Assembly: GCA_965216875.1 (NCBI GenBank)
Contig: OZ244207.1
Coordinates: 7,104,001 to 7,168,000 of the forward strand
Direction of reading: 5' to 3'
Origin: Rubripirellula sp.
GTDB lineage: Bacteria > Planctomycetota > Planctomycetia > Pirellulales > Pirellulaceae
DNA length: 64,000 bases
Shown: piece by piece, positions 1-64,000 of the stretch
Position numbering within the stretch: the first letter of the stretch is position 1
How the letters are laid out: every line of letters begins with the position of its first letter
Translations under genes and position numbers: made by a program
Notes under the pieces: model-generated
What the model saw: the letters and a program-made list of their open reading frames with translations, nothing else
The model's database searches: none
What the model was told of the DNA's origin: nothing

Positions 1-220
1 CATGACGCACAGAAGGCGCATTCTTTAAGGACGCGATCACGCCATCGCCATTCCAGACATTGGGTAGGCGTAGCCTGCCCTGTGAGTCACGCGGCGAGAT
101 CAGCAGTGTCCACCCATTGGCGCTTCCGAACTTACAGACCGCTTCAACGATGTTGCGGCCCCACGAATCGTCGGTTTCGACCAAAATGCCGACATGTCGG
201 GGGCGCTTGCTGAGTGACAC
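1..220 (-). CDS. XylR-type (periplasmic-binding-protein-like sensor + AraC) transcriptional regulator, N-terminal part; runs off the window edge
   Basis: Not in the ORF track. Manual translation from GTG at 220 gives [65 protein letters not shown], which fits the XylR-family N-terminal pattern (V-x-L-x-V-E...GR...W...DGII). Confidence 0.65.
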
Positions 221-391
221 AGAGAATCGTCCGAGGTGGATCGTCCCGTAAATTGGAGGGTGCGCAGTATAGTAAGTCTTGTGCGCAGCTGCGCACGACG
301 GCTTTGCGACAAGTCTCGTCGTAAGCGGCGTGCTAGAATCGCAAGCACTTGGGAACGCGCTCAAAGGCCTTAAGAATCAGGAGTCCGTGCC

Positions 392-1426
392 ATGTCGGTA
401 CGAACCGCGGACTGTTTTCGAAGCGTTTGCTTCTGTCTGGCGACTTGCATGACAGCGGTGGTTGCTCCAGTGACTTCGGCAGCGGCCGACGAAACCCTTG
501 ATCTCGATTCAAACAAGCCGAGCCGAATGATCTTGCATGTTTGCAAAGCTGACGGGACGCCACTTCGTCCGTTGGTTGCCGATGCGAAGATGCGCGACCA
601 ATTTGATCGACAGGGTACGCCCGATGTCTCGGCGGACGGCAAACGGGTCGCCTTTGATGCTTGGTCGAACGACGGTGGCGTTTGGCAGGATGCTCGCATC
701 ATCGTCGTCGACTTTGACGGTAAGAACGCGCGCGATATCTCCGACGGGGTGATGCCCTGCTTTTCACCCGATGGAAAACGGTTGGTCGTGAGTCGCCCAG
801 GCAAGCAGACCAAAGATGAAGGTGCGAAAGGGATGTCGATTTGGGTGATGAACATTGACGGCACCGAGAAAAAGATGATTGCCGATCAAGGCGCTTGGGG
901 CGCTCGCTGGTCAGGCGATGGCAGGACGCTCGTCTTTCATGGTGGACTAGATGCCGATGGAAAAAAGGTCAACAAGAACTGTCTGCGTGTCTATGACTTC
1001 GAGTCGGGTGAAACTCGTAACGTGTTTGAGCCCAAAGAATCGCCCTTCAAACAATTGAGTTTCCATTTTGACTGGGCAAAAGGCGACAAACGACTTGTAG
1101 CGTTTGGCGGACAACTCAAGGCTGGATCGTCGGCTTCAGCAATCGTGAATGTTGATGAAGGAGTCGATTCGATCGAGATCATCGTTGATGCCGAGCAGAA
1201 CGACTTGCAAATGTTTCACGGTACGTCGATGGACTGGCATCCGTCGAGCGAATCGATCTTGGTCACGGCGAGGCAAGGTCGACGCACCGTGCTGCACCTT
1301 TTGCCCTTGGACTACGAGGCGGAGACCGAGCAATTTGATGGTCTTCCCGACACCGTTTCAGTACGTGATCCAATCATCACACCTGACGGTAAGCACGTGA
1401 TCGCGTCACTGAGCGCGGTACGGTAA
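392..1426 (+). CDS. Exported TolB-like/PD40 beta-propeller protein
   Basis: Signal peptide ending in AAA-D; repeated P-x-x-S-x-DG-K motifs (PDVSADGKR, PCFSPDGKR, ARWSGDGR, PIITPDGKH). Confidence 0.75.
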   Translation: MSVRTADCFRSVCFCLATCMTAVVAPVTSAAADETLDLDSNKPSRMILHVCKADGTPLRPLVADAKMRDQFDRQGTPDVSADGKRVAFDAWSNDGGVWQDARIIVVDFDGKNARDISDGVMPCFSPDGKRLVVSRPGKQTKDEGAKGMSIWVMNIDGTEKKMIADQGAWGARWSGDGRTLVFHGGLDADGKKVNKNCLRVYDFESGETRNVFEPKESPFKQLSFHFDWAKGDKRLVAFGGQLKAGSSASAIVNVDEGVDSIEIIVDAEQNDLQMFHGTSMDWHPSSESILVTARQGRRTVLHLLPLDYEAETEQFDGLPDTVSVRDPIITPDGKHVIASLSAVR

Positions 1427-1430
1427 CGAA

Positions 1431-1871
1431 TTGGCAACGTCGCATGACAAACTGAGGTTTAGTCTTGGCAAGGCAATGCTGATCGTGGCGTCGTATGCGG
1501 CGCTGATGGCTCTCATGCAGTCTCGCGGAACGCTCGCTCTAACGTTCGCTGCAATTGCCGGGACCAGTTGGGCAGGAATTCTTCTGCTTGCGACGCGCCA
1601 CGATGTGAGACGCATCGCGATTGTCAGTTCGGGATCACTTTTCGGGCTGTTCGTTTCCTTTAGCTGCTGTGCGCCGGTGGTACGGAGCGCCAGTCACTCC
1701 ATCGTCACCTACAGTGTTTTGGGCATTGTGATCGGCGGCCTGTTGGCATCATCGCTGGCCAGCGTGCAAAATGCGGTGGATCCGGACGCGGAAACCAACA
1801 ATAAGTGCAACGATGAACATGATGAGCAGGACAACGAAATGCATGACGAGCAGTACGGCAAAGAGGGGTGA
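1431..1871 (+). CDS. Hypothetical membrane protein (about 4 TM)
   Basis: Four hydrophobic segments and an acidic tail; packed between neighbours (4 bp gap upstream, 4 bp overlap downstream). Confidence 0.6.
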   Translation: MATSHDKLRFSLGKAMLIVASYAALMALMQSRGTLALTFAAIAGTSWAGILLLATRHDVRRIAIVSSGSLFGLFVSFSCCAPVVRSASHSIVTYSVLGIVIGGLLASSLASVQNAVDPDAETNNKCNDEHDEQDNEMHDEQYGKEG

Positions 1872-2365
1872 GTGGGCCCGTGGTTGATGACAATTCGAGA
1901 TCGGAGCAAAGCGAAGCTGAGGATCAGGATTCGTCGCAGCCTCAGAATTTGCTGACGCGAGAGTTCGCGATGCCTCTGCGGATCAAGTTCCAGTTGAAGG
2001 ATCTATGCGAGATCATTGTGGGAGCTTCCGTGCTTGCGATTCCGGTGGCCTATACCGAAGAGGTTTGGAGACTTGGTGAGCAGCTGCCGGCTGCAAATGT
2101 CGCAGCAGTCGTTGTGACTTCCATTTCGATCTGTTCACTGTTCGTCTATTACATCTACTACCAGCACAAGCTTGCGGCCAACTTTCTGCAGTTCCTACTG
2201 CGGGTGGTCGCTTGCTATGGAGTCACGCTGTTGGTGGTCGCGTCGATCCTGGCGATGTTTCAGAAGTTGCCGATCGACACGGACCCCGCGATTGCAATCC
2301 GCCGAATCATCCTGGTCGGCTTCCCGGCCTGCTTTAGCGCAACGGTTGTCGATTCGCTGAAGTGA
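1868..2365 (+). CDS. DUF2391-family integral membrane protein
   Basis: Motif IIVGASVLAIPVAYTEEVWRLG plus several TM helices. Confidence 0.7.
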   Translation: MSGPVVDDNSRSEQSEAEDQDSSQPQNLLTREFAMPLRIKFQLKDLCEIIVGASVLAIPVAYTEEVWRLGEQLPAANVAAVVVTSISICSLFVYYIYYQHKLAANFLQFLLRVVACYGVTLLVVASILAMFQKLPIDTDPAIAIRRIILVGFPACFSATVVDSLK

Positions 2366-2437
2366 TCACAGCTAGTTCGTGCGGCGCCGGCCGTTAGGTC
2401 TCGGCCGCTTGCCCCAAGGGAGACGCAGTGATTCTTT

Positions 2438-2532
2438 GTGAGCCGAACGCGCTAGCGTCGGGCCCTTCGAGATAGATATAGAGTGTACGGCCCGACGCTG
2501 TGTACGGCCCGACGCTAGCGCGTACGGCTCAC
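2438..2532. repeat. REP-like inverted pair, family A (GTGAGCCGAACGCGCTAGCGTCGGGCC), with an internal 17-bp tandem duplication
   Basis: Arms at 2438-2464 and about 2506-2532 are inverted; GTGTACGGCCCGACGCT occurs twice (2483-2516); the same family occurs at 11637, about 28782-28809 and 44018-44093. Confidence 0.8.
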
Positions 2533-2546
2533 GGGCCAGGCGAGAA

Positions 2547-3290
2547 TCAACGGCCGTAGTTGGACCAAAAGAGACTTGCCAGCATCAGACGTAGGTCGGA
2601 CGGCCATTCGGTCGGCAACAGAACGATCATGCCTTGGAAGGTGATGCCTTCGTGAATGTGGACCATTCCAATTGGTTCGTCGTCAAGGTAAAGGAACGAG
2701 CGAGTTGGGAATCGTTTGTCCGCTTCGGGAACGACCTTCAATCGCATCTTGTCCCCTACTTCAATTTCGTATTCGCGTCCGAATTGATGCGGCACGGTTG
2801 CTTGCACAATCGGATCACCGCCCAGTGGCAAGTGATCGATGGCAACATGATGGCGTAGGTGGCCTCGCGTCTTGGTCAACTTGTAGCCTTGTCCCCCAAT
2901 CGCGATGTTGACCGGATGGTGATGGTGGCGTGGAATCGTGGCTTGTGCGTTCCCGTCGATGTCGACGATGTCAATGTCTTTGGCAAAGTAGCCGCAAAGT
3001 GGCAGTGCCAAGAATGCATCTTGCGAGAACGCATCGCTGTATTCATCTCGCCAAAACCGCTCGCGAACGGGGATGTCGGCCAAACGCTTGCTCGTTTGAT
3101 TGCCAGCGAACGCGGTAAAGAAGATGCCACCAAATCCGACGAAGGTGACAAGGATGGCAAGATTCAATCCGGCGCTACCATCACCAGCACTTGCAAGCGG
3201 GATGATCAGAAAGGGCATCGCAAAGGCGATCCCGAGGCTGGCAAAAAAGTACCGGCTCATTTTCTGTTTGAGAGCTTGCTGGTCAGCCAT
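2547..3290 (-). CDS. Hypothetical protein with two N-terminal TM helices
   Basis: 247-aa ORF with ATG start, two hydrophobic helices and a beta-rich C-terminal part; no recognised motif. Confidence 0.6.
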   Translation of the reverse strand: MADQQALKQKMSRYFFASLGIAFAMPFLIIPLASAGDGSAGLNLAILVTFVGFGGIFFTAFAGNQTSKRLADIPVRERFWRDEYSDAFSQDAFLALPLCGYFAKDIDIVDIDGNAQATIPRHHHHPVNIAIGGQGYKLTKTRGHLRHHVAIDHLPLGGDPIVQATVPHQFGREYEIEVGDKMRLKVVPEADKRFPTRSFLYLDDEPIGMVHIHEGITFQGMIVLLPTEWPSDLRLMLASLFWSNYGR

Positions 3291-3330
3291 TGGATTGACG
3301 TTCTTGCTGTGGTGGGGAGCGATTGTTGGT

Positions 3331-3440
3331 CGTACCGCCTTCAGGCGGACGGATAGGCCGGCTAAAGCCGGTACTACGAACGGGCGGATGGATAGGCCGG
3401 CGAAAGCAGATGGCGGCTCGGCGGGAGCCTCGCCCTCCCG
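3331..3440. repeat. Cluster of REP-like palindromes (CCGCCTTCAGGCGG; CCGGCTAAAGCCGGTACTAC; GGCTCGGCGGGAGCCTCGCCCTCCC)
   Basis: Short GC-rich hairpins; the first two motifs recur at about 5960, 11712-11765, 28541-28561 and 46919-47310. Confidence 0.7.
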
Positions 3441-3647
3441 ATCATTGGGATGGTCCGCAAAGATAGCTCACGATGGGTCGCCAAGACGTCGATTGGCGTA
3501 ACCCGATCAACCGGCACAACGCGAACGGTGTCTGCGGTGGTCCACCGGCTTTCAAGTTGATGACCTGTCGATCGCTTCCGGTCATGCTTCTACGACCCAT
3601 GTTTCTGTGAGTCTCATTCGTGGCCACCCGTATGCGCTGACCAACAC

Positions 3648-5945
3648 ATGTCCGACCTCCCACCCGATGGAATCACGCCAAACTTGCGTTCAACTGCGCA
3701 GGGTGATGTGCCGCTGGCCGCCCAGTTGCCGGAAGGCAGGCAAACACCGCCAGCTGGTGGGGAAACGGTCGATCTGCGAAAGGGGCAACCTGAAGAGCCT
3801 TGCCAGGACGCGGGCCAAGTTCTGGAGCAACTTGAGCAAGTCGAAGCACTTGTCGAAACGGCCAACCAATCGCCCTCCGACTCTTCGGATGCCAATGGAT
3901 CGATCTCGGGAGAGACCGCGGACCCGATGATTGGTCGCCAGATCGCGAGCTACAAGATTTGCGAGCGGCTTGGCCAAGGTGGGATGGGGACGGTTTACCG
4001 CGCGTTTCAAACCGATCCGGTCAAACGCGATGTGGCGCTCAAGGTCTTAAGTCTCGATCTCGATGACCATCGCAATACCTCAACGCGGGCTCGCGAGCAG
4101 TTCATCAGCGAAGGCCAAGTGCTCGCCACACTCTCGCATCCTGAGATTGCAATGGTGTTGGATGCCGACGTGACCGAATCGGGTAATCCCTTTTTTGTGA
4201 TGGAATTGGTCGAGGGCAAGCGGCTGGATCAATTTGCCCGCGAACACAAACTCACCACACGCGACCGCATTCAATTGGTGCAGCGGATTTGTCGCGCCGT
4301 CCATCATGCTCATCAGCAAGGCGTTGTCCATCGAGATTTGAAACCGCCCAATATCTTGGTCGGCGGGACGCCCGAGTCGCCTGTGGTGAAAGTGATCGAC
4401 TTTGGAATCGCCAAGGTGCTTGAAGGCAACCAGATCCTTCCCGCGAGTGAAACGGTCGAGAATCGTCTGATTGGAACGCCTGGCTACATGAGTCCTGAGC
4501 AGGCGTCCTGTGGCGACATCGATGCGCGAGCCGATGTCTACTCGCTCGGCGCGATCCTCTTTCAATTGCTCTGCGATGCCCCGCCGATCAACCGACAAGA
4601 CACACCCTACGAATCTCTCGATGAATTGCTGCAATTGAGCAGGACTTTTTCGATACCACGACCAAGCCAACGATTGATGGGCAAGTCGCCAGAGCGGCGC
4701 GCTGAATTGGCATCAACACAGCAGTGCACGGTTTCGGAACTTGTGCGTCAATGCAAAGTCGATCTCGATTGGGTCGTATTGAAGGCGCTCGAAAAGGATC
4801 GGCGACAGCGGTACGCAACGGCGAACGATTTTGCAGATGACCTGCAACGTGTGCTTGACCAAGAACCGACACACGCCGCCGCGCCGACGTTGCTCTATCG
4901 CGCCCGCAAATTGGCGGCGCGGCATCCGATCTCGGCGATCGCAGGATCAGGCCTTCTCGTGGTCGCCGTATTGATCGCCACGCAGTGGAAACAGGCGCAA
5001 GACCAACATGCTGCGCAACACGCCTTCGCCATCCATCAGAGCGATCGATGGATGGATCAAGCAGACACACTGCGGCGATCGGTCGATGCAGGCGACGAGC
5101 GCCCTCAACACAAACTCAACCAAGCGACCACGCTCCTTGAACGGACGCGATTCTTGCTGGCCTTCGAGACGGATCTCCAGGAGGCCGAGCGACGACGAAA
5201 ACGGATTGCCGAACAGATTGAATCGGATGAGCGGGCGTTCGACTTTGTTGCCCAAGTCGACCATGCACGGCACCTGGCGTTCTTTCCCGAAGGGACCGAA
5301 CGCGGCTCCAGTGAACGCGATTCTGTTTCGCGTTCCTCCGTGACGCGGGCGCTGTGTGGATTTGGCGTGTATCCAGGCGAAACGAAGCCCGAGGTTGCGG
5401 TCGAGGCGTTCGGCGGCATGCCCTCGGGATTGGCCGAGCATGTCGTGGAAGCATTCGATTTTGTCATCGCGCAAACGCTCGCCAAACCTGGTCGGGATGT
5501 CGATGCTGGTTGGCACTACGAAGTGGTTCGTTGTCTCGACCGAAACGAAATCCGCAACGAACTTCGACGCGCGATCATCGCAAAGGATTGGGATGCGATC
5601 AACAGAGTGGCTCAGCTCGATTGCGATGGCGATCAATTGCCGTACAGTCGCATCCAGCTCGCAGTAGCGTTGAGCGAACTGGGAAAACGGTCCCACTCAA
5701 CCAACGTCTTGCGCAAGGCGGCTCAAACGCATCCAGAAAACTATTGGGTGAATTTGCATCTTGGCATTCATCTGGCAGAGGATGACGCGTCACGCGTAGA
5801 GGCGCTTCGGTACCTGACCGCCGCGGCCGCACTACGCCCCGATTCGCCCACACCGCCAGCTCATTTGGCAAACGTGCTCGAGTCGCTTGGACGGGACGAG
5901 GAAGCGAAGATGCAGCGCCACCGTGCGAAACGATTGCAGTTTTAG
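3648..5945 (+). CDS. Hanks-type Ser/Thr protein kinase with a TM segment and C-terminal TPR-like repeats
   Basis: GQGGMGTVY, VALK, HRDLKPPN, DFG and GTPGYMSPE are all intact; hydrophobic segment PISAIAGSGLLVVAVLIA; TPR-like tail EALRYLTAAAALRPDS...HLANVLESLGRDEEA. Confidence 0.92.
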   Translation: MSDLPPDGITPNLRSTAQGDVPLAAQLPEGRQTPPAGGETVDLRKGQPEEPCQDAGQVLEQLEQVEALVETANQSPSDSSDANGSISGETADPMIGRQIASYKICERLGQGGMGTVYRAFQTDPVKRDVALKVLSLDLDDHRNTSTRAREQFISEGQVLATLSHPEIAMVLDADVTESGNPFFVMELVEGKRLDQFAREHKLTTRDRIQLVQRICRAVHHAHQQGVVHRDLKPPNILVGGTPESPVVKVIDFGIAKVLEGNQILPASETVENRLIGTPGYMSPEQASCGDIDARADVYSLGAILFQLLCDAPPINRQDTPYESLDELLQLSRTFSIPRPSQRLMGKSPERRAELASTQQCTVSELVRQCKVDLDWVVLKALEKDRRQRYATANDFADDLQRVLDQEPTHAAAPTLLYRARKLAARHPISAIAGSGLLVVAVLIATQWKQAQDQHAAQHAFAIHQSDRWMDQADTLRRSVDAGDERPQHKLNQATTLLERTRFLLAFETDLQEAERRRKRIAEQIESDERAFDFVAQVDHARHLAFFPEGTERGSSERDSVSRSSVTRALCGFGVYPGETKPEVAVEAFGGMPSGLAEHVVEAFDFVIAQTLAKPGRDVDAGWHYEVVRCLDRNEIRNELRRAIIAKDWDAINRVAQLDCDGDQLPYSRIQLAVALSELGKRSHSTNVLRKAAQTHPENYWVNLHLGIHLAEDDASRVEALRYLTAAAALRPDSPTPPAHLANVLESLGRDEEAKMQRHRAKRLQF

Positions 5946-6036
5946 AGGCGTGTTTGTCGTCGCGCCTTCAGGCGGATGAGCCGGAGGATTGTGAGGCCCG
6001 ACGCGACGCGTTCGGCGCAGAGCCGCGGAGCCTTTC

Positions 6037-6116
6037 GTAGGGTGTGTGCTTGCACGCACCACCGATGCATATTGGAGGTTGTGAGGCGATTTGGTGCGTG
6101 CAAGCACACACCCTAC
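6037..6116. repeat. Perfect 25-bp inverted repeat with GTAG/CTAC ends (REP doublet)
   Basis: GTAGGGTGTGTGCTTGCACGCACCA (6037-6061) and TGGTGCGTGCAAGCACACACCCTAC (6092-6116), between convergent genes. Confidence 0.85.
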
Positions 6117-6119
6117 TGT

Positions 6120-7592
6120 TTAGTGTGACAGTCGGAGGTCGATGACGAATCGGGAGTCGAACCAGTTTCCGTCTCCCGCGGTGACGCCTCCGGCAAAGCC
6201 GAGTTCCCACAACCCGATGTCACTTTCCGGGCCGAGCACAAAACGTGCTCCCGGATAAATCTCGACGGCGGTCTTGCCGTCGACTCGACCGATCGTGGAT
6301 GGGTTGGCGATCGTTTCGCCGCCACTGAGGAACGAAAGTAGGCGCACCTCGAGTGTTGGGATGAATGCGAAGACATCGCTTTCGGCCGCGATCGTGCTGA
6401 CGCCCAAACCGGTCGTCAAAACTTCACCACTGGTGTCGGCGTTGCCTTTCAGCGGCACCCAATACTTCAGCTCGCCAAACCAATAGGTTTCGGGAGAGCG
6501 ACAGTGGCGAATCAAAATGCCAGGTTCGATCGCTGTGTTGCCTGTGCCAAGACCGCGACTCGTGTTCCCTTTGGCGATGTGTGTGCGAAAGATCGTCGCC
6601 ACTTTGGTGCGTTTTCCGTCAACGACAAGTCCCTGAGCACCGATCACGATATCACCCATGCCCGTTGTGTTGCCGGCCAACTCAGGATCAAGCGATCGCA
6701 TCGTGTACTCGGTGATTGCCATCACCCTTTCATTGCCCAGTGCCAAACGACAGTGAACGTCTTGGACGTTGACATTCGGATCGTGACCTGGACCGGCTGA
6801 ATCGGAGGCCCAAAAGTACTCGGCGCGGTCGGGCCGATTGAGCCCACTATCGATCTGGTAGCGGATTCCGTAGTGGGGCACCGTGATTGCCGTGTCGAGA
6901 ACGGTGGGGGCATACATGACTCGCTCATAACCAATCCCGCGGTCATGGGTTCGGCGACGTCGAAACCGCTTGCCGAGCATGAAGCGATCGAGGTCGGCTT
7001 GTCGAAACCGCTGGCGAAGTCGTCGCCAAGGTGACCAGTGGTTGGCAACCGATTGCCGTGTTCCCGAGGAGCAGTTTCCATCGCAACTGCCGATGCAGTC
7101 ACATGTCGCGGGCTGGGGGTGGAATGGTGTGTCGACTGCAAACCCTTGCGAAGGCGTCTCAATCGGAACGTTCACGCCCGGTGTCATCGGCTGCATGACT
7201 GAAGTTCCCGATCCGCTCGACATTTGCGGCTGAACTTTTTCGCCACTCGCGGGTGCGTCATTTGAAATTGGCCCATTCGGTTTCACACCCGCGGGCGGAG
7301 CGATTGATTCAACTTCGTTGCTAGCATTCGGTTTGATGCTAGCGTTGGCTGGTGGGTTGATCGCCGGTGCTGGCAGCGGCTCGATCGGCGGCGGCAGTGG
7401 TGTCGCCTCGATCAACTGAGGATCGGTGAGCGGAAGGATTGGCTCGGGCTTTGGCGGGGTTTCAGGCGGTGGTGTGTCGGCGCGTACCGATAGCGGTTCG
7501 CTTGCCGCTTTGTTGTTTTCCGATTGCGGAGCCGAACTTGCAGTGGAAGCGAGCAGCGTGGAGATCAGCAGGATCCAAGCTGTTCTGGTCAC
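6120..7592 (-). CDS. Exported protein: Pro-rich disordered N-terminus, Cys cluster, probable C-terminal outer-membrane beta-barrel-like domain
   Basis: Signal peptide MTRTAWILLISTLLASTASS-A; Pro-rich tract; CDCIGSCDGNC; amphipathic beta-strand patterns in the C-terminal about 260 aa (YWFGELKYWVP, VEIYPGARFVL, RFVIDLRLSH). The barrel call is inference. Confidence 0.6.
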   Translation of the reverse strand: MTRTAWILLISTLLASTASSAPQSENNKAASEPLSVRADTPPPETPPKPEPILPLTDPQLIEATPLPPPIEPLPAPAINPPANASIKPNASNEVESIAPPAGVKPNGPISNDAPASGEKVQPQMSSGSGTSVMQPMTPGVNVPIETPSQGFAVDTPFHPQPATCDCIGSCDGNCSSGTRQSVANHWSPWRRLRQRFRQADLDRFMLGKRFRRRRTHDRGIGYERVMYAPTVLDTAITVPHYGIRYQIDSGLNRPDRAEYFWASDSAGPGHDPNVNVQDVHCRLALGNERVMAITEYTMRSLDPELAGNTTGMGDIVIGAQGLVVDGKRTKVATIFRTHIAKGNTSRGLGTGNTAIEPGILIRHCRSPETYWFGELKYWVPLKGNADTSGEVLTTGLGVSTIAAESDVFAFIPTLEVRLLSFLSGGETIANPSTIGRVDGKTAVEIYPGARFVLGPESDIGLWELGFAGGVTAGDGNWFDSRFVIDLRLSH

Positions 7593-7769
7593 ATTTTTGC
7601 TTAGTCGAACCTTTGCTTTGTGGTCTGTGGTTGTTTGACTTCGTGAAACGAAGCGCGTGCAACAGCTAGCGACATTATCGTCTGGAATTTGATTGGCAAA
7701 TTAGCTAATCTCCGCCTCGGTCGGCGATAGGAATTGGCCCTCTTAACGCCGAGATTGGAAAGGAATCTG

Positions 7770-9233
7770 ATGCAAAATCTCGCGGTACACTGGCACGAAG
7801 GACTGTTTCTTCGACCGCACCATCTGCAGGCATGGGATCGTCATTGGCACGAACACCAAACTGCGTCGGAGCGGTGGGAGAGTCCGTATAGCTATGGCGT
7901 TGCGAGTGTGCGCATCAATCCCGACGCGCTTGCTGCAGGTTTCTTTCAGCTCGATTCGATTCGCGCGAAGATGCCTGAAGGGACACTGGTCGAACTCAGC
8001 AGTGGCGAACCGACCGAGCGCGTTGACTTGCGTGGTGGTCTATCCGAAAACGATTCAACGGCCGCCTCGATTCCGATGCAGGGCGGACGCAGTGTCGATG
8101 TTTTCTTAGCGGTGCCGAGGTTGCAACTCGGCGCAGCAAACGTTGCTGAAAACGAAACAACAGCGGCGCGTTATCGCCCACTTCAGGTCCATGTTCCCGA
8201 TGAGTCGGACGGCTCGAGCGTGGAGCCAATTCTGTTTCGGCGGATGAACGTCAAGTTGATGCTGTCGACAGACGACTTGGCCGGCTACGACACACTGCGT
8301 ATCGCGCGGCTTCGACGCGGGACGACTGGTGGCGCGATCGCGGAACTCGATGATCAATACATTCCGCCACTACTTGATTGTGGTGCGTGGCCTCAGATGC
8401 GACACCGAATGTTGTCGCCGATCCACGACCTACTGATGCGCAAAGCAGAGACGTTAGCACAGCTTGTCAACGACCAGAACGCACAACTCGATGCCACTCA
8501 GCCGGGAGATTTGCAACGAATCTTGATGCTGCAAGCACTCAATCGCGGCACGGCGATTGCCGGTGTTTTGAACCAATCCGGAGGGCTGCATCCTTGGTTA
8601 GCTTATCTGGAGCTTGCACGCATCGCCGCCGAGCTCGACCTGTTCACACCCCAACGCGCGGCACAGCCGATCGCCCCTTACGACCACGATGCGCTCGGCC
8701 CCTTGTTCCATTCCTTACGAATGCGGATCGAATCACGCATCGCATCGATCGGCCAGAACGCGTACCAACAACGTCTGCTCATTGGATCGGGAATGGGCAT
8801 GCAGGTGACGCTCGATCCACAGTGGTTGATGCCCAATTGGCGATTGGTCTTGGGTGTACGACGCGGATCGATTTCCGTTTCGACGCTTGAGTCGCTCCTG
8901 GCGCCGGGACGTTTGGATTGGAAGTGGGGTAGCGCTCGTCAGGTGGAAATGTTGTACAGCCGCCGGGCCGCTGGGGTCTCACTGACGCGCATGCAAGATA
9001 TTCCTCGATCACTACCCTCGCAGTCTGATTGGACTTACTACGAGTTTGGCGAGCGCGGTCCCGCTTGGAACGATGTCCTTGAAAGTGGAACGATCGCGAT
9101 CCGTTTGCCTGAGGAGTACGTCGACAACCGCAGCGAGTTGACGGGGAATCAAACCTTGCGTGTTCGCATCGACGATGAAATCATGCCGTTGCAATTTGCG
9201 GTCTTCGCTTTGGATCAATCGGCTCAAGAATGA
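7770..9233 (+). CDS. tssK: T6SS baseplate subunit TssK
   Basis: N-terminal VHWHEGLFLRPHHLQAWDRH signature, YIPPLL, HPWLAYLEL and YDHDALGPLF; ATG at 7770 follows an AAGGA RBS. Confidence 0.93.
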   Translation: MQNLAVHWHEGLFLRPHHLQAWDRHWHEHQTASERWESPYSYGVASVRINPDALAAGFFQLDSIRAKMPEGTLVELSSGEPTERVDLRGGLSENDSTAASIPMQGGRSVDVFLAVPRLQLGAANVAENETTAARYRPLQVHVPDESDGSSVEPILFRRMNVKLMLSTDDLAGYDTLRIARLRRGTTGGAIAELDDQYIPPLLDCGAWPQMRHRMLSPIHDLLMRKAETLAQLVNDQNAQLDATQPGDLQRILMLQALNRGTAIAGVLNQSGGLHPWLAYLELARIAAELDLFTPQRAAQPIAPYDHDALGPLFHSLRMRIESRIASIGQNAYQQRLLIGSGMGMQVTLDPQWLMPNWRLVLGVRRGSISVSTLESLLAPGRLDWKWGSARQVEMLYSRRAAGVSLTRMQDIPRSLPSQSDWTYYEFGERGPAWNDVLESGTIAIRLPEEYVDNRSELTGNQTLRVRIDDEIMPLQFAVFALDQSAQE

Positions 9234-9868
9234 ACGTCGCAGCACTCGATCGATACGCAGATCGCTACCTCGAATCGGTGATGAACCTGTTCGAGCGGTT
9301 GCAGCGCGATGAGTCGGTCGACTGCCAGACGGTCCACAAACAGCTTGCGGACCAACTGCGCCGTGGGATCGGCGAAGTCTCTTTGCGTGAAGACTGGCAG
9401 CATGTCACCTACGCGCTGGCGGCACTCACCGACGAACTCATGGTCGAGTTGCCTTGGCCTGGGCGCAATTGGTGGAACGACAACGTCTTGGAAGCCAACT
9501 TGTTCGGAACACGCATGTGCAGTGAGCGGTTTTATGCCATCGCCAAAGAGACCATGCGTGATCGGCCCGAAGTCTTGCGAGTTTTCCACGATTGCGTGCT
9601 ACTTGGTTTTCGCGGCTTTTACGCTATGGAAGCTTCGGCACCGGCAATCGCATCGGAACTCGACGTCCCACCGACGCTCGAACAATGGGTGGCGGAGGTA
9701 CAGGATCGACTTTCCAATCCCGACACGCCCAAGTCGGCAATCCAACGCCACCAAAAACTCAGTGGTGCACCTCCGCTGCGAGGTGGACGCAATGCCGTTT
9801 GGTGGTCGGTCGCGTCGGGCACGTTGGTAGCGCTCAACATCACGATCTACACGTTATTGCTTCGTTAG
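9230..9868 (+). CDS. tssL: T6SS membrane subunit TssL (DotU family), no OmpA domain
   Basis: YALAALTDE, W...LEANLFG...ERFY, CVLLGFRG and a C-terminal TM anchor; overlaps the tssK stop codon. Confidence 0.88.
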   Translation: MNVAALDRYADRYLESVMNLFERLQRDESVDCQTVHKQLADQLRRGIGEVSLREDWQHVTYALAALTDELMVELPWPGRNWWNDNVLEANLFGTRMCSERFYAIAKETMRDRPEVLRVFHDCVLLGFRGFYAMEASAPAIASELDVPPTLEQWVAEVQDRLSNPDTPKSAIQRHQKLSGAPPLRGGRNAVWWSVASGTLVALNITIYTLLLR

Positions 9869-9889
9869 CAGGAAGAGATAGGTGTCGTC

Positions 9890-11599
9890 GTGGCTGACGA
9901 GCAACCGCCAACCCTTCAACAGAAACTTGCCGCCAAGCTTCGCTTTTCCATTGCGACGTGGGCATCGATCGTCGTCGGCGCGACACTCCTTGCGCTTTTG
10001 TTGGTGACGTGGGGACTGTATTCACTTGATGCGTCGCGCGTGGCGTGGGGCATCTACATGACCCCAACACGCGCGATCAGTCTGTTCCTACTCTGGTCGG
10101 CAGCGATCGGCGTGACTTATGTGACCGTTCGCGTATGGATGCACGACGTGCCACTGTCGGATCATCGCATCAGCAGCGGTTGGAACGCTGGCACCGATGT
10201 GTTGGCCAAGCACGGTGTCTCGATCACCGACCTGCCCTGCTTTGTCGTCCTGGGGTGTCCGTCGCGTTTTGAGCAGGACTTGCTTGTAGGTCAGCGCGGT
10301 TACAGTCCAGTGCATGACACGACCGAAGCGACACCGGCAATCGATTGGCATCTGACCAAGGAATACGTGCTGCTGTTTTGCCGCGATGTTGGCGTTTATG
10401 GACGCCTGCTTCAGCAGTCGGAGGCGTTGCTCCAGCAAACTGCCACGCAAGATCCGTCGGTGACATCAAGGCAATCAGACGCGGTTGCGGCGACACCAGT
10501 CGTCAACAACATCGGCGCGGAACAACCGGCGGGCGGTTCGGAGAGCCTTCGCGCCGTCGAGAGCGCCGGTGCACCCGACGCCGAGAATCAGCAGACAGAG
10601 ACAGCGCTACAGCCCGAAACCGCAGTGGCGACGGAAACGGCAATCGAACCTGCCGCGGAAGGTTCGCCAGAGGGTGAACCGGCCCCACAACCCGACGCGA
10701 CAAGCGAACTGCTGCGATCAATCGACCGGGCAAGTCAGCTGGTCAGCGACGCTCAGCGTGTTGATCACCATTGGAACGATGTCGGCCATCAAGACGGCGA
10801 CTTTGACCCCTCACTACTTTCGTCGGCTGAGACGGCCGAGTCCCAGGAACAGCTCGCACAGCTTTGCAATCGATTGCGAAGTCAACGATTTCCCAACTGT
10901 GCCATCAACGGCACGCTGGTGATGGTTGATTCGCGGTACTTGAGCCTGTCGGACAAAATGGCTCGCAACATGGGACATGCGATTCGCGATGACTTGCAAA
11001 TGCTAAGCAGTCAACTTGGCGCATCGAGTCCCGTGACCATGGTCGTTTGCGAAACCGAATCGGAAGCGGACTACGCCGAGTTGTTTCGCCGGACGGCACT
11101 CCAGCCAAACAACACGGATGACCCGTTGTTGGGGCAAGTGTTCGATCCCGAGACGACGCCCGACGCGCCGCAGTTGAGTACCCTTGCTGATCAGACGATC
11201 CAGCAATTGCAGAGCAAGATTCAAACACTCTTTCGAGTTCCGGGGACACTCGCCCAGCCGCGCAACCATCACCTCGTTCGGTTGTTGATTCGCGGTCGCA
11301 AGTGGCGTCAATCACTGCGTACGGTGATCGTCGAAAGTTGCAGCGACGATGACTCGAGTGATGACGGCCGATCGATCGTCAGTGGTCTGTTTATTGCAGC
11401 CCTGGGACGTTCGCCCATGGTCCGCCCGCATCTCGACGCGGTTTTCAAACGCATGCTGGCTCAACAGCATTTTGTCGGCTGGACACCGGCAGCACTGGCA
11501 CAGGAAAAGATGAGTCGCCGAGTCGTCACGACACTAATGGCGACCACCCTCATGCTTGTGATCGTGTTGTTGATCCAGTTGCTGTTGATTGCGTTTTAG
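9890..11599 (+). CDS. tssM: TssM/IcmF-like protein reduced to its TM and cytoplasmic ImcF_N part
   Basis: Two N-terminal TMs; LPCFVVLG (cf. LPWYxxIG); DWHLTKEYVLL (cf. DWWFTxxAVLID); RFPNCAINGTLV (cf. RPxxPINGV); LSSQLGASSPVTMVV; ends in a TM helix; lies directly after tssL. Confidence 0.7.
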   Translation: MADEQPPTLQQKLAAKLRFSIATWASIVVGATLLALLLVTWGLYSLDASRVAWGIYMTPTRAISLFLLWSAAIGVTYVTVRVWMHDVPLSDHRISSGWNAGTDVLAKHGVSITDLPCFVVLGCPSRFEQDLLVGQRGYSPVHDTTEATPAIDWHLTKEYVLLFCRDVGVYGRLLQQSEALLQQTATQDPSVTSRQSDAVAATPVVNNIGAEQPAGGSESLRAVESAGAPDAENQQTETALQPETAVATETAIEPAAEGSPEGEPAPQPDATSELLRSIDRASQLVSDAQRVDHHWNDVGHQDGDFDPSLLSSAETAESQEQLAQLCNRLRSQRFPNCAINGTLVMVDSRYLSLSDKMARNMGHAIRDDLQMLSSQLGASSPVTMVVCETESEADYAELFRRTALQPNNTDDPLLGQVFDPETTPDAPQLSTLADQTIQQLQSKIQTLFRVPGTLAQPRNHHLVRLLIRGRKWRQSLRTVIVESCSDDDSSDDGRSIVSGLFIAALGRSPMVRPHLDAVFKRMLAQQHFVGWTPAALAQEKMSRRVVTTLMATTLMLVIVLLIQLLLIAF

Positions 11600-11636
11600 A
11601 GATACCGTTTGTCGCCACAGGCTCGCGGTTTTTGGG

Positions 11637-12170
11637 GTGAGCCGAACGCGCTAGCGTCGGGCCGAACATCCTGAGCCGTTGTTCGTCAGATCCGGGTCTT
11701 TGCACTCGTTCGTAGTACCGCCTTCAGGCGGAAAGCGAGAGGATTCCGCCTGAAGGCGGGACTACGAACGGAGTGTGGTCACGAGGTAGGATCATCAGCC
11801 GAAACGCGATAGCGTGCGGTTTTCATCTCGAAAAAACCGCGAGCTATCGCTCAACGGCTGATGTTGCTGTGGGGACGTGTGAGCCGCGATCGCGTAAGCG
11901 GCCGGGCCTTTCGCTCGACCGCATGAATGCTAACGCTCGTCATGCGGAGCATGACCTACAAAGGGGACGCGGAGCGTCCGGAGAGTATGTGACCACGCGG
12001 AGCGTGGTCACGAGGGGAGGTGGGTTGTTTCGGAGTGCTCTCAGCCCTCCCCGCTCGTTCCTCGCGACCCTCCCGGAGGGAGGGTGTTATTGGGCGAGTC
12101 CCTTCGGCAACCCCCTCCTTTTCAAGGAGTGGGGAGCATTCCGCGCGTGGTCACGTGGGCGGAGCCACGA
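11637..12170. repeat. Mosaic of at least six REP-like palindrome families between tssM and tssA
   Basis: Family A at 11637-11663; inverted pair 11707-11733/11744-11770; CATCAGCCG...CGGCTGATG at 11793-11863; GTGAGCCGCGATCGCGTAAGCGGCC at about 11879; GTCATGCGGAGCATGACCTAC at about 11938; GTGACCACGCGGAGCGTGGTCAC at about 11989; CCCTCCCGGAGGGAGGG at about 12068. Confidence 0.8.
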
Positions 12171-12301
12171 CGCTGTAATTCTTGAAAGATTTCGGGGAAA
12201 GTCGGCAACTAGATTTAGCCGTCGAATCACAAAAGTCGATCCAACGGTTAAGGCTGTGCAAATCGGCGCAGTCGATAACGCGTGAAACTCGATTCCCCTT
12301 C

Positions 12302-13369
12302 ATGGCTACGACGGAAACCACAATCGATCGTTTGCGATCGCCGGTTGCTTCCGATTCGCCTGCTGGAGCGAACCTGGAATACGATCCAAGGTTCGTTGAA
12401 ATGCAGCGGTTGGCCGAGGGTACGCGCGAACAACAATACGGCGAAACCATCGTACCGGCTCAACCGCCTGATTGGCGGACGATTGCCGAACTTGCAGAAC
12501 AGATCAGTGCTGAAACACGCGACCTGCGCGTCGCGACGGCGTTGATCGAATCAAAGTCGGCGACGGACGGATTGCCGGGTCTAGCCGAGGGGATGGATGT
12601 CCTCAAGCACTGGGTGTGTGACTACTGGGATAGTCTCCATCCTGAGCTCGACGAGGAAGATGGCCGCGATCCATTCGTTCGCATCAACGCACTGAATCAG
12701 CTTTGCCAGCCTGAGCGACTGCCAACCATCATCAACCAAATGACGCTTGTCGAAGCGCCACCGCACACGACCGTGTTGATGGAAGACGCGCTTTGCAACT
12801 TGGGCGATGCCAAACCTTCCACCGATGTCGAGCGTCCGACCGCATCGGAAGTCGAAGCCGCACTACTGACATTGACGGTCGAGGAGTTGCGTCAGCGATG
12901 TCAATGCACCGAAACCGCCGAGTCGTCGCTGATCGAGGTCTTGCAGTTCCTTGACGACGCGGCCGGTTCGGGAGCATGGGATGCATCGAACCTGGTCCAA
13001 CAACTCAGCAGTTGCAATGCAATCATGCAAAACCAACTTCATTCGCGATTGGCCGCATCCGATTCGGTCGTTGCGGCGGTCGCCAATGGGTCGACCAATG
13101 ATGGAGCCACGACATCTTGGGAAGATGTCAAAGTGGATCAATCGGTCCGCGACCTGAGCAAGATTCGCGTCGACACACGCGAGCAAGCTGCGGAAGTGCT
13201 CGAAGCCGCCATGAAGTACTTCGAGCGGTATGAACCGTCGAGTCCGGTGCCATTGTTGTTGCGCCGAGCGAAGCGATTGATCAACCAAGACTTTGTCGAC
13301 ATCCTGCGTGATCTAGCGCCGGATGCTTTGATTCAAGCAAAAAACCTGGCGGGAGAAATCGAATCGTAG
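12302..13369 (+). CDS. tssA: T6SS TssA (ImpA N-terminal domain)
   Basis: SPAGANLEYDPRF, TRDLRVA, YWDSLHPELD...RINAL, and C-terminal YFERYEPSSPVPLLLRRAKRL. Confidence 0.9.
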   Translation: MATTETTIDRLRSPVASDSPAGANLEYDPRFVEMQRLAEGTREQQYGETIVPAQPPDWRTIAELAEQISAETRDLRVATALIESKSATDGLPGLAEGMDVLKHWVCDYWDSLHPELDEEDGRDPFVRINALNQLCQPERLPTIINQMTLVEAPPHTTVLMEDALCNLGDAKPSTDVERPTASEVEAALLTLTVEELRQRCQCTETAESSLIEVLQFLDDAAGSGAWDASNLVQQLSSCNAIMQNQLHSRLAASDSVVAAVANGSTNDGATTSWEDVKVDQSVRDLSKIRVDTREQAAEVLEAAMKYFERYEPSSPVPLLLRRAKRLINQDFVDILRDLAPDALIQAKNLAGEIES

Positions 13370-13427
13370 GTCCGACCGACACGCACGATTTGTTCGCCAG
13401 AAAACGTCACTGAAGAAAGGTAGATAG

Positions 13428-13952
13428 ATGTCCGAGAGCAGCCAGAAATTCATCGCACGCAATCGGCCGCCACGCGTCCAGATTGAATACGACGTTGAAA
13501 CGTACGGTGCCGAAAAGAAGGTGCAACTTCCATTTGTGATGGGCGTGTTGGCTGACCTTTCGGGCAATCCCGCCGAGCCGCTCGAGGATGTCGCTGATCG
13601 CAAGTTCTTGGAAACGGATATCGACAACTTTGACGATCGCATGAAGTCGATGAAGCCGCGAGCGTCGTTTCGCGTGAAAAACACGTTGACTGGCGAAGGC
13701 GAGCTCGGTGTCGACTTGACCTTTGAATCGATGGACGACTTTTCGCCCGGCCGCGTGGCACAACGCGTCGAAGTGCTCGAAAAGCTGCTCAACGCTCGGA
13801 CTCACCTTTCGCAGTTGGCAACCTACATGGATGGCAAAACGGGCGCCGAGGAATTGGTCGCGCGCTTGATTAGCGATCCCGATCTGTTGAAAGAGCTCGC
13901 GGAAAAGCCACTCGACGTCGGGTCGGATGATTCGGAAGCCGAAGCCGCCTAG
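13428..13952 (+). CDS. tssB: T6SS contractile sheath small subunit TssB
   Basis: SSQKFIARNRPPRVQIEYDVETYGAEKKVQLPFVMGVLADLSG and FESMDDFSP; strong RBS. Confidence 0.97.
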   Translation: MSESSQKFIARNRPPRVQIEYDVETYGAEKKVQLPFVMGVLADLSGNPAEPLEDVADRKFLETDIDNFDDRMKSMKPRASFRVKNTLTGEGELGVDLTFESMDDFSPGRVAQRVEVLEKLLNARTHLSQLATYMDGKTGAEELVARLISDPDLLKELAEKPLDVGSDDSEAEAA

Positions 13953-14034
13953 CCGGCGCGACTCGGACACGAGACGAACACACTTAGCCAACACAAAATA
14001 GCAAGACAATCACCTACCAATCGGGGACTCAAGG

Positions 14035-15534
14035 ATGAGTGATACCAAAGCCGAATCGAACACGGACGCAGAACCACAGGCTGCCGTGACGCTGGATAAT
14101 CTCGCCGAGATGATCGAGGCTGAGTTCCGTCCACGCAGCAGCGAAGCAACAAATGCGGTCGCCACTGCGGTCAACACGCTCGCCGAGCAGCTTGTGACCA
14201 GCGAGATGGTTGTCAACGAAGACGCCATCAAGACCATCGAAGCTTTGGTCGCTGAGATTGATCGCAAGATCGGCGAGCAAATGAACGAGATCTTGCATCA
14301 CGACGAGTTCCAGAAACTCGAAGGTGCCTGGCGCGGTCTGTCGCACTTGGTCAACAACACCGAGACCGACGAGATGTTGAAGATTCGTGTCTTGAATATC
14401 TCGAAAAAGGACCTGCACAAGACGCTCAAGAAGTTCAAAGGCACGGCTTGGGATCAAAGCCCCATCTTCAAGAAACTTTACGAAGAAGAGTACGGCCAAT
14501 TTGGTGGCGAGCCCTATGGCGCACTCATTGGCGACTACTACTTTGACCACACGCCAGTGGATGTTGAATTGTTGGGCGAAATCGCGAAGGTCGCCGCGGC
14601 GGCTCACGCGCCTTTCATCGCCTCAGCCGGTCCTTCGCTGATGCACATGGAATCATGGCAAGAATTGAGCAATCCGCGCGACTTGACCAAGATCTTCCAA
14701 ACCGCCGAGTACGCGTCGTGGCGTTCGCTGCGTGATGACGAAGATTCGCGTTACGTCGGTTTGGCCATGCCACGTTTCTTGGCACGGCAACCTTATGGTG
14801 CATCGAGCAATCCCGTTGAAGAGTTTGCTTTTGAAGAGGACACCGCAGGTCCGGATCACAGTCGCTACGTTTGGTCCAACTCGGCCTACGCGTTTGCGGT
14901 CAACGTGAATCGCTCGTTCAAACTGCACGGTTGGTGCTCGCGCATTCGCGGCATCGAATCGGGCGGTTCGGTCGAAAAACTGCCTGTGCATGTCTTCCCC
15001 ACCGACGATGGTGGCGTCGACATGAAGTGTCCGACCGAGATCGCAATTAGCGACCGTCGCGAAGCGGAATTGGCCAAGAACGGCCTGATGCCGTTGGTGT
15101 TCCGCAAGAACAGTGACCTTGCGTCGTTCATCGGTGCTCAATCATTGAACAACCCGACGATCTTCGAAGATGACGACGCGTCGGCGAATGCTCAGTTGTC
15201 GGGGCGTTTGCCTTATCTGTTTGCAGTTTGCCGATTTGCTCACTACCTCAAGTGCATCGTTCGCGACAAAGTCGGTTCGTTCAAAGAACGTAACGACATG
15301 CAAATCTGGTTGAACAACTGGATCAGCCAATACGTCGACACGAACCCAGCGACCGCCTCGGAACTCGACAAGGCCCGTCGGCCTCTCGCGGGCGCCGAAG
15401 TGGTGGTTGAAGAGATCCCAGGAAACCCAGGCTACTACAGCGCCAAGTTCTTCCTGCGACCTCACTACCAACTCGAAGGTTTGACCGTTTCGCTTCGCTT
15501 GGTCAGCAAGCTGCCGTCGGCAAAGGCCGCCTAG
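14035..15534 (+). CDS. tssC: T6SS contractile sheath large subunit TssC
   Basis: ILHHDEFQKLEGAWRGL, EYGQFGGEPYG, KCPTEIAISDRREAEL, RFAHYLK, FLRPHYQLEGL. Confidence 0.97.
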   Translation: MSDTKAESNTDAEPQAAVTLDNLAEMIEAEFRPRSSEATNAVATAVNTLAEQLVTSEMVVNEDAIKTIEALVAEIDRKIGEQMNEILHHDEFQKLEGAWRGLSHLVNNTETDEMLKIRVLNISKKDLHKTLKKFKGTAWDQSPIFKKLYEEEYGQFGGEPYGALIGDYYFDHTPVDVELLGEIAKVAAAAHAPFIASAGPSLMHMESWQELSNPRDLTKIFQTAEYASWRSLRDDEDSRYVGLAMPRFLARQPYGASSNPVEEFAFEEDTAGPDHSRYVWSNSAYAFAVNVNRSFKLHGWCSRIRGIESGGSVEKLPVHVFPTDDGGVDMKCPTEIAISDRREAELAKNGLMPLVFRKNSDLASFIGAQSLNNPTIFEDDDASANAQLSGRLPYLFAVCRFAHYLKCIVRDKVGSFKERNDMQIWLNNWISQYVDTNPATASELDKARRPLAGAEVVVEEIPGNPGYYSAKFFLRPHYQLEGLTVSLRLVSKLPSAKAA

Positions 15535-15624
15535 CACCAAGTTCGATTCATAGCGCCGGTCGCCATGGGCCGGCTTTCATGTAAGCCAATCCAATCGAAA
15601 AAACACACCGTACGGAGTTGAACG

Positions 15625-16104
15625 ATGATCTTGTTGAAATTCAAAAAGGAAATCAAAGGTGACGCAAGTGCCTCTGGTTTTGAGGGTCAAATTAAGCTCA
15701 TGTCGGCTTCGTTTACCGCATCGCGAATGGTTTCGGTTGCCGCCGGCAGCGAGGCGCGTGAGACGGGAACACCTGTGTTTTCGGAAGTGACGTGTGCGAA
15801 GGATTTTGACATCGCATCGACCGAGCTTTTCATGCAGAGCGTCTCGGGTGCAAGTTTGGAAGAGGCGACCTTGACCTACTTGCAAACCGACACGGAAGGA
15901 AACCCACAGGTCTTCTTGGAAGTCACGCTGACCGACCCGATCGTTACGAGCTACTCACACAGCGGGTCGGCGAATGACAAGCCGGGCGAGACGTTCACTT
16001 TGAACTTCACGCAAATCAAACTGGCTTACACCCAGTACACTGGCGAAAAAGCAACCTCGGCATCGCCGAAGGGTTGGAACCTGCTTAGTGCTTCGGCAGC
16101 GTAG
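15625..16104 (+). CDS. hcp: T6SS tube protein Hcp (TssD)
   Basis: IKGDA...GFEGQI, KDFDIASTELF, ETFTLNFTQI and C-terminal GWNL; 159 aa; GGAG RBS; follows tssC. Confidence 0.9.
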   Translation: MILLKFKKEIKGDASASGFEGQIKLMSASFTASRMVSVAAGSEARETGTPVFSEVTCAKDFDIASTELFMQSVSGASLEEATLTYLQTDTEGNPQVFLEVTLTDPIVTSYSHSGSANDKPGETFTLNFTQIKLAYTQYTGEKATSASPKGWNLLSASAA

Positions 16105-16113
16105 TGACGGACG

Positions 16114-16668
16114 ATGGATCGCGATGTGCCTATGGCGCTGGCTGAGTCGTCACTGTTTGATCGGCTGACCACCCGGGATGCCGCCTCGACCGATCATCCT
16201 CCGCGATTTGTGGTGGATGCGGTGAGTGCGTCGCCGGACCAGGGCAGCGCAAAGATCAGCCGACGTGAACGCCTTCGTCAAATGGCAGTCATTCGTGGCC
16301 AGATTCGTCGCGACCTTCTGTTGTTGATGGGGACGCGACGGTTGCCGGTTGACGCCGACGTCCAACGTTGGCCGCAAGTCGAACAAAGCGTGCTGAACTT
16401 TGGTATCCCCGATGTGACCGGCGTGACATCGAGTGGCATCGATCTCAATAAGTTCTCGGCCGAGATTCGGCGCGTCGTGCAAAGGTACGAACCGCGACTG
16501 CATCGCAAATCAGTCGAAGTGACGAGTCGATTGGGCGAGCCCCCGACACGCGACTTGCAAGTCTGTATCGAAGGTTTGTTTGGTCCACCCGACGCCATTG
16601 AATCGTTTCGTCTTGGCGTTTCGATTTGCTTGAACACGGGCCAATGCGTCGCCATGGAACTTTCCTAG
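16114..16668 (+). CDS. tssE: T6SS baseplate TssE (gp25-like); start may be 16132
   Basis: SLFDRL, IRRDLLLL, SVLNFGIPD, VQRYEPRL. Confidence 0.88.
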   Translation: MDRDVPMALAESSLFDRLTTRDAASTDHPPRFVVDAVSASPDQGSAKISRRERLRQMAVIRGQIRRDLLLLMGTRRLPVDADVQRWPQVEQSVLNFGIPDVTGVTSSGIDLNKFSAEIRRVVQRYEPRLHRKSVEVTSRLGEPPTRDLQVCIEGLFGPPDAIESFRLGVSICLNTGQCVAMELS

Positions 16669-16710
16669 GCAGCGAGACAGCCAAAGAAGAGTGCGGAAGA
16701 GACCAATCGC

Positions 16711-18612
16711 ATGGAAGCGCAATTCCTGGATCACTACAACCGAGAACTTAGTTACCTGCGAGAGCTGGGGACGGAGTTCGCCCAGGAATACCCGTCGGTC
16801 GCTGGACGCTTGGGCATGGGCGAGTTCGCTTGTGCCGATCCCTACGTCGAACGGTTACTCGAAGGCTTTGCGTTTCTCGCAGCTCGCGTTCACCGGCGAC
16901 TCGATGCAGAGTTTCCGCAGTTCACACGTGGCCTGCTCGAGTCAATCTACCCGCATTACACGCGGCCGATCCCGTCGGCGGCGATGATTGCAGTGCACCC
17001 CGATCCCGATGAAGGTTCCCTTGCATCGGGGTATCGTTTGCCACGCGGTACTCGCCTGAGTGGACCGACGAGTCAAAGCAGTCCTACACCCTGCCGATTC
17101 GAAACGACCCAGGATATCGACCTTTGGCCCATCCGCATCACGGGGGTTGAACTGGCCGATCGCGAGTCGGCGTATCGTAATCCATTGCCAGACGTGATCG
17201 ATGGCGGCCAAGCCAAGTCGTGTTTGCGTCTTCGGTTGGAGACGACCGCAGGCTTGCAGATGTCGGCGCTCGACCTGGACCGGTTGACATTGCATTTGCG
17301 CGGCGGCGAGGTTGCCGTTGAGCTATTGGAAATGCTCGTTGCCCACGCAACCCAGATTGCCGCTGGCGATCCGGTGTCGGATCAATGGTCACGAGTGAAT
17401 ACTACTGAGTTGACAGCGGGTGGCTTTGCATCGGACGAGGCGCTTTTGCCGGACGAGCCGCGTTCCTTTAGCGGGTATCGTCTTCTGCAAGAGTACTTTT
17501 TGCTTCCCGAAAAGTTCTTGTTCGTTCATTTGGGTGGGCTTGGTCCGGCCATCAAACGCACAAGCGACAAGCAATTCGAAATTGTGATTGGCCTCGATGC
17601 GCCGGCTCGAGACCTGGTGGGACGCGTGAGTGCGGATCACTTTGCCTTGCATTGTGTGCCGGCGGTCAACTTGTTCAAGCGTCGTGCGGATCGTGTCCAA
17701 ATATCGGATGCATCGCACGAGCATCACCTTGTGGTCGACCGCAGTCGCCCAATGGATTTCGAGATCTGGTCGGTCGAGGAGTTGGCAGGGCACGGGCAAA
17801 CGCCACAGCAGGAAATCGAGTTCCTGCCGCTCTACGCAACGCCAGCGAAGACGGCGGCGCGGCGTCAGCAGTCGACCTTCTTCACGATTGATCGTCGGCC
17901 GCGACAGCCTTCGGCGAATCAACGCGAATACGGTCATCGTTCCAATTACCTAGGCAGCGAAGTCTTTGTCACGCTCACCGACTCGCGCCAGCAACCGGCG
18001 CGGCATTTGATCCGGCAACTCTCATCGACGGTGTATTGCACCAATCGCGATCTGCCGTTGATCGCACCGGCATCAGGTTGGCGCGACGCATTCAAGCTCG
18101 ATGGTCCTGGACCGGTTGCGGCGCTGGAGTGTTTGAGCGGGCCAACTGTTCCGCGCGCACCGCTGACCACCGACGATGGCGAAACCTGCTGGCGGATTGT
18201 GAACCATCTCAACGCGAACCTGTTGTCGCTTGCTTCGCCGACGCACAACGGCGAATCGCATGATCCATCGGCGACCGCGTTGCTGCGCGAGATGCTTTAC
18301 CTCTATTGCCCCACTGACTTGCCGGCAACGAGTCGTCAAGTCGACGGGATTCTATCGCTGCGTCACGAGCATGTGACGAGACAGTTGCCGTTCGACGGAC
18401 CGATCGTCCATGGTCGCGGCGTTCACGTGAACATCGAATTTGACGAACTCGCCTTTGAAGGTAGCGGCGTCTTTTTGTTGGGCAGCGTGTTGGACCAGTT
18501 CATGTCGCGGTTTGTCAACTTGAATGGCTTCACACAGACCTCGATCCGTACGCCAGTTCGTGGGCCGGTTCACCGCTGGCCCGTGCGTGTCGGCCAAGGC
18601 CAATTGATTTAA
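16711..18612 (+). CDS. tssF: T6SS baseplate TssF
   Basis: YNRELSYLRELGTEFA, DPYVERLLEGFAFLAARV, GYRLLQEYF, CTNRDLP, GVFLLGSVL. Confidence 0.96.
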   Translation: MEAQFLDHYNRELSYLRELGTEFAQEYPSVAGRLGMGEFACADPYVERLLEGFAFLAARVHRRLDAEFPQFTRGLLESIYPHYTRPIPSAAMIAVHPDPDEGSLASGYRLPRGTRLSGPTSQSSPTPCRFETTQDIDLWPIRITGVELADRESAYRNPLPDVIDGGQAKSCLRLRLETTAGLQMSALDLDRLTLHLRGGEVAVELLEMLVAHATQIAAGDPVSDQWSRVNTTELTAGGFASDEALLPDEPRSFSGYRLLQEYFLLPEKFLFVHLGGLGPAIKRTSDKQFEIVIGLDAPARDLVGRVSADHFALHCVPAVNLFKRRADRVQISDASHEHHLVVDRSRPMDFEIWSVEELAGHGQTPQQEIEFLPLYATPAKTAARRQQSTFFTIDRRPRQPSANQREYGHRSNYLGSEVFVTLTDSRQQPARHLIRQLSSTVYCTNRDLPLIAPASGWRDAFKLDGPGPVAALECLSGPTVPRAPLTTDDGETCWRIVNHLNANLLSLASPTHNGESHDPSATALLREMLYLYCPTDLPATSRQVDGILSLRHEHVTRQLPFDGPIVHGRGVHVNIEFDELAFEGSGVFLLGSVLDQFMSRFVNLNGFTQTSIRTPVRGPVHRWPVRVGQGQLI

Positions 18613-18753
18613 ACCGCAAATTGAAAGCACCGTTTTAGCAAAGCAGTTACGAATCACCCTCCTGCTTGCGGGAGGTTTGGACGCAAAGTCTGGCGAGGGC
18701 GCGAATTGTGCTCATCCGCGCAGTGTCGATGCCTGGCCCGAGAGAAACATGAG

Positions 18754-19803
18754 ATGAATCCGACCGCACCAAGCCAACAAGACCGTGTCGACTGGAATCA
18801 TCAGGTTGCGGTTGAGATGAATCAGCTTGCCAACCAGTTCGACTTCTTTCAAGCGATTCGCCGAGTCGAGACGTTGTCGCAAGAGTTGCCCCGTGTTGGG
18901 CATGCGCAACAAGCCAACCAGGAAGCAGTGCGAATCAAGCAGTCGCCGGCAGTCGATTTCGCACCCTCGACGATCGATGAAATCGAACCCGATTCGTCGG
19001 GCCGCGTCGTCTTGAAACAACGCTTTTTTGGTTTGCTAGGTCCCAGCGGCCCCATGCCGTTGCACGTCACCGAACAAGTTCGCAATCAAACTCGCCACGA
19101 AGATGATGCAACGATCGAACAGTTCTTGAACCTGTTCCATCATCGAATGGGAACCCTTTTCTATCGTGCCTGGAGCAGCAGTCGGGGGGCGGTCCAGCGT
19201 GATCGGCCCGACCAGGATCGCTTTGCAGACTACTTGGCTGCGCTCTCCGGTGTGATGGCGAATCAGGACGCGGCGGAGACACCACCCACGTCGGCGGTCA
19301 CCATTCAAAACCGCTGGCACTTTACCGGACGGTTCGCTTCGTCGCACCGTAACGCCGAAGGCTTGCAAGCGGTGGTGTCATCCGTTGTGGACGCAAAGAC
19401 CCAGGTCTACAGTTTCGTGCTTCGCCAATTGCGTTTGCAAGAAGAGGATCGGACACGGTTGACCAAGCAGCCAACGGCCGCCGGTCGCGGCGGACGTCTC
19501 GGCCGTAGCGTTGTGCTCGGCCGGAGTGTTGCCGATCGTCGGTCAACGATTGGGTTGTGCATTGGGCCGGTCAAGTTCCAACTCTTCCGCGCGCTCCTTC
19601 CTGGCGGGCAGTTGCACGATTCGATTCGCAAGTTGATTCGAAGTTACATCGACCCTTCGCTTGCGTGTCAGGTACGGTTGATCCTTGACCGCACCAGTGT
19701 GCCGCGGATGTCGCTTGGACGCGAAGGGGCACTTGGGCAAAACGCTTGGATGTTCAGCTCCGCACCACGCACCGACCTTGGTGATTGCCAATACATGATC
19801 TGA
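18754..19803 (+). CDS. tssG: T6SS baseplate TssG
   Basis: FDFFQAIRRVE, FFGLLGPSGPMPLHVTE, FLNLFHHR...FYRAW; ATG at 18754 preferred over TTG at 18706. Confidence 0.93.
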   Translation: MNPTAPSQQDRVDWNHQVAVEMNQLANQFDFFQAIRRVETLSQELPRVGHAQQANQEAVRIKQSPAVDFAPSTIDEIEPDSSGRVVLKQRFFGLLGPSGPMPLHVTEQVRNQTRHEDDATIEQFLNLFHHRMGTLFYRAWSSSRGAVQRDRPDQDRFADYLAALSGVMANQDAAETPPTSAVTIQNRWHFTGRFASSHRNAEGLQAVVSSVVDAKTQVYSFVLRQLRLQEEDRTRLTKQPTAAGRGGRLGRSVVLGRSVADRRSTIGLCIGPVKFQLFRALLPGGQLHDSIRKLIRSYIDPSLACQVRLILDRTSVPRMSLGREGALGQNAWMFSSAPRTDLGDCQYMI

Positions 19804-19810
19804 GGTTCCG

Positions 19811-21808
19811 ATGACGCTTTCGCAATCATCTCGTTCGATTCAGTTTTCATCACCGATCGGTGACGACGGCGTGGTCGCCGAACGCGTCCATTGGAAAGAA
19901 CAATTGGGACGTCCGTTCGAAGGGCTTGTCGAACTTGCGTGTGATGCGGGCGATATCGATCCCGCCGACATCATTCGCCAACCTGCGTCGATTCGAATTG
20001 GCGATCCCGACGAAAGCCCAAGCTATTTGCACGGCTACGTTTCCGAATTTGGGATGACCGGATTCGACAAGGGTTTGTACCGCTATCGAGTCAAGCTTGT
20101 GCCCTGGTTTGCGTTGATGGCGCATGTGGGTGGTTCGCAAATCTTTCAAAACGAAACCGCGATCACGATCGCGCAAGCCATGATCGACCTGCGCGGTTTT
20201 TCGGGCGAACTCGAGGACAAGACTTCGGGCACACCGCGGACACGAGCCTATTGTGTTCAGTACAACGAGTCCGACTTTCGCTTTTTGAGTCGGTTGTTCG
20301 AAGAGGAAGGCATCTACTACTACTTTTCCTACAGCGAAAACCAGCACCAAATGGTCTTGTGCGATGACGTTGGCGCTCACGTTGCTGCCGATGGGCTCGA
20401 TACGTTGCCCTACCATCCGCAAGAAACGTTTGCCGTCGAAGCTTGCGTGTCGCGGTGGGCGAGCTATCGACGATTTGCGACGGCGTCCCACGTGATGAGC
20501 GACTATGACTTTCAGAAACCCTCCTCCGACATGACGGTTCGACAAAACGCGTCGGATTCGGAGAGCGATTGGCAGTGGTATCAACACCCCGGTCGGTACT
20601 TCGAAACCGACGACGGCCAATATTACGCGCGCGTACGCACCGAATCGGTGGCGGCAAATCAACAACGCTACGAGGTTGACGTTTCGACTCACGGCGTTCA
20701 GTGTGGCAATCTGCTGACCGTCAAGGATCATCCAACCGACGAACTGAACCGCGAATACTTGGTGGTGAGTGCCGAACTGACCGCGACGGCACCCGACGTC
20801 GCGGCGGGAAGTGACAGCACCGACGGCGGGTTCAAGTTTAAATCGCGATTGTCGATTCAATCGTCGGATGTGCCCTATCGAAGTGCTCGGACGACACGTC
20901 GTCGCATTATGCCGGGACCGCAGATCGCGACGGTCGTCGGTCCCGATGGCGAAGAGATTTGGACTGACGCGTACGGGCGGATCAAAGTTCAGTTTGCCTG
21001 GGATTTGGATGCGCCGGGCGACGACAGCAGTTCCTGCTGGATTCGCGTCTCGCAGCCGTGGACCGGAAATGGTTGGGGCGCGGTTTCGATCCCACGCGTG
21101 GGCCAAGAAGTGATCGTCGAGTTTCTTGATGGCGACGTCGATCGCCCGATCGTTACCGGACGCGTTTACAACGACGAATTGTCGCCGCCGGAAGCGCTCG
21201 CTGATAATCAGGCCAAGACCGTCTTGAGGACTCGAAGCACCAAAGGTGGCGACGTCGAGTCGTATCACGAGTTGACCTTTGATGACACAAAGGATGCGGA
21301 ACAGATTCTGCTGCACAGCGAACGCGATTTTGTGCGCGAGGTCGAAAACAACGACACCTTGAAGGTTGGCTTCGACAAATCGGATCCGGGTGATCAATCG
21401 ATCGAAATCTACAACGACCAAAACGTGCAAGTGGGCGTCGGCAGCGGTTCGGGTTCGCAGACTATCGACGTCGGCCAGGATCGTAGCGTTACGATTGATG
21501 CTGGTGACGACACGATCGTCGTCAAGAGTGGTGATCGAAATGTGTCGGCTGAACAAGGTGCGATCACGATCGAGGCCGCAACTTCGATCCAACTCAAGTG
21601 CGGCGACTCGGTGATTGAATTGACGCCGTCGGGGATTTCGATCAAAGCGGCTCAGGTCGATGTGCAGGCCGACACCACACTCAACCTAGGCGGTACCGAG
21701 GTCAACATCAGTGCCGACGCGGCGCTGACCGCACAAGGATCCGCATCAGCAGAACTGAGTAGTTCGGGCACGGCGACGATCAAAGGCGCGATGGTGATGA
21801 TCAATTAG
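19811..21808 (+). CDS. vgrG: T6SS spike VgrG (TssI), no C-terminal effector extension
   Basis: YCVQYNESDFRFLSRLFEEEGIYYYF, GPQIATVVG, DAYGRIKVQFAW, IPRVGQEVIVEFLDGDVDRP, followed by gp5-like beta repeats. Confidence 0.96.
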   Translation: MTLSQSSRSIQFSSPIGDDGVVAERVHWKEQLGRPFEGLVELACDAGDIDPADIIRQPASIRIGDPDESPSYLHGYVSEFGMTGFDKGLYRYRVKLVPWFALMAHVGGSQIFQNETAITIAQAMIDLRGFSGELEDKTSGTPRTRAYCVQYNESDFRFLSRLFEEEGIYYYFSYSENQHQMVLCDDVGAHVAADGLDTLPYHPQETFAVEACVSRWASYRRFATASHVMSDYDFQKPSSDMTVRQNASDSESDWQWYQHPGRYFETDDGQYYARVRTESVAANQQRYEVDVSTHGVQCGNLLTVKDHPTDELNREYLVVSAELTATAPDVAAGSDSTDGGFKFKSRLSIQSSDVPYRSARTTRRRIMPGPQIATVVGPDGEEIWTDAYGRIKVQFAWDLDAPGDDSSSCWIRVSQPWTGNGWGAVSIPRVGQEVIVEFLDGDVDRPIVTGRVYNDELSPPEALADNQAKTVLRTRSTKGGDVESYHELTFDDTKDAEQILLHSERDFVREVENNDTLKVGFDKSDPGDQSIEIYNDQNVQVGVGSGSGSQTIDVGQDRSVTIDAGDDTIVVKSGDRNVSAEQGAITIEAATSIQLKCGDSVIELTPSGISIKAAQVDVQADTTLNLGGTEVNISADAALTAQGSASAELSSSGTATIKGAMVMIN

Positions 21809-21820
21809 GAAATCGACCCA

Positions 21821-22756
21821 ATGCCACTTCTATTGACCACAACGCGAGACGACCTGCCATCGCAGCGATTGATGCTGCGATCGGGTCAGTGCGCGCATGT
21901 TGGGCGAAGTGAGCTCGCAGAATTCAGCGTTCCGAACGATCGTGAACTCGCAGATAGTCATTTTGTGGTGCAATGCCGCGCCTCGGCGATCATCGAATCG
22001 CTTGGCGAAGAACTGGCATTGGTTTGTGACGGTGAATCGACCAGTCGAATTGAGTTTTCGGATCCGATGCATCAGCCCGCGCGCTTTATCGCCGGAAGCA
22101 CCGAATTCAATTTGCTGTGGACACCCGACGTTGCGATCCAATCGACTCGCGAAACCGACGACGATTCAGAATCGGACACTGAGCCGGTCGACGACAGCGA
22201 ACGTATTGGGATGGTGGCCGAGAAGCTCAAGTTGTCCGCCGATGCGATCGCTTTGATCCAAACACCTGACGTTGCAAGTGACTTTGTTTCGCGATTGATC
22301 CAACAAGGATGCGTTGACGATGCACTCGTTTCGGTTGCCGGGCTTTTGCCAGTGGTCGACGCTGTGGTTTGGGCATCCGAACTTCAAGCGTCAGGCGAGT
22401 TGCCGTCGGGCGAGTTGCCGTCGGGCGCGTTGCCGTCGGGCGCGTTGATCGATGCGGTGCGAACATGGACCGGCGATGTTACGGAAGAGTCCCGCTTGGC
22501 CGTTAAGCAGATCGTCGAGGGGGATGCCACGGACGATGGCCGCTTGAAGTGGATCGCGATGGCGGTCGTCTACAGCGGCGGGAGTCTCGCTCCTGAGGGT
22601 CAAGCGGTTGTGCCGCCGCCGGAACACTTGTCGGCGATTGCTGTCTCGTCGTCGGTTCGCTTCGCACTCGCGGCGCAGGAGGACCGAGAGGAGGCCAAGT
22701 TGGCTTGGGCGACGGCTGGCTTGGATCGCTTGCGTTCACGGATCTCCAACGAGTAA
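21821..22756 (+). CDS. FHA-like domain fused to a DUF6931-like domain
   Basis: N-terminal VGRS...ND...SHF (FHA-like); C-terminal AVVWA...AVRTW...TEESR...AVVYSGGSLAPEGQAVVPPP matches, from memory, the DUF6931 pattern often found between vgrG and PAAR. Confidence 0.65.
   Translation: MPLLLTTTRDDLPSQRLMLRSGQCAHVGRSELAEFSVPNDRELADSHFVVQCRASAIIESLGEELALVCDGESTSRIEFSDPMHQPARFIAGSTEFNLLWTPDVAIQSTRETDDDSESDTEPVDDSERIGMVAEKLKLSADAIALIQTPDVASDFVSRLIQQGCVDDALVSVAGLLPVVDAVVWASELQASGELPSGELPSGALPSGALIDAVRTWTGDVTEESRLAVKQIVEGDATDDGRLKWIAMAVVYSGGSLAPEGQAVVPPPEHLSAIAVSSSVRFALAAQEDREEAKLAWATAGLDRLRSRISNE
22390..22447 (+). repeat. In-frame 15-bp tandem repeat (about 4 units) encoding SGELP/SGALP
   Basis: GTCAGGCGAGTTGCC GTCGGGCGAGTTGCC GTCGGGCGCGTTGCC GTCGGGCGCGTTG. 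Confidence 0.9.
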
Positions 22757-22773
22757 TAAGGGAACTGAGAATA

Positions 22774-23064
22774 ATGCCTCCAGCAGCTCGAGTTGGTGAC
22801 ATGCACACCTGCACGTCGGTCACGGGAGTCGTGCCGCACGTTGGTGGTGCGATCATTGGACCCGGAGCACCGACGGTGATGTTGGAAGGGATGCCGGCGG
22901 CCGTTGTCGGCGATGAAGCGAGCTGCAACGGGCCGGCCGACGCACTCACGATGGGATCGGGAACGGTCATGATCGAAGGCAAACCTTCGGTCAGGGTTGG
23001 AGACGAAACGGCTCATGGCGGCTCGATTGCAGCGGGCGCGCCGACGGTGATGGTCGGCGACTGA
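22774..23064 (+). CDS. PAAR domain spike-tip protein (96 aa, stand-alone)
   Basis: MPPAARVGDMHTC...PAAVVGD...PSVRVGDETAHGG. Confidence 0.95.
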   Translation: MPPAARVGDMHTCTSVTGVVPHVGGAIIGPGAPTVMLEGMPAAVVGDEASCNGPADALTMGSGTVMIEGKPSVRVGDETAHGGSIAAGAPTVMVGD

Positions 23065-23097
23065 GCGAAAACAAAAAGGGACGGCTAGCAAGCAAGG

Positions 23098-26000
23098 ATG
23101 CGACGGTCGCGAAACACGAACGACCACCAAAGTTGGAGACCTATCCAGCGTTGGCGACAAACCGCGGCAAGTGCCAAGCGGTTAATGATCGCGCGCGCCG
23201 CGCTTGCCACGTTCTTGGGGATCTTCTTGGTCGGTTTCTTGGTGATCGCGTTTCGTCCGATGGTTCGACCAAACGCGGTCTTGGTCACGATCGGACCCAA
23301 GCTTGAAACCGACCTTAGCGAGTCAGTGCAGGTCGCGAACCAATCCATCCAGTCCATTTGGAACGCGACCGAGCCATTGCACTCGATCGAGGCCGCGTCG
23401 CCATTGGTGTTGGGCGACGCCCAGCATGTCAATCAATTCGTTGCCAACCACACACGGCGCGGACCGCGGTTGATCTACCTTGCCGGCGTCGCAAGTCCGG
23501 TCGCTGGCAAAGCGATGTTGGTATCGGGGCAATCGGGCGGCGCGACGGGCCAGTCTAGAGACGCGATGGGCCAATCGCTTGACGTTGGCGAGGTGATTCA
23601 AAGTTGTGCCAAGTCAATGCAGCCTTCGGTGATCGTCGTTGATGCCGTTCAGTCGCGACGATTGAAAGTCGGCGAGACGCCTGAGTTGACGGCGCTCGAA
23701 TTCGTGCGGAGTGTTAGCGAATCGATCGAACAACAAGGGCAAGCTCCCATTGCTGTCGTCGTCTGTCAAAGCGAACCAGAGCAACAGAGATCTCAAGCGA
23801 CAGGAACGCGATGCTCCGAGACTCTGGTCGCCGCACTCGGTAAGGCTGCCGACAACAAGTTGCCTGCCACGGACAAGGATGGAGACGGCGTGGTGACCGG
23901 CGGCGAAATGATTGACAAGTTGACTGCCCTGCCACGTCGCCGAGCCTACGCAGGAATTCCCCGCTTGCTGAGCAATCGGCCTCCGAACTATTGGCATGGC
24001 GTCTCGCTTTGGCCCGTTCATTCGATCGATTCGTCATCGACCGAAACCGCTCAATCGATCGCAGAGGTTGGAGCGAAGCCGACCGACGAAGAATCGAATG
24101 CCGACTCGGCGCCGCAACAGGCCGATGAGCTTCTGCAGGTCGAAGTCACCGCGCCGACACTCGCGCTTGCGATCAAGCTCCGCAAACTTGGCTACGACAC
24201 TCGTCGCTCGGAGGAATGCCAAGCGATCACGGATCAGTTGCGTGTCTTTTTGGATGATGACGCAGTCGAGGCTGATGTCATCAAGTGGTTAGCAGAACCG
24301 AAGATTGCAGACGCGAGATGGGACGAGCTTGTTTGGATGCGGTTTGTTTGCGGGCAATCCCATTCTTGGCCGCTCAAACAATCGTTGATCCAATGCCGCG
24401 TGCTCGCCAATCGCGTTGCCGTTGAAACATCGAAGCACAAATTCCTTGCTCAGCGCGTCGGCAAGGCTCAGTGGATGCGACTCGACGCGGAACGAAGTTT
24501 GGCCAGTCCCGTTCGCGGCAATCACCTTGAATACGCTGCTGGCTCCGTCAGCGATGCTCTAGCGAGGTTCCGGTTGATTCTTGACGATGCGATGGTGATT
24601 CAACAGGCCGAAAGAATCGTCGAACGCGATCGTCGCCGCGCCGAAGAGTTGCTTTCGATGCCAGTTCGAGCAAAGTCGCCACGATATGACTACGTTTGTC
24701 AGCGGCTCGCCGATGTCGTGGGCTTGCAAACTTGCTTGAATCGTGACCATGAAGACATGATTCGCGACTGTCGCCTGCTGGTGGAATCCATTCAACGTCG
24801 CAGTGACATGCGGCAAACGGAAGTCGCCCGAACCGTTCGCACCGCAACCGACTCGGCACCCCAAGGAAGTGACGTCGACAGCAACTTCCAGCTTTTCGAG
24901 ACGACGCAAATACGTGTCGCACGCTCGGCGCTGGTGACGGAACTCTTGACCGGGAACAAGATCGGAGCTGTCGAAAAGAAGTCATGCGAGGCAACGCGAT
25001 GTCTTGCTCACCCCGAAGCACATTTCGACCAAGTGGCATCGGCGGTGGTTGATTTTCGCAGTGCCATTGGCCAAGCAATGCGGCATCGGGGGCGGATGGT
25101 CGCACGGTCGAACCAGCAACGTGCACTCGACAAGCTGCGCCGCATCGCCTTGGATGCCCAGCGGTATAGCGTCGATGCAACCCGCACTCAACGCGACTTG
25201 CAAATTGGCAACGCCCGGCGCGCGATCCGCATCGCCGCCAAGCTTGACGAAACAATCATTGCCAACCTTTCCAGCGGCCCCGAAATCGATGTCCAGCTCC
25301 ACGGGTCGCTGGCTCGCACCGACAATGCCTGGCTTGATGTCACCGTTCGTCATCAAACGCAAACGCCCGCGCCGGGTTGGATTGAGATTGAATACGACAG
25401 CGCGGTGGTTGCGGTCGCGCCGATCACGGCGCCAGCGGTCCGAGCGTCGCGGATCGGCGAGGCTCGGTATCAGACGGTGATCCAACAGTCCCGACAGAAT
25501 GTCGATCCGAATCATGCAAGCGACGATCGTTTGCAACAGGTTCGAATTGATTTGCAACGAATCGGCGGCGCGTACGAATCAGCGGCGATCAACGTTCGTT
25601 GGGTGACCAAGGAAAACGTTTATCGGCGATCCGTGCCGCTCGAGCTGCCACTGCCGCAACTCGCTACCGTCGCCTTGGGAATGATCGGCGAGAATGCGGG
25701 TGACACCCAAGTTTGGCGTATGCGTGCCAATGACGATCGATTTCAAACATTGAACCTTCGTGCCACCGATGACTCGAGTGACACGCTTGCGGTTCGTTTG
25801 CTCGCCTGGAAAACGCCAGGTATGAAACCTCCGTCGACCTTGTCGTCACGGGCGGCCAATGAGTGGTTGTCTCAAGTCGCACCACCGGTTGAACTGGCCA
25901 AACAAGAATCGGTATTCGTCAAAGCGGGTGAATATGTGCCGGTCCGCTTCAAACCGCACAAGCTGAAACCCGCAGCGGAACCGATCACGGTGGGTACATT

Positions 26001-27465
26001 GCTGTGCGAAGTGACCGATCCAGTTGCCAAACGAGTTCAGTACATTGATCTGGGCCCCGCCGTTGTTCGTCCTTCGGCAGTGATCACACCCAAGGTTGCG
26101 TTCGACGCTGCCGCACGCCGTTTAACGCTTTCGATGGACGCACACGCGAGCAGCGTCGTGGGTGGGCCTAAGACTTGGGTTCAAGTCGAAGTGCGTGATG
26201 CGTCTACCAATCAATTGATTGCCGAAGACGATGTGGTGCTCCAGCGCGGCGGCCAGGTTGCCAAGGTTTACAGTACAGCGGCAAGCAATGGTCGCCCGGT
26301 CCGAATGCGTTTGAAAGTCGACGGCTGGCCAAGCGGGTATGTGTACGACATTGATACGGCGCGTTCCGATTCCGGCGTCGCATCGGCTGCTGCCAAGCCG
26401 CGTGTCGCCATCGTCGATCCCGCTCGAGAGCTTGTTATCCGTTCAAAGACGGGACAGATCGATGCGCATGTAGCGGTCGACCTGAGTGATCGATGGTTTC
26501 GCTACGGCCAAGACGAGATCGCGGTCGGACTCGATTTGAACCATGATCGCTACCTGCGCGACGAGCCAACCGTGTCATCCAAGCATCCTGTCTCAATTCA
26601 GTTCGCTTGGGCAGGAGTGAATGAACAAGGACAACTTGGAATCAGTAACCGCGTCGGGCACGTGCAACTTCATTTGCCCGTGCGTGGTCAAGCTCGCAAC
26701 CAACGGACGCAATTGATCGCGCAGTTGCGCCGAGGCGCGGAGATCACGTGGAGCCAACCGGTGACGGTCGTTTTCGATGATGAGCCGCCGGTGATCGAGG
26801 ACGTTCAAATCACGTCGGCGATTCCCGCGTCACTGGCCGGGCCACTGCAGATTCGGGTGAGCGTTGACGACGCTGGCTTGAGCGGCGCTGCGGTGGTTCG
26901 AGCCGGATGGGCAACGCTCGGTCAGACCGAATTTACGCCTGAAGTGACAGCAATGGAGGCCCAGCGGATGCAGGATGATCGGTGGGCGGTCGATGTCCCG
27001 GTTGATGGACTTGTGCCAGGCGTCCACACATTGCTAGTACAGGCAACGGACCGCGCCGGGAATGTTGGGAAGACAAAAAGCCTTGCGGTGCAGTTGTATT
27101 CCGCCGAGCAGTTGGCGGAACTGAAAAGCCAGCAAACAACGGCTGTTCACGGCAAGGTTGCCTACGTGAAACGTCCGTTAAAAGGGATCACGGTCAAACT
27201 GCGAAAAGTGATTCCGCCGAACGAGGAATCAGAAGGCGACGCCGATCCACCAGCAGCCAACACGGCACTCGAAACGGTCAGTGACGAGGTGGCTCATCAA
27301 GCCACGACGGCGGTCGATGGCTCGTTTTGGATCAAGGATGTTCGTGCGGGAGATTACGAGCTGCAGGTCGAAGGGCTCTATCGAGGGATGCGGCAACGCA
27401 AGACGATCAAGATCGCCGTGAAACCGCCGCAACCTGCTTCAGTCGATACGATTCGCGTGGATTGA
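23098..27465 (+). CDS. Giant membrane-anchored protein: degenerate caspase-like (C14) domain, helical region, beta-sandwich/Ig-like and carboxypeptidase-regulatory-like C-terminal domains
   Basis: Basic N-terminus plus one TM; LIYLAGVA and VIVVDAVQS at the His/Cys motif positions; DKDGDGVVTGGEM; FDDEPPVI...ATDRAGNVG (Ig-like); VHGKV...TAVDGSFWIKDVRAGDYELQV. Confidence 0.6.
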   Translation: MRRSRNTNDHQSWRPIQRWRQTAASAKRLMIARAALATFLGIFLVGFLVIAFRPMVRPNAVLVTIGPKLETDLSESVQVANQSIQSIWNATEPLHSIEAASPLVLGDAQHVNQFVANHTRRGPRLIYLAGVASPVAGKAMLVSGQSGGATGQSRDAMGQSLDVGEVIQSCAKSMQPSVIVVDAVQSRRLKVGETPELTALEFVRSVSESIEQQGQAPIAVVVCQSEPEQQRSQATGTRCSETLVAALGKAADNKLPATDKDGDGVVTGGEMIDKLTALPRRRAYAGIPRLLSNRPPNYWHGVSLWPVHSIDSSSTETAQSIAEVGAKPTDEESNADSAPQQADELLQVEVTAPTLALAIKLRKLGYDTRRSEECQAITDQLRVFLDDDAVEADVIKWLAEPKIADARWDELVWMRFVCGQSHSWPLKQSLIQCRVLANRVAVETSKHKFLAQRVGKAQWMRLDAERSLASPVRGNHLEYAAGSVSDALARFRLILDDAMVIQQAERIVERDRRRAEELLSMPVRAKSPRYDYVCQRLADVVGLQTCLNRDHEDMIRDCRLLVESIQRRSDMRQTEVARTVRTATDSAPQGSDVDSNFQLFETTQIRVARSALVTELLTGNKIGAVEKKSCEATRCLAHPEAHFDQVASAVVDFRSAIGQAMRHRGRMVARSNQQRALDKLRRIALDAQRYSVDATRTQRDLQIGNARRAIRIAAKLDETIIANLSSGPEIDVQLHGSLARTDNAWLDVTVRHQTQTPAPGWIEIEYDSAVVAVAPITAPAVRASRIGEARYQTVIQQSRQNVDPNHASDDRLQQVRIDLQRIGGAYESAAINVRWVTKENVYRRSVPLELPLPQLATVALGMIGENAGDTQVWRMRANDDRFQTLNLRATDDSSDTLAVRLLAWKTPGMKPPSTLSSRAANEWLSQVAPPVELAKQESVFVKAGEYVPVRFKPHKLKPAAEPITVGTLLCEVTDPVAKRVQYIDLGPAVVRPSAVITPKVAFDAAARRLTLSMDAHASSVVGGPKTWVQVEVRDASTNQLIAEDDVVLQRGGQVAKVYSTAASNGRPVRMRLKVDGWPSGYVYDIDTARSDSGVASAAAKPRVAIVDPARELVIRSKTGQIDAHVAVDLSDRWFRYGQDEIAVGLDLNHDRYLRDEPTVSSKHPVSIQFAWAGVNEQGQLGISNRVGHVQLHLPVRGQARNQRTQLIAQLRRGAEITWSQPVTVVFDDEPPVIEDVQITSAIPASLAGPLQIRVSVDDAGLSGAAVVRAGWATLGQTEFTPEVTAMEAQRMQDDRWAVDVPVDGLVPGVHTLLVQATDRAGNVGKTKSLAVQLYSAEQLAELKSQQTTAVHGKVAYVKRPLKGITVKLRKVIPPNEESEGDADPPAANTALETVSDEVAHQATTAVDGSFWIKDVRAGDYELQVEGLYRGMRQRKTIKIAVKPPQPASVDTIRVD

Positions 27466-27473
27466 GCGTACGG

Positions 27474-28280
27474 ATGAGCGACACGAAAACCAATCACAGG
27501 ACTCACCCGCTTCGGCGTCATCAGGTTTGCATGCTGGTCGCTGCCGTCGCGCTGTTGTGTTCGGGGTGCGCCGGATTCGCAAGGCTTGATCGTGAAGCGA
27601 ACCCACACGCCCACCTTCCGCAAGGCCATCTGGTTGGCGTGAAACAGCCGATGACACTGCCCCGGTTTTTGGGGATCGACGCGTGCGCTCGCAAACTCGG
27701 TTCCTGCGGGCGCGGCGCTGTGCTTTATTGTCAAGCGACGGGTGAGAAGATTGCGGCCGTGGTTCCTGCGCTCGAGCCACCCGCGCCGCCACTGCCGATG
27801 TCGCATCCCGCCAACGCCGAGTCGCCATCGCCGGCAGTCGCTGCCGCACACAAGATGAAAAAAGCCAAGGCCGCCAAGGCCGCCAAGATCAAAGCTGTTG
27901 CGTTCTTGGGGAGCGAAGGTTGTCTTGAAAACCCGCTCGTCGAAGAAGGCATCCTCGCCGCACTCGATGACATTTCAGCCGACGTTCGGATCGCTGCGGT
28001 CGAGGCGGTCGTCAAATCGGCCCAGCGTGGTTGCGACGACAATTGCGTTGAGTGTTCGGACGGTTGCTGTAGCGAGCTGATTCGTTGCAAGTTGACCGCG
28101 ATGGTTTTTGAAATGCGAGACAACGGGTGCTATGTCGAGCCGAGTTCCAAGGCGCGGCGACTGGCACGTTTGGCACTCGATCTGTGCGGCGGCCCCATCG
28201 ATTGCTCACCGGTAACCGTTGTCGATGGCCCCACCGAAGTCCCACCGCCCGCCGTGATGAAAGCGGTCGGAAGCGAATAG
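27474..28280 (+). CDS. Cys-rich lipoprotein with a HEAT-like repeat
   Basis: ATG at 27474; lipobox-type VALLCSG-C; ILAALDDISADVRIAAVEAV (HEAT-like); GCDDNCVECSDGCC. Confidence 0.65.
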   Translation: MSDTKTNHRTHPLRRHQVCMLVAAVALLCSGCAGFARLDREANPHAHLPQGHLVGVKQPMTLPRFLGIDACARKLGSCGRGAVLYCQATGEKIAAVVPALEPPAPPLPMSHPANAESPSPAVAAAHKMKKAKAAKAAKIKAVAFLGSEGCLENPLVEEGILAALDDISADVRIAAVEAVVKSAQRGCDDNCVECSDGCCSELIRCKLTAMVFEMRDNGCYVEPSSKARRLARLALDLCGGPIDCSPVTVVDGPTEVPPPAVMKAVGSE

Positions 28281-28291
28281 CGTGTGTCGTT

Positions 28292-28809
28292 CTCGCTACC
28301 CCGCTCCGTGTGGTAACGCACACTTGTGACGCTTTGCGTCCTCTTCGTAGGTCATGCTCCGCATGACGGGAATTCGGGCGTAATGCCCGACGCTCGGTGC
28401 ACAGGTCGTAGCTACCTTCGCCAGAAGGTGGTTTCCAACGGTCGAACGCTTTCCACTCGCACCACGCTCTGGCGAGCGTAGCTACGTCGATGGAAAGGCC
28501 CGACGCAAGCGTGTTCGTCTCACGGAAGAGCCTGAAGATTCCGGCTAAAGCTCGGTACTACGAACCTACCTCCTCCCTCGTTACCCCGCTCCGCGTGGTA
28601 ACGCACACTTGTGACGCTCCGCGTCCTCTTCGTAGGTCATGCTCCGCACGACTTGAATTCGGGCGTAATACCCGACGCTCGGTGCACAGGTCGTAGCTAC
28701 CTTCGTCAGAAGGTGGTTTCCAACGGGCGAACGCTTTCCACTCGCACCACCCTCTGGCGAGCGTAGCTACGTCGACAGAAAGGCCCGACGCTAGCGCGTT
28801 CGGCTCACG
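28292..28809. repeat. Direct duplication (period 285 bp) of a composite REP mosaic
   Basis: 28292-28524 and 28577-28809 are near-identical; each contains GTAGGTCATGCTCCGCA-GAC, GTAGCTAC...GTAGCTAC and a family-A arm. Confidence 0.88.
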
Positions 28810-28995
28810 TTTGTACCCCGGAGAATTCGGGCGTAAAGGTCGATGCTAGGTCCGCGTAGCAACTTGCTAGCAAAACCGCTGAGCTGTTTTGGTTCGATTG
28901 CGGATGGCTGAGGGCACAAACGCATCAGATTGACGGGGAGATTGGTCGATCATAACGAGGCGTGAACCACTCGAAACCGTTGACGGATCATTGGC

Positions 28996-29649
28996 ATGAC
29001 TTCCAAAGCTGAAAATCGCCACACGAAACTGAAGAAGGTTGGTAACGTCGGGACGACGGTTGCCAAACACGCGATCTCGGTCACGACGCGTGTTTCCGAT
29101 ATCAAAGAGCTGGGTGTGATCGCCGCGGGCGCGGGGGCTGCCGTCTCGGCCACGGGTGGTGGTTTGGTCATCGCGGGCGGTGTCTTGCAAGTGATTGGCA
29201 TCGGCAAGAACAGCGTTGCCGCGGTCAAGTCACATAATCACATGAAGGGACTCGAAGACATCCAAGCGCGCGCCTCATCGCTAAACGTTTCCTGCAACGG
29301 CGAAGCGATGAAGCATCAGGCGATTGTGGCGAGCATCCTGCCCTACTTGATCGAACAAAAGAAAACCAAGCGGGATCGTCGCGTGCAGAAAGCGATTCCT
29401 TGCGTTGGGTTGCTCGAATCGATTCGCGCGGTTGGCAATTGGGCTTGGAAGAAGCACAAAGGTGAGCTTGGAAAGAAACGCTATGAGTTCGCGGAAATCC
29501 TCGCGTCCCATCTGACGGTAAGTGGTTGCGCATTGGCCGCCGAAATCGTTGCGGAACTGTACGACTTCGAATCGATGGTGTGGTTGCAATCGGCTTGCGA
29601 GCCTGGACTGGCGACCGAATTGATTGCTTCGAAGATGAAGTCGGTTTAA
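28996..29649 (+). CDS. Hypothetical basic protein with a Gly/Ala-rich hydrophobic segment (candidate T6SS cargo)
   Basis: 217 aa, no signal peptide; LGVIAAGAGAAVSATGGGLVIAGGVLQVIGIG; function unknown. Confidence 0.65.
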   Translation: MTSKAENRHTKLKKVGNVGTTVAKHAISVTTRVSDIKELGVIAAGAGAAVSATGGGLVIAGGVLQVIGIGKNSVAAVKSHNHMKGLEDIQARASSLNVSCNGEAMKHQAIVASILPYLIEQKKTKRDRRVQKAIPCVGLLESIRAVGNWAWKKHKGELGKKRYEFAEILASHLTVSGCALAAEIVAELYDFESMVWLQSACEPGLATELIASKMKSV

Positions 29650-29654
29650 CGCAG

Positions 29655-32600
29655 TTACCGTGTTGCCGACACTTCTGCAACTTCCGCATGAATGCTGCCG
29701 ACGATCGGCTGGTTCTTTTCGGTACGCATCGCACTCTGTTTCATTTCGGAAACCGGGCACACCCAGAACGTGACTCGGTCTTGAGTCGCTGTTTGATCAC
29801 GAGTGGGCTCTTGCGTGTGGCTGAGTTTGCGACGGAAGAAAGTGTGCACACTTGTGTGCCGCTTGGCGTCGTACCAATGAGTCTCGTCGCAGTGGTCGTC
29901 GTTCCCTGCTTTTACGATCAGCATTGAATCGGGCGTTGCACTGGCCGCGTATCGCAGGCGTAGTTGGAACCCGTCTTGGATCGGTTCGATTCGATACTCT
30001 ATGCCCGCAAGCGACGCGAGTGGTTTGTATTGATCGTTGCGGGTTTCGAGTTCGATCGTCATGCCGGTTGGTCGCTGGTCGCAAGTCCAAGCCTTCACTT
30101 CGTATTGCAACGCCTCTTCAGGCCAACGGCGACATTCAAATTGGCCAACGGGACAGACCGTCTCGTCAAGCCAAGCGACCGACCCGGTTCGGTAGACCGA
30201 AGTCGCATCGTTGACCCATGAATGGGCATTCTTTTGCGGTGTGACTTCGAGCCAAATCAGCTCGGGACGCCGCGCTACACGATGGTCTGTTCGTTGCAGC
30301 GAAAGTTGAAGACTGAGGTTGTTTCCGATGAGCTTGGGATGATGGATGGCCAACCGTCGCATCGAAGGTGTTTCGCTGGGATGGACCAACATCGAATCGG
30401 CGGACCAGCCCGAAAGGTAACGCTCCGCGATCGGCATGCCGCCAGCAGGGTCGGTATGCAATCGAATGTGGCTACCGGGTGAAACCGGCGCGATGATGGA
30501 TTGCGTCCCAATCGAAATGTTGACCAGCTCGTTTTCTTGTTCGATTCCGCTCACGGTGATGGTCTTGCCAATTGCGGCGGTGCTCCGCGAAGTGTTGGTT
30601 TCGACTTGGTAGGCGTGGGCGCTTGCAATCTGTTGTAGTTGGCCAAGCAAGTGATTCGCTTCGGTTGCGTCAACGCAAGCCTGCCCGCCAGTTCCTCGCG
30701 CGATCGCGTCAAACTGCTCGATCGCCTCGCGGTCGTTCTTGTCCAGTCCAAAGCCGATCACATGGACTCGAACATGGTTGGCGTTGGCGAGATTGACAAC
30801 CGAATCGAGAGAGACGTCGGCGTCGGGTCTCGGGTTGAATTGATAGTTCTTGCCGTCCGACACAACAACAACATCTTTGATGACGCCATCACCCAATCGA
30901 GTGACATCGTTGATGGCGGTGGTGATGGCAAGCAGCAGCGGAGTTTGCCCCCAGGGGGCGGTCGCAGCCAGGTGCTGACGCGCCTGGCTGAATTGTTCCG
31001 CGGCGAAGCGACCGGTTGGCAATGCAACTTCGACGTCTTCGAAGGGTTGCAGCGTGGGCGGGAATGGGAACTGTTTGTGGTAACGATTCTGAAGGATGAG
31101 TTCTTTGTCTTTGCCAAGTGCCATGCGATGGCCATAAAGGACGACGCCCACGTCGGTGTTGTCGAGCGTCAGTTGCCGGAGCATTTCGATCATGGCGGAT
31201 CGCGCGGCATCAAGCTTCGTTGCACCGAGTCCCGTCGCATGGCGGGCGATCTCGGGGTTGACCGGATCGTTCATCGATGCGGAGCAATCAAACACGAACG
31301 TGACGGCGCGACCGCGGGCAACGCCATCGACAAGGGTGACCTTTGCCGACCGGGGCGCAGCACGATTGTTGGCCGAAACGCCTCGCGAAGTGTCGGTAAT
31401 CGTGACGGGAGCCCAATAGGTGTGGCCGCGAAATCGGAAGGCTGCCTCGGCAGGGTCGCCGTTCCAAGACTTCATCGCGATGTGAGATTTGCGCGGCGCG
31501 TCGTCTTTATCCGACACGGCAAGACTGCGACCATCGGTCGTGTTGTGTTGGGTGACCGTCGCAATTCCCAACCCGACTGGCACTCGGCCTGAATTGGCTG
31601 CCAACTCAATCGAGATTTTGGCAGCTTTCACACCGCCGTCTGAATAGGAGGGGTCACTCGATGCCGACAACGAGAGACCGTGATCGGCACCCTTTACGTG
31701 CTCATTGAGTTGTTTTTCGATGTTTCGCTTGCGCGACGTCCATTGGTTGGAGTCAGGCAGGATCGCGTCGGCGGCATCGAGGAGTCGCGTTGCGGCGACG
31801 GCAAAGTGAGGTTTGTCAGCATCGCGGTCGGTGCGCCAAAAACCTTCCAATGCAACTTCGGCGCGGTCAGCCAATCGGAAGCGGCGCATTCGGTTTTGCG
31901 ATTGCGCGACGGTTTCGGAAAAGGAGCCATCGAGAGTGATGGCAACAACCCGTCGCCATTGCTGTGACGCAAGGTGGACTTCGATTTCAGGCGATGCCAA
32001 TTGATGCAAGCGTGTGCGCACAAGTCGCCCGGAGACTTGCGTCTCGTCGATTTCGAGCAGTTTTGCCAAGCAACGCGAACCAAGCGGCACGGAGGTGGTC
32101 AAGCGATTTTGTGACTCGTCGGCTGCGGCACTCGCGTTGGTTGCGGCAGTGACATTCGGCTTGGTAGACAAGTCTTGGTCAAGCTTTCGCAGTTGATGAC
32201 TAGCTCGCGTGCGTTCTTGAGGAGCACTTGGTAGACGAGGGCAACGGATCGCTCCGGCAAGCCGCCCGGCGGTTGCGCCGAGATGCCCCGATGCGGTTGC
32301 CTCGAGTTCGCGGAGAGCGGCGTCGTGCTTTTGTGTTAGCGACGCAACCGATTTTTCAATGCTTTGCGAGATCGCGATCGTTTCTTCGTGCCAAGTTTCG
32401 TTCCAGGTTTGCTTGCAGGATGCGAGTGAACTCAATCGGCGATCCAGACGAACGGTGTCTCCGATGGCGCGGACGATCCGCTGCGCTTCTTTCGAATCGG
32501 CGTCGACGCCGACCTCGTCGAGCCACTGGCACAGCGGCGGTAGTTCCACGAACGAAAGGTCGCGTATGCGGGATGCGGTCGCCAGGTCGTTCATCACGTT

Positions 32601-34217
32601 GGTTTGCGCATCGACTGTGGCCGCATACTTGCGCACGATTGCATTGATGTCCGCTTTCGAAACCTCTCCGTTGCGAATGTCGGCGATGACGGTATCGGCC
32701 AAGATTCGCCACTGCGTTTCCGCAGGCTGGGCCAGGTGGTTGGCGGCGGGGAAAAGCGAATCGGGTTGTTCGCGAAGCGTTTCAAGCCATCGAGCTCGCG
32801 TGTTGGCGACCGATTGAATGGACGACGCATCCTGCCAAAACAGCGAATGATCGTTCGCCGCCATCAAGTGCAAAGCGGGAACCGGTGTCAATTGATCCTT
32901 CGCGATCGAATCAATCGCACCGCGGACCGTTTCAAGTGAGGGTCGCTTGGCGATCGCGTTCCAGATTGTCGAAGCGGCACGAAGGGATTGCAGGTCCGGG
33001 CAACCGGCCGAGGCTTGCTGGTGGCTGTGTTGCATCTGTTGCAACTGAGTCAATTGGCGATCGAGCCGGTTGTACCATCGTTCGCTTGATCGGCGAGCCG
33101 CGATGCCGCCATAGGTGGATTGCCCGAGCGCATGCAGCGTTCGCTGAATTTGCGCCCATTGGTGCATCGCGTTTTCGAGCGGAAACGTATCCCGTATTTC
33201 ATCCGCTTTGGCCATCGCGGCATCGAATCGCTCGATGGAAGCCGGACTCGGTGCCGCGGTGCGTTTAGTCGGCAGACCGGTTGCATCAGGGTCGACCTGT
33301 CCCAGCAACACATGACGCGTCGCGCCCGTAGCGTAGAGGGTTGGTGACTGCAGTTTCCCACGATGCTTGATCGACCATCGCTCGGTGTGGTGGCGCACAA
33401 ACTGAAAGAGTTCCTCGGAATCAACCCAGCCATCGTGCTGCGAATGTTCGAAACCGTCGGCAGCGCCGGTGAGCCCTTGTGCCAAGAAGCTGGTAAAGAT
33501 GTCACCTTGTCCGAGCTGTGAATGGAGGCTGCGTTGCCGTGATGCACACGACGACATCACCACGACGCGCGAATCGGGGTGACGCTGGTGATGGTCTTGG
33601 ACCAACAGGCGAAGCCGATTGTCGAAATCGTTTTCAGCGATTCCAGCCGACCATTGCGATCGAAGTTTGCCACACTCCAATAGCAACAAAGCAGGTTTGT
33701 TGTGACGTGCTGATTGGGTGGCTGCGATGCGGTCAAGAAGCAGACGAACAGGAAACCAAGTTGACGCGTCATCGGCGGTTGCGTTCGGCGGGATCCAACA
33801 GGGCTGGCCTTGATCGTCGACGGCGCCGTGCAAGTTGATGTAAAAGACAACGGCGCTGGCACCCGGTGCTGAAAAGGCATCATCGATCCGCGTATCGGCT
33901 TTGTCCCAGAAACCAGCGGCCAAGCGATCGATCGACGAAAGTGATTGAACTTGAAACGATCGTGCGCCAAGCGACTGGATGTGCCCCAGGTCTTCTTCGA
34001 CCCAGGCATTGAGATCCCAGTTGGGACCGTACGACGACGTGAGCGTCAGGATCGGAGTTCGTTCGGGGCGGGCCAACAGGTGGGTAGCGAAGGCGATCAA
34101 CACCATCGAAAGCGCGCAAAGGCAGAGCCCGATTCGAATCGGTCGTCGCTGCCTACGGTGCGAGCTGGTATTGATCAAGTATTCGTTGCGACTCCTACGA
34201 CCGGCAAAGGTTGCCAA
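29655..34217 (-). CDS. Giant membrane-anchored protein with caspase-like (C14) and vWA domains (start uncertain)
   Basis: Arg-rich N-terminus plus TM; VFYINLHG, LLLLECG, VVMSSC, IFTSFLAQGLTGAAD...DGWVDSEEL...QSP (caspase-fold order); vWA MIDAS FVFDCSASM, GQTPL, VVVSDG, VHVIGFG. Confidence 0.8.
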   Translation of the reverse strand: MATFAGRRSRNEYLINTSSHRRQRRPIRIGLCLCALSMVLIAFATHLLARPERTPILTLTSSYGPNWDLNAWVEEDLGHIQSLGARSFQVQSLSSIDRLAAGFWDKADTRIDDAFSAPGASAVVFYINLHGAVDDQGQPCWIPPNATADDASTWFPVRLLLDRIAATQSARHNKPALLLLECGKLRSQWSAGIAENDFDNRLRLLVQDHHQRHPDSRVVVMSSCASRQRSLHSQLGQGDIFTSFLAQGLTGAADGFEHSQHDGWVDSEELFQFVRHHTERWSIKHRGKLQSPTLYATGATRHVLLGQVDPDATGLPTKRTAAPSPASIERFDAAMAKADEIRDTFPLENAMHQWAQIQRTLHALGQSTYGGIAARRSSERWYNRLDRQLTQLQQMQHSHQQASAGCPDLQSLRAASTIWNAIAKRPSLETVRGAIDSIAKDQLTPVPALHLMAANDHSLFWQDASSIQSVANTRARWLETLREQPDSLFPAANHLAQPAETQWRILADTVIADIRNGEVSKADINAIVRKYAATVDAQTNVMNDLATASRIRDLSFVELPPLCQWLDEVGVDADSKEAQRIVRAIGDTVRLDRRLSSLASCKQTWNETWHEETIAISQSIEKSVASLTQKHDAALRELEATASGHLGATAGRLAGAIRCPRLPSAPQERTRASHQLRKLDQDLSTKPNVTAATNASAAADESQNRLTTSVPLGSRCLAKLLEIDETQVSGRLVRTRLHQLASPEIEVHLASQQWRRVVAITLDGSFSETVAQSQNRMRRFRLADRAEVALEGFWRTDRDADKPHFAVAATRLLDAADAILPDSNQWTSRKRNIEKQLNEHVKGADHGLSLSASSDPSYSDGGVKAAKISIELAANSGRVPVGLGIATVTQHNTTDGRSLAVSDKDDAPRKSHIAMKSWNGDPAEAAFRFRGHTYWAPVTITDTSRGVSANNRAAPRSAKVTLVDGVARGRAVTFVFDCSASMNDPVNPEIARHATGLGATKLDAARSAMIEMLRQLTLDNTDVGVVLYGHRMALGKDKELILQNRYHKQFPFPPTLQPFEDVEVALPTGRFAAEQFSQARQHLAATAPWGQTPLLLAITTAINDVTRLGDGVIKDVVVVSDGKNYQFNPRPDADVSLDSVVNLANANHVRVHVIGFGLDKNDREAIEQFDAIARGTGGQACVDATEANHLLGQLQQIASAHAYQVETNTSRSTAAIGKTITVSGIEQENELVNISIGTQSIIAPVSPGSHIRLHTDPAGGMPIAERYLSGWSADSMLVHPSETPSMRRLAIHHPKLIGNNLSLQLSLQRTDHRVARRPELIWLEVTPQKNAHSWVNDATSVYRTGSVAWLDETVCPVGQFECRRWPEEALQYEVKAWTCDQRPTGMTIELETRNDQYKPLASLAGIEYRIEPIQDGFQLRLRYAASATPDSMLIVKAGNDDHCDETHWYDAKRHTSVHTFFRRKLSHTQEPTRDQTATQDRVTFWVCPVSEMKQSAMRTEKNQPIVGSIHAEVAEVSATR

Positions 34218-34597
34218 CCAAGATCGAGGCTTGAGTTTGAGAGACCTCCATCAACATCGGAAAATCGCAACGATCGACATGCTAGGCACAATCGAAAATA
34301 CGGGAACGGCGTTCGGTCGGGGTTGCTACGATCGACACGATTGGAACAACCCGACCGCGGGCTACGTGACAGTCGGGACCTCGGCATGTCGTCCCGCTTT
34401 AGGCCAGGGCTCGCAACGACGAAGACACGCGCCGATTGCCGCTTTTTGCGGGGTTGCTGGGAGACGTCAGCGGAAAAAATTGACGGAATCCCTCAAGCGT
34501 CCTCTAATAAGGGTGCCCGTCGCTGCAGGTGCCAGCACTGACCGGTTCCACTGATGACGGACCTTTTCTCTTCTCCTATTGATCAGGCGTCCATTCC

Positions 34598-36337
34598 ATG
34601 GCGAATGCAACGCTCCCTCAACAACGTGTTGATCGTTCACGTGCGCGGCGCTTGCGCAGTGCTGAAAGTGCAACAAAGGGTTTGAGCTGCGCGCCGCCGC
34701 TTCAGCGCAGCGAGGATGCTGATTCGGGGCCGACTCCCAGCCGATGGACCTGGGTTTGGAGTGTGCTGTTTCATTGTGTGCTGCTGTTGGTGTTGGCCAT
34801 GTTCGCCGTCGGCGCAACAACAAAACCGCCGCCGATGGTCATCGGTCGTGCGATGAGTGCGACCGAGATGGATGCACTGCACGTCTTTGACTTGGATCAG
34901 GCGACACCCGAGTCGACGACGCTTGAGGACCAAGCGTCGGCGATCGAGATTCCACCAACGGTTGACGTGTCGCTTCCGGCGCTGGCGATGGTTGTCGAGA
35001 AACCGGCAAGCCGTGTCGATTTTTCGAGCGAGTTGTCGACAAACGTGCTTGCCGAGGTTCTGCCGAACACGGAAGTGCGGTTTGACCAGTCGCCATGGCT
35101 GGCAAAGCAAGACGCTTGGATTCGTGACCCCGAGCCAATTCCACTCGGTCATTTTGAGTTGCAGGGTCGGGCCGAGCGGCGCGTTCAGTTTTCGACGGTT
35201 GAAAAAGACTACATGATCAACCGCGCACTGAATTGGCTTGCGCGACACCAGGCGAGTGATGGCAGTTGGTGTTTTGATCATCAAGGCGGTGAGTGCCGCG
35301 GCCGTTGTGGGAACCCAGGTAGCCATCGTGCTGCGCGCAACGCGGCGACCGGTATGGCACTGTTGCCGTTCCTCGGTGCCGGACATTCGCCGGACCATGG
35401 AAAGTACAAAGAGGTTGTCTCCAATGGAATCAATTACCTGATCAAGCACTCGAGAACGCAGGAGAGCTTGTGGCAGCCGCAGGGGCGCATGTATGGCCAA
35501 GGCATCGCAACGCTGGCATTGTGTGAATGTTACGGCATCATGTCGCTGTCACCGAGTGAGCTGAACGCAACGAAGAAATCGGGAGTCGATATCGAGCAAT
35601 TGCGTTATGCAGCCGAGGCGGCGATCTACTACATCGTTCACGCGCAAGCTTCCGGCGGTGGTTGGCGATACATGCCGCGACAACGCGGCGATACGTCGGT
35701 CGTTGGTTGGCAAATCATGGCGCTCAAAAGCGCGCAAGACGCCGGACTCTCGACTTACCCGAAAACGCTTGATGGTGCCCAGCGATTTCTCGATCGTGTT
35801 CAGGTCCAGGTTGAAGGTGATCCGTCCTACGGCAAAGTGGGAACTGTGTATGCCTACACCGCCAGTAAGAATATCCAAACGCCAGCGACGACGGCGATCG
35901 GATTGACCTGCCGAATTTACCTGGGCACTTCTCCCCATCACCCTGGAATGAAAATCGCGGTCGCGCGAATGGCAGACCGTGGGCCGATTCTGGGCAACAT
36001 GTACTACAACGTCTATGCCAACCAAGTGATGTTCCAGCATGGTGGCGCGGCCTGGCAACAGTGGGATGCAATGTTGGTGAATCAACTTGGGCGGACGCAA
36101 AGCAACGATGGGCACGAGGAAGGCAGCTGGTTCTTTGGCAACGTCGACCATGGTGGATCGGCAGGCGGGCGGCTTTATGCGACGGCGATGTCGTGTCTTT
36201 GCTTAGAAGAAACGTTTCGGCATTTGCCAATCTATCGGCAAAACAAAGAGGCTGCGTTTCTGGCAGGTTTCCAAGGCCGTGAGAAAGAGCTAGTGGCCCA
36301 GCCGATGCCGGCCAAGCCCGCATTTGACGAACAATGA
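34598..36337 (+). CDS. Prenyltransferase/squalene-oxidase-repeat (alpha/alpha toroid) protein with an N-terminal TM
   Basis: ALNWLARHQASDGSW, ATGMALLPFLGAG, MYGQGIATLALCE, GGWRY...DTSVVGWQIMALKS, GGRLYATAMS. Confidence 0.82.
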   Translation: MANATLPQQRVDRSRARRLRSAESATKGLSCAPPLQRSEDADSGPTPSRWTWVWSVLFHCVLLLVLAMFAVGATTKPPPMVIGRAMSATEMDALHVFDLDQATPESTTLEDQASAIEIPPTVDVSLPALAMVVEKPASRVDFSSELSTNVLAEVLPNTEVRFDQSPWLAKQDAWIRDPEPIPLGHFELQGRAERRVQFSTVEKDYMINRALNWLARHQASDGSWCFDHQGGECRGRCGNPGSHRAARNAATGMALLPFLGAGHSPDHGKYKEVVSNGINYLIKHSRTQESLWQPQGRMYGQGIATLALCECYGIMSLSPSELNATKKSGVDIEQLRYAAEAAIYYIVHAQASGGGWRYMPRQRGDTSVVGWQIMALKSAQDAGLSTYPKTLDGAQRFLDRVQVQVEGDPSYGKVGTVYAYTASKNIQTPATTAIGLTCRIYLGTSPHHPGMKIAVARMADRGPILGNMYYNVYANQVMFQHGGAAWQQWDAMLVNQLGRTQSNDGHEEGSWFFGNVDHGGSAGGRLYATAMSCLCLEETFRHLPIYRQNKEAAFLAGFQGREKELVAQPMPAKPAFDEQ

Positions 36338-37593
36338 ACACACCCCATTCATTGCGCGGGGTGGTCGGGATTGCGTTGCTCGTTCTGTGTGGCAACGCAA
36401 ACGCTCAAGTCTTTCGCCAACATGCCAAGGTCAAGGTCACCGCACCGACACGCTACGACTGGGGATTGGTCGTCACGGGCGTGAGTCCAAGCGAAAGTCC
36501 CGAGAATCTCACGCCCGACTACGAATCGACTTTGCAGCGATTTGACATGTACGCGCCGGTGCGGCCTGTGGGCGACGACCCCCTTCCCGTGATCGTCTTT
36601 ATTTCGTTTCGCGATACACCATTTGGCTGGGAACAGTTGGGGCCGACCTGCGTGCGAGAGGGCGTGATTTTTGTTGCTCCCTATGGAGTCGGGAATTCAC
36701 AGTCGAGCGCCAGACGTATCCGCATCACACTCGATTGTCTCGATGAAGTCGGCCGACGCTATCGAGTCGACCCCGATCAAATCTATCTCGCCGGCTACAG
36801 TGGTGGTGGCTATATCGCGGCGCGGATCGCAACGATGTTGCCCGAGTTCGTCGGCGGAGTCATCGCGTCCAACATGGTGGTGCAACCACCGGCGACGCCT
36901 TGGCAACGTGATCGAGTGGCCAACCGGCTTAGCGTCGCGTCCATCGTTGGTGAAAATGAGCCGGCAGGATTGCACATGAATCGCGTCGTGTTTCCGTTTC
37001 TAGAGCGGATGGGGGTTCACGCGAGTTGCCAAGTCTTGCCAAGACATGGTCACAACGCGCCGCCAGCGGCGCCCTTTGATGCGGCCTATCGCTTTCTCAA
37101 ACAAGGCATACCGACTCGCCGCGATTCGGCAGCCGAGCGACCGGCACTTCGAATTTCGGTTGAGACAACACGCAACAAGTGGGCCGAGCGAGCGTTTCAG
37201 GATGCACAGAAACAATTAGCAAGCGCCGACGAGATGGCTCGCACGTTGGGAATTCTGCGAGAGATTCGGCGGCGATGGCCCGACCTGCCACAAGCAGCCG
37301 AGGCGGAGGCCTTGATCAATCGCACGCGGCAGCAGCACCCCGAGCAGCCGTGGCTCGATGAAGAGCAAACGCAGAAACTCAACGAGTCGCGGTTTCTTGC
37401 GGGAGCATACGATTCGGCCGCGACGGCTCGAGCCAAACTCGGCAAGCAGGATCGAGCTGCTTTCGCGATGTCGGCGATCGCAAGTTATGAGTTTGTTGCA
37501 AAGTCGGCCGACGACGTCCAGGAAGTTCGTCGAGCGAGAGAGCGGATCGAAGCGCTGCGTCCATTCACTTCGTTCCTGCCGACGCGCAAATAG
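36334..37593 (+). CDS. Exported alpha/beta-hydrolase-fold protein (esterase/depolymerase-like)
   Basis: Signal peptide; VDPDQIYLAGYSGGG nucleophile elbow; downstream GH; overlaps the upstream stop (ATGA). Confidence 0.72.
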   Translation: MNTPHSLRGVVGIALLVLCGNANAQVFRQHAKVKVTAPTRYDWGLVVTGVSPSESPENLTPDYESTLQRFDMYAPVRPVGDDPLPVIVFISFRDTPFGWEQLGPTCVREGVIFVAPYGVGNSQSSARRIRITLDCLDEVGRRYRVDPDQIYLAGYSGGGYIAARIATMLPEFVGGVIASNMVVQPPATPWQRDRVANRLSVASIVGENEPAGLHMNRVVFPFLERMGVHASCQVLPRHGHNAPPAAPFDAAYRFLKQGIPTRRDSAAERPALRISVETTRNKWAERAFQDAQKQLASADEMARTLGILREIRRRWPDLPQAAEAEALINRTRQQHPEQPWLDEEQTQKLNESRFLAGAYDSAATARAKLGKQDRAAFAMSAIASYEFVAKSADDVQEVRRARERIEALRPFTSFLPTRK

Positions 37594-37603
37594 GCAGCAG
37601 CGA

Positions 37604-38452
37604 TTAGGTTTGCGAGACAGAAGGGGCTTCGAAGGAGGCGGGCACCATGATCACGCAGCGGCAATCGACGTTCAGAATCTGCGTTCCATTGTCGAGTTCG
37701 GCGAGCGGTTGGTCCCAGTGTGCGTGACCTCGGATGACGAGCGTCGGATCAAAGGCACGTAGCAGTTCGCGAACGCGCGCGGATCCTTTGCCCGGGCCGT
37801 CGGGTTGGTCGGGGCCGTCATGCAGCACAAGCACATCGGGTTGGTCCAGCACGGCCTGCTCGATCGCACGCGCGTAGTCGTCGTCGCTGTACCGCCAGTG
37901 ACGCCGCGGGTTCCCGATGATTCCGCTGACCCCGTAGAAAGAAAGCCCCGCCAGGTCGCAACCACGTTGGTCGAGAAAGTGCGAACGCGAGGAAATCGAG
38001 TGCGCTGGGCGCGGGAACTCGCCAAAGGTGTCGTGGTTACCAGCAACGCCGACTGTCCAGTCAAAGTACCTCGCAAATTCCTGCCACACCTGACTGACGT
38101 CGCCTGTGCCGCCCCGTTTGTCTAACAGAGGAACGGTATAGAAGTCTCCGGCCAGAATCACGCCGGTCGCGCCATCGGCCGGAGCGTATTGCGGAAGGAG
38201 CTGGTCGTGTAATTGGTACGGAAGGACTTCGCCCAGCAGACGTGGGGGGTGACCGCATGCATTTTCGAATGTCTCGCGGCCTTGGAGGTCGGCGGTCGCG
38301 ACGATGGCTCGCACGCCAGCGGGAAAAGGATCGACCTGGGCAATTTGGACCGGCAATCGATCGACGTAGAAACCCCCCACGCCCCTGCCCGCATTGAGGA
38401 AGGGGATTTCGGTCACAGGCTGACTGAGAGAGACGATACGCATGGAAACCAA
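37604..38452 (-). CDS. Calcineurin-like metallophosphoesterase
   Basis: ADLQG, LAGDF, GNHD, LHD and GHAH motifs. Confidence 0.85.
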   Translation of the reverse strand: MVSMRIVSLSQPVTEIPFLNAGRGVGGFYVDRLPVQIAQVDPFPAGVRAIVATADLQGRETFENACGHPPRLLGEVLPYQLHDQLLPQYAPADGATGVILAGDFYTVPLLDKRGGTGDVSQVWQEFARYFDWTVGVAGNHDTFGEFPRPAHSISSRSHFLDQRGCDLAGLSFYGVSGIIGNPRRHWRYSDDDYARAIEQAVLDQPDVLVLHDGPDQPDGPGKGSARVRELLRAFDPTLVIRGHAHWDQPLAELDNGTQILNVDCRCVIMVPASFEAPSVSQT

Positions 38453-38872
38453 AGGGGTGCTAAAGGGCGTCGCTACCTTCGGCAGAGGTGGAATTTGTTG
38501 GGAGGCCGGCCGTCGATCACCCTAATGTTTGGGCAAGCGTTGCCGGGGGTGATCGGGGAGCGTGGCGACGGCGATTTGCGGCACGGCGCGTCGCTGGATC
38601 GAAGGGGGGCGATTCCATCTCCAGAGGCAGACACGGGGCTCGCGGGGCCGGTTCGCCGTGAAGGTGAGAATGTGAAGGATTGACGTCCTCTACGTTCGGC
38701 GATTTTTTTGCTATTCTGCTCCGCAATTTGGACAGCGCTTCCGAAAGACCCCAAAGCCCGCGATTGAGCGGCTTTTGCGCCACCGCCCGAATCGGCGAGA
38801 TGTGGCTAGGGTTGGACCGCGCGCCAATGACGTTCTTTCTCAACGCCATCCCACCTCGCCGGAAGCCGATCA

Positions 38873-42127
<3,255 letters not shown>

Positions 42128-42216
42128 AACGCTAAGGCGATCCCTGAGGTGGGATCGCATGAGGCTGAATGGTTGTGATCAAACTCATTGGGTTTGACCC
42201 AGAACTGTCAGCGCAT

Positions 42217-42260
42217 AAAAAAAGAGTTCCCGCGGGTGGGGCAGCGACCCGCAGGAACTC
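42217..42260 (-). terminator. Rho-independent terminator (minus strand)
   Basis: GAGTTCCTGCGGGT-loop-ACCCGCGGGAACTC followed by TTTTTTT; 14-bp stem with one G-U pair on the minus strand. Confidence 0.75.
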
Positions 42261-42331
42261 AAACGACATGGAAAAGCGGGGCAGAGCCTCTCCATGTGTG
42301 GATTGTTGGGGAAGGTTTTTCACAACCAACA
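42217..42331 (-). ncRNA. Candidate small RNA (three hairpins with C-rich loops, ending in an intrinsic terminator)
   Basis: Minus-strand -10-like TATATT at 42338-42343; stems 42304-42331, 42266-42297 and 42224-42260; U7 tail at 42217-42223; no minus-strand CDS explains the terminator. Confidence 0.55.
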
Positions 42332-42503
42332 CGCCCAAATATAGCGACCGGCCGACCACGAGGGAATCATTCGATCAAGGGGTAGGTGTGTACTCCGACA
42401 GATGTCGGCTCAACCTTCTGATGCTAGTCATCGGCAAATGGTTGCGGGTGGCCGCATAAACTTTCCCGTTTTAGCAAAAACAAATCGGTTTGCAGGCTCA
42501 GAC

Positions 42504-43973
42504 ATGGCAGAAGAATCGTCAAAAGCCGAACAAAATCGCGAATTCTCCCCCGCGGAGGGGGCGGAAGAGATTGGTTATCAGCCGGCCGACTTCCGGGTTT
42601 TGGTCGTCGACAATGAGCCAGCTCACGCTCGTGCGATGATGGAATCTTTGGAAAAAGTTGGCTACACCTGCGAAGTGGCCACCAGCGGACCGGAAGCCGC
42701 TGGCCTGATCGAGCGTGAAACCTATGACATCATCATCACCGACATGGTCATGAACGATGTCGATGGCATGAAGATCTTGAACTTGGCAACCGAACGCTTG
42801 CCCGATTGTGCCGTGGTGATGGTCACCGGCCATGCGACGGTGCCGATCGCTGTTGAAGCGATGCAGAAGGGCGCGTTCAACTTCCTTGAAAAGCCGATCA
42901 CGCCCAATCGATTGCGCGCCATCGCCGCCAAGGCAGCAGATTCTGTCGCGCTGCGGCGTCAGAACATCGAACTACGCCAACGTTTGGACGAACGCTTTGG
43001 CTTCGAAGGCATTATCTTCGCCAGCAAGAAAATGGCGACGGTGATTGATCGCTTGCGTCGCATTGCGGCGACCGATGCGACGGTATTGATCACAGGCGAA
43101 AGTGGGACGGGCAAAGAGATGATCGCGCAAGCCATTCATCAAAACAGCCCTCGTCGAAACAAACGTATTGTTCCGATCAATACTCGGGCGGTGACGGAGA
43201 CACTTGTAGAAAGTGAACTCTTTGGTCACGTCAAAGGTGCCTTTACCGATGCTGTTTCGGATCGCGTCGGCCAGTTCGAATACGCCAACGGCGGTACGTT
43301 GTTCCTTGACGAAGTGGGCGACATGCCAATGAGCACGCAGATCAAGCTGCTGCGTGTCTTGGAAGAAAACGAAATCACGCGCGTCGGTGACAACAAACCG
43401 ATCAAGGTGAACGTTCGATTGATTTCGGCAACCAACCGTCCGCTTGAAGAAATGATCGACGGTGGCACGTTTCGCAATGACCTCTACTTTCGCTTGAAAG
43501 TGGTCACGGTCGAGTTGCCATCGCTCCGTGAGCGACGTGACGATGTGATTCCGTTGATGGATCACTTTCGCAAGATGTTCCTGCGTCATCATGACAAGCC
43601 GGTCGCCCACTTTACACCCGCAGTGACGAAGCGATTCTTCAACTACGATTGGCCCGGCAACGTTCGTCAGTTGCGCAACTTCGTGGAAACGATGATCGTG
43701 CTCGATACCGATGGCACGCTCGATTTGGACGACTTGCCGCCCGAGCTGGATGACGGCACGGTCGAAGTGAGCGAAGAAGCCACCCTGTTGTCGGGTGAAT
43801 CGAATTTGATCGGTCAGCCACTTAGCGTGATCGAACGTTGGGCGATCGAAGAAACTCTCAAATTGACCGGCGACAACCGCGAAGAGACCGCAAAGGTGCT
43901 CGGAATCGGAGCCCGGACGCTTTACCGCAGGCTCGATCAGTACAAGAAAGAAGAAGACGAAGGCGAGGCGTGA
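42504..43973 (+). CDS. Sigma-54-dependent response regulator (NtrC/AtoC family: REC-AAA+-Fis HTH)
   Basis: REC (VLVVDNE, IITD, FLEKP); GESGTGKE; ESELFGHVKGAFTDA; LFLDEVG; WPGNVRQL; LGIGARTLYRRL. Confidence 0.95.
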   Translation: MAEESSKAEQNREFSPAEGAEEIGYQPADFRVLVVDNEPAHARAMMESLEKVGYTCEVATSGPEAAGLIERETYDIIITDMVMNDVDGMKILNLATERLPDCAVVMVTGHATVPIAVEAMQKGAFNFLEKPITPNRLRAIAAKAADSVALRRQNIELRQRLDERFGFEGIIFASKKMATVIDRLRRIAATDATVLITGESGTGKEMIAQAIHQNSPRRNKRIVPINTRAVTETLVESELFGHVKGAFTDAVSDRVGQFEYANGGTLFLDEVGDMPMSTQIKLLRVLEENEITRVGDNKPIKVNVRLISATNRPLEEMIDGGTFRNDLYFRLKVVTVELPSLRERRDDVIPLMDHFRKMFLRHHDKPVAHFTPAVTKRFFNYDWPGNVRQLRNFVETMIVLDTDGTLDLDDLPPELDDGTVEVSEEATLLSGESNLIGQPLSVIERWAIEETLKLTGDNREETAKVLGIGARTLYRRLDQYKKEEDEGEA

Positions 43974-44017
43974 TCCCGTCCTCGTTTACGCGGTCCCCGT
44001 GGGAACGCACGCTTCGC

Positions 44018-44093
44018 TGAGCCGTACGCGCTAGCGTCGGGCCCGGCACGCTAAAGACTCTCGAAAGGCCCGACGCTAGCGCGTTCGGCTCAC
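44018..44093. repeat. REP-like inverted pair, family A
   Basis: TGAGCCGTACGCGCTAGCGTCGGGCC ... GGCCCGACGCTAGCGCGTTCGGCTCA, between convergent genes. Confidence 0.8.
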
Positions 44094-44116
44094 AGGTGGG
44101 CGTCCCGCGAACGTGA

Positions 44117-45184
44117 TCACTTCTCTTCTTGCGAACCGTGAACTTCGCGTGGCACGTACCGGCCGGGCAAGTCTTCGCCGTAGTGGGCGGCAAGGTGTTG
44201 TTCGAACTCTTCCTTAGTACGCATTTTTGCAAACGCGACTCGCACTTCCTGATGGTTAGGGTGCGAATGAGAGTACTTGATGCAGAACTTGCGCATCAGT
44301 AGCGGCGCGCGGTCGACGGTGTAGGTCTGCTCGCAGAGTTCGAAATGCTCTCGCATCACTGCGGCTTGTTGATGCAGCGATGGAGGAGCCGGTAGGGGCT
44401 GGCCATCGCATAACGCACGAGCTTGTTCGAAGATCCATGGATTCCCAATCGCGCCGCGAGCCACCGTCACTCCATCGATGCCCGTTTCATCAAGCATCCT
44501 TAAACAGTCTTCTGCCGAAAACAGGTCGCCGCTTCCGAGGATCTTCAGGCGGTCCCCAACATGTTGTTTCACATCGGCAAGAAACTCCCAGCGACTTGGG
44601 CCAACATAGCGTTGCATCACCGTGCGTCCGTGGACGGTCGCGCCGGCCAGGCCATGTTCGATCGCACCATCGAGGATCTGAAAGAAGTGATCGCGAGACT
44701 CCTGGGAATCGTCGATGCCACGCCGCATTTTGACGGTGACCGGGATGTGGTCAGGAACCACATCGCGGGTGCGTCTGAGGATCTCGATGGCGACATCGGG
44801 CTGCGACAGGTGAAAGCCTCCGCGGCAACGTCCGAGGACTTTTTTCACCGGACAACCAAAGTTGACGTCGATAATGTCAAATCCGGCTTCGACAAGTTTG
44901 AGTGCCCCGAGAGAAAACTGCTCTGGTTCGGCACCCATCAATTGGCCGCCGACCGGGTGTTCGTCCGGGTGAATATCTAAGAAGTGTTTCGTTTTTTTGC
45001 GTTCGTTCAGTGCCAACAGGAACTGGTCCAGCATCACCTCGCAAATCGAATAACTCGCTCCGTGCCGACGCGCCACGACTCGCATCGGCAAGTCGCTGTA
45101 GCCAGACAGGGCAGCCTGCACGATCGGAAACCCAATCGTGACGTTTCCGATTTGAAGCGGTGCGGTTTGAAAGGAAACACTCAT
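44117..45184 (-). CDS. tRNA-dihydrouridine synthase (Dus family, DusB-like)
   Basis: DVNFGCPVKKV, PVTVKMRRG, TVHGRT, GSGD, VARGAIGNPWIF. Confidence 0.92.
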   Translation of the reverse strand: MSVSFQTAPLQIGNVTIGFPIVQAALSGYSDLPMRVVARRHGASYSICEVMLDQFLLALNERKKTKHFLDIHPDEHPVGGQLMGAEPEQFSLGALKLVEAGFDIIDVNFGCPVKKVLGRCRGGFHLSQPDVAIEILRRTRDVVPDHIPVTVKMRRGIDDSQESRDHFFQILDGAIEHGLAGATVHGRTVMQRYVGPSRWEFLADVKQHVGDRLKILGSGDLFSAEDCLRMLDETGIDGVTVARGAIGNPWIFEQARALCDGQPLPAPPSLHQQAAVMREHFELCEQTYTVDRAPLLMRKFCIKYSHSHPNHQEVRVAFAKMRTKEEFEQHLAAHYGEDLPGRYVPREVHGSQEEK

Positions 45185-45319
45185 GCTAGGAATGATAGAT
45201 TGTGCGGCAATTGCAATCAGCGATTCAATTGGCCGTTCACAAAGGACTTGTAGGGTTGGTTAAGTTGGTTGAACGAGAATTTGCACCTACGGTACACGAA
45301 TGATCCCGAAGTCGTCATC

Positions 45320-46453
45320 ATGCACACTCAAATGTTCCGAACCCGATTTCTTCTACTGCTGGTTTTGACAGCGACCGCAACAACCAGTTCCCAATCCATC
45401 GCTGAAACATCGAATATGAAAATCGAATCCGCACCGTTTGGTAAGACCGCCGATGGCGACGAGGTGACTCGTTTCACGCTGATCAATTCCCATGGACACT
45501 CCGTCGCTCTGATGAATTGGGGAGCGACGTTGATGGACGTCCGTGTGCCTGATCGTGACGGCAATCTGGCGAACGTCAACCTCAGCTTCGATTCGCTCGA
45601 GCCCTACCTGGACGGGCATCCCTATTTCGGAAGCACCGTGGGACGCTTCTGCAATCGCATCGGCGAAGGCAAGTTTTCGATCGACGGCCAGGATTATCAG
45701 GTCACCGTCAACTTGGGCGACCATCACATCCATGGAGGTAAGGTTAACTTCACCTACCAATTTTGGAATGCCGAGAGTTATGAAACCGATGACACCGTGG
45801 GGGTTCGCTTCACGCTGACCAGCCCCGACGGCCAAGAGGGCTATCCAGGCACGGTCCAGGCAACCGTTGACTACAGTTGGAACGACAAGAGCGAGCTTCG
45901 AATCGCCTTCACCGCGACGACGGACAAGCCGACTCACGTCAATCTGACCAACCACAGTTATTGGAATCTCGGCGGAGCCGGTTCCGGATCGGCCATGGAT
46001 CACGTGGCCACGATCGCGGCAGATCAATCGCTGGATGTGGACGAGGACCTGATTCCGACCGGCAAATTGAATGACGTCGAGGGTACGGTGCTCGATTTTC
46101 GTCAGCCCACGGCACTCGGCCAACGCGTCGATCAACTTCCCGCAACCAAGGGGTATGATCACTGCTATGTGGTTCGCGGCGAAGCGGGGACCTTGCGCCA
46201 CGCCGCATTGGTGGTCGACCCAGACACCGGCCGGACCCTCGAAATTGAAACGACCCAGCCTGGAATGCAGCTCTATACGGCCAATCATCTTCCAGGAAAT
46301 GAACGCTCAGCCGGCGCGGGGCAACACGAAGCGTTCTGTTTGGAAACGCAACACTATCCCAACGCGCCGAATCGCGAATCGTTTCCAACCACTCTTCTGA
46401 GGCCAGGTGAGACGCTTGAGGAAGTAACCATTCACCGCTTCGGACTCAAATAG
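45320..46453 (+). CDS. galM: Aldose 1-epimerase (mutarotase) with an N-terminal signal peptide
   Basis: YFGSTVGRFCNRI, HHIHGG, GYPG, NLTNHSYWNL, GYDHCY, FCLETQHYPN. Confidence 0.93.
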   Translation: MHTQMFRTRFLLLLVLTATATTSSQSIAETSNMKIESAPFGKTADGDEVTRFTLINSHGHSVALMNWGATLMDVRVPDRDGNLANVNLSFDSLEPYLDGHPYFGSTVGRFCNRIGEGKFSIDGQDYQVTVNLGDHHIHGGKVNFTYQFWNAESYETDDTVGVRFTLTSPDGQEGYPGTVQATVDYSWNDKSELRIAFTATTDKPTHVNLTNHSYWNLGGAGSGSAMDHVATIAADQSLDVDEDLIPTGKLNDVEGTVLDFRQPTALGQRVDQLPATKGYDHCYVVRGEAGTLRHAALVVDPDTGRTLEIETTQPGMQLYTANHLPGNERSAGAGQHEAFCLETQHYPNAPNRESFPTTLLRPGETLEEVTIHRFGLK

Positions 46454-46801
46454 TCGATCGTTAAGGTGGAACCGAAGTCCCTCAATTGCGCACAAGAGCA
46501 ATCTGGTTGTGGTTGTCCGCAACTGATGCGAATTGCTCTTGGCGTTGTGTTGCTGCATGCCCTAGAAAGCAAATTAGGGAAATTAATCGCCCTTGACGTG
46601 TTGACGGACAACATGAGCATGCGAGAAACCGATTGAGGGTAGTTAATTGGTTTCAAATTTGAGACGACGCTTCGGGGCAGATCGTTGCATCTCAAGCATT
46701 CGCATGTTCAGAGCCGAGTCCCCCAGGATCGGGTACGGATCCTGGGTAACTCGCACGTCGTCTCAAAGGCCATGTGCTGCATGGCATCTCTGGTTTGTAG
46801 A

Positions 46802-47314
46802 ACTACAAACTGCCAAACTCTCCTGGCAAAACATGAGCCGCAGAGCGATAGCTCGCGGTTTTTCGAAACGCGGAGAGGATGTAGGAACCGCACGCTATCG
46901 CGTTGCGGCTGATCGTTCGTAGTCCCGCCTTCAGGCGGAAGGCTTGAAGATTCCGGCTAAAGCTCGGTACTACAAACTGCCAAACTCTCCTGGGAAAAAC
47001 ATGAGCCGCAGAGCGATAGCTCGCGGTTTTTCGAAGCTCGGAGAAGATGTGGAAACCGCACGCTATCGCGTTGCGGCTGATCGTTCGTAGTCGCGCCTTC
47101 AGGCGGAGGGCGTGAAGATTCCGGCTAAAGCTCGGTACTACAAACTGCCCAACTCTTCTGGCAAAGACATGAACCGCAGAGCGATAGCTCGCGGTTTTTC
47201 GAAACGCGGAGAAGATGTAGAAACCGCACGCTATCGCGTTGCGGCTGATCGTTCGTAGTCCCGCCTTCAGGCGGAGGGCGTGAAGATTCCGGCGAAAGCT
47301 CGGTACTACAAACT
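46802..47314. repeat. Three tandem units of about 168 bp (BIME-like: two alternating REP doublets)
   Basis: Units start with ACTACAAACT at 46802, 46969 and 47137 (again at 47305); each has CATGAGCCGCAGAGCGATAGC...GCTATCGCGTTGCGGCTGAT and GTAGTCCCGCCTTCAGGCGG...CCGGCTAAAGCTCGGTACTAC. Confidence 0.9.
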
Positions 47315-48716
47315 AGGCAAGCACTTCGTTCACAACGTGCGCTGGTTCGACGCCGGTCAGGCGCATGTCCAAACCTTGGAACTTGAAACTGAAACGTTGG
47401 TGGTCGATTCCCAACAGGTGCAGCATCGTTGCATGGAAGTCATGAACCGAAACCACGTCTTCGACGGCGTTGTAACCGAGTTCATCGGTGGCACCATGAG
47501 TCACGCCACCTTTGATGCCACCGCCAGCCATCCAAAGCGAGAAGCCTTTGATATGGTGATCGCGACCAGGATTGTTGCCGCCACCTTGTGACATCGGCGT
47601 GCGTCCGAACTCGCCACTGAAAACGACGAGCGTGTCTTTCAACATCCCGCGTTGCTTCAAGTCCTTGACGAGCGCGGCGGTTGCTTGGTCGACAAGTTTT
47701 GCCGTGACGCCGACACCGTTCTTGACGCCACCGTGATGGTCCCAGCCGCGGTGATACAGCTGGATAAACCGAACGCCCCGCTCGGCCAACCGACGCGCGA
47801 GCAGGCAGTTGCTGGCGAACGAACCGTCGCCCGGTTTGGCTCCATACAGGTCGAGCGTTTCTTGGGATTCATCTGAAACGTCGACCAACTCGGGAACACT
47901 CGCCTGCATTTTGAACGCCAGTTCATATTGGGCGATTCCGGTTGCGATTTCGGGATTGTCGACCCAGCGATTGCGCAAGCGGTTCAAATCATTGACGGTG
48001 TTGATCACCTGTTGTTGGTCGTCGCGATCGACACCAGGCGGGTTGCCAACGTAAAGGACGGGATCGCCTTTGGAATGAAAATGGACGCCTTGGTATCGAC
48101 TTGGCAAAAAGCCGCTGTGCCATTGTCGCGACGCAATCGGCTGCGACTGGCCACCACCGACCGAAGTCAGCACGACGAAACCGGGCAAGTCCTGTGCTTC
48201 GCTGCCGAGGCCGTACTGAATCCACGATCCCATGCACGGACGTCCTGAGATCTGCGTGCCGCAGTTCATGAACGTGTGAGCGGGGTCATGGTTGATCTGT
48301 TTGGTTGTCATCGATCGAACGATCGCCATTTCGTCGGCGATGTCGCCAAGATGGGTGAACGCGTCGGAGATTTCTTGCCCCGATTCACCACGCGGCGTGA
48401 ACTTGAACTGTGGGCCAAGGCATTTCAGTTCTTTGCCTTGCAGCTGTGCGATCGGTTGCCCATCGGTGAACGAGTTGGGCATTGGCTTGCCGTCCATTTC
48501 GGCAAGCTTTGGTTTGTGGTCGAACGTTTCGAGGTGCGACGGTCCGCCAGCCATGCATAAAAAGATGACCCGTTTTGCCTTGGCGGGAAAATGCGGCTCG
48601 AGGTTTCCGAGGCTTTTCGATCCGTTTTGGTCAGCAAGGATTTGGCTGGCCAAGGCAAGCGAACCGATGCCAACGGCTTGACGATTGATAAAGGTGCGTC
48701 GATTGATTTGGAACAT
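47313..48716 (-). CDS. DUF1501 domain protein (Tat-like leader)
   Basis: NRRTFI leader; AKRVIFLCMAGGPSHLETFD; CLLARRLAERGVRF; GEFGRTP; GRDHH. Confidence 0.93.
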   Translation of the reverse strand: MFQINRRTFINRQAVGIGSLALASQILADQNGSKSLGNLEPHFPAKAKRVIFLCMAGGPSHLETFDHKPKLAEMDGKPMPNSFTDGQPIAQLQGKELKCLGPQFKFTPRGESGQEISDAFTHLGDIADEMAIVRSMTTKQINHDPAHTFMNCGTQISGRPCMGSWIQYGLGSEAQDLPGFVVLTSVGGGQSQPIASRQWHSGFLPSRYQGVHFHSKGDPVLYVGNPPGVDRDDQQQVINTVNDLNRLRNRWVDNPEIATGIAQYELAFKMQASVPELVDVSDESQETLDLYGAKPGDGSFASNCLLARRLAERGVRFIQLYHRGWDHHGGVKNGVGVTAKLVDQATAALVKDLKQRGMLKDTLVVFSGEFGRTPMSQGGGNNPGRDHHIKGFSLWMAGGGIKGGVTHGATDELGYNAVEDVVSVHDFHATMLHLLGIDHQRFSFKFQGLDMRLTGVEPAHVVNEVLA

Positions 48717-48736
48717 AGTGTCGTATGATCAGTCGG

Positions 48737-51700
48737 TTAGAAACGCGAAGTGGTTTCGTAGAGGTTGATGATGGCTCGAGCGACTTGCGTCCAAGCGGCG
48801 AATTCGGCAGGGTCGCTGCGGTTGGCGTTTGATTCGGATGCACCGACTTTCAAGAGTTGGCCGGCGCGTTCCGAGCTTTGGTGGAAACGCTCGATTTGGT
48901 GTTGGTAGAGTTGTGCGAGCAGTTGAACTTCTTCGCTGCTCGGATCGCGCGAGACTGCTTTGCGGAACGCCCAGCGGATCTTTGCTTCGGTGTCCCCTTC
49001 GGCGGCCGCGATCTTGGCGGCGAAAACACGTGCGGCTTCAACGAAGGTTGGATCGTTCAGCAAGACGAGGGCTTGCTGCGGAATGTTCGAGCGCGCTCGC
49101 TGTGCCGTGCACTCTTCGCGGCTGGTCGCGTCAAAGGCGAGCATCGCGGGGTGCAAGAATGTTCGACACCAGAATGTGTACAAGCTGCGGCGATAAAGGT
49201 TGTCACCTTGATCGGCTTGCCACGAGCGTTTGGGGAAATTCAAGTGCTGCCAATAACCGGCGGGTTGGTACGGTTTGACGCTCTTGCCGCCCACCGAGCT
49301 GTCTTGCAAGAGACCTGCGATGGACAGCGCGGCGTCACGCACAAATTCAGCTTCCAAACGCCACCGACCTTGTCGGGCGTACAGCCGATTGCCGGGGTCT
49401 TGCGATCGGCTCTTGGCCGACCCAACTGAGGATTGAGCGTAGGTGTCGCTGGTGACCAACAATCGAACCATGTGTTTGACATCCCAGCCACTCTCTTGGA
49501 ATTCAACCGAGAGCCAATCGAGCAGTTGCGGGTGCGTCGGTGGCTGGCCTTGGCCGCCGATGTCGTCAAGGTTGCGCGAGAGTCCTTCGCCAAAGTAGAG
49601 CTTCCAAAGTCGGTTGACGAACGTTCGCGATGTGAGCGGGTTATCCGAACGCATGATCCACTTGGCCAAGTCGAGTCGATTGGCGCGGCGATCAGTGATT
49701 GCGTCATGCGGCAGGAATTCGGGCACGGCGGGATCGACCACGTCACCAGAATCGTCAAGCCAGTTGCCGCGAGGCAAAATGCGAGTCATCCGCGGCTCGG
49801 CAATCGTTTCGGTGACCAGCGTGGTTCTCGCCGAGCCTTCAATTTCCGCAATGCGTTTTTCGGCGGCGGCTAGCTTGTCTTTGTAGGGCTGAAGTTCAGG
49901 CGAGAATTGTTCGTAGTGGGCGCGGAGCGTCTTGGCCTGCTGGGCAGTGCGTTTCTCAGCAGGCGTCTTGAGCGCGGCGACGACGCTGTCAGGGATCGTT
50001 GCGGCGTCGAGGTTTGCACTTTCACGATCCGTGACGCCCAATCGGAAGCGACCGATCAAGTGTTGTTTGTGTACTGACGTATGATCGAGCTTGATGGTCA
50101 GCGTGCCACCTTTACTGCCAAAGTCGTGGGGAGTCTTCAAGCGGAAGACCGCGGAACGCTTTTCGGCTTTCTTGTGGTGGCCGTCGATTGCCCAGCCCGT
50201 CGTGCTGCTCTTGTCGAGGGTGTGGGCGATGGGCCAGCCAGCTTGTTCGTAGTTGGCGTCGGCCTTTGCGATCGATAGTGCCTTGTCACCGGCGCTGATC
50301 TTGACGTCGGTAAGGACGAAGTTGCCGTTGCCGCGTGAGAACCCCGTTCCCGGAAAGCCGGGCGTGCTAAAGGTTTCGAGCCGTACGGCGTTTACCTTGC
50401 CTTGGACGTCAAGCGAAACGGTATAGCTTCCTTTGTTCGGGTTACTGCCGGCGCTTTTGAGCGAGCCATCTGGTTGAGCTTCGAGTTTGACGCCGTCGGA
50501 GGCTTCCGTTTTGGATGGTTTGGGAGTTTGCCAAACCGAGCTTCCCGATTCGATGTCACGCAGGGCTTCGGATTCCCATTGCGTTTGGCCTTTAGCAACC
50601 GCTTGAGCAAGTTCTTGGTTGCTCGCGAGCAGCGCCGGCAAGCGAAGTGATTCGATGTCCGATTTCAGACTGGCGATCTCCGCAAGTTGCTGATCGGTGT
50701 ACATCTTCAAGTTCGGTTCACGCTTGCCGACGGCCCGTTCTTTGATGTCTGCAAAGAAGGCTGCGAGCGAGTAGAAATCTCGCATCGTGATCGGGTCGTA
50801 TTTGTGGTCGTGGCATTGGGCGCATCCGACCGTCATTCCCATCCATACCGCCGATACGTTTCGAACACGGTCGGCAGCATAGATTGCGATGTACTCTTTC
50901 GCCTGTGCCCCGCCCTCTTCGGTCGTTTGCAGCAAGCGGTTGTAGCCCGATGCCACTCTTTGCGTTTCGGTTGGCTCCGGCAGTAAGTCGCCGGCGAGCT
51001 GTTCGGTGGTGAATTGGTCGAACGGTTTGTTGTGGTTGAACGCATCGATCACATAGTCGCGATAGGCCGATACTTCCATGTACGTGTCGCTGTGATAGCC
51101 AATCGTGTCGGCATAACGAACGAGGTCCAGCCAATAGACTGCCATGCGTTCGCCGAATCGTTTGTCGTCAAGCAAGCGATTGACGAGCGAGAGGTAGGCC
51201 TCTTCGGATGAATCGTTGACAAAGGCCTCGATTTCTTGTGGCGTCGGTGGAACGCCGAGCAGGTCGAGGTAGAGTCGCCGGGCGAGTGTTGTTTTGTCGG
51301 CTCGGTCGGCGGGTTGAAGCCCTTGCTTTGCGAGCTTGGCTTGAATGAAGCAATCGATCGGTTGGAGTGATTCGGAATCACCAACGTCGGGAACCTCTGG
51401 GCGGGTCACAGGTCGAAAGGACCAGTGCTTTTCATAGATCGCGCCCTCGGCGATCCATTTTCGAATGACCTCGATTTCCTCGGCCGACATCGGTTTGTTG
51501 ATGTGCGGCGGAGGCATCTTTTCATGTTCGTCGTCCGATAGAATTCGCTCCATCACCAGAGAAGGCTCATCCGTTTCGCTCAGCAAAGCTTCGACGGTGG
51601 TCTCTTCACGCAGGTCAAACCTCAAGTCGGCTTCACGCGTGTGTTCATCTGGTCCGTGACATGCAAAACACTTGTCGGAAAGGATGGGACGAACGTCATC

Positions 51701-51793
51701 AACGAAGGAGACCGAAGCCTCATCGGCCTGTGCGACCATTGTCGCCTGAACAACCAAAAGGAAAGTACAGGCGAAGTGCACCAAACGAATCAT
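48737..51793 (-). CDS. Planctomycete cytochrome c / DUF1549 / DUF1553 (PSD1) protein
   Basis: Heme motifs CFACH and CAQCH; RRLYLDLLG; WLDLVRYADT; NPLTSRTFVNRLW; PTHPQLLDWL; paired with DUF1501. Confidence 0.93.
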   Translation of the reverse strand: MIRLVHFACTFLLVVQATMVAQADEASVSFVDDVRPILSDKCFACHGPDEHTREADLRFDLREETTVEALLSETDEPSLVMERILSDDEHEKMPPPHINKPMSAEEIEVIRKWIAEGAIYEKHWSFRPVTRPEVPDVGDSESLQPIDCFIQAKLAKQGLQPADRADKTTLARRLYLDLLGVPPTPQEIEAFVNDSSEEAYLSLVNRLLDDKRFGERMAVYWLDLVRYADTIGYHSDTYMEVSAYRDYVIDAFNHNKPFDQFTTEQLAGDLLPEPTETQRVASGYNRLLQTTEEGGAQAKEYIAIYAADRVRNVSAVWMGMTVGCAQCHDHKYDPITMRDFYSLAAFFADIKERAVGKREPNLKMYTDQQLAEIASLKSDIESLRLPALLASNQELAQAVAKGQTQWESEALRDIESGSSVWQTPKPSKTEASDGVKLEAQPDGSLKSAGSNPNKGSYTVSLDVQGKVNAVRLETFSTPGFPGTGFSRGNGNFVLTDVKISAGDKALSIAKADANYEQAGWPIAHTLDKSSTTGWAIDGHHKKAEKRSAVFRLKTPHDFGSKGGTLTIKLDHTSVHKQHLIGRFRLGVTDRESANLDAATIPDSVVAALKTPAEKRTAQQAKTLRAHYEQFSPELQPYKDKLAAAEKRIAEIEGSARTTLVTETIAEPRMTRILPRGNWLDDSGDVVDPAVPEFLPHDAITDRRANRLDLAKWIMRSDNPLTSRTFVNRLWKLYFGEGLSRNLDDIGGQGQPPTHPQLLDWLSVEFQESGWDVKHMVRLLVTSDTYAQSSVGSAKSRSQDPGNRLYARQGRWRLEAEFVRDAALSIAGLLQDSSVGGKSVKPYQPAGYWQHLNFPKRSWQADQGDNLYRRSLYTFWCRTFLHPAMLAFDATSREECTAQRARSNIPQQALVLLNDPTFVEAARVFAAKIAAAEGDTEAKIRWAFRKAVSRDPSSEEVQLLAQLYQHQIERFHQSSERAGQLLKVGASESNANRSDPAEFAAWTQVARAIINLYETTSRF

Positions 51794-51846
51794 GTTTTGC
51801 GAAACGGATTGGGAGGGAGGGAGCGTAGAACGGTTGCTGAGGAACG

Positions 51847-53289
51847 TTATGCCAATTCAGGCACTTCGTATCCTTTGCGGTACTTGCGTTTCAAGAAACT
51901 GTTGGCCTTGTCGGCGCCGTCGCCAGTGAATTGTTGTGTCTTGGCATCAAGCGTTAACAGGTTGCTCAGGCGAATGTCGCTGTCTTGCAGTGACAAGCCG
52001 TGTGCGCCGAGATGTTTGCCCATTTCGCCGATCACCTTGGTCCACTGTTCGTTCGCGATCGTCATCGCATCCGCAATCGCGAATTGCTTACCCGATCGGT
52101 AAGCGACGTTGGCCAGGTTGCACCAGCCGGTCGAATCATTACCGACGACGACATCCGAGTTGAGCGATGATGCATCGCGGCTGCGCATGGCGTCGATGAA
52201 ATTCTTTTGATGCAAGCGGTTGCCGCCGTTTCCTTTGAACGAGCGAATCTTTTTGCCAGAAGCGTCAAAGGCAGCAGCACCACCCCGTTGGCCTTCCAAA
52301 CGTCCGCCTTCGCCGTAGGCGATGTAGCCGCTGCCCGGTCCAGGGTGTGGTGCGGCGCCGCGTGAGTTTGGCTTGTCAGTCAAGTTCGACAATCCGATCA
52401 CGACGGGGATCGACCCCGTGTCAAAGTATGCGAAGTGCACGTTGGGTGTTTGGCCAGCGTCACCCAAGGCAACGCGACCGCCGCCACCCAAGACGCGTTT
52501 TGGGAGAGCCACAGAGTCCTGGAAGACGTTGTTGCGAAGATCGTCGAGGACGTGAACGCCCCAGTTGCCCATTTCGCCTGAGCCGGTGTTCCAATCCCAG
52601 TGCCAATCGTAGTGCAGTTTGTCGCGGAAGATCGGTTCGTCTTGAGCAGGTCCGAGCCACAGGTCGTAGGCAACGTTCTTCTCGACTTTCAGCGGACTCG
52701 AACGGCGACCAATCGAAGGACGTGGTCCATAGCGGTTCACACGAGCCGATGTAATTTCGCCAATGCCCTTTTCTTCATGCAGAAACTTTTTGATCTCAGC
52801 TTGCATGGGGTCGGACCGTTGCTGGGTACCGACCTGACAGATGCGGCCGTACTTTTTGGCGGCGGCAACGGTTTGCAAGCCTTCCCATTGCGAATGCGAA
52901 AGTGGTTTTTCGACATAGACGTCTTTGCCTGCTTCCATTGCCCAGATTGCAGCAAGGCAGTGCCAGTGGTTGCAGGTCGCAATCACGACCGCGTCAATGC
53001 TTGGTGAAGCGATCAGCTCGCGAAGGTCGGTCCAGCCTTGAGCTTTGGGGAATCGTTTCTTGGCAGCTCCGAGACGGTTTTCGTCGGCATCGCACAGTCC
53101 CGCGATGTTCACGCCGTCGATTTCATTGAAGTAACCCATCAGTCCGCCCGCGCGTCCACCACAGCTGATGAAGCCAACGTTGATCTCGTCGTTGGCATTG
53201 GCGGCGAGCAACGATTTCGGTGCGATCGATGTGGTCAGGCCGACCGCTGCGGACGTTCCGATGAACTGACGACGTGAAAGAGTGCGCAT
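51847..53289 (-). CDS. Gfo/Idh/MocA family oxidoreductase with a Tat signal
   Basis: SRRQFIG twin-arginine motif; DAVVIATCNHWH; GKDVYVEKP; QVGTQQRS; NWGVH. Confidence 0.93.
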   Translation of the reverse strand: MRTLSRRQFIGTSAAVGLTTSIAPKSLLAANANDEINVGFISCGGRAGGLMGYFNEIDGVNIAGLCDADENRLGAAKKRFPKAQGWTDLRELIASPSIDAVVIATCNHWHCLAAIWAMEAGKDVYVEKPLSHSQWEGLQTVAAAKKYGRICQVGTQQRSDPMQAEIKKFLHEEKGIGEITSARVNRYGPRPSIGRRSSPLKVEKNVAYDLWLGPAQDEPIFRDKLHYDWHWDWNTGSGEMGNWGVHVLDDLRNNVFQDSVALPKRVLGGGGRVALGDAGQTPNVHFAYFDTGSIPVVIGLSNLTDKPNSRGAAPHPGPGSGYIAYGEGGRLEGQRGGAAAFDASGKKIRSFKGNGGNRLHQKNFIDAMRSRDASSLNSDVVVGNDSTGWCNLANVAYRSGKQFAIADAMTIANEQWTKVIGEMGKHLGAHGLSLQDSDIRLSNLLTLDAKTQQFTGDGADKANSFLKRKYRKGYEVPELA

Positions 53290-53647
53290 GGAATACCTCT
53301 TCAGGTGAATGGGCTTGGTCTTAGTAACCGTGGTGATGCTTGCAGCAAGCGTGGTGGCAGGAGCGGGACGGAGTGCCGATCAGGCAGATTGTCGTTGACT
53401 CACTGCTCAGTCGCGTTCGTGCATGGGGAAGCTGCCTTCCCCGCCGAATGTCCTCGCTGGATGCATGATATCCTAATCCAACGATCCGTCCGCGGCATCG
53501 ATTATGCTAACCCCTCCAAGTTCGATCTGAGAAGCGGCCAGAATCCACGTTTTTGTGATAAATCGGACGCAAAAAAACTTAGCGATCGAGCTTTCTCTCC
53601 CTGCCGGTCTCTCTCCCAAGCCACCACTCCCGCCATCGACCACCACC

Positions 53648-55417
53648 ATGAAACGGACTCTTTTTGCTGCCTTTTGCTGGGCGTTTACCTCGCTGTCGAT
53701 TGCATCGGTCGCAGCGGAAAGCCGCCCGAATGTCATCGTGATCCTGACCGACGATCAAGGTTGGGGCGATTTGAGCCTGCATGGAAACCCGAATCTCTCG
53801 ACGCCAAATATCGACTCGCTCGCCCGCGACGGGGCCCAGGTCGACCACTTTTACGTCTGTGCCGTCTGCTCGCCAACGCGCGCCGAGTTTTTGACGGGTC
53901 GCTACCACAGCCGAATGGGGGTCTACAGCACTTCGGCTGGCGGCGAACGATTCAACTCCGACGAACAAACGATTGCGGACGTGTTTCGTAGCGGTGGGTA
54001 CGCGACAGCGGCCTATGGCAAATGGCATAGCGGGATGCAGTTCCCCTATCACCCCAATGCGCGCGGGTTCGATGATTACTACGGCTTTTGTAGCGGCCAT
54101 TGGGGCAATTACTTTGACCCGATGCTGGAACGCAACGGAAAGATTGTGCAAGGCAAGGGATTCTTGGTCGATGATCTGACCAACAACGCGATGGAGTTTG
54201 TTTCACGACACAAGGACGAACCGTTTTTTGTTTACTTGCCGCTCAACACGCCCCACTCACCGATGCAGGTTCCCGACCCTTTCTGGGATCGGTTCAAGGA
54301 CAAAGAGATTGTTCCCGATCCAGCGCCCGAGAATGCCCGAAAACAAAACCTGACGCATACCCGCGCAGCGCTGGCGATGTGTGAGAACATCGACGCGAAC
54401 GTCGGGCGATTGCTCAACCATTTGGATCAGTTGGAAATCGCAGACCGGACCATTGTCGTCTACTTCTGTGACAATGGCCCAAATGGATCGCGATTTAACG
54501 GAGGATTGCGTGGTCGCAAGGGTTCGACTTACGAAGGTGGGCTTCGCTCGCCCTGTTTGATTCGCTATCCCGACAAGATCAAGGCTGGGCAACACGTCGA
54601 TCAGGTTGCGGGTGCGATCGACCTGCTGCCAACTTTAGCCGACTTTGCAGGAATTGATTTCGAATCTCGAAAAAGGCTTGATGGTGTTTCCATCGCGGGC
54701 CAGCTTCAAGGTGACGAAACGAAATTGAAGCAACGGTTATTGTTCAGCACATGGAATAACAAAGCGAGTGTTCGCAGCCAACGCTATCGAATGCATCACA
54801 CTGGCGAGCTTTTCGATATTCAAAGTGACCCGGGTGAACGTAAAGACGTGGCCAAAAGTCAGCCACAGGTCGCAAGCCGGATGAAATCGCGACTCGATGC
54901 GTTTCTGGCCCAGACGAAACCAAAATCCTCGCGAACCCGCCAGCATCGTCCGATCACACTCGCCCATCCCGACGCCGAATTCACGCAACTGCCGGCTCGC
55001 GATGCTCATGCCGGTGGCGGGATCAAACGAAGCAATCGGTTCCCGAACTGTACGTTCATGACGAACTGGACCTCCGAGGAGGACACAATCACTTGGGATG
55101 TGAGCGTACTGGGCGAAGGAGACTATGAGGTCGAAATGTACTACGCCTGTAAGGCGGAGAGTGTCGGCTCAGAGATTGAACTGAGTCTTGGATCGCAGAA
55201 ACTCGCCGCATCGATCGACACGGCCAACGATTCGCCATTGATTGGCGCTGGTGAAGATCGCTTTGAACGCGTGGAAGGCTACGTTCGTTCCTGGCAGCCA
55301 ATGACGCTCGGCACGATGCATCTTTCACCGGGCAAAAGCACTCTGACAATGAAGGCGACCAAAATCAACGGTGCGGAAGTGGTTGATATGCGGCTGTTGA
55401 TGTTCCGCAAACTCTAG
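53648..55417 (+). CDS. Exported arylsulfatase (formylglycine-dependent) with a C-terminal CBM-like beta-sandwich
   Basis: RPNVIVILTDDQG; CSPTRAEFLTGR (CxPxR); GKWH; DNG; YEGG; signal peptide from ATG at 53648. Confidence 0.93.
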   Translation: MKRTLFAAFCWAFTSLSIASVAAESRPNVIVILTDDQGWGDLSLHGNPNLSTPNIDSLARDGAQVDHFYVCAVCSPTRAEFLTGRYHSRMGVYSTSAGGERFNSDEQTIADVFRSGGYATAAYGKWHSGMQFPYHPNARGFDDYYGFCSGHWGNYFDPMLERNGKIVQGKGFLVDDLTNNAMEFVSRHKDEPFFVYLPLNTPHSPMQVPDPFWDRFKDKEIVPDPAPENARKQNLTHTRAALAMCENIDANVGRLLNHLDQLEIADRTIVVYFCDNGPNGSRFNGGLRGRKGSTYEGGLRSPCLIRYPDKIKAGQHVDQVAGAIDLLPTLADFAGIDFESRKRLDGVSIAGQLQGDETKLKQRLLFSTWNNKASVRSQRYRMHHTGELFDIQSDPGERKDVAKSQPQVASRMKSRLDAFLAQTKPKSSRTRQHRPITLAHPDAEFTQLPARDAHAGGGIKRSNRFPNCTFMTNWTSEEDTITWDVSVLGEGDYEVEMYYACKAESVGSEIELSLGSQKLAASIDTANDSPLIGAGEDRFERVEGYVRSWQPMTLGTMHLSPGKSTLTMKATKINGAEVVDMRLLMFRKL

Positions 55418-55422
55418 ACGTT

Positions 55423-55612
55423 GTCGCCTTCTGCTCCGCAAAAGATGCGTTCGAACACGCTACTTTCGCGGAGCGAAAGGCGACTTTCAAGAAACCAAAC
55501 CGCGGAGCGAAAGGCGACTTTCAAAAGATGCATCAGCCGTAGAGCGATCGCTCGCGGTTTTCCAGCAGGAGAGACCGCGAGAGCACCGGACGCTATCGCG
55601 TGGCAGCTAATG
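55423..55612. repeat. REP-like cluster (GTCGCCTT-GCTCCGC-AAAG / CTTTCGCGGAGCGAAAGGCGAC x2; CATCAGCCG-type doublet)
   Basis: Inverted and direct copies of short palindromes; the second motif matches 11793-11863. Confidence 0.7.
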
Positions 55613-55767
55613 AAGGTGTGCAGAACTTCGCGATGTCGACCGGTTGTTAATCTGTGACGTTTATGACGGTCGCGTCGGCGCCCGATCTTCGACGAATCGG
55701 GTCAGGACGCGGAATTGATTGTGACGACCGGCCGGTTTGTGACGATTACACGGAAGTGAAATTGGGG

Positions 55768-56754
55768 ATGTCCGCACCCAGTCTGTGTGGCATTCCGTTT
55801 CGACAGGCCCCGAACCATCCCTCATTCGGTGCCCTGTGGACCCAGACCCCTTCCGCGATTGAAGAGTCACCCTTGGCCGCATCTTTGAAGATCTTCTGTG
55901 GTGGTGAGACCGGACGCAGCCTGCGAGTGGGCAGCCGGTTGGACAAATACCGATTGCAACGTCGCCTTGGCGAGGGCGGCTTTGCGACCGTTTTTTCGGC
56001 GATTGATACGATCGAAGACCGCAAAGTGGCTTTGAAAGTTCCCGACTCGCGGTACGTCAACAACACGCAAAGTTTGGATGATGTCCAACGCGAAGTGCGG
56101 ATCATGGCACGACTGGATCATCCCAGCATCTTGCCGCTCAAGGACGCGCGTTTCATTGACGGTCATTTCGTGATGGTCTTTCCGCTCGGCGAGGAATCAC
56201 TTTCCGATCGGCTCTGTCGCCGTATGTCTCGCGCCACGGCGGTTGATTACGTGGTGCAAATGATCGCTTCGGTCGCCTCGGCACACCAGCAAAACGTCCT
56301 GCACCGCGACATCAAACCAGAAAACTTCATTCTGTTTCCCGACCAGGAAATCAAGCTGACCGACTTTGGTTTGGCTCGAATCGAACAGGGGATGCATGAC
56401 GTCTCGGCCTCGGGAACACTCGGTTACATGGCGCCCGAGCAGGCAATGGGCCGGCCCAGCTATCGAAGCGATGTCTTTTCGCTGGGTTTGGTCATCTATC
56501 GCATGCTCTCGGGTGAGATGCCCGAGTACCCGTTCCAGGCGCCGCTGCCAGGGTTCAACAAATTGCGCCGAGGTCTATCGACCGATTTGGTGGCGTTGAT
56601 TCGCAAAGCAATTGATCCCGTTCCCAGCAAACGGTTTCGCGATGCCGTGGCGATGAACAACGCGATGCAGAAGATTCGTTTCCCGTTGACCGATCGCAGT
56701 GTTTCACAGCGCGGCGTCACAGCAAACTCGCGCGTAACGCGGCGGGCGGCTTAA
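55768..56754 (+). CDS. Ser/Thr protein kinase, catalytic domain only (start uncertain, 55654-55885)
   Basis: GEGGFATVF, VALK, HRDIKPEN, DFG, GTLGYMAPE, SDVFSLG. Confidence 0.9.
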   Translation: MSAPSLCGIPFRQAPNHPSFGALWTQTPSAIEESPLAASLKIFCGGETGRSLRVGSRLDKYRLQRRLGEGGFATVFSAIDTIEDRKVALKVPDSRYVNNTQSLDDVQREVRIMARLDHPSILPLKDARFIDGHFVMVFPLGEESLSDRLCRRMSRATAVDYVVQMIASVASAHQQNVLHRDIKPENFILFPDQEIKLTDFGLARIEQGMHDVSASGTLGYMAPEQAMGRPSYRSDVFSLGLVIYRMLSGEMPEYPFQAPLPGFNKLRRGLSTDLVALIRKAIDPVPSKRFRDAVAMNNAMQKIRFPLTDRSVSQRGVTANSRVTRRAA

Positions 56755-57037
56755 GGCGGGCTGCATAGAAAGACACTTTTAGACTGCCCGATCATGGCCC
56801 GGTGGGGGCTTGCTCTGCGCAATGCCTAGTCGTTAACGCGATCGCGACTGAAGAGTCGAATTCCCCCGGGCCTTTTGCGGTTTCGGCAGTGCCCGTGAAC
56901 CGCAGGCCGTCAGGCCCTTGCCGACGCGCGGTGAGTGTGAAGGCGATTGAGGCCCGGCCGCTTACGCGATCGCGGCTTCGTTGTGTGAACTTCGGCAGCG
57001 ATTTCTGCTGGTGGAAGCGCAATTGCAATCCGTAGCC

Positions 57038-58474
57038 CTAGTCCGCAGGGGCGATGATCTTTTTGACCAAGTTGTCGGCCGCTTGGATGACCGGCGCGAT
57101 GCCAACGCCATGCATGGCATTGTTGGTTAAATAGAGATCAGGCAGCTTGTCGATTTCGTCTTCAATCTTGGCGACGCGTGTTTTATGGCCAACGTGGTAC
57201 TGGGGCATGGCGTTGTTCCAGCGGACAACGCGTGAAACTTTCGGATCGCCGGAGAGTCCAATCAGGTCGGCCAGCTCGCGGCTTGCCAGCGCGATCAAGG
57301 CGTCATCGTCTTGTTTGAGCAATTCGGGCTGAAGCATGCCGCCGATGAAAACGCGTACGATCACATGATCATCCGGAGCGCGGCCCGCGAATTTGTTGCT
57401 GGCGAAACTGGCGGCAAGGATCTTGCGGTTTTCTTTGGGGGGAACCACAAAGCCAAACGTGTTGATGTCGGCTTTGATTTGGTCTCGGTGAACGACGAGA
57501 ACGGCAATCGCAGTCGAAGCTGCTTTGATCGATGCCAACGTTTCACTCCCGGCGGGACAAACATCGCCGAGTAGTTTTGCGGCAGCGGCGGGCGGGATGG
57601 CGACCACAACGTCGTCGAACGATTCGGTTTGGTCATTGACCGAGACCGTCCAGCCCGAATCGGTTTGTTCAAGCTGAGTGACATGCGAGTTGGTGCGGAT
57701 GCAGGTTTCGGGCAACTGCTCGCGGAGTGTCTTGATCAGTTCGATCATCCCACCGCGAAACGCGCGAAATTGTTCGTATCGTGCGCCACTGCTGTCGCGT
57801 TCGACGGCATCGAGTCCGTTTCGTCGTCGGGCGGCGGTCGCTTTGGCGAGTGATCCGTATTCTCGTTCCATCGCGGCCAACGGGCCCATGGTCGCTTCCA
57901 TGGAGAGTTGGTGGACATCGGCGGTGTAGATGCCGGCGACGAGAGGTCCCACGAGGTTGTCGAGTGTTTCGCGGCCGAGTCGCTTGGATACAAACTCGGC
58001 GACACTGATATCGGCGTGATTTCCTGAGGCGTCTTCTTGGCCGGTGACACGTCCAACGAACCGCTCTCGCAAGAAACGCAGCTTTCCTGCCCAGGAAAGG
58101 AGAGGTGTTGTGAGCAGTGGCCCGAGTTTTGTTGCCCGCATCAACACAAAGCCATCGGGGAGATCAACCAATTGGCCCTTGTGGACGATTCGAGCACCAC
58201 GCCCCGATTTCTTGGGCAAGATCAACTCATCCGCCACGCCGAGCTGTTTGAGGAAATCGAGTGCCGCCGGTGGTTTGGTGGCAAACATGTCGGCACCGCG
58301 ATCGATCAGAAAATCATCGACGCGGATCGTGTCGATCACACCACCGACGCGGTCGGAACCTTCGAGGATGGTGATCTGCCGATCCGGCGCGGCAAGGTGC
58401 AATTTGACGGCGGTTGCCAGCCCAGAGAGTCCGCCGCCAATAATCGCAGTGCGGCGAGTCGTTGGTTGGGTCAA
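57038..58474 (-). CDS. hemY: HemY-type protoporphyrinogen/coproporphyrinogen III oxidase (often annotated hemG)
   Basis: IIGGGLSGL FAD motif; RVGG; PLVAGIYTAD; FGFVVP; RWNNAMPQYHVGH. Confidence 0.9.
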   Translation of the reverse strand: MTQPTTRRTAIIGGGLSGLATAVKLHLAAPDRQITILEGSDRVGGVIDTIRVDDFLIDRGADMFATKPPAALDFLKQLGVADELILPKKSGRGARIVHKGQLVDLPDGFVLMRATKLGPLLTTPLLSWAGKLRFLRERFVGRVTGQEDASGNHADISVAEFVSKRLGRETLDNLVGPLVAGIYTADVHQLSMEATMGPLAAMEREYGSLAKATAARRRNGLDAVERDSSGARYEQFRAFRGGMIELIKTLREQLPETCIRTNSHVTQLEQTDSGWTVSVNDQTESFDDVVVAIPPAAAAKLLGDVCPAGSETLASIKAASTAIAVLVVHRDQIKADINTFGFVVPPKENRKILAASFASNKFAGRAPDDHVIVRVFIGGMLQPELLKQDDDALIALASRELADLIGLSGDPKVSRVVRWNNAMPQYHVGHKTRVAKIEDEIDKLPDLYLTNNAMHGVGIAPVIQAADNLVKKIIAPAD

Positions 58475-58565
58475 GGTTAGAACGTTTTAATCGAGAACGA
58501 CTTGGGACGACCTGATCAAGTCATTCAATCTTGCCAGGGATTCGGGCTTGGTGAAAGGAGGTCTG

Positions 58566-59876
58566 CTAGGGCTGCGACATTTCGCGCATCATTCGCTCTT
58601 GTTGTTTCATTTGTTCTTCGTAGTCCATGCCTTCTTCCATCATTTGGTCCTCGTAACTCGAGTCATACCCGGAACCGTAGCCCATGTTTCGGTTTCGGGA
58701 GCCGCCGATGGAGACGCCTAGGGCAGCAACCTGCTGTTCAAGGTTGGGAAGAACCGATGCCAATACGGTTTCGATTTGAGCGTGAAAGGTGGTTTCGTCC
58801 TGGGCGCTTTCAAAGGGCACCAAGAAGCCCGACGCCAAAGCAAAGCCGGCAAGTGCTGCGGTGGGGTTGTTCTCGTCCTGTTGAAGCTGGAGTTTGTTCT
58901 CGGCCACCTGATCCGACCACGATTTGGACATCTCTTCCGTCACCCAATAGCCATCGACGTTGACCAGCTTTAGCGTTTCAGTTGTTGTGCCCTGCGAAGC
59001 TTTGACTTCGGCGGTCTTGTCATCTTGTTTGACAACCGAAAAGACTCGCGAGTCCATGGGTGCGAATTGGTTGGCAGCGGCGATGTAGCCTGAGATGGCT
59101 GAATCACGTTCGGTAAGCCATTGTCCGAATTCCATTGTTTGCAGCTTTTGAAGATCCATCGCTTGTGGATCGAAGCCGTCACGAAGGATCCACGCCGCCG
59201 CCAAGGCAAGCTCTTTCACTTGCTCCATGTCCTCGGGATCCATTGCCTCGAACCTGGGGTGAGAGAAGAGCCAGTTCTGGCGCGTCAGGACCAAGTTGCC
59301 AACTTTGTGCATGAAGCCCGTCATCGCATTCCAGCCGGTCGGGTCGATTTTCGCCGCGGCGAGTTTGACGATTTCGTCGACATCTTTTCGGTAGCTCGGG
59401 GGCAACGCGTCATAAAGGACCACGAAGTGACCGGCCGCCAACTGGTCATCGATGTGCTCCATGAAAGCGTCGACCTTTGCGTTGGCAGGTGGTTTTTCGT
59501 ACGCCGCTGCTGCCGGTGGTTTGGGCAGCGGGTTTGGAGCGGGGGCTGCAGCGGCTTCGGCCTGGCCCGCAAGTTCTTCGACGCGGGTTTGGCGCTGAGT
59601 TTGCATTTTTTCCCACATCGCGCGCGCCTGGATTCGGCTCTCGGACCGCAGCGACGATAGTGGCACGGCGAATCGGCGAGCCCCATCCATTTCGAGAATG
59701 ACGCGGTCATCCCACATCCCCAACATCTTGGCCTCGATCGATTGATCGTTCAGGGCCGTCCAGGTCTCCGCATGGCAGGCGGTGCTTGAAGGGAGCAGCA
59801 ACGCCATGGCAACCAGAGGGATGAAAAAACGTGAAGCAACGGCAGCGACCGAAGCGAGGTTTGTCGGATGAATCAT
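58566..59876 (-). CDS. Exported protein with an N-terminal SHD1-like domain and a Met/Glu/Gly-rich tail
   Basis: After the signal peptide: ETWTALNDQSIEAKMLG...VILEMDG...AVPLSSLRSESR (SHD1-like); start uncertain. Confidence 0.6.
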   Translation of the reverse strand: MIHPTNLASVAAVASRFFIPLVAMALLLPSSTACHAETWTALNDQSIEAKMLGMWDDRVILEMDGARRFAVPLSSLRSESRIQARAMWEKMQTQRQTRVEELAGQAEAAAAPAPNPLPKPPAAAAYEKPPANAKVDAFMEHIDDQLAAGHFVVLYDALPPSYRKDVDEIVKLAAAKIDPTGWNAMTGFMHKVGNLVLTRQNWLFSHPRFEAMDPEDMEQVKELALAAAWILRDGFDPQAMDLQKLQTMEFGQWLTERDSAISGYIAAANQFAPMDSRVFSVVKQDDKTAEVKASQGTTTETLKLVNVDGYWVTEEMSKSWSDQVAENKLQLQQDENNPTAALAGFALASGFLVPFESAQDETTFHAQIETVLASVLPNLEQQVAALGVSIGGSRNRNMGYGSGYDSSYEDQMMEEGMDYEEQMKQQERMMREMSQP

Positions 59877-60204
59877 CTCGGCCCAATCGAGCGAGGGAGG
59901 TCTTGGGGTTGGAAACGGAATGGGCGCGTGCGGATCACCGGTTGGGTGAGAAAAAGTGAGGCCCTTGAGCACCACGCCTCCGTCGAGAAGTCATTATATT
60001 GAGAGAACGCGAAGAATGCGGCCCGAAAATTGGATCACGGGCCAACTGCTTTGCTGAAGGAGTAACGCTCGCAGATTGCGGGCAATTCACGGAAAAAGAA
60101 CACTGGGATCAAACGGTCACGACCGGAAATCACGGTGGTGCCCCAACCACAGGTGGGGCGGCCATGCAGACGCGGATACGGAGCCGGTTTAGCGGAGAGG
60201 CACC

Positions 60205-61161
60205 TTGAGTGAGACGATGGCTCTGGAAACCGAAGAGATTGGCCAGCTTCGGCAGCAGCATTACAACGCAACCATCGTGAAACGAATCGACGTTCATGAT
60301 GATTTGGCTCGGTTTCATATCCGCCCCGACAACCCTATCCCCGCTTTCGAGCCAGGGCAGTATGTCGCGATCGGGCTAGGCAATTGGGAGCCGCGTTTGG
60401 AGGGCACTCAGCCGGAAGAGGTGCCGGAAAAGAAACTTCGCAAACTCTCCCGCCGAGCCTATTCGATTTCTTGCCCGATGTTGGTTGACGGCGAATTGGC
60501 ACCCGTCGATTCAATCGACTACTTCGAGTTCTACATCACGCTTGTGCGACAAGCGAGTTCGCCAGACAAGAAGCCACCCGTGCTGACGCCGCGGCTTTTC
60601 AATCTCAAAGAGGGCGAACGCGTCGAAGTCCAACAGCGGATCACGGGCAAGTACACACTCGGTGACGTGCAAAGTGACGACACCGTTTTGATGTTGGGAA
60701 CCGGCACCGGTGAAGCGCCGCACAACGCGATGGTGACCAAACTGCTGGCCGAGGGACATCGCGGCAAGGTCGTCAACGTTACCAGCGTGCGCTTTAGCGC
60801 AGACCTCGCCTATGCGCGAGAGCACAAAACGTTGATGGAGAAATTTGACAACTACCGCTACCTGCCTTTCACCACTCGTGACCCCGTCAACCTCGACAAA
60901 GATCACCCCGAGTACGTGGGCAAACAGTACCTGCAGCAACTCTTTACATCGGGGCAGCTCGCCGAGGCGGCTGGTGACGAACTGTCGCCAAAGAACACAC
61001 ATGTCTTTCTGTGTGGCAACCCAGCGATGATTGGGTACGTGCCTCCGGGAGCCGATCCGCCATCTTCGCCAGGGATGTTGCCGCTGCTGGAAGAGGCTGG
61101 CTTTTCTAATGAGGCAGAGTGTCGCGGCGCGGGGTGTATTCGATTCGAGAAGTACTGGTGA
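60205..61161 (+). CDS. fpr: Ferredoxin/flavodoxin--NADP+ reductase
   Basis: FEPGQY, RRAYSIS, LTPRL, GTGTGEAP, LCGNPAMI, C-terminal EKYW. Confidence 0.88.
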   Translation: MSETMALETEEIGQLRQQHYNATIVKRIDVHDDLARFHIRPDNPIPAFEPGQYVAIGLGNWEPRLEGTQPEEVPEKKLRKLSRRAYSISCPMLVDGELAPVDSIDYFEFYITLVRQASSPDKKPPVLTPRLFNLKEGERVEVQQRITGKYTLGDVQSDDTVLMLGTGTGEAPHNAMVTKLLAEGHRGKVVNVTSVRFSADLAYAREHKTLMEKFDNYRYLPFTTRDPVNLDKDHPEYVGKQYLQQLFTSGQLAEAAGDELSPKNTHVFLCGNPAMIGYVPPGADPPSSPGMLPLLEEAGFSNEAECRGAGCIRFEKYW

Positions 61162-61288
61162 AGTTGCTTGACAGCTATCGACAAGCGACGTGAACAAGCT
61201 ACAAACGGGCCTATTCACAAAAAGAACTACAAACCGTGTCACTCGTCGCCGTTGTTGTTGACGAGTCAGTTTGAAAGCCTGGTGTCAG

Positions 61289-62572
61289 ATGGACCTCTCC
61301 AAAACAATCGCTTTGATCCTCGGTGGCGGCCGCGGAACTCGTCTCTTTCCGCTTACCAAGATTCGCGCCAAGCCGGCCGTGCCGCTGGCAGCAAAGTATC
61401 GATTGATCGACATTCCGATCAGCAACTGCATCAACAGCGGCTTGAACCGCGCTTACGTGTTGACGCAATTCTTGTCCGAAAGCTTGCACCGTCACCTTCG
61501 TCAAACCTATCACTTCGACCACTTCAGTGGCGGTTTCGTCGAACTCCTTGCCGCCCAAGAAACCGTTGGCGAAGGCACCGATTGGTATCAGGGAACAGCC
61601 GATGCGGTGCGCAAGAACTTGGTGCATCTGGAAGAGAGCTGGATCGAGCATGTCCTGATTCTCTCAGGTGACCAGCTCTATCGAATGGATTTCCGCGACA
61701 TGATGCGGACTCACATCGAATCGGGCGCCGACGCAACGATCGCGGGAATTCCGGTCTCACGTAGCGACGCTTCGGCACTGGGCATCATGCAAGTTGATGA
61801 CTCGGGCCAAGTGCGTGGGTTCGTCGAAAAGCCTCAAACCGATGAAGAGATCGAATCGGTTCGCATGGAACCAAGTTGGATCGACGCTCGCGGAATCCCC
61901 AGCAAGGGTCGTGATTGCCTGGCCAGCATGGGCCTCTACATCTTCAACAAGTCGATGATGGTCGATTTGCTTCGCAGCACCGATCATCAAGACTTTGGCA
62001 AAGAGGTGTTCCCCGAAGCGATCAACTCGCACAAAGTCCAAGTCCACTTGTTTGATGGCTACTGGGAAGACATCGGAACGATCCGTGCTTTCTACGAAGC
62101 CAACTTGGGGCTTGCCGGTAAGACGCCTCCATTTGACATTCGTAACCCCGAAGCGCCGATCTACAGTCGCCCACGCTATTTGCCGCCAACGATCATGGGA
62201 GATGCGAAAGTATCCGGAAGCTTGATCGCGGATGGTTGCCGAATCGGCGAAAACGTGACGATCGAAAACAGCGTCATCGGCTTGCGCACCGTCATCGGTG
62301 ACAACGTAACGATTAAGGACAGCGTTGTGATGGGCGCCGACTACATCGAGGCCCCAAGCGATCTGGATGAAAACCAATTGCCGGTCGGCATCGGTGACAA
62401 CAGCGTTATCTGCGGAACGATTCTCGACAAGAACTGCCGCATCGGATCAGGCGTGAAGATCACCAACGCTGCTGGTCATGATCACCACGGCGAAGAAGGT
62501 GCATTGCAGGTTCGTGACGGCATTCCGATCGTGATCAAGAACGCACAAATCGAAAACGGGTTCGAGATGTAG
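61289..62572 (+). CDS. glgC: Glucose-1-phosphate adenylyltransferase
   Basis: [14 protein letters not shown]...[48 protein letters not shown]. Confidence 0.97.
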
Positions 62573-62576
62573 TGTG

Positions 62577-62731
62577 GTAGTGGACGAGGCTACGAGTCCT
62601 CGTCCGCTGCCGTTCGTCGCAGATGATTGTGGTTCGGGATTGAGGGACTCGTTGCCTCGTCCACTACGAGGATCAGGGACTCGTTGCCTCGTCCACTACG
62701 AAGATGGGGACTCGTTGCCTCGTCCACTACG
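62577..62731. repeat. REP-like family GTAGTGGACGAGGC-ACGAGTCC: one forward and three tandem inverted copies
   Basis: Forward copy 62577-62599; GGGACTCGTTGCCTCGTCCACTACG at 62644-62668, 62676-62700 and 62707-62731. Confidence 0.88.
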
Positions 62732-62746
62732 AAGAGTTCGGCGCTT

Positions 62747-62923
62747 TTACATCAGAAAGCGGTTGACGGTCCAAGCGAGCGCGCCGACCAACATGATGGC
62801 GATCAGGTATTCGATGCACCGTGTCACCAACGAGGTGGTCACGAGATTGTTGTCGAGTTCGTTCGACGCGGTTTCAGCATCAGGATTGATGAGCGGCGTT
62901 TGATAAGGGTTTCGCTCGGACAT
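62747..62923 (-). CDS. Small single-TM protein (58 aa) with an N-terminal NPY motif
   Basis: Below the ORF-track cutoff; manual translation MSERNPYQTPLINPDAETASNELDNNLVTTSLVTRCIEYLIAIMLVGALAWTVNRFLM*; AAGGGA upstream. Confidence 0.6.
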   Translation of the reverse strand: MSERNPYQTPLINPDAETASNELDNNLVTTSLVTRCIEYLIAIMLVGALAWTVNRFLM

Positions 62924-63028
62924 GACCGATCCCTTGGTTGAGAGCAGATCAGATAAGAAAAGAAACGCTTCGGTTCGGTGATAGTTTAGCCGCTGTTCTG
63001 ACTCGGGTGGGGCATGAAATCGCGTGAT

Positions 63029-64000
63029 CTACCGGCCCAATATCTTGTCGAGACCGCGGTTGAGCTGCTTTTGAAGGTAGTTCTCGGCCGTGTCCTGAAC
63101 CGCTTGCACGCCGAGCTGCGAAACGACTTGGCGGATGCCACGTGAGTCGAGGCGGGGGTTAGAGATCGTTCCGTCGATGGGCAGCGTGACGGGTTGTCCC
63201 GCCCATGCTTGCAAGTCGTTTCCGAGCCAGCGAGCATCGAGTGGGACAACGGCCACCATGTCCAATCGGCCTGACATCGAGACGCGTCCGCTGGTCACGA
63301 TTTGGGCTCGGTCGACCTCAAAGTAAAGGCGATCGTGTTGGACTTGGCCCGATGCGACGGAGAAGTCGACCGTCTGCGCTGGCATATTGATGAGCGTTCG
63401 GTTTCCGCCAGCTTGGGCGGCTTGCCCACCAGCTCCGAGAGCGAGCAGACTTTGCACGTCTTGAACGTTCGTGCGCCCAAGGGCTTTGATTTGGTCGATT
63501 CCGCCGATGATCTGGTTCGCCAGCGGGCCGGCTGACATCCGCGCGCCCTCGATGTTCAATCGCCCGGTCACACGGCTGAGTTCGGGTTGATCAAGGACCA
63601 CAATCGCTTCGTCAACATCGACGCTGAACGTCCCTTCGGTGTTGGTCGAATCGGCAAGCAGAGGGGCGAGGTACTTGAGCCAGCGGTTGGTCATGTCGGG
63701 AGTCAACCGCACGGATTGGGCGAGTCGACCTGGTTCGGCTCGGAACCAAACCGGTCCCGGTCGGTAGTGCACGTCGCCGGCGAGGTTGAGTTGGCCTTGG
63801 CCGACTGAGATCGCCGAAGGCGAAACGTTGACGGTCGTTTCCGTCATGCGAACGGGGATCGATGCGGGCCCCATGCGTACCCCTGCGACATCTGCGGCCT
63901 CCCAGCCCAGGTTGCCCAGGACCGAGAAGGCGACATGACCGTTTTTGCCGCGAACGGCGTTGATCTCGATGGGCGTCTGCTGGATGCCAGCAGCGTGAAT
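63029..64000 (-). CDS. C-terminal part of a large AsmA/TamB-like beta-rich protein (5' end outside the window)
   Basis: Reading frame stays open upstream of the internal Met towards the window edge; IVTSGRVSMSGRLDM...PVTLPIDGTISNPRLD and a terminal amphipathic helix are typical of AsmA-like C-termini. Confidence 0.6.
   Translation of the reverse strand: MHAAGIQQTPIEINAVRGKNGHVAFSVLGNLGWEAADVAGVRMGPASIPVRMTETTVNVSPSAISVGQGQLNLAGDVHYRPGPVWFRAEPGRLAQSVRLTPDMTNRWLKYLAPLLADSTNTEGTFSVDVDEAIVVLDQPELSRVTGRLNIEGARMSAGPLANQIIGGIDQIKALGRTNVQDVQSLLALGAGGQAAQAGGNRTLINMPAQTVDFSVASGQVQHDRLYFEVDRAQIVTSGRVSMSGRLDMVAVVPLDARWLGNDLQAWAGQPVTLPIDGTISNPRLDSRGIRQVVSQLGVQAVQDTAENYLQKQLNRGLDKILGR

Follow-up and report, generated by a model that had tools for sequence, protein, structure and literature searches.

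In Rubripirellula sp. (Pirellulaceae), a type VI secretion system (T6SS) with a complete T6SS-i tail and baseplate has lost the periplasmic half of TssM and the lipoprotein TssJ together. The locus lies in a 64,000-nucleotide window (the whole stretch analysed; contig OZ244207.1, positions 7,104,001 to 7,168,000) and probably encodes a T6SS-i variant with a putative substitute periplasmic complex, the binding of its members being inferred. We lean towards an undescribed architecture in which the TssL/TssM dock is kept, a caspase-fold single-pass pair (BigA and BigB) and a disulfide-rich HEAT protein make up the trans-periplasmic channel, and firing may be coupled to envelope contact through an integrin-like metal site in the VWA domain. 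The open reading frames, re-found at their previously assigned coordinates, are as follows:

6120..7592, minus strand: exported protein with a Pro-rich linker and, at the C-terminus, a FapF/COG4313-type beta-barrel of 12 strands; divergent from tssK
7734..9233, plus strand: TssK, baseplate-to-membrane connector (PF05936, 255 bits; TIGR03353, 271 bits)
9230..9868, plus strand: TssL/DotU, short form with a C-terminal membrane helix and without a peptidoglycan-binding domain (PF09850, 90.7 bits; hydropathy)
9890..11599, plus strand: short TssM, 569 aa, three membrane helices (PF14331, 48 bits)
12182..13369, plus strand: TssA, likely start ATG 12302 (TIGR03363, 217.7 bits)
13428-13952, plus strand: TssB, sheath (TIGR03358, over cut-off)
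14035-15534, plus strand: TssC, sheath (TIGR03355, over cut-off)
15625..16104, plus strand: Hcp tube, sole genome copy (PF05638, 95 bits)
16114..19803, plus strand: TssE, TssF and TssG, baseplate (TIGR03357, TIGR03359 and TIGR03347, over cut-off)
19811..21808, plus strand: VgrG spike, single copy without effector extension (TIGR03361, 562 bits)
21821..22756, plus strand: FHA-like and DUF6931 protein (PF22011, 86.8 bits)
22705..23064, plus strand: PAAR tip protein (PF05488, 77 bits)
23098..27465, plus strand: BigA, 1455 aa, N-in single-pass (hhalign to the BigB N-terminal domain, 98.9%)
27474..28280, plus strand: exported Cys-rich HEAT-repeat protein, here with a lipobox (HEAT matches)
28996..29649, plus strand: 217-aa hydrophobic protein, candidate effector (in G360 and G316, relatives adjoin the HEAT gene)
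29655..34217, minus strand: BigB, 1520 aa, N-in single-pass (AlphaFold2, fold matches, MIDAS counts)

Among the window proteins, TssK, TssA, TssB, TssC, TssE, TssF, TssG and VgrG pass NCBIfam cut-offs, and TssL, Hcp and PAAR lie over the Pfam cut-offs and below the NCBIfam ones. The T6SS-i set of TssA, B, C, D (Hcp), E, F, G, K, VgrG and PAAR is complete in the window, TssL is present in its short form, and the tail and baseplate genes are open frames found once each in the whole genome, which bears out the claim of the earlier note that their frames are intact. The FHA-like/DUF6931 gene usually sits directly after vgrG in relatives (9/21 loci), and their T6SS loci repeatedly include a Ser/Thr kinase and an FHA protein. 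The 217-aa protein matches no Pfam family at 0.01, and the effector repertoire of the whole genome comes to one poor candidate. Clustering of 951 unassigned ORFs from the relatives' T6SS loci revealed no further conserved partner of unassigned family, and a sigma-70 promoter scan observed one site where 2.5 were expected.

The short TssM begins with two helices, followed by a degenerate, NTPase-like IcmF-related_N domain (48 bits against a cut-off of 25) from which the Walker motifs are gone; a third helix spans residues 549-567, and the stop codon comes two residues past it. Only about 700 bases with palindromes precede tssA, leaving no space for a periplasmic half. A frameshifted tssM was rejected: the frame is open, and all 16 aligned short forms end right after helix 3. 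In the whole genome (one contig, 99.09% complete), the TssJ model PF12790 found no match at E<=1, IcmF_C none above cut-off, and profiles made from planctomycete TssJ-like proteins and TssM periplasmic halves nothing; no small lipoprotein gene was seen upstream of tssK. In this phylum the two Pfam models have low sensitivity: IcmF_C detects 21 of 68 T6SS genomes, and PF12790 two of the eight genes that were tested directly ahead of tssK in other classes. The direct evidence for the loss therefore comes from the stop codon and the gene map, and a very divergent TssJ elsewhere in the genome may have escaped the searches. In relatives, tssM and tssA have a small conserved gene between them that was considered as a TssJ candidate but encodes a sigma-70-family factor. 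By these searches the genome lacks the TssM periplasmic domain and the TssJ lipoprotein of T6SS-i; the reduction of TssJLM to TssL and a TssM without a periplasmic part, first proposed from the window, stands, and no canonical tssJ or full-length tssM that might serve this tail turned up elsewhere.

The truncation is lineage-wide, not phylum-wide. Within the family, 78 of 80 genomes have their TssM matches in frames of at most 782 aa, the exception being one second, canonical system: G337 additionally encodes a 1045-aa TssM and the only TssJ of the family, an internal control. TssL and the short TssM are conserved in relatives, and the short frames span 54 genera; a scan of named genomes with TssM gave one weak match. 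The label "planctomycete-specific" given to the membrane complex earlier fits its own lineage, with short TssM in all six T6SS genomes of the class, but not the other Planctomycetota classes, where 61 of 62 T6SS genomes keep a full-length TssM, often preceded by a TssJ-like gene. A quick TssK tree places 20 short-TssM systems on one side of a branch and 10 canonical systems on the other (SH-aLRT 99).

By sequence comparison, BigA and BigB are paralogs, so the two single-span proteins of about 1500 aa described before keep their topology and sizes and are amended to a paralogous pair. BigA comprises a cytoplasmic W-R motif, a caspase-like domain without the dyad, a helical part, beta-sandwich repeats and an Ig-like and CarboxypepD_reg-like end; BigB has a caspase fold, a helical part of about 520 residues, a beta-sandwich, a VWA domain with an intact MIDAS and a beta-rich end. 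A cytoplasmic Trp, W19 in BigA, is conserved. The AlphaFold2 model of BigB (pLDDT 88 for residues 52-1250) matches caspase-3 (4jj7) over model residues 1-257 (Z 17.6, rmsd 3.4 over 208), and its VWA domain scores Z 21.5 (rmsd 2.0 over 176); the caspase fold of BigA is assigned via its profile match to BigB (hhalign 98.9%). The MIDAS (DxSxS...T...D) is retained almost throughout the 47 BigB homologs (D in 46, S in 46, S in 43 and D in 47). Both residues of the caspase dyad are present in the Rubripirellula sp. copy, and among the homologs His is found in 38/47 and Cys in 21/47; because 26/47 BigB have another residue in place of the catalytic Cys and BigA lacks the dyad, proteolysis is unlikely to be the conserved function. 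Flanking charges indicate N-in/C-out topology in 28 of 31 BigA and 46 of 47 BigB. The upstream BigB start, TTG 34217, is supported by relatives, the database copy (P0061) being 37 residues shorter. PDB sequence searches returned generic VWA, Ig and HEAT matches only. No sequence relation links BigA or BigB to TssM periplasmic halves or TssJ (hhalign probability <1%). Neither the idea that the Big proteins are split-off TssM periplasmic halves nor that of a fused TssJ in the transthyretin-like end of BigA (TssJ profile of 5 rows) found a profile match; TssM is not among the listed fold matches of the BigB model, whose helical part the fold searches barely cover. A complex prediction for short TssM with BigA residues 1-310 (score 0.20, mark 0.32) counts neither way.

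The Big and HEAT genes follow the T6SS closely. TssK was detected in 78 of 201 sampled family genomes, and 77 of these carry BigA, 75 BigB and 74 the HEAT protein, which occurs in 3 of the 123 TssK-negative genomes. Several apparent exceptions among the latter, G393, G453 and G399, carry T6SS genes (G399 has BigB, tssL and short tssM, with TssK and TssF not detected); the BigA match in G448 and the gene set of G399 without TssF count against a substitute complex. Co-conservation with the T6SS, expected for four envelope genes, thus holds for these three but not for the barrel (47/78). Across 301 phylum genomes, strong HEAT matches (E<=2e-15) pick out exactly the six with short TssM, and BigA matches in frames of 1460-1910 aa occur in the five short-TssM genomes searched, the other 62 showing single shared domains only. 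Most genomes that have a second TssK have a second HEAT gene too. BigA, BigB and HEAT genes often form one operon: a co-oriented Big neighbour accompanies 28 of 47 distinct HEAT genes, 14 as BigA>HEAT>BigB; next to the other 19 there is no Big gene, and some HEAT genes are remote from every T6SS gene. In G218, tssM has Big genes on both sides, and in many other genomes Big genes adjoin tssK or tssM. The HEAT protein is a candidate functional stand-in for TssJ; its description as a lipoprotein applies to Rubripirellula sp., whereas about half of its relatives, judged by eye, have a plain signal peptide instead of the lipobox.

The barrel protein, also assigned to the membrane complex in the earlier note, is not a core part: matches occur in 47 of 78 TssK-positive genomes, and a deeper profile did not find it in 8 of 10 well-assembled T6SS genomes. 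All 25 members of its strong clade are T6SS-positive, and relatives give weak PF13557 matches. The AlphaFold2 model (pLDDT 81.6) has the 12-stranded barrel and N-terminal helix of the FapF and COG4313 (Pput2725) outer-membrane channels, which are its top matches in Foldseek (5o67/5o65/5o68 and 4rl8; E 1.2e-7, TM 0.54-0.63). Unlike these, with which it shares about 12% identity, it has no fap genes nearby; its linkage is with tssK, tssA or the HEAT gene. FapF itself is a trimer that transports polypeptides. A role as needle channel was rejected: the barrel is an accessory component because 12 strands are too narrow for the 80-angstrom Hcp tube (PMC10433429) and many systems do without it.

In canonical systems, TssL and TssM dock TssK and the baseplate. 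The T6SS-i membrane complex would have been rebuilt once, in the ancestor of the lineage, with TssL and the shortened TssM staying as the inner-membrane and cytoplasmic dock. The periplasmic parts of BigA and BigB (1400-1800 residues) would form a scaffold around the spike, with a caspase-fold base, a long helical part and distal beta-sandwich and VWA domains; the HEAT protein may be the partner on the outer-membrane side, taking the part of TssJ, and the FapF-like barrel an optional outer-membrane anchor. The absence of a lipid anchor from about half of the HEAT proteins counts against the outer-membrane partner, and no obvious gene for an adequately sized outer-membrane pore is present. Co-inheritance also fits any T6SS-dedicated accessory module, and the genomes are kin with possibly one origin, not independent cases. 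Sheath recycling adds a subclade trait: no ClpV passes the cut-off in the genome (best 824 bits vs 885; the two strong matches start like ClpB and ClpC), TagJ was not found there, and ClpV, present in relative G313, is missing from four closer relatives (4/5 searched); a ClpV-like ATPase and TagJ are conserved in many relatives. Francisella T6SS-ii recycles its sheath by ClpB (PMC10433429, PMC5924787), as this subclade probably does.

A rather unlikely alternative is that TssL and short TssM anchor the machine to the inner membrane only, that the spike pierces wall and outer membrane without a channel, and that BigA, BigB and HEAT form a contact-sensing or positioning module like TslA or TagQRST. 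T6SS-iv lacks TssJML entirely (PMC10433429), and that of Amoebophilus works without TssJML or ClpV (PMC10433429, PMC5924787); periplasmic target-recognition factors are known (PMC13584744). The recurrent kinase and FHA protein fit this view, as does BigB, whose MIDAS is intact and whose VWA/beta-sandwich region has pilus-tip adhesins and integrins as closest folds, a likeness that, on the model, suits sensing or adhesion equally with scaffolding. However, accessory factors are usually patchy, whereas BigA, BigB and HEAT occur in 95-99% of systems and only where TssM is short, and two 1500-residue proteins are large for sensors. A use other than as an outward weapon is improbable, with cargo released into the periplasm or a part in building surface structures, and with the Big proteins as anchored or self-processed surface adhesins that the machine handles. 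A genome with a single extension-free VgrG, a single Hcp, a single PAAR and only one doubtful effector would fit, as would the resemblance of the barrel to an amyloid exporter, the BigB dyad counts and G399, which keeps the membrane module without detected TssK or TssF; but the Cys replacements and the dyad-less BigA speak against self-processing, and the conserved spike, PAAR and sheath, together with the ClpV-like ATPase and TagJ of many relatives, are as in a firing, recycled machine. Decay, or service by a canonical TssJ/TssM elsewhere with unrelated neighbours, is very improbable: missing ClpV and TagJ and lost Walker motifs might suggest it, but frames are intact, nothing canonical lies elsewhere, the truncation point is identical in 16/16 aligned short forms, short frames extend across 54 genera, and the ClpV loss is common to four close relatives.

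The favoured reading, a T6SS-i with a substitute periplasmic complex, has partial parallels. With canonical T6SS-i (e.g., in enteroaggregative E. coli and other Planctomycetota classes) it shares tail, baseplate, TssA, TssK, TssL, the cytoplasmic/membrane part of TssM and the tssK-tssL-tssM order; it differs in lacking TssJ, in a TssM ending after helix 3 without Walker motifs, and in three unrelated co-inherited envelope proteins. The precedent is T6SS-iii of Bacteroidota (TssNQOPR), where other membrane proteins, single-pass periplasmic ones and a VWA-bearing lipoprotein, likewise replace TssJ and periplasmic TssM, and where VWA (TssR) and Ig-like (TssP, PKD) domains recur as here (PMC10781749). 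T6SS-iii dispenses with TssL and TssM altogether (PMC10781749), whereas both are kept here as dock, with the VWA domain on single-pass BigB instead of a lipoprotein; Pfam and NCBIfam reported no TssN/O/P/Q/R among the window proteins. The Acinetobacter T6SS (TsmK, TslA, TagX) is likewise a T6SS-i without TssJ in which lineage-specific factors compensate, but keeps the TssM periplasmic part (PMC13584744). TagP of the Pseudomonas putida K1-T6SS also derives from TssM and lacks the periplasmic C-terminal domain, but it is an accessory gene with a peptidoglycan-binding domain instead (PMC10433429), whereas here no TssM exists besides the short form, which ends with helix 3. In contrast to T6SS-iv, defined by the absence of TssJ, TssL and TssM, and to T6SS-ii (PMC10433429, PMC5924787), the Rubripirellula sp. 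system combines canonical T6SS-i tail proteins with a retained TssK, TssL and partial TssM. No description of a membrane complex of this kind was found in the searched literature, largely open-access texts; its only direct remark is that R. baltica is reported to have many T6SS-related genes (PMC5394234).

The T6SS membrane complex is a part swapped in evolution (TssJLM, TssNQOPR or none). If the favoured reading is true, the dock was kept and the periplasmic half alone replaced, so that TssM would be modular and a new channel fitted to an old baseplate. The system is found in about 40% of sampled genomes (78/201) of a common aquatic family, with Rhodopirellula, Rubripirellula and Blastopirellula species as cultured carriers by homolog names. 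The membrane complex may be linked to the enlarged planctomycete periplasm, with a putative bearing on how machines cross this variable compartment (PMC5394234).

The tail and baseplate genes of the T6SS form a single run from tssK (7734) to the PAAR gene (23064), with open frames and family matches throughout by ORF calls and family profiles, and each has one copy in the genome (one contig, 99.09% complete); the earlier note was right to call the tail intact and complete. TssL is a short form. The 569-aa TssM has two helices, a weak IcmF-related_N domain and a third helix at 549-567, after which a stop codon confirms that the periplasmic part is missing. TssJ, full-length IcmF_C and ClpV, proposed for a genome-wide search, were not found above cut-off, nor was TagJ, and profiles built from planctomycete TssJ-like proteins and from planctomycete TssM periplasmic halves likewise gave no match. 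Since the Pfam models for TssJ and IcmF_C overlook many planctomycete members, the weight rests on the stop codon together with the gene map and genome comparisons. Away from the T6SS, the window's genome has three tandem unusual Clp-like ATPase genes (G000:C1:6228721-6237867; 776-1183-aa frames) with non-Clp N-terminal regions. REP-like intergenic elements include hairpins 3' of tssM (11707-11868) and two direct repeats of 233 nt (93% alike) that contain palindromes (28292-28809). Four further genes flank the run, two of them labelled BigA and BigB here for convenience:

6120-7592, minus strand: exported beta-barrel protein (the barrel)
23098-27465, plus strand: BigA, single-pass protein of about 1500 aa
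27474-28280, plus strand: exported Cys-rich HEAT-repeat protein (HEAT protein)
29655-34217, minus strand: BigB, paralog of BigA

The TssM truncation is a lineage trait. TssC is present in 68 of 301 genomes sampled across the Planctomycetota; TssM occupies frames of 545-591 aa in all six T6SS genomes of the window's class and of 1051-1736 aa in 61 of the 62 outside it (the remaining one lacks a match), which narrows the planctomycete-specific variant suggested earlier to the window's class and family. At ten loci fetched from outside the class, TssM runs far past its last membrane helix and none of the four genes was found; a small gene often lies upstream of tssK, matching TssJ in two of eight cases tested. 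The family sample comprises 201 genomes, 78 TssK-positive and 123 TssK-negative. A TssM profile run on the 78 plus G393 and G399 matched in 78 of these 80, in frames of at most 782 aa with a single exception of 1045 aa in G337. Of 79 family genomes, it alone has a TssJ above cut-off, and a second TssK scores high there as well: a canonical second T6SS stands alongside, which makes G337 a positive control. In an alignment, all 16 short TssM terminate no more than a few residues from helix 3; they have lost the Walker motifs present in three full-length TssM. A quick, midpoint-rooted TssK tree, with long branches for the canonical rows, places 20 short-TssM systems on one side of a branch and 10 canonical ones opposite (SH-aLRT 99). 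Named homologs come from Rhodopirellula, Rubripirellula, Neorhodopirellula and Blastopirellula, which points to Pirellulaceae as the family. At one relative's locus (L020:1077-1793) and five others, a sigma-70-family factor separates tssM from tssA; in this subtype the barrel is mostly absent and a second TssC-like gene often present. In G405 (L056-L057), tssF, tssM and the big genes are fragmented in the assembly, probably by sequencing errors.

The expected co-occurrence of the four genes with short TssM held for BigA (C-terminal profile; 77/78 TssK-positive vs 6/123 TssK-negative family genomes), BigB (75/78 vs 15/123) and the HEAT protein (74/78 vs 3/123), but only in part for the barrel (47/78 vs 13/123); the genomes being kin, these counts reflect tight co-inheritance, perhaps from one origin, rather than independent events. 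The three TssK-negative HEAT carriers are G393 (with TssC and TssF), G453 (with TssF) and G346 (neither found, 360-contig assembly); among the four TssK-positive genomes without a HEAT match, G310 has a weak homolog adjoining its barrel. The six TssK-negative BigA matches are G393, G453, three weak partial ones and G448, where a 761-aa frame matches strongly and TssF was not found. The listed TssK-negative BigB matches, which leave out positions in five genomes, are short frames holding a lone VWA or caspase-like domain, save G393 and G399. In G399, BigB lies near tssL and short tssM, and neither TssK nor TssF was found in the genome; the three genes are kept at L142 (G399:C2:429000-444999) and L129. 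The G399 assembly is 98% complete in 90 contigs, and the finding may reflect a relic, an assembly gap or a stand-alone membrane module. The 25 strongest barrel matches all come from T6SS genomes, and weaker ones include general paralogs; of ten well-assembled T6SS genomes searched with a 51-row profile, eight yielded no barrel, seven of them having been selected on account of a miss in the first search. Phylum-wide, strong HEAT matches are limited to the six short-TssM genomes, with weak partial ones in eight T6SS-negative genomes; the full BigA profile matches 51 of 67 T6SS genomes, through single shared domains only in the 62 outside the class.

Gene order was compared at another 60 loci, where 48 HEAT entries represent 47 distinct genes; most loci were HEAT-centred and 20 were chosen at Big or barrel matches, so that adjacency is somewhat favoured. 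BigA>HEAT>BigB occurs at 14/47, HEAT follows BigA at 5 and precedes BigB at 9, and 19 have neither Big gene within 2.5 kb. The barrel gene is divergent from tssK or downstream of tssA in 10 of 21 tssK-centred loci, and likewise in G204, from another family; at other loci it adjoins a HEAT gene. In G218, short tssM sits between two Big genes. At L082, L083, L084 and L088, from two genera, HEAT genes adjoin genes for surface proteins of 1700-2500 aa that carry dockerin and planctomycete-extracellular motifs. MethyTransf_Reg and PKMT domains mark a SAM methyltransferase (L091:10775-12310, L143:10799-12379) that lies near HEAT or barrel genes in seven genomes and G204, and is absent from the window. 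The window's sole effector candidate, a hydrophobic 217-aa protein (28996-29649) with no evident immunity gene, has relatives in G360 and G316 that adjoin the HEAT gene. A membrane Ser/Thr kinase with a TPR end (3648-5945) adjoins the barrel gene; kinases recur at relatives' T6SS loci but are abundant in this genome anyway. Divergent from bigB, a single-pass protein with squalene-cyclase repeats and an exported alpha/beta hydrolase (34598-37593) are not conserved at related loci.

BigA and BigB share an N-terminal domain (hhalign 98.9%) and have one helix, near the N-terminus. Lys/Arg are richer before than after it in 28/31 BigA and 46/47 BigB, and by the positive-inside rule the N-terminus would be inside and the bulk periplasmic; a W-[RK] motif occurs in the N-terminal tails of 24/31 BigA and 33/47 BigB. 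In a model of BigB 52-1250 (pLDDT 88), a caspase fold (Z 17.6) is accompanied by a helical part of about 520 residues, a beta-sandwich and, at Z 21.5, a VWA domain; this predicted layout resembles pilus-tip adhesins and integrin heads. The MIDAS is almost invariant; of the caspase dyad, 38/47 BigB retain the His and 21/47 the Cys. BigA lacks the dyad and ends in weak Ig-like and CarboxypepD_reg Pfam matches. The HEAT protein has an exported HEAT core and 7-21 cysteines; some homologs carry a lipobox and others a plain signal peptide. The predicted structure of the barrel is 12-stranded, with likeness to FapF and COG4313, and cannot admit the Hcp tube, given as 80-angstrom in PMC10433429.

In canonical T6SS, as described in PMC10433429 and PMC10781749, TssK docks onto TssL and TssM, and periplasmic TssM with TssJ forms the channel. 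Here TssJ and periplasmic TssM are lost, the dock of TssL and short TssM is kept, and BigA, BigB and the HEAT protein, with predicted periplasmic topology, are co-inherited with the T6SS. BigA and BigB may associate with TssL/TssM at the inner membrane and form a periplasmic scaffold, which the HEAT protein would tie to the outer membrane, with the barrel as an optional anchor. In the window's subclade, where ClpV is absent from four of five searched relatives, ClpB may stand in for it, as reported for Francisella (PMC5924787). We favour this reading as a whole, with some reserve. An anchor confined to the inner membrane, with the same three co-inherited proteins serving as a contact sensor, is its main rival and rather unlikely; a non-weapon role for a T6SS with this complete tail is less probable still, and decay of a system whose tail frames are all open is hardly credible.

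The window system shares the tail of T6SS-i and works like it, but lacks three of its defining features (TssJ, periplasmic TssM, ClpV); since TssL and TssM are kept, it is neither T6SS-iii nor T6SS-iv. Partial precedents are an Acinetobacter T6SS without TssJ (PMC13584744) and, as presented in PMC10433429, P. putida TagP, a short TssM encoded as an additional gene. A description of such a membrane complex was not found in the literature searched. The membrane complex of this T6SS is a genuine variant that extends across the lineage, with BigA, BigB and the HEAT protein as candidate parts.
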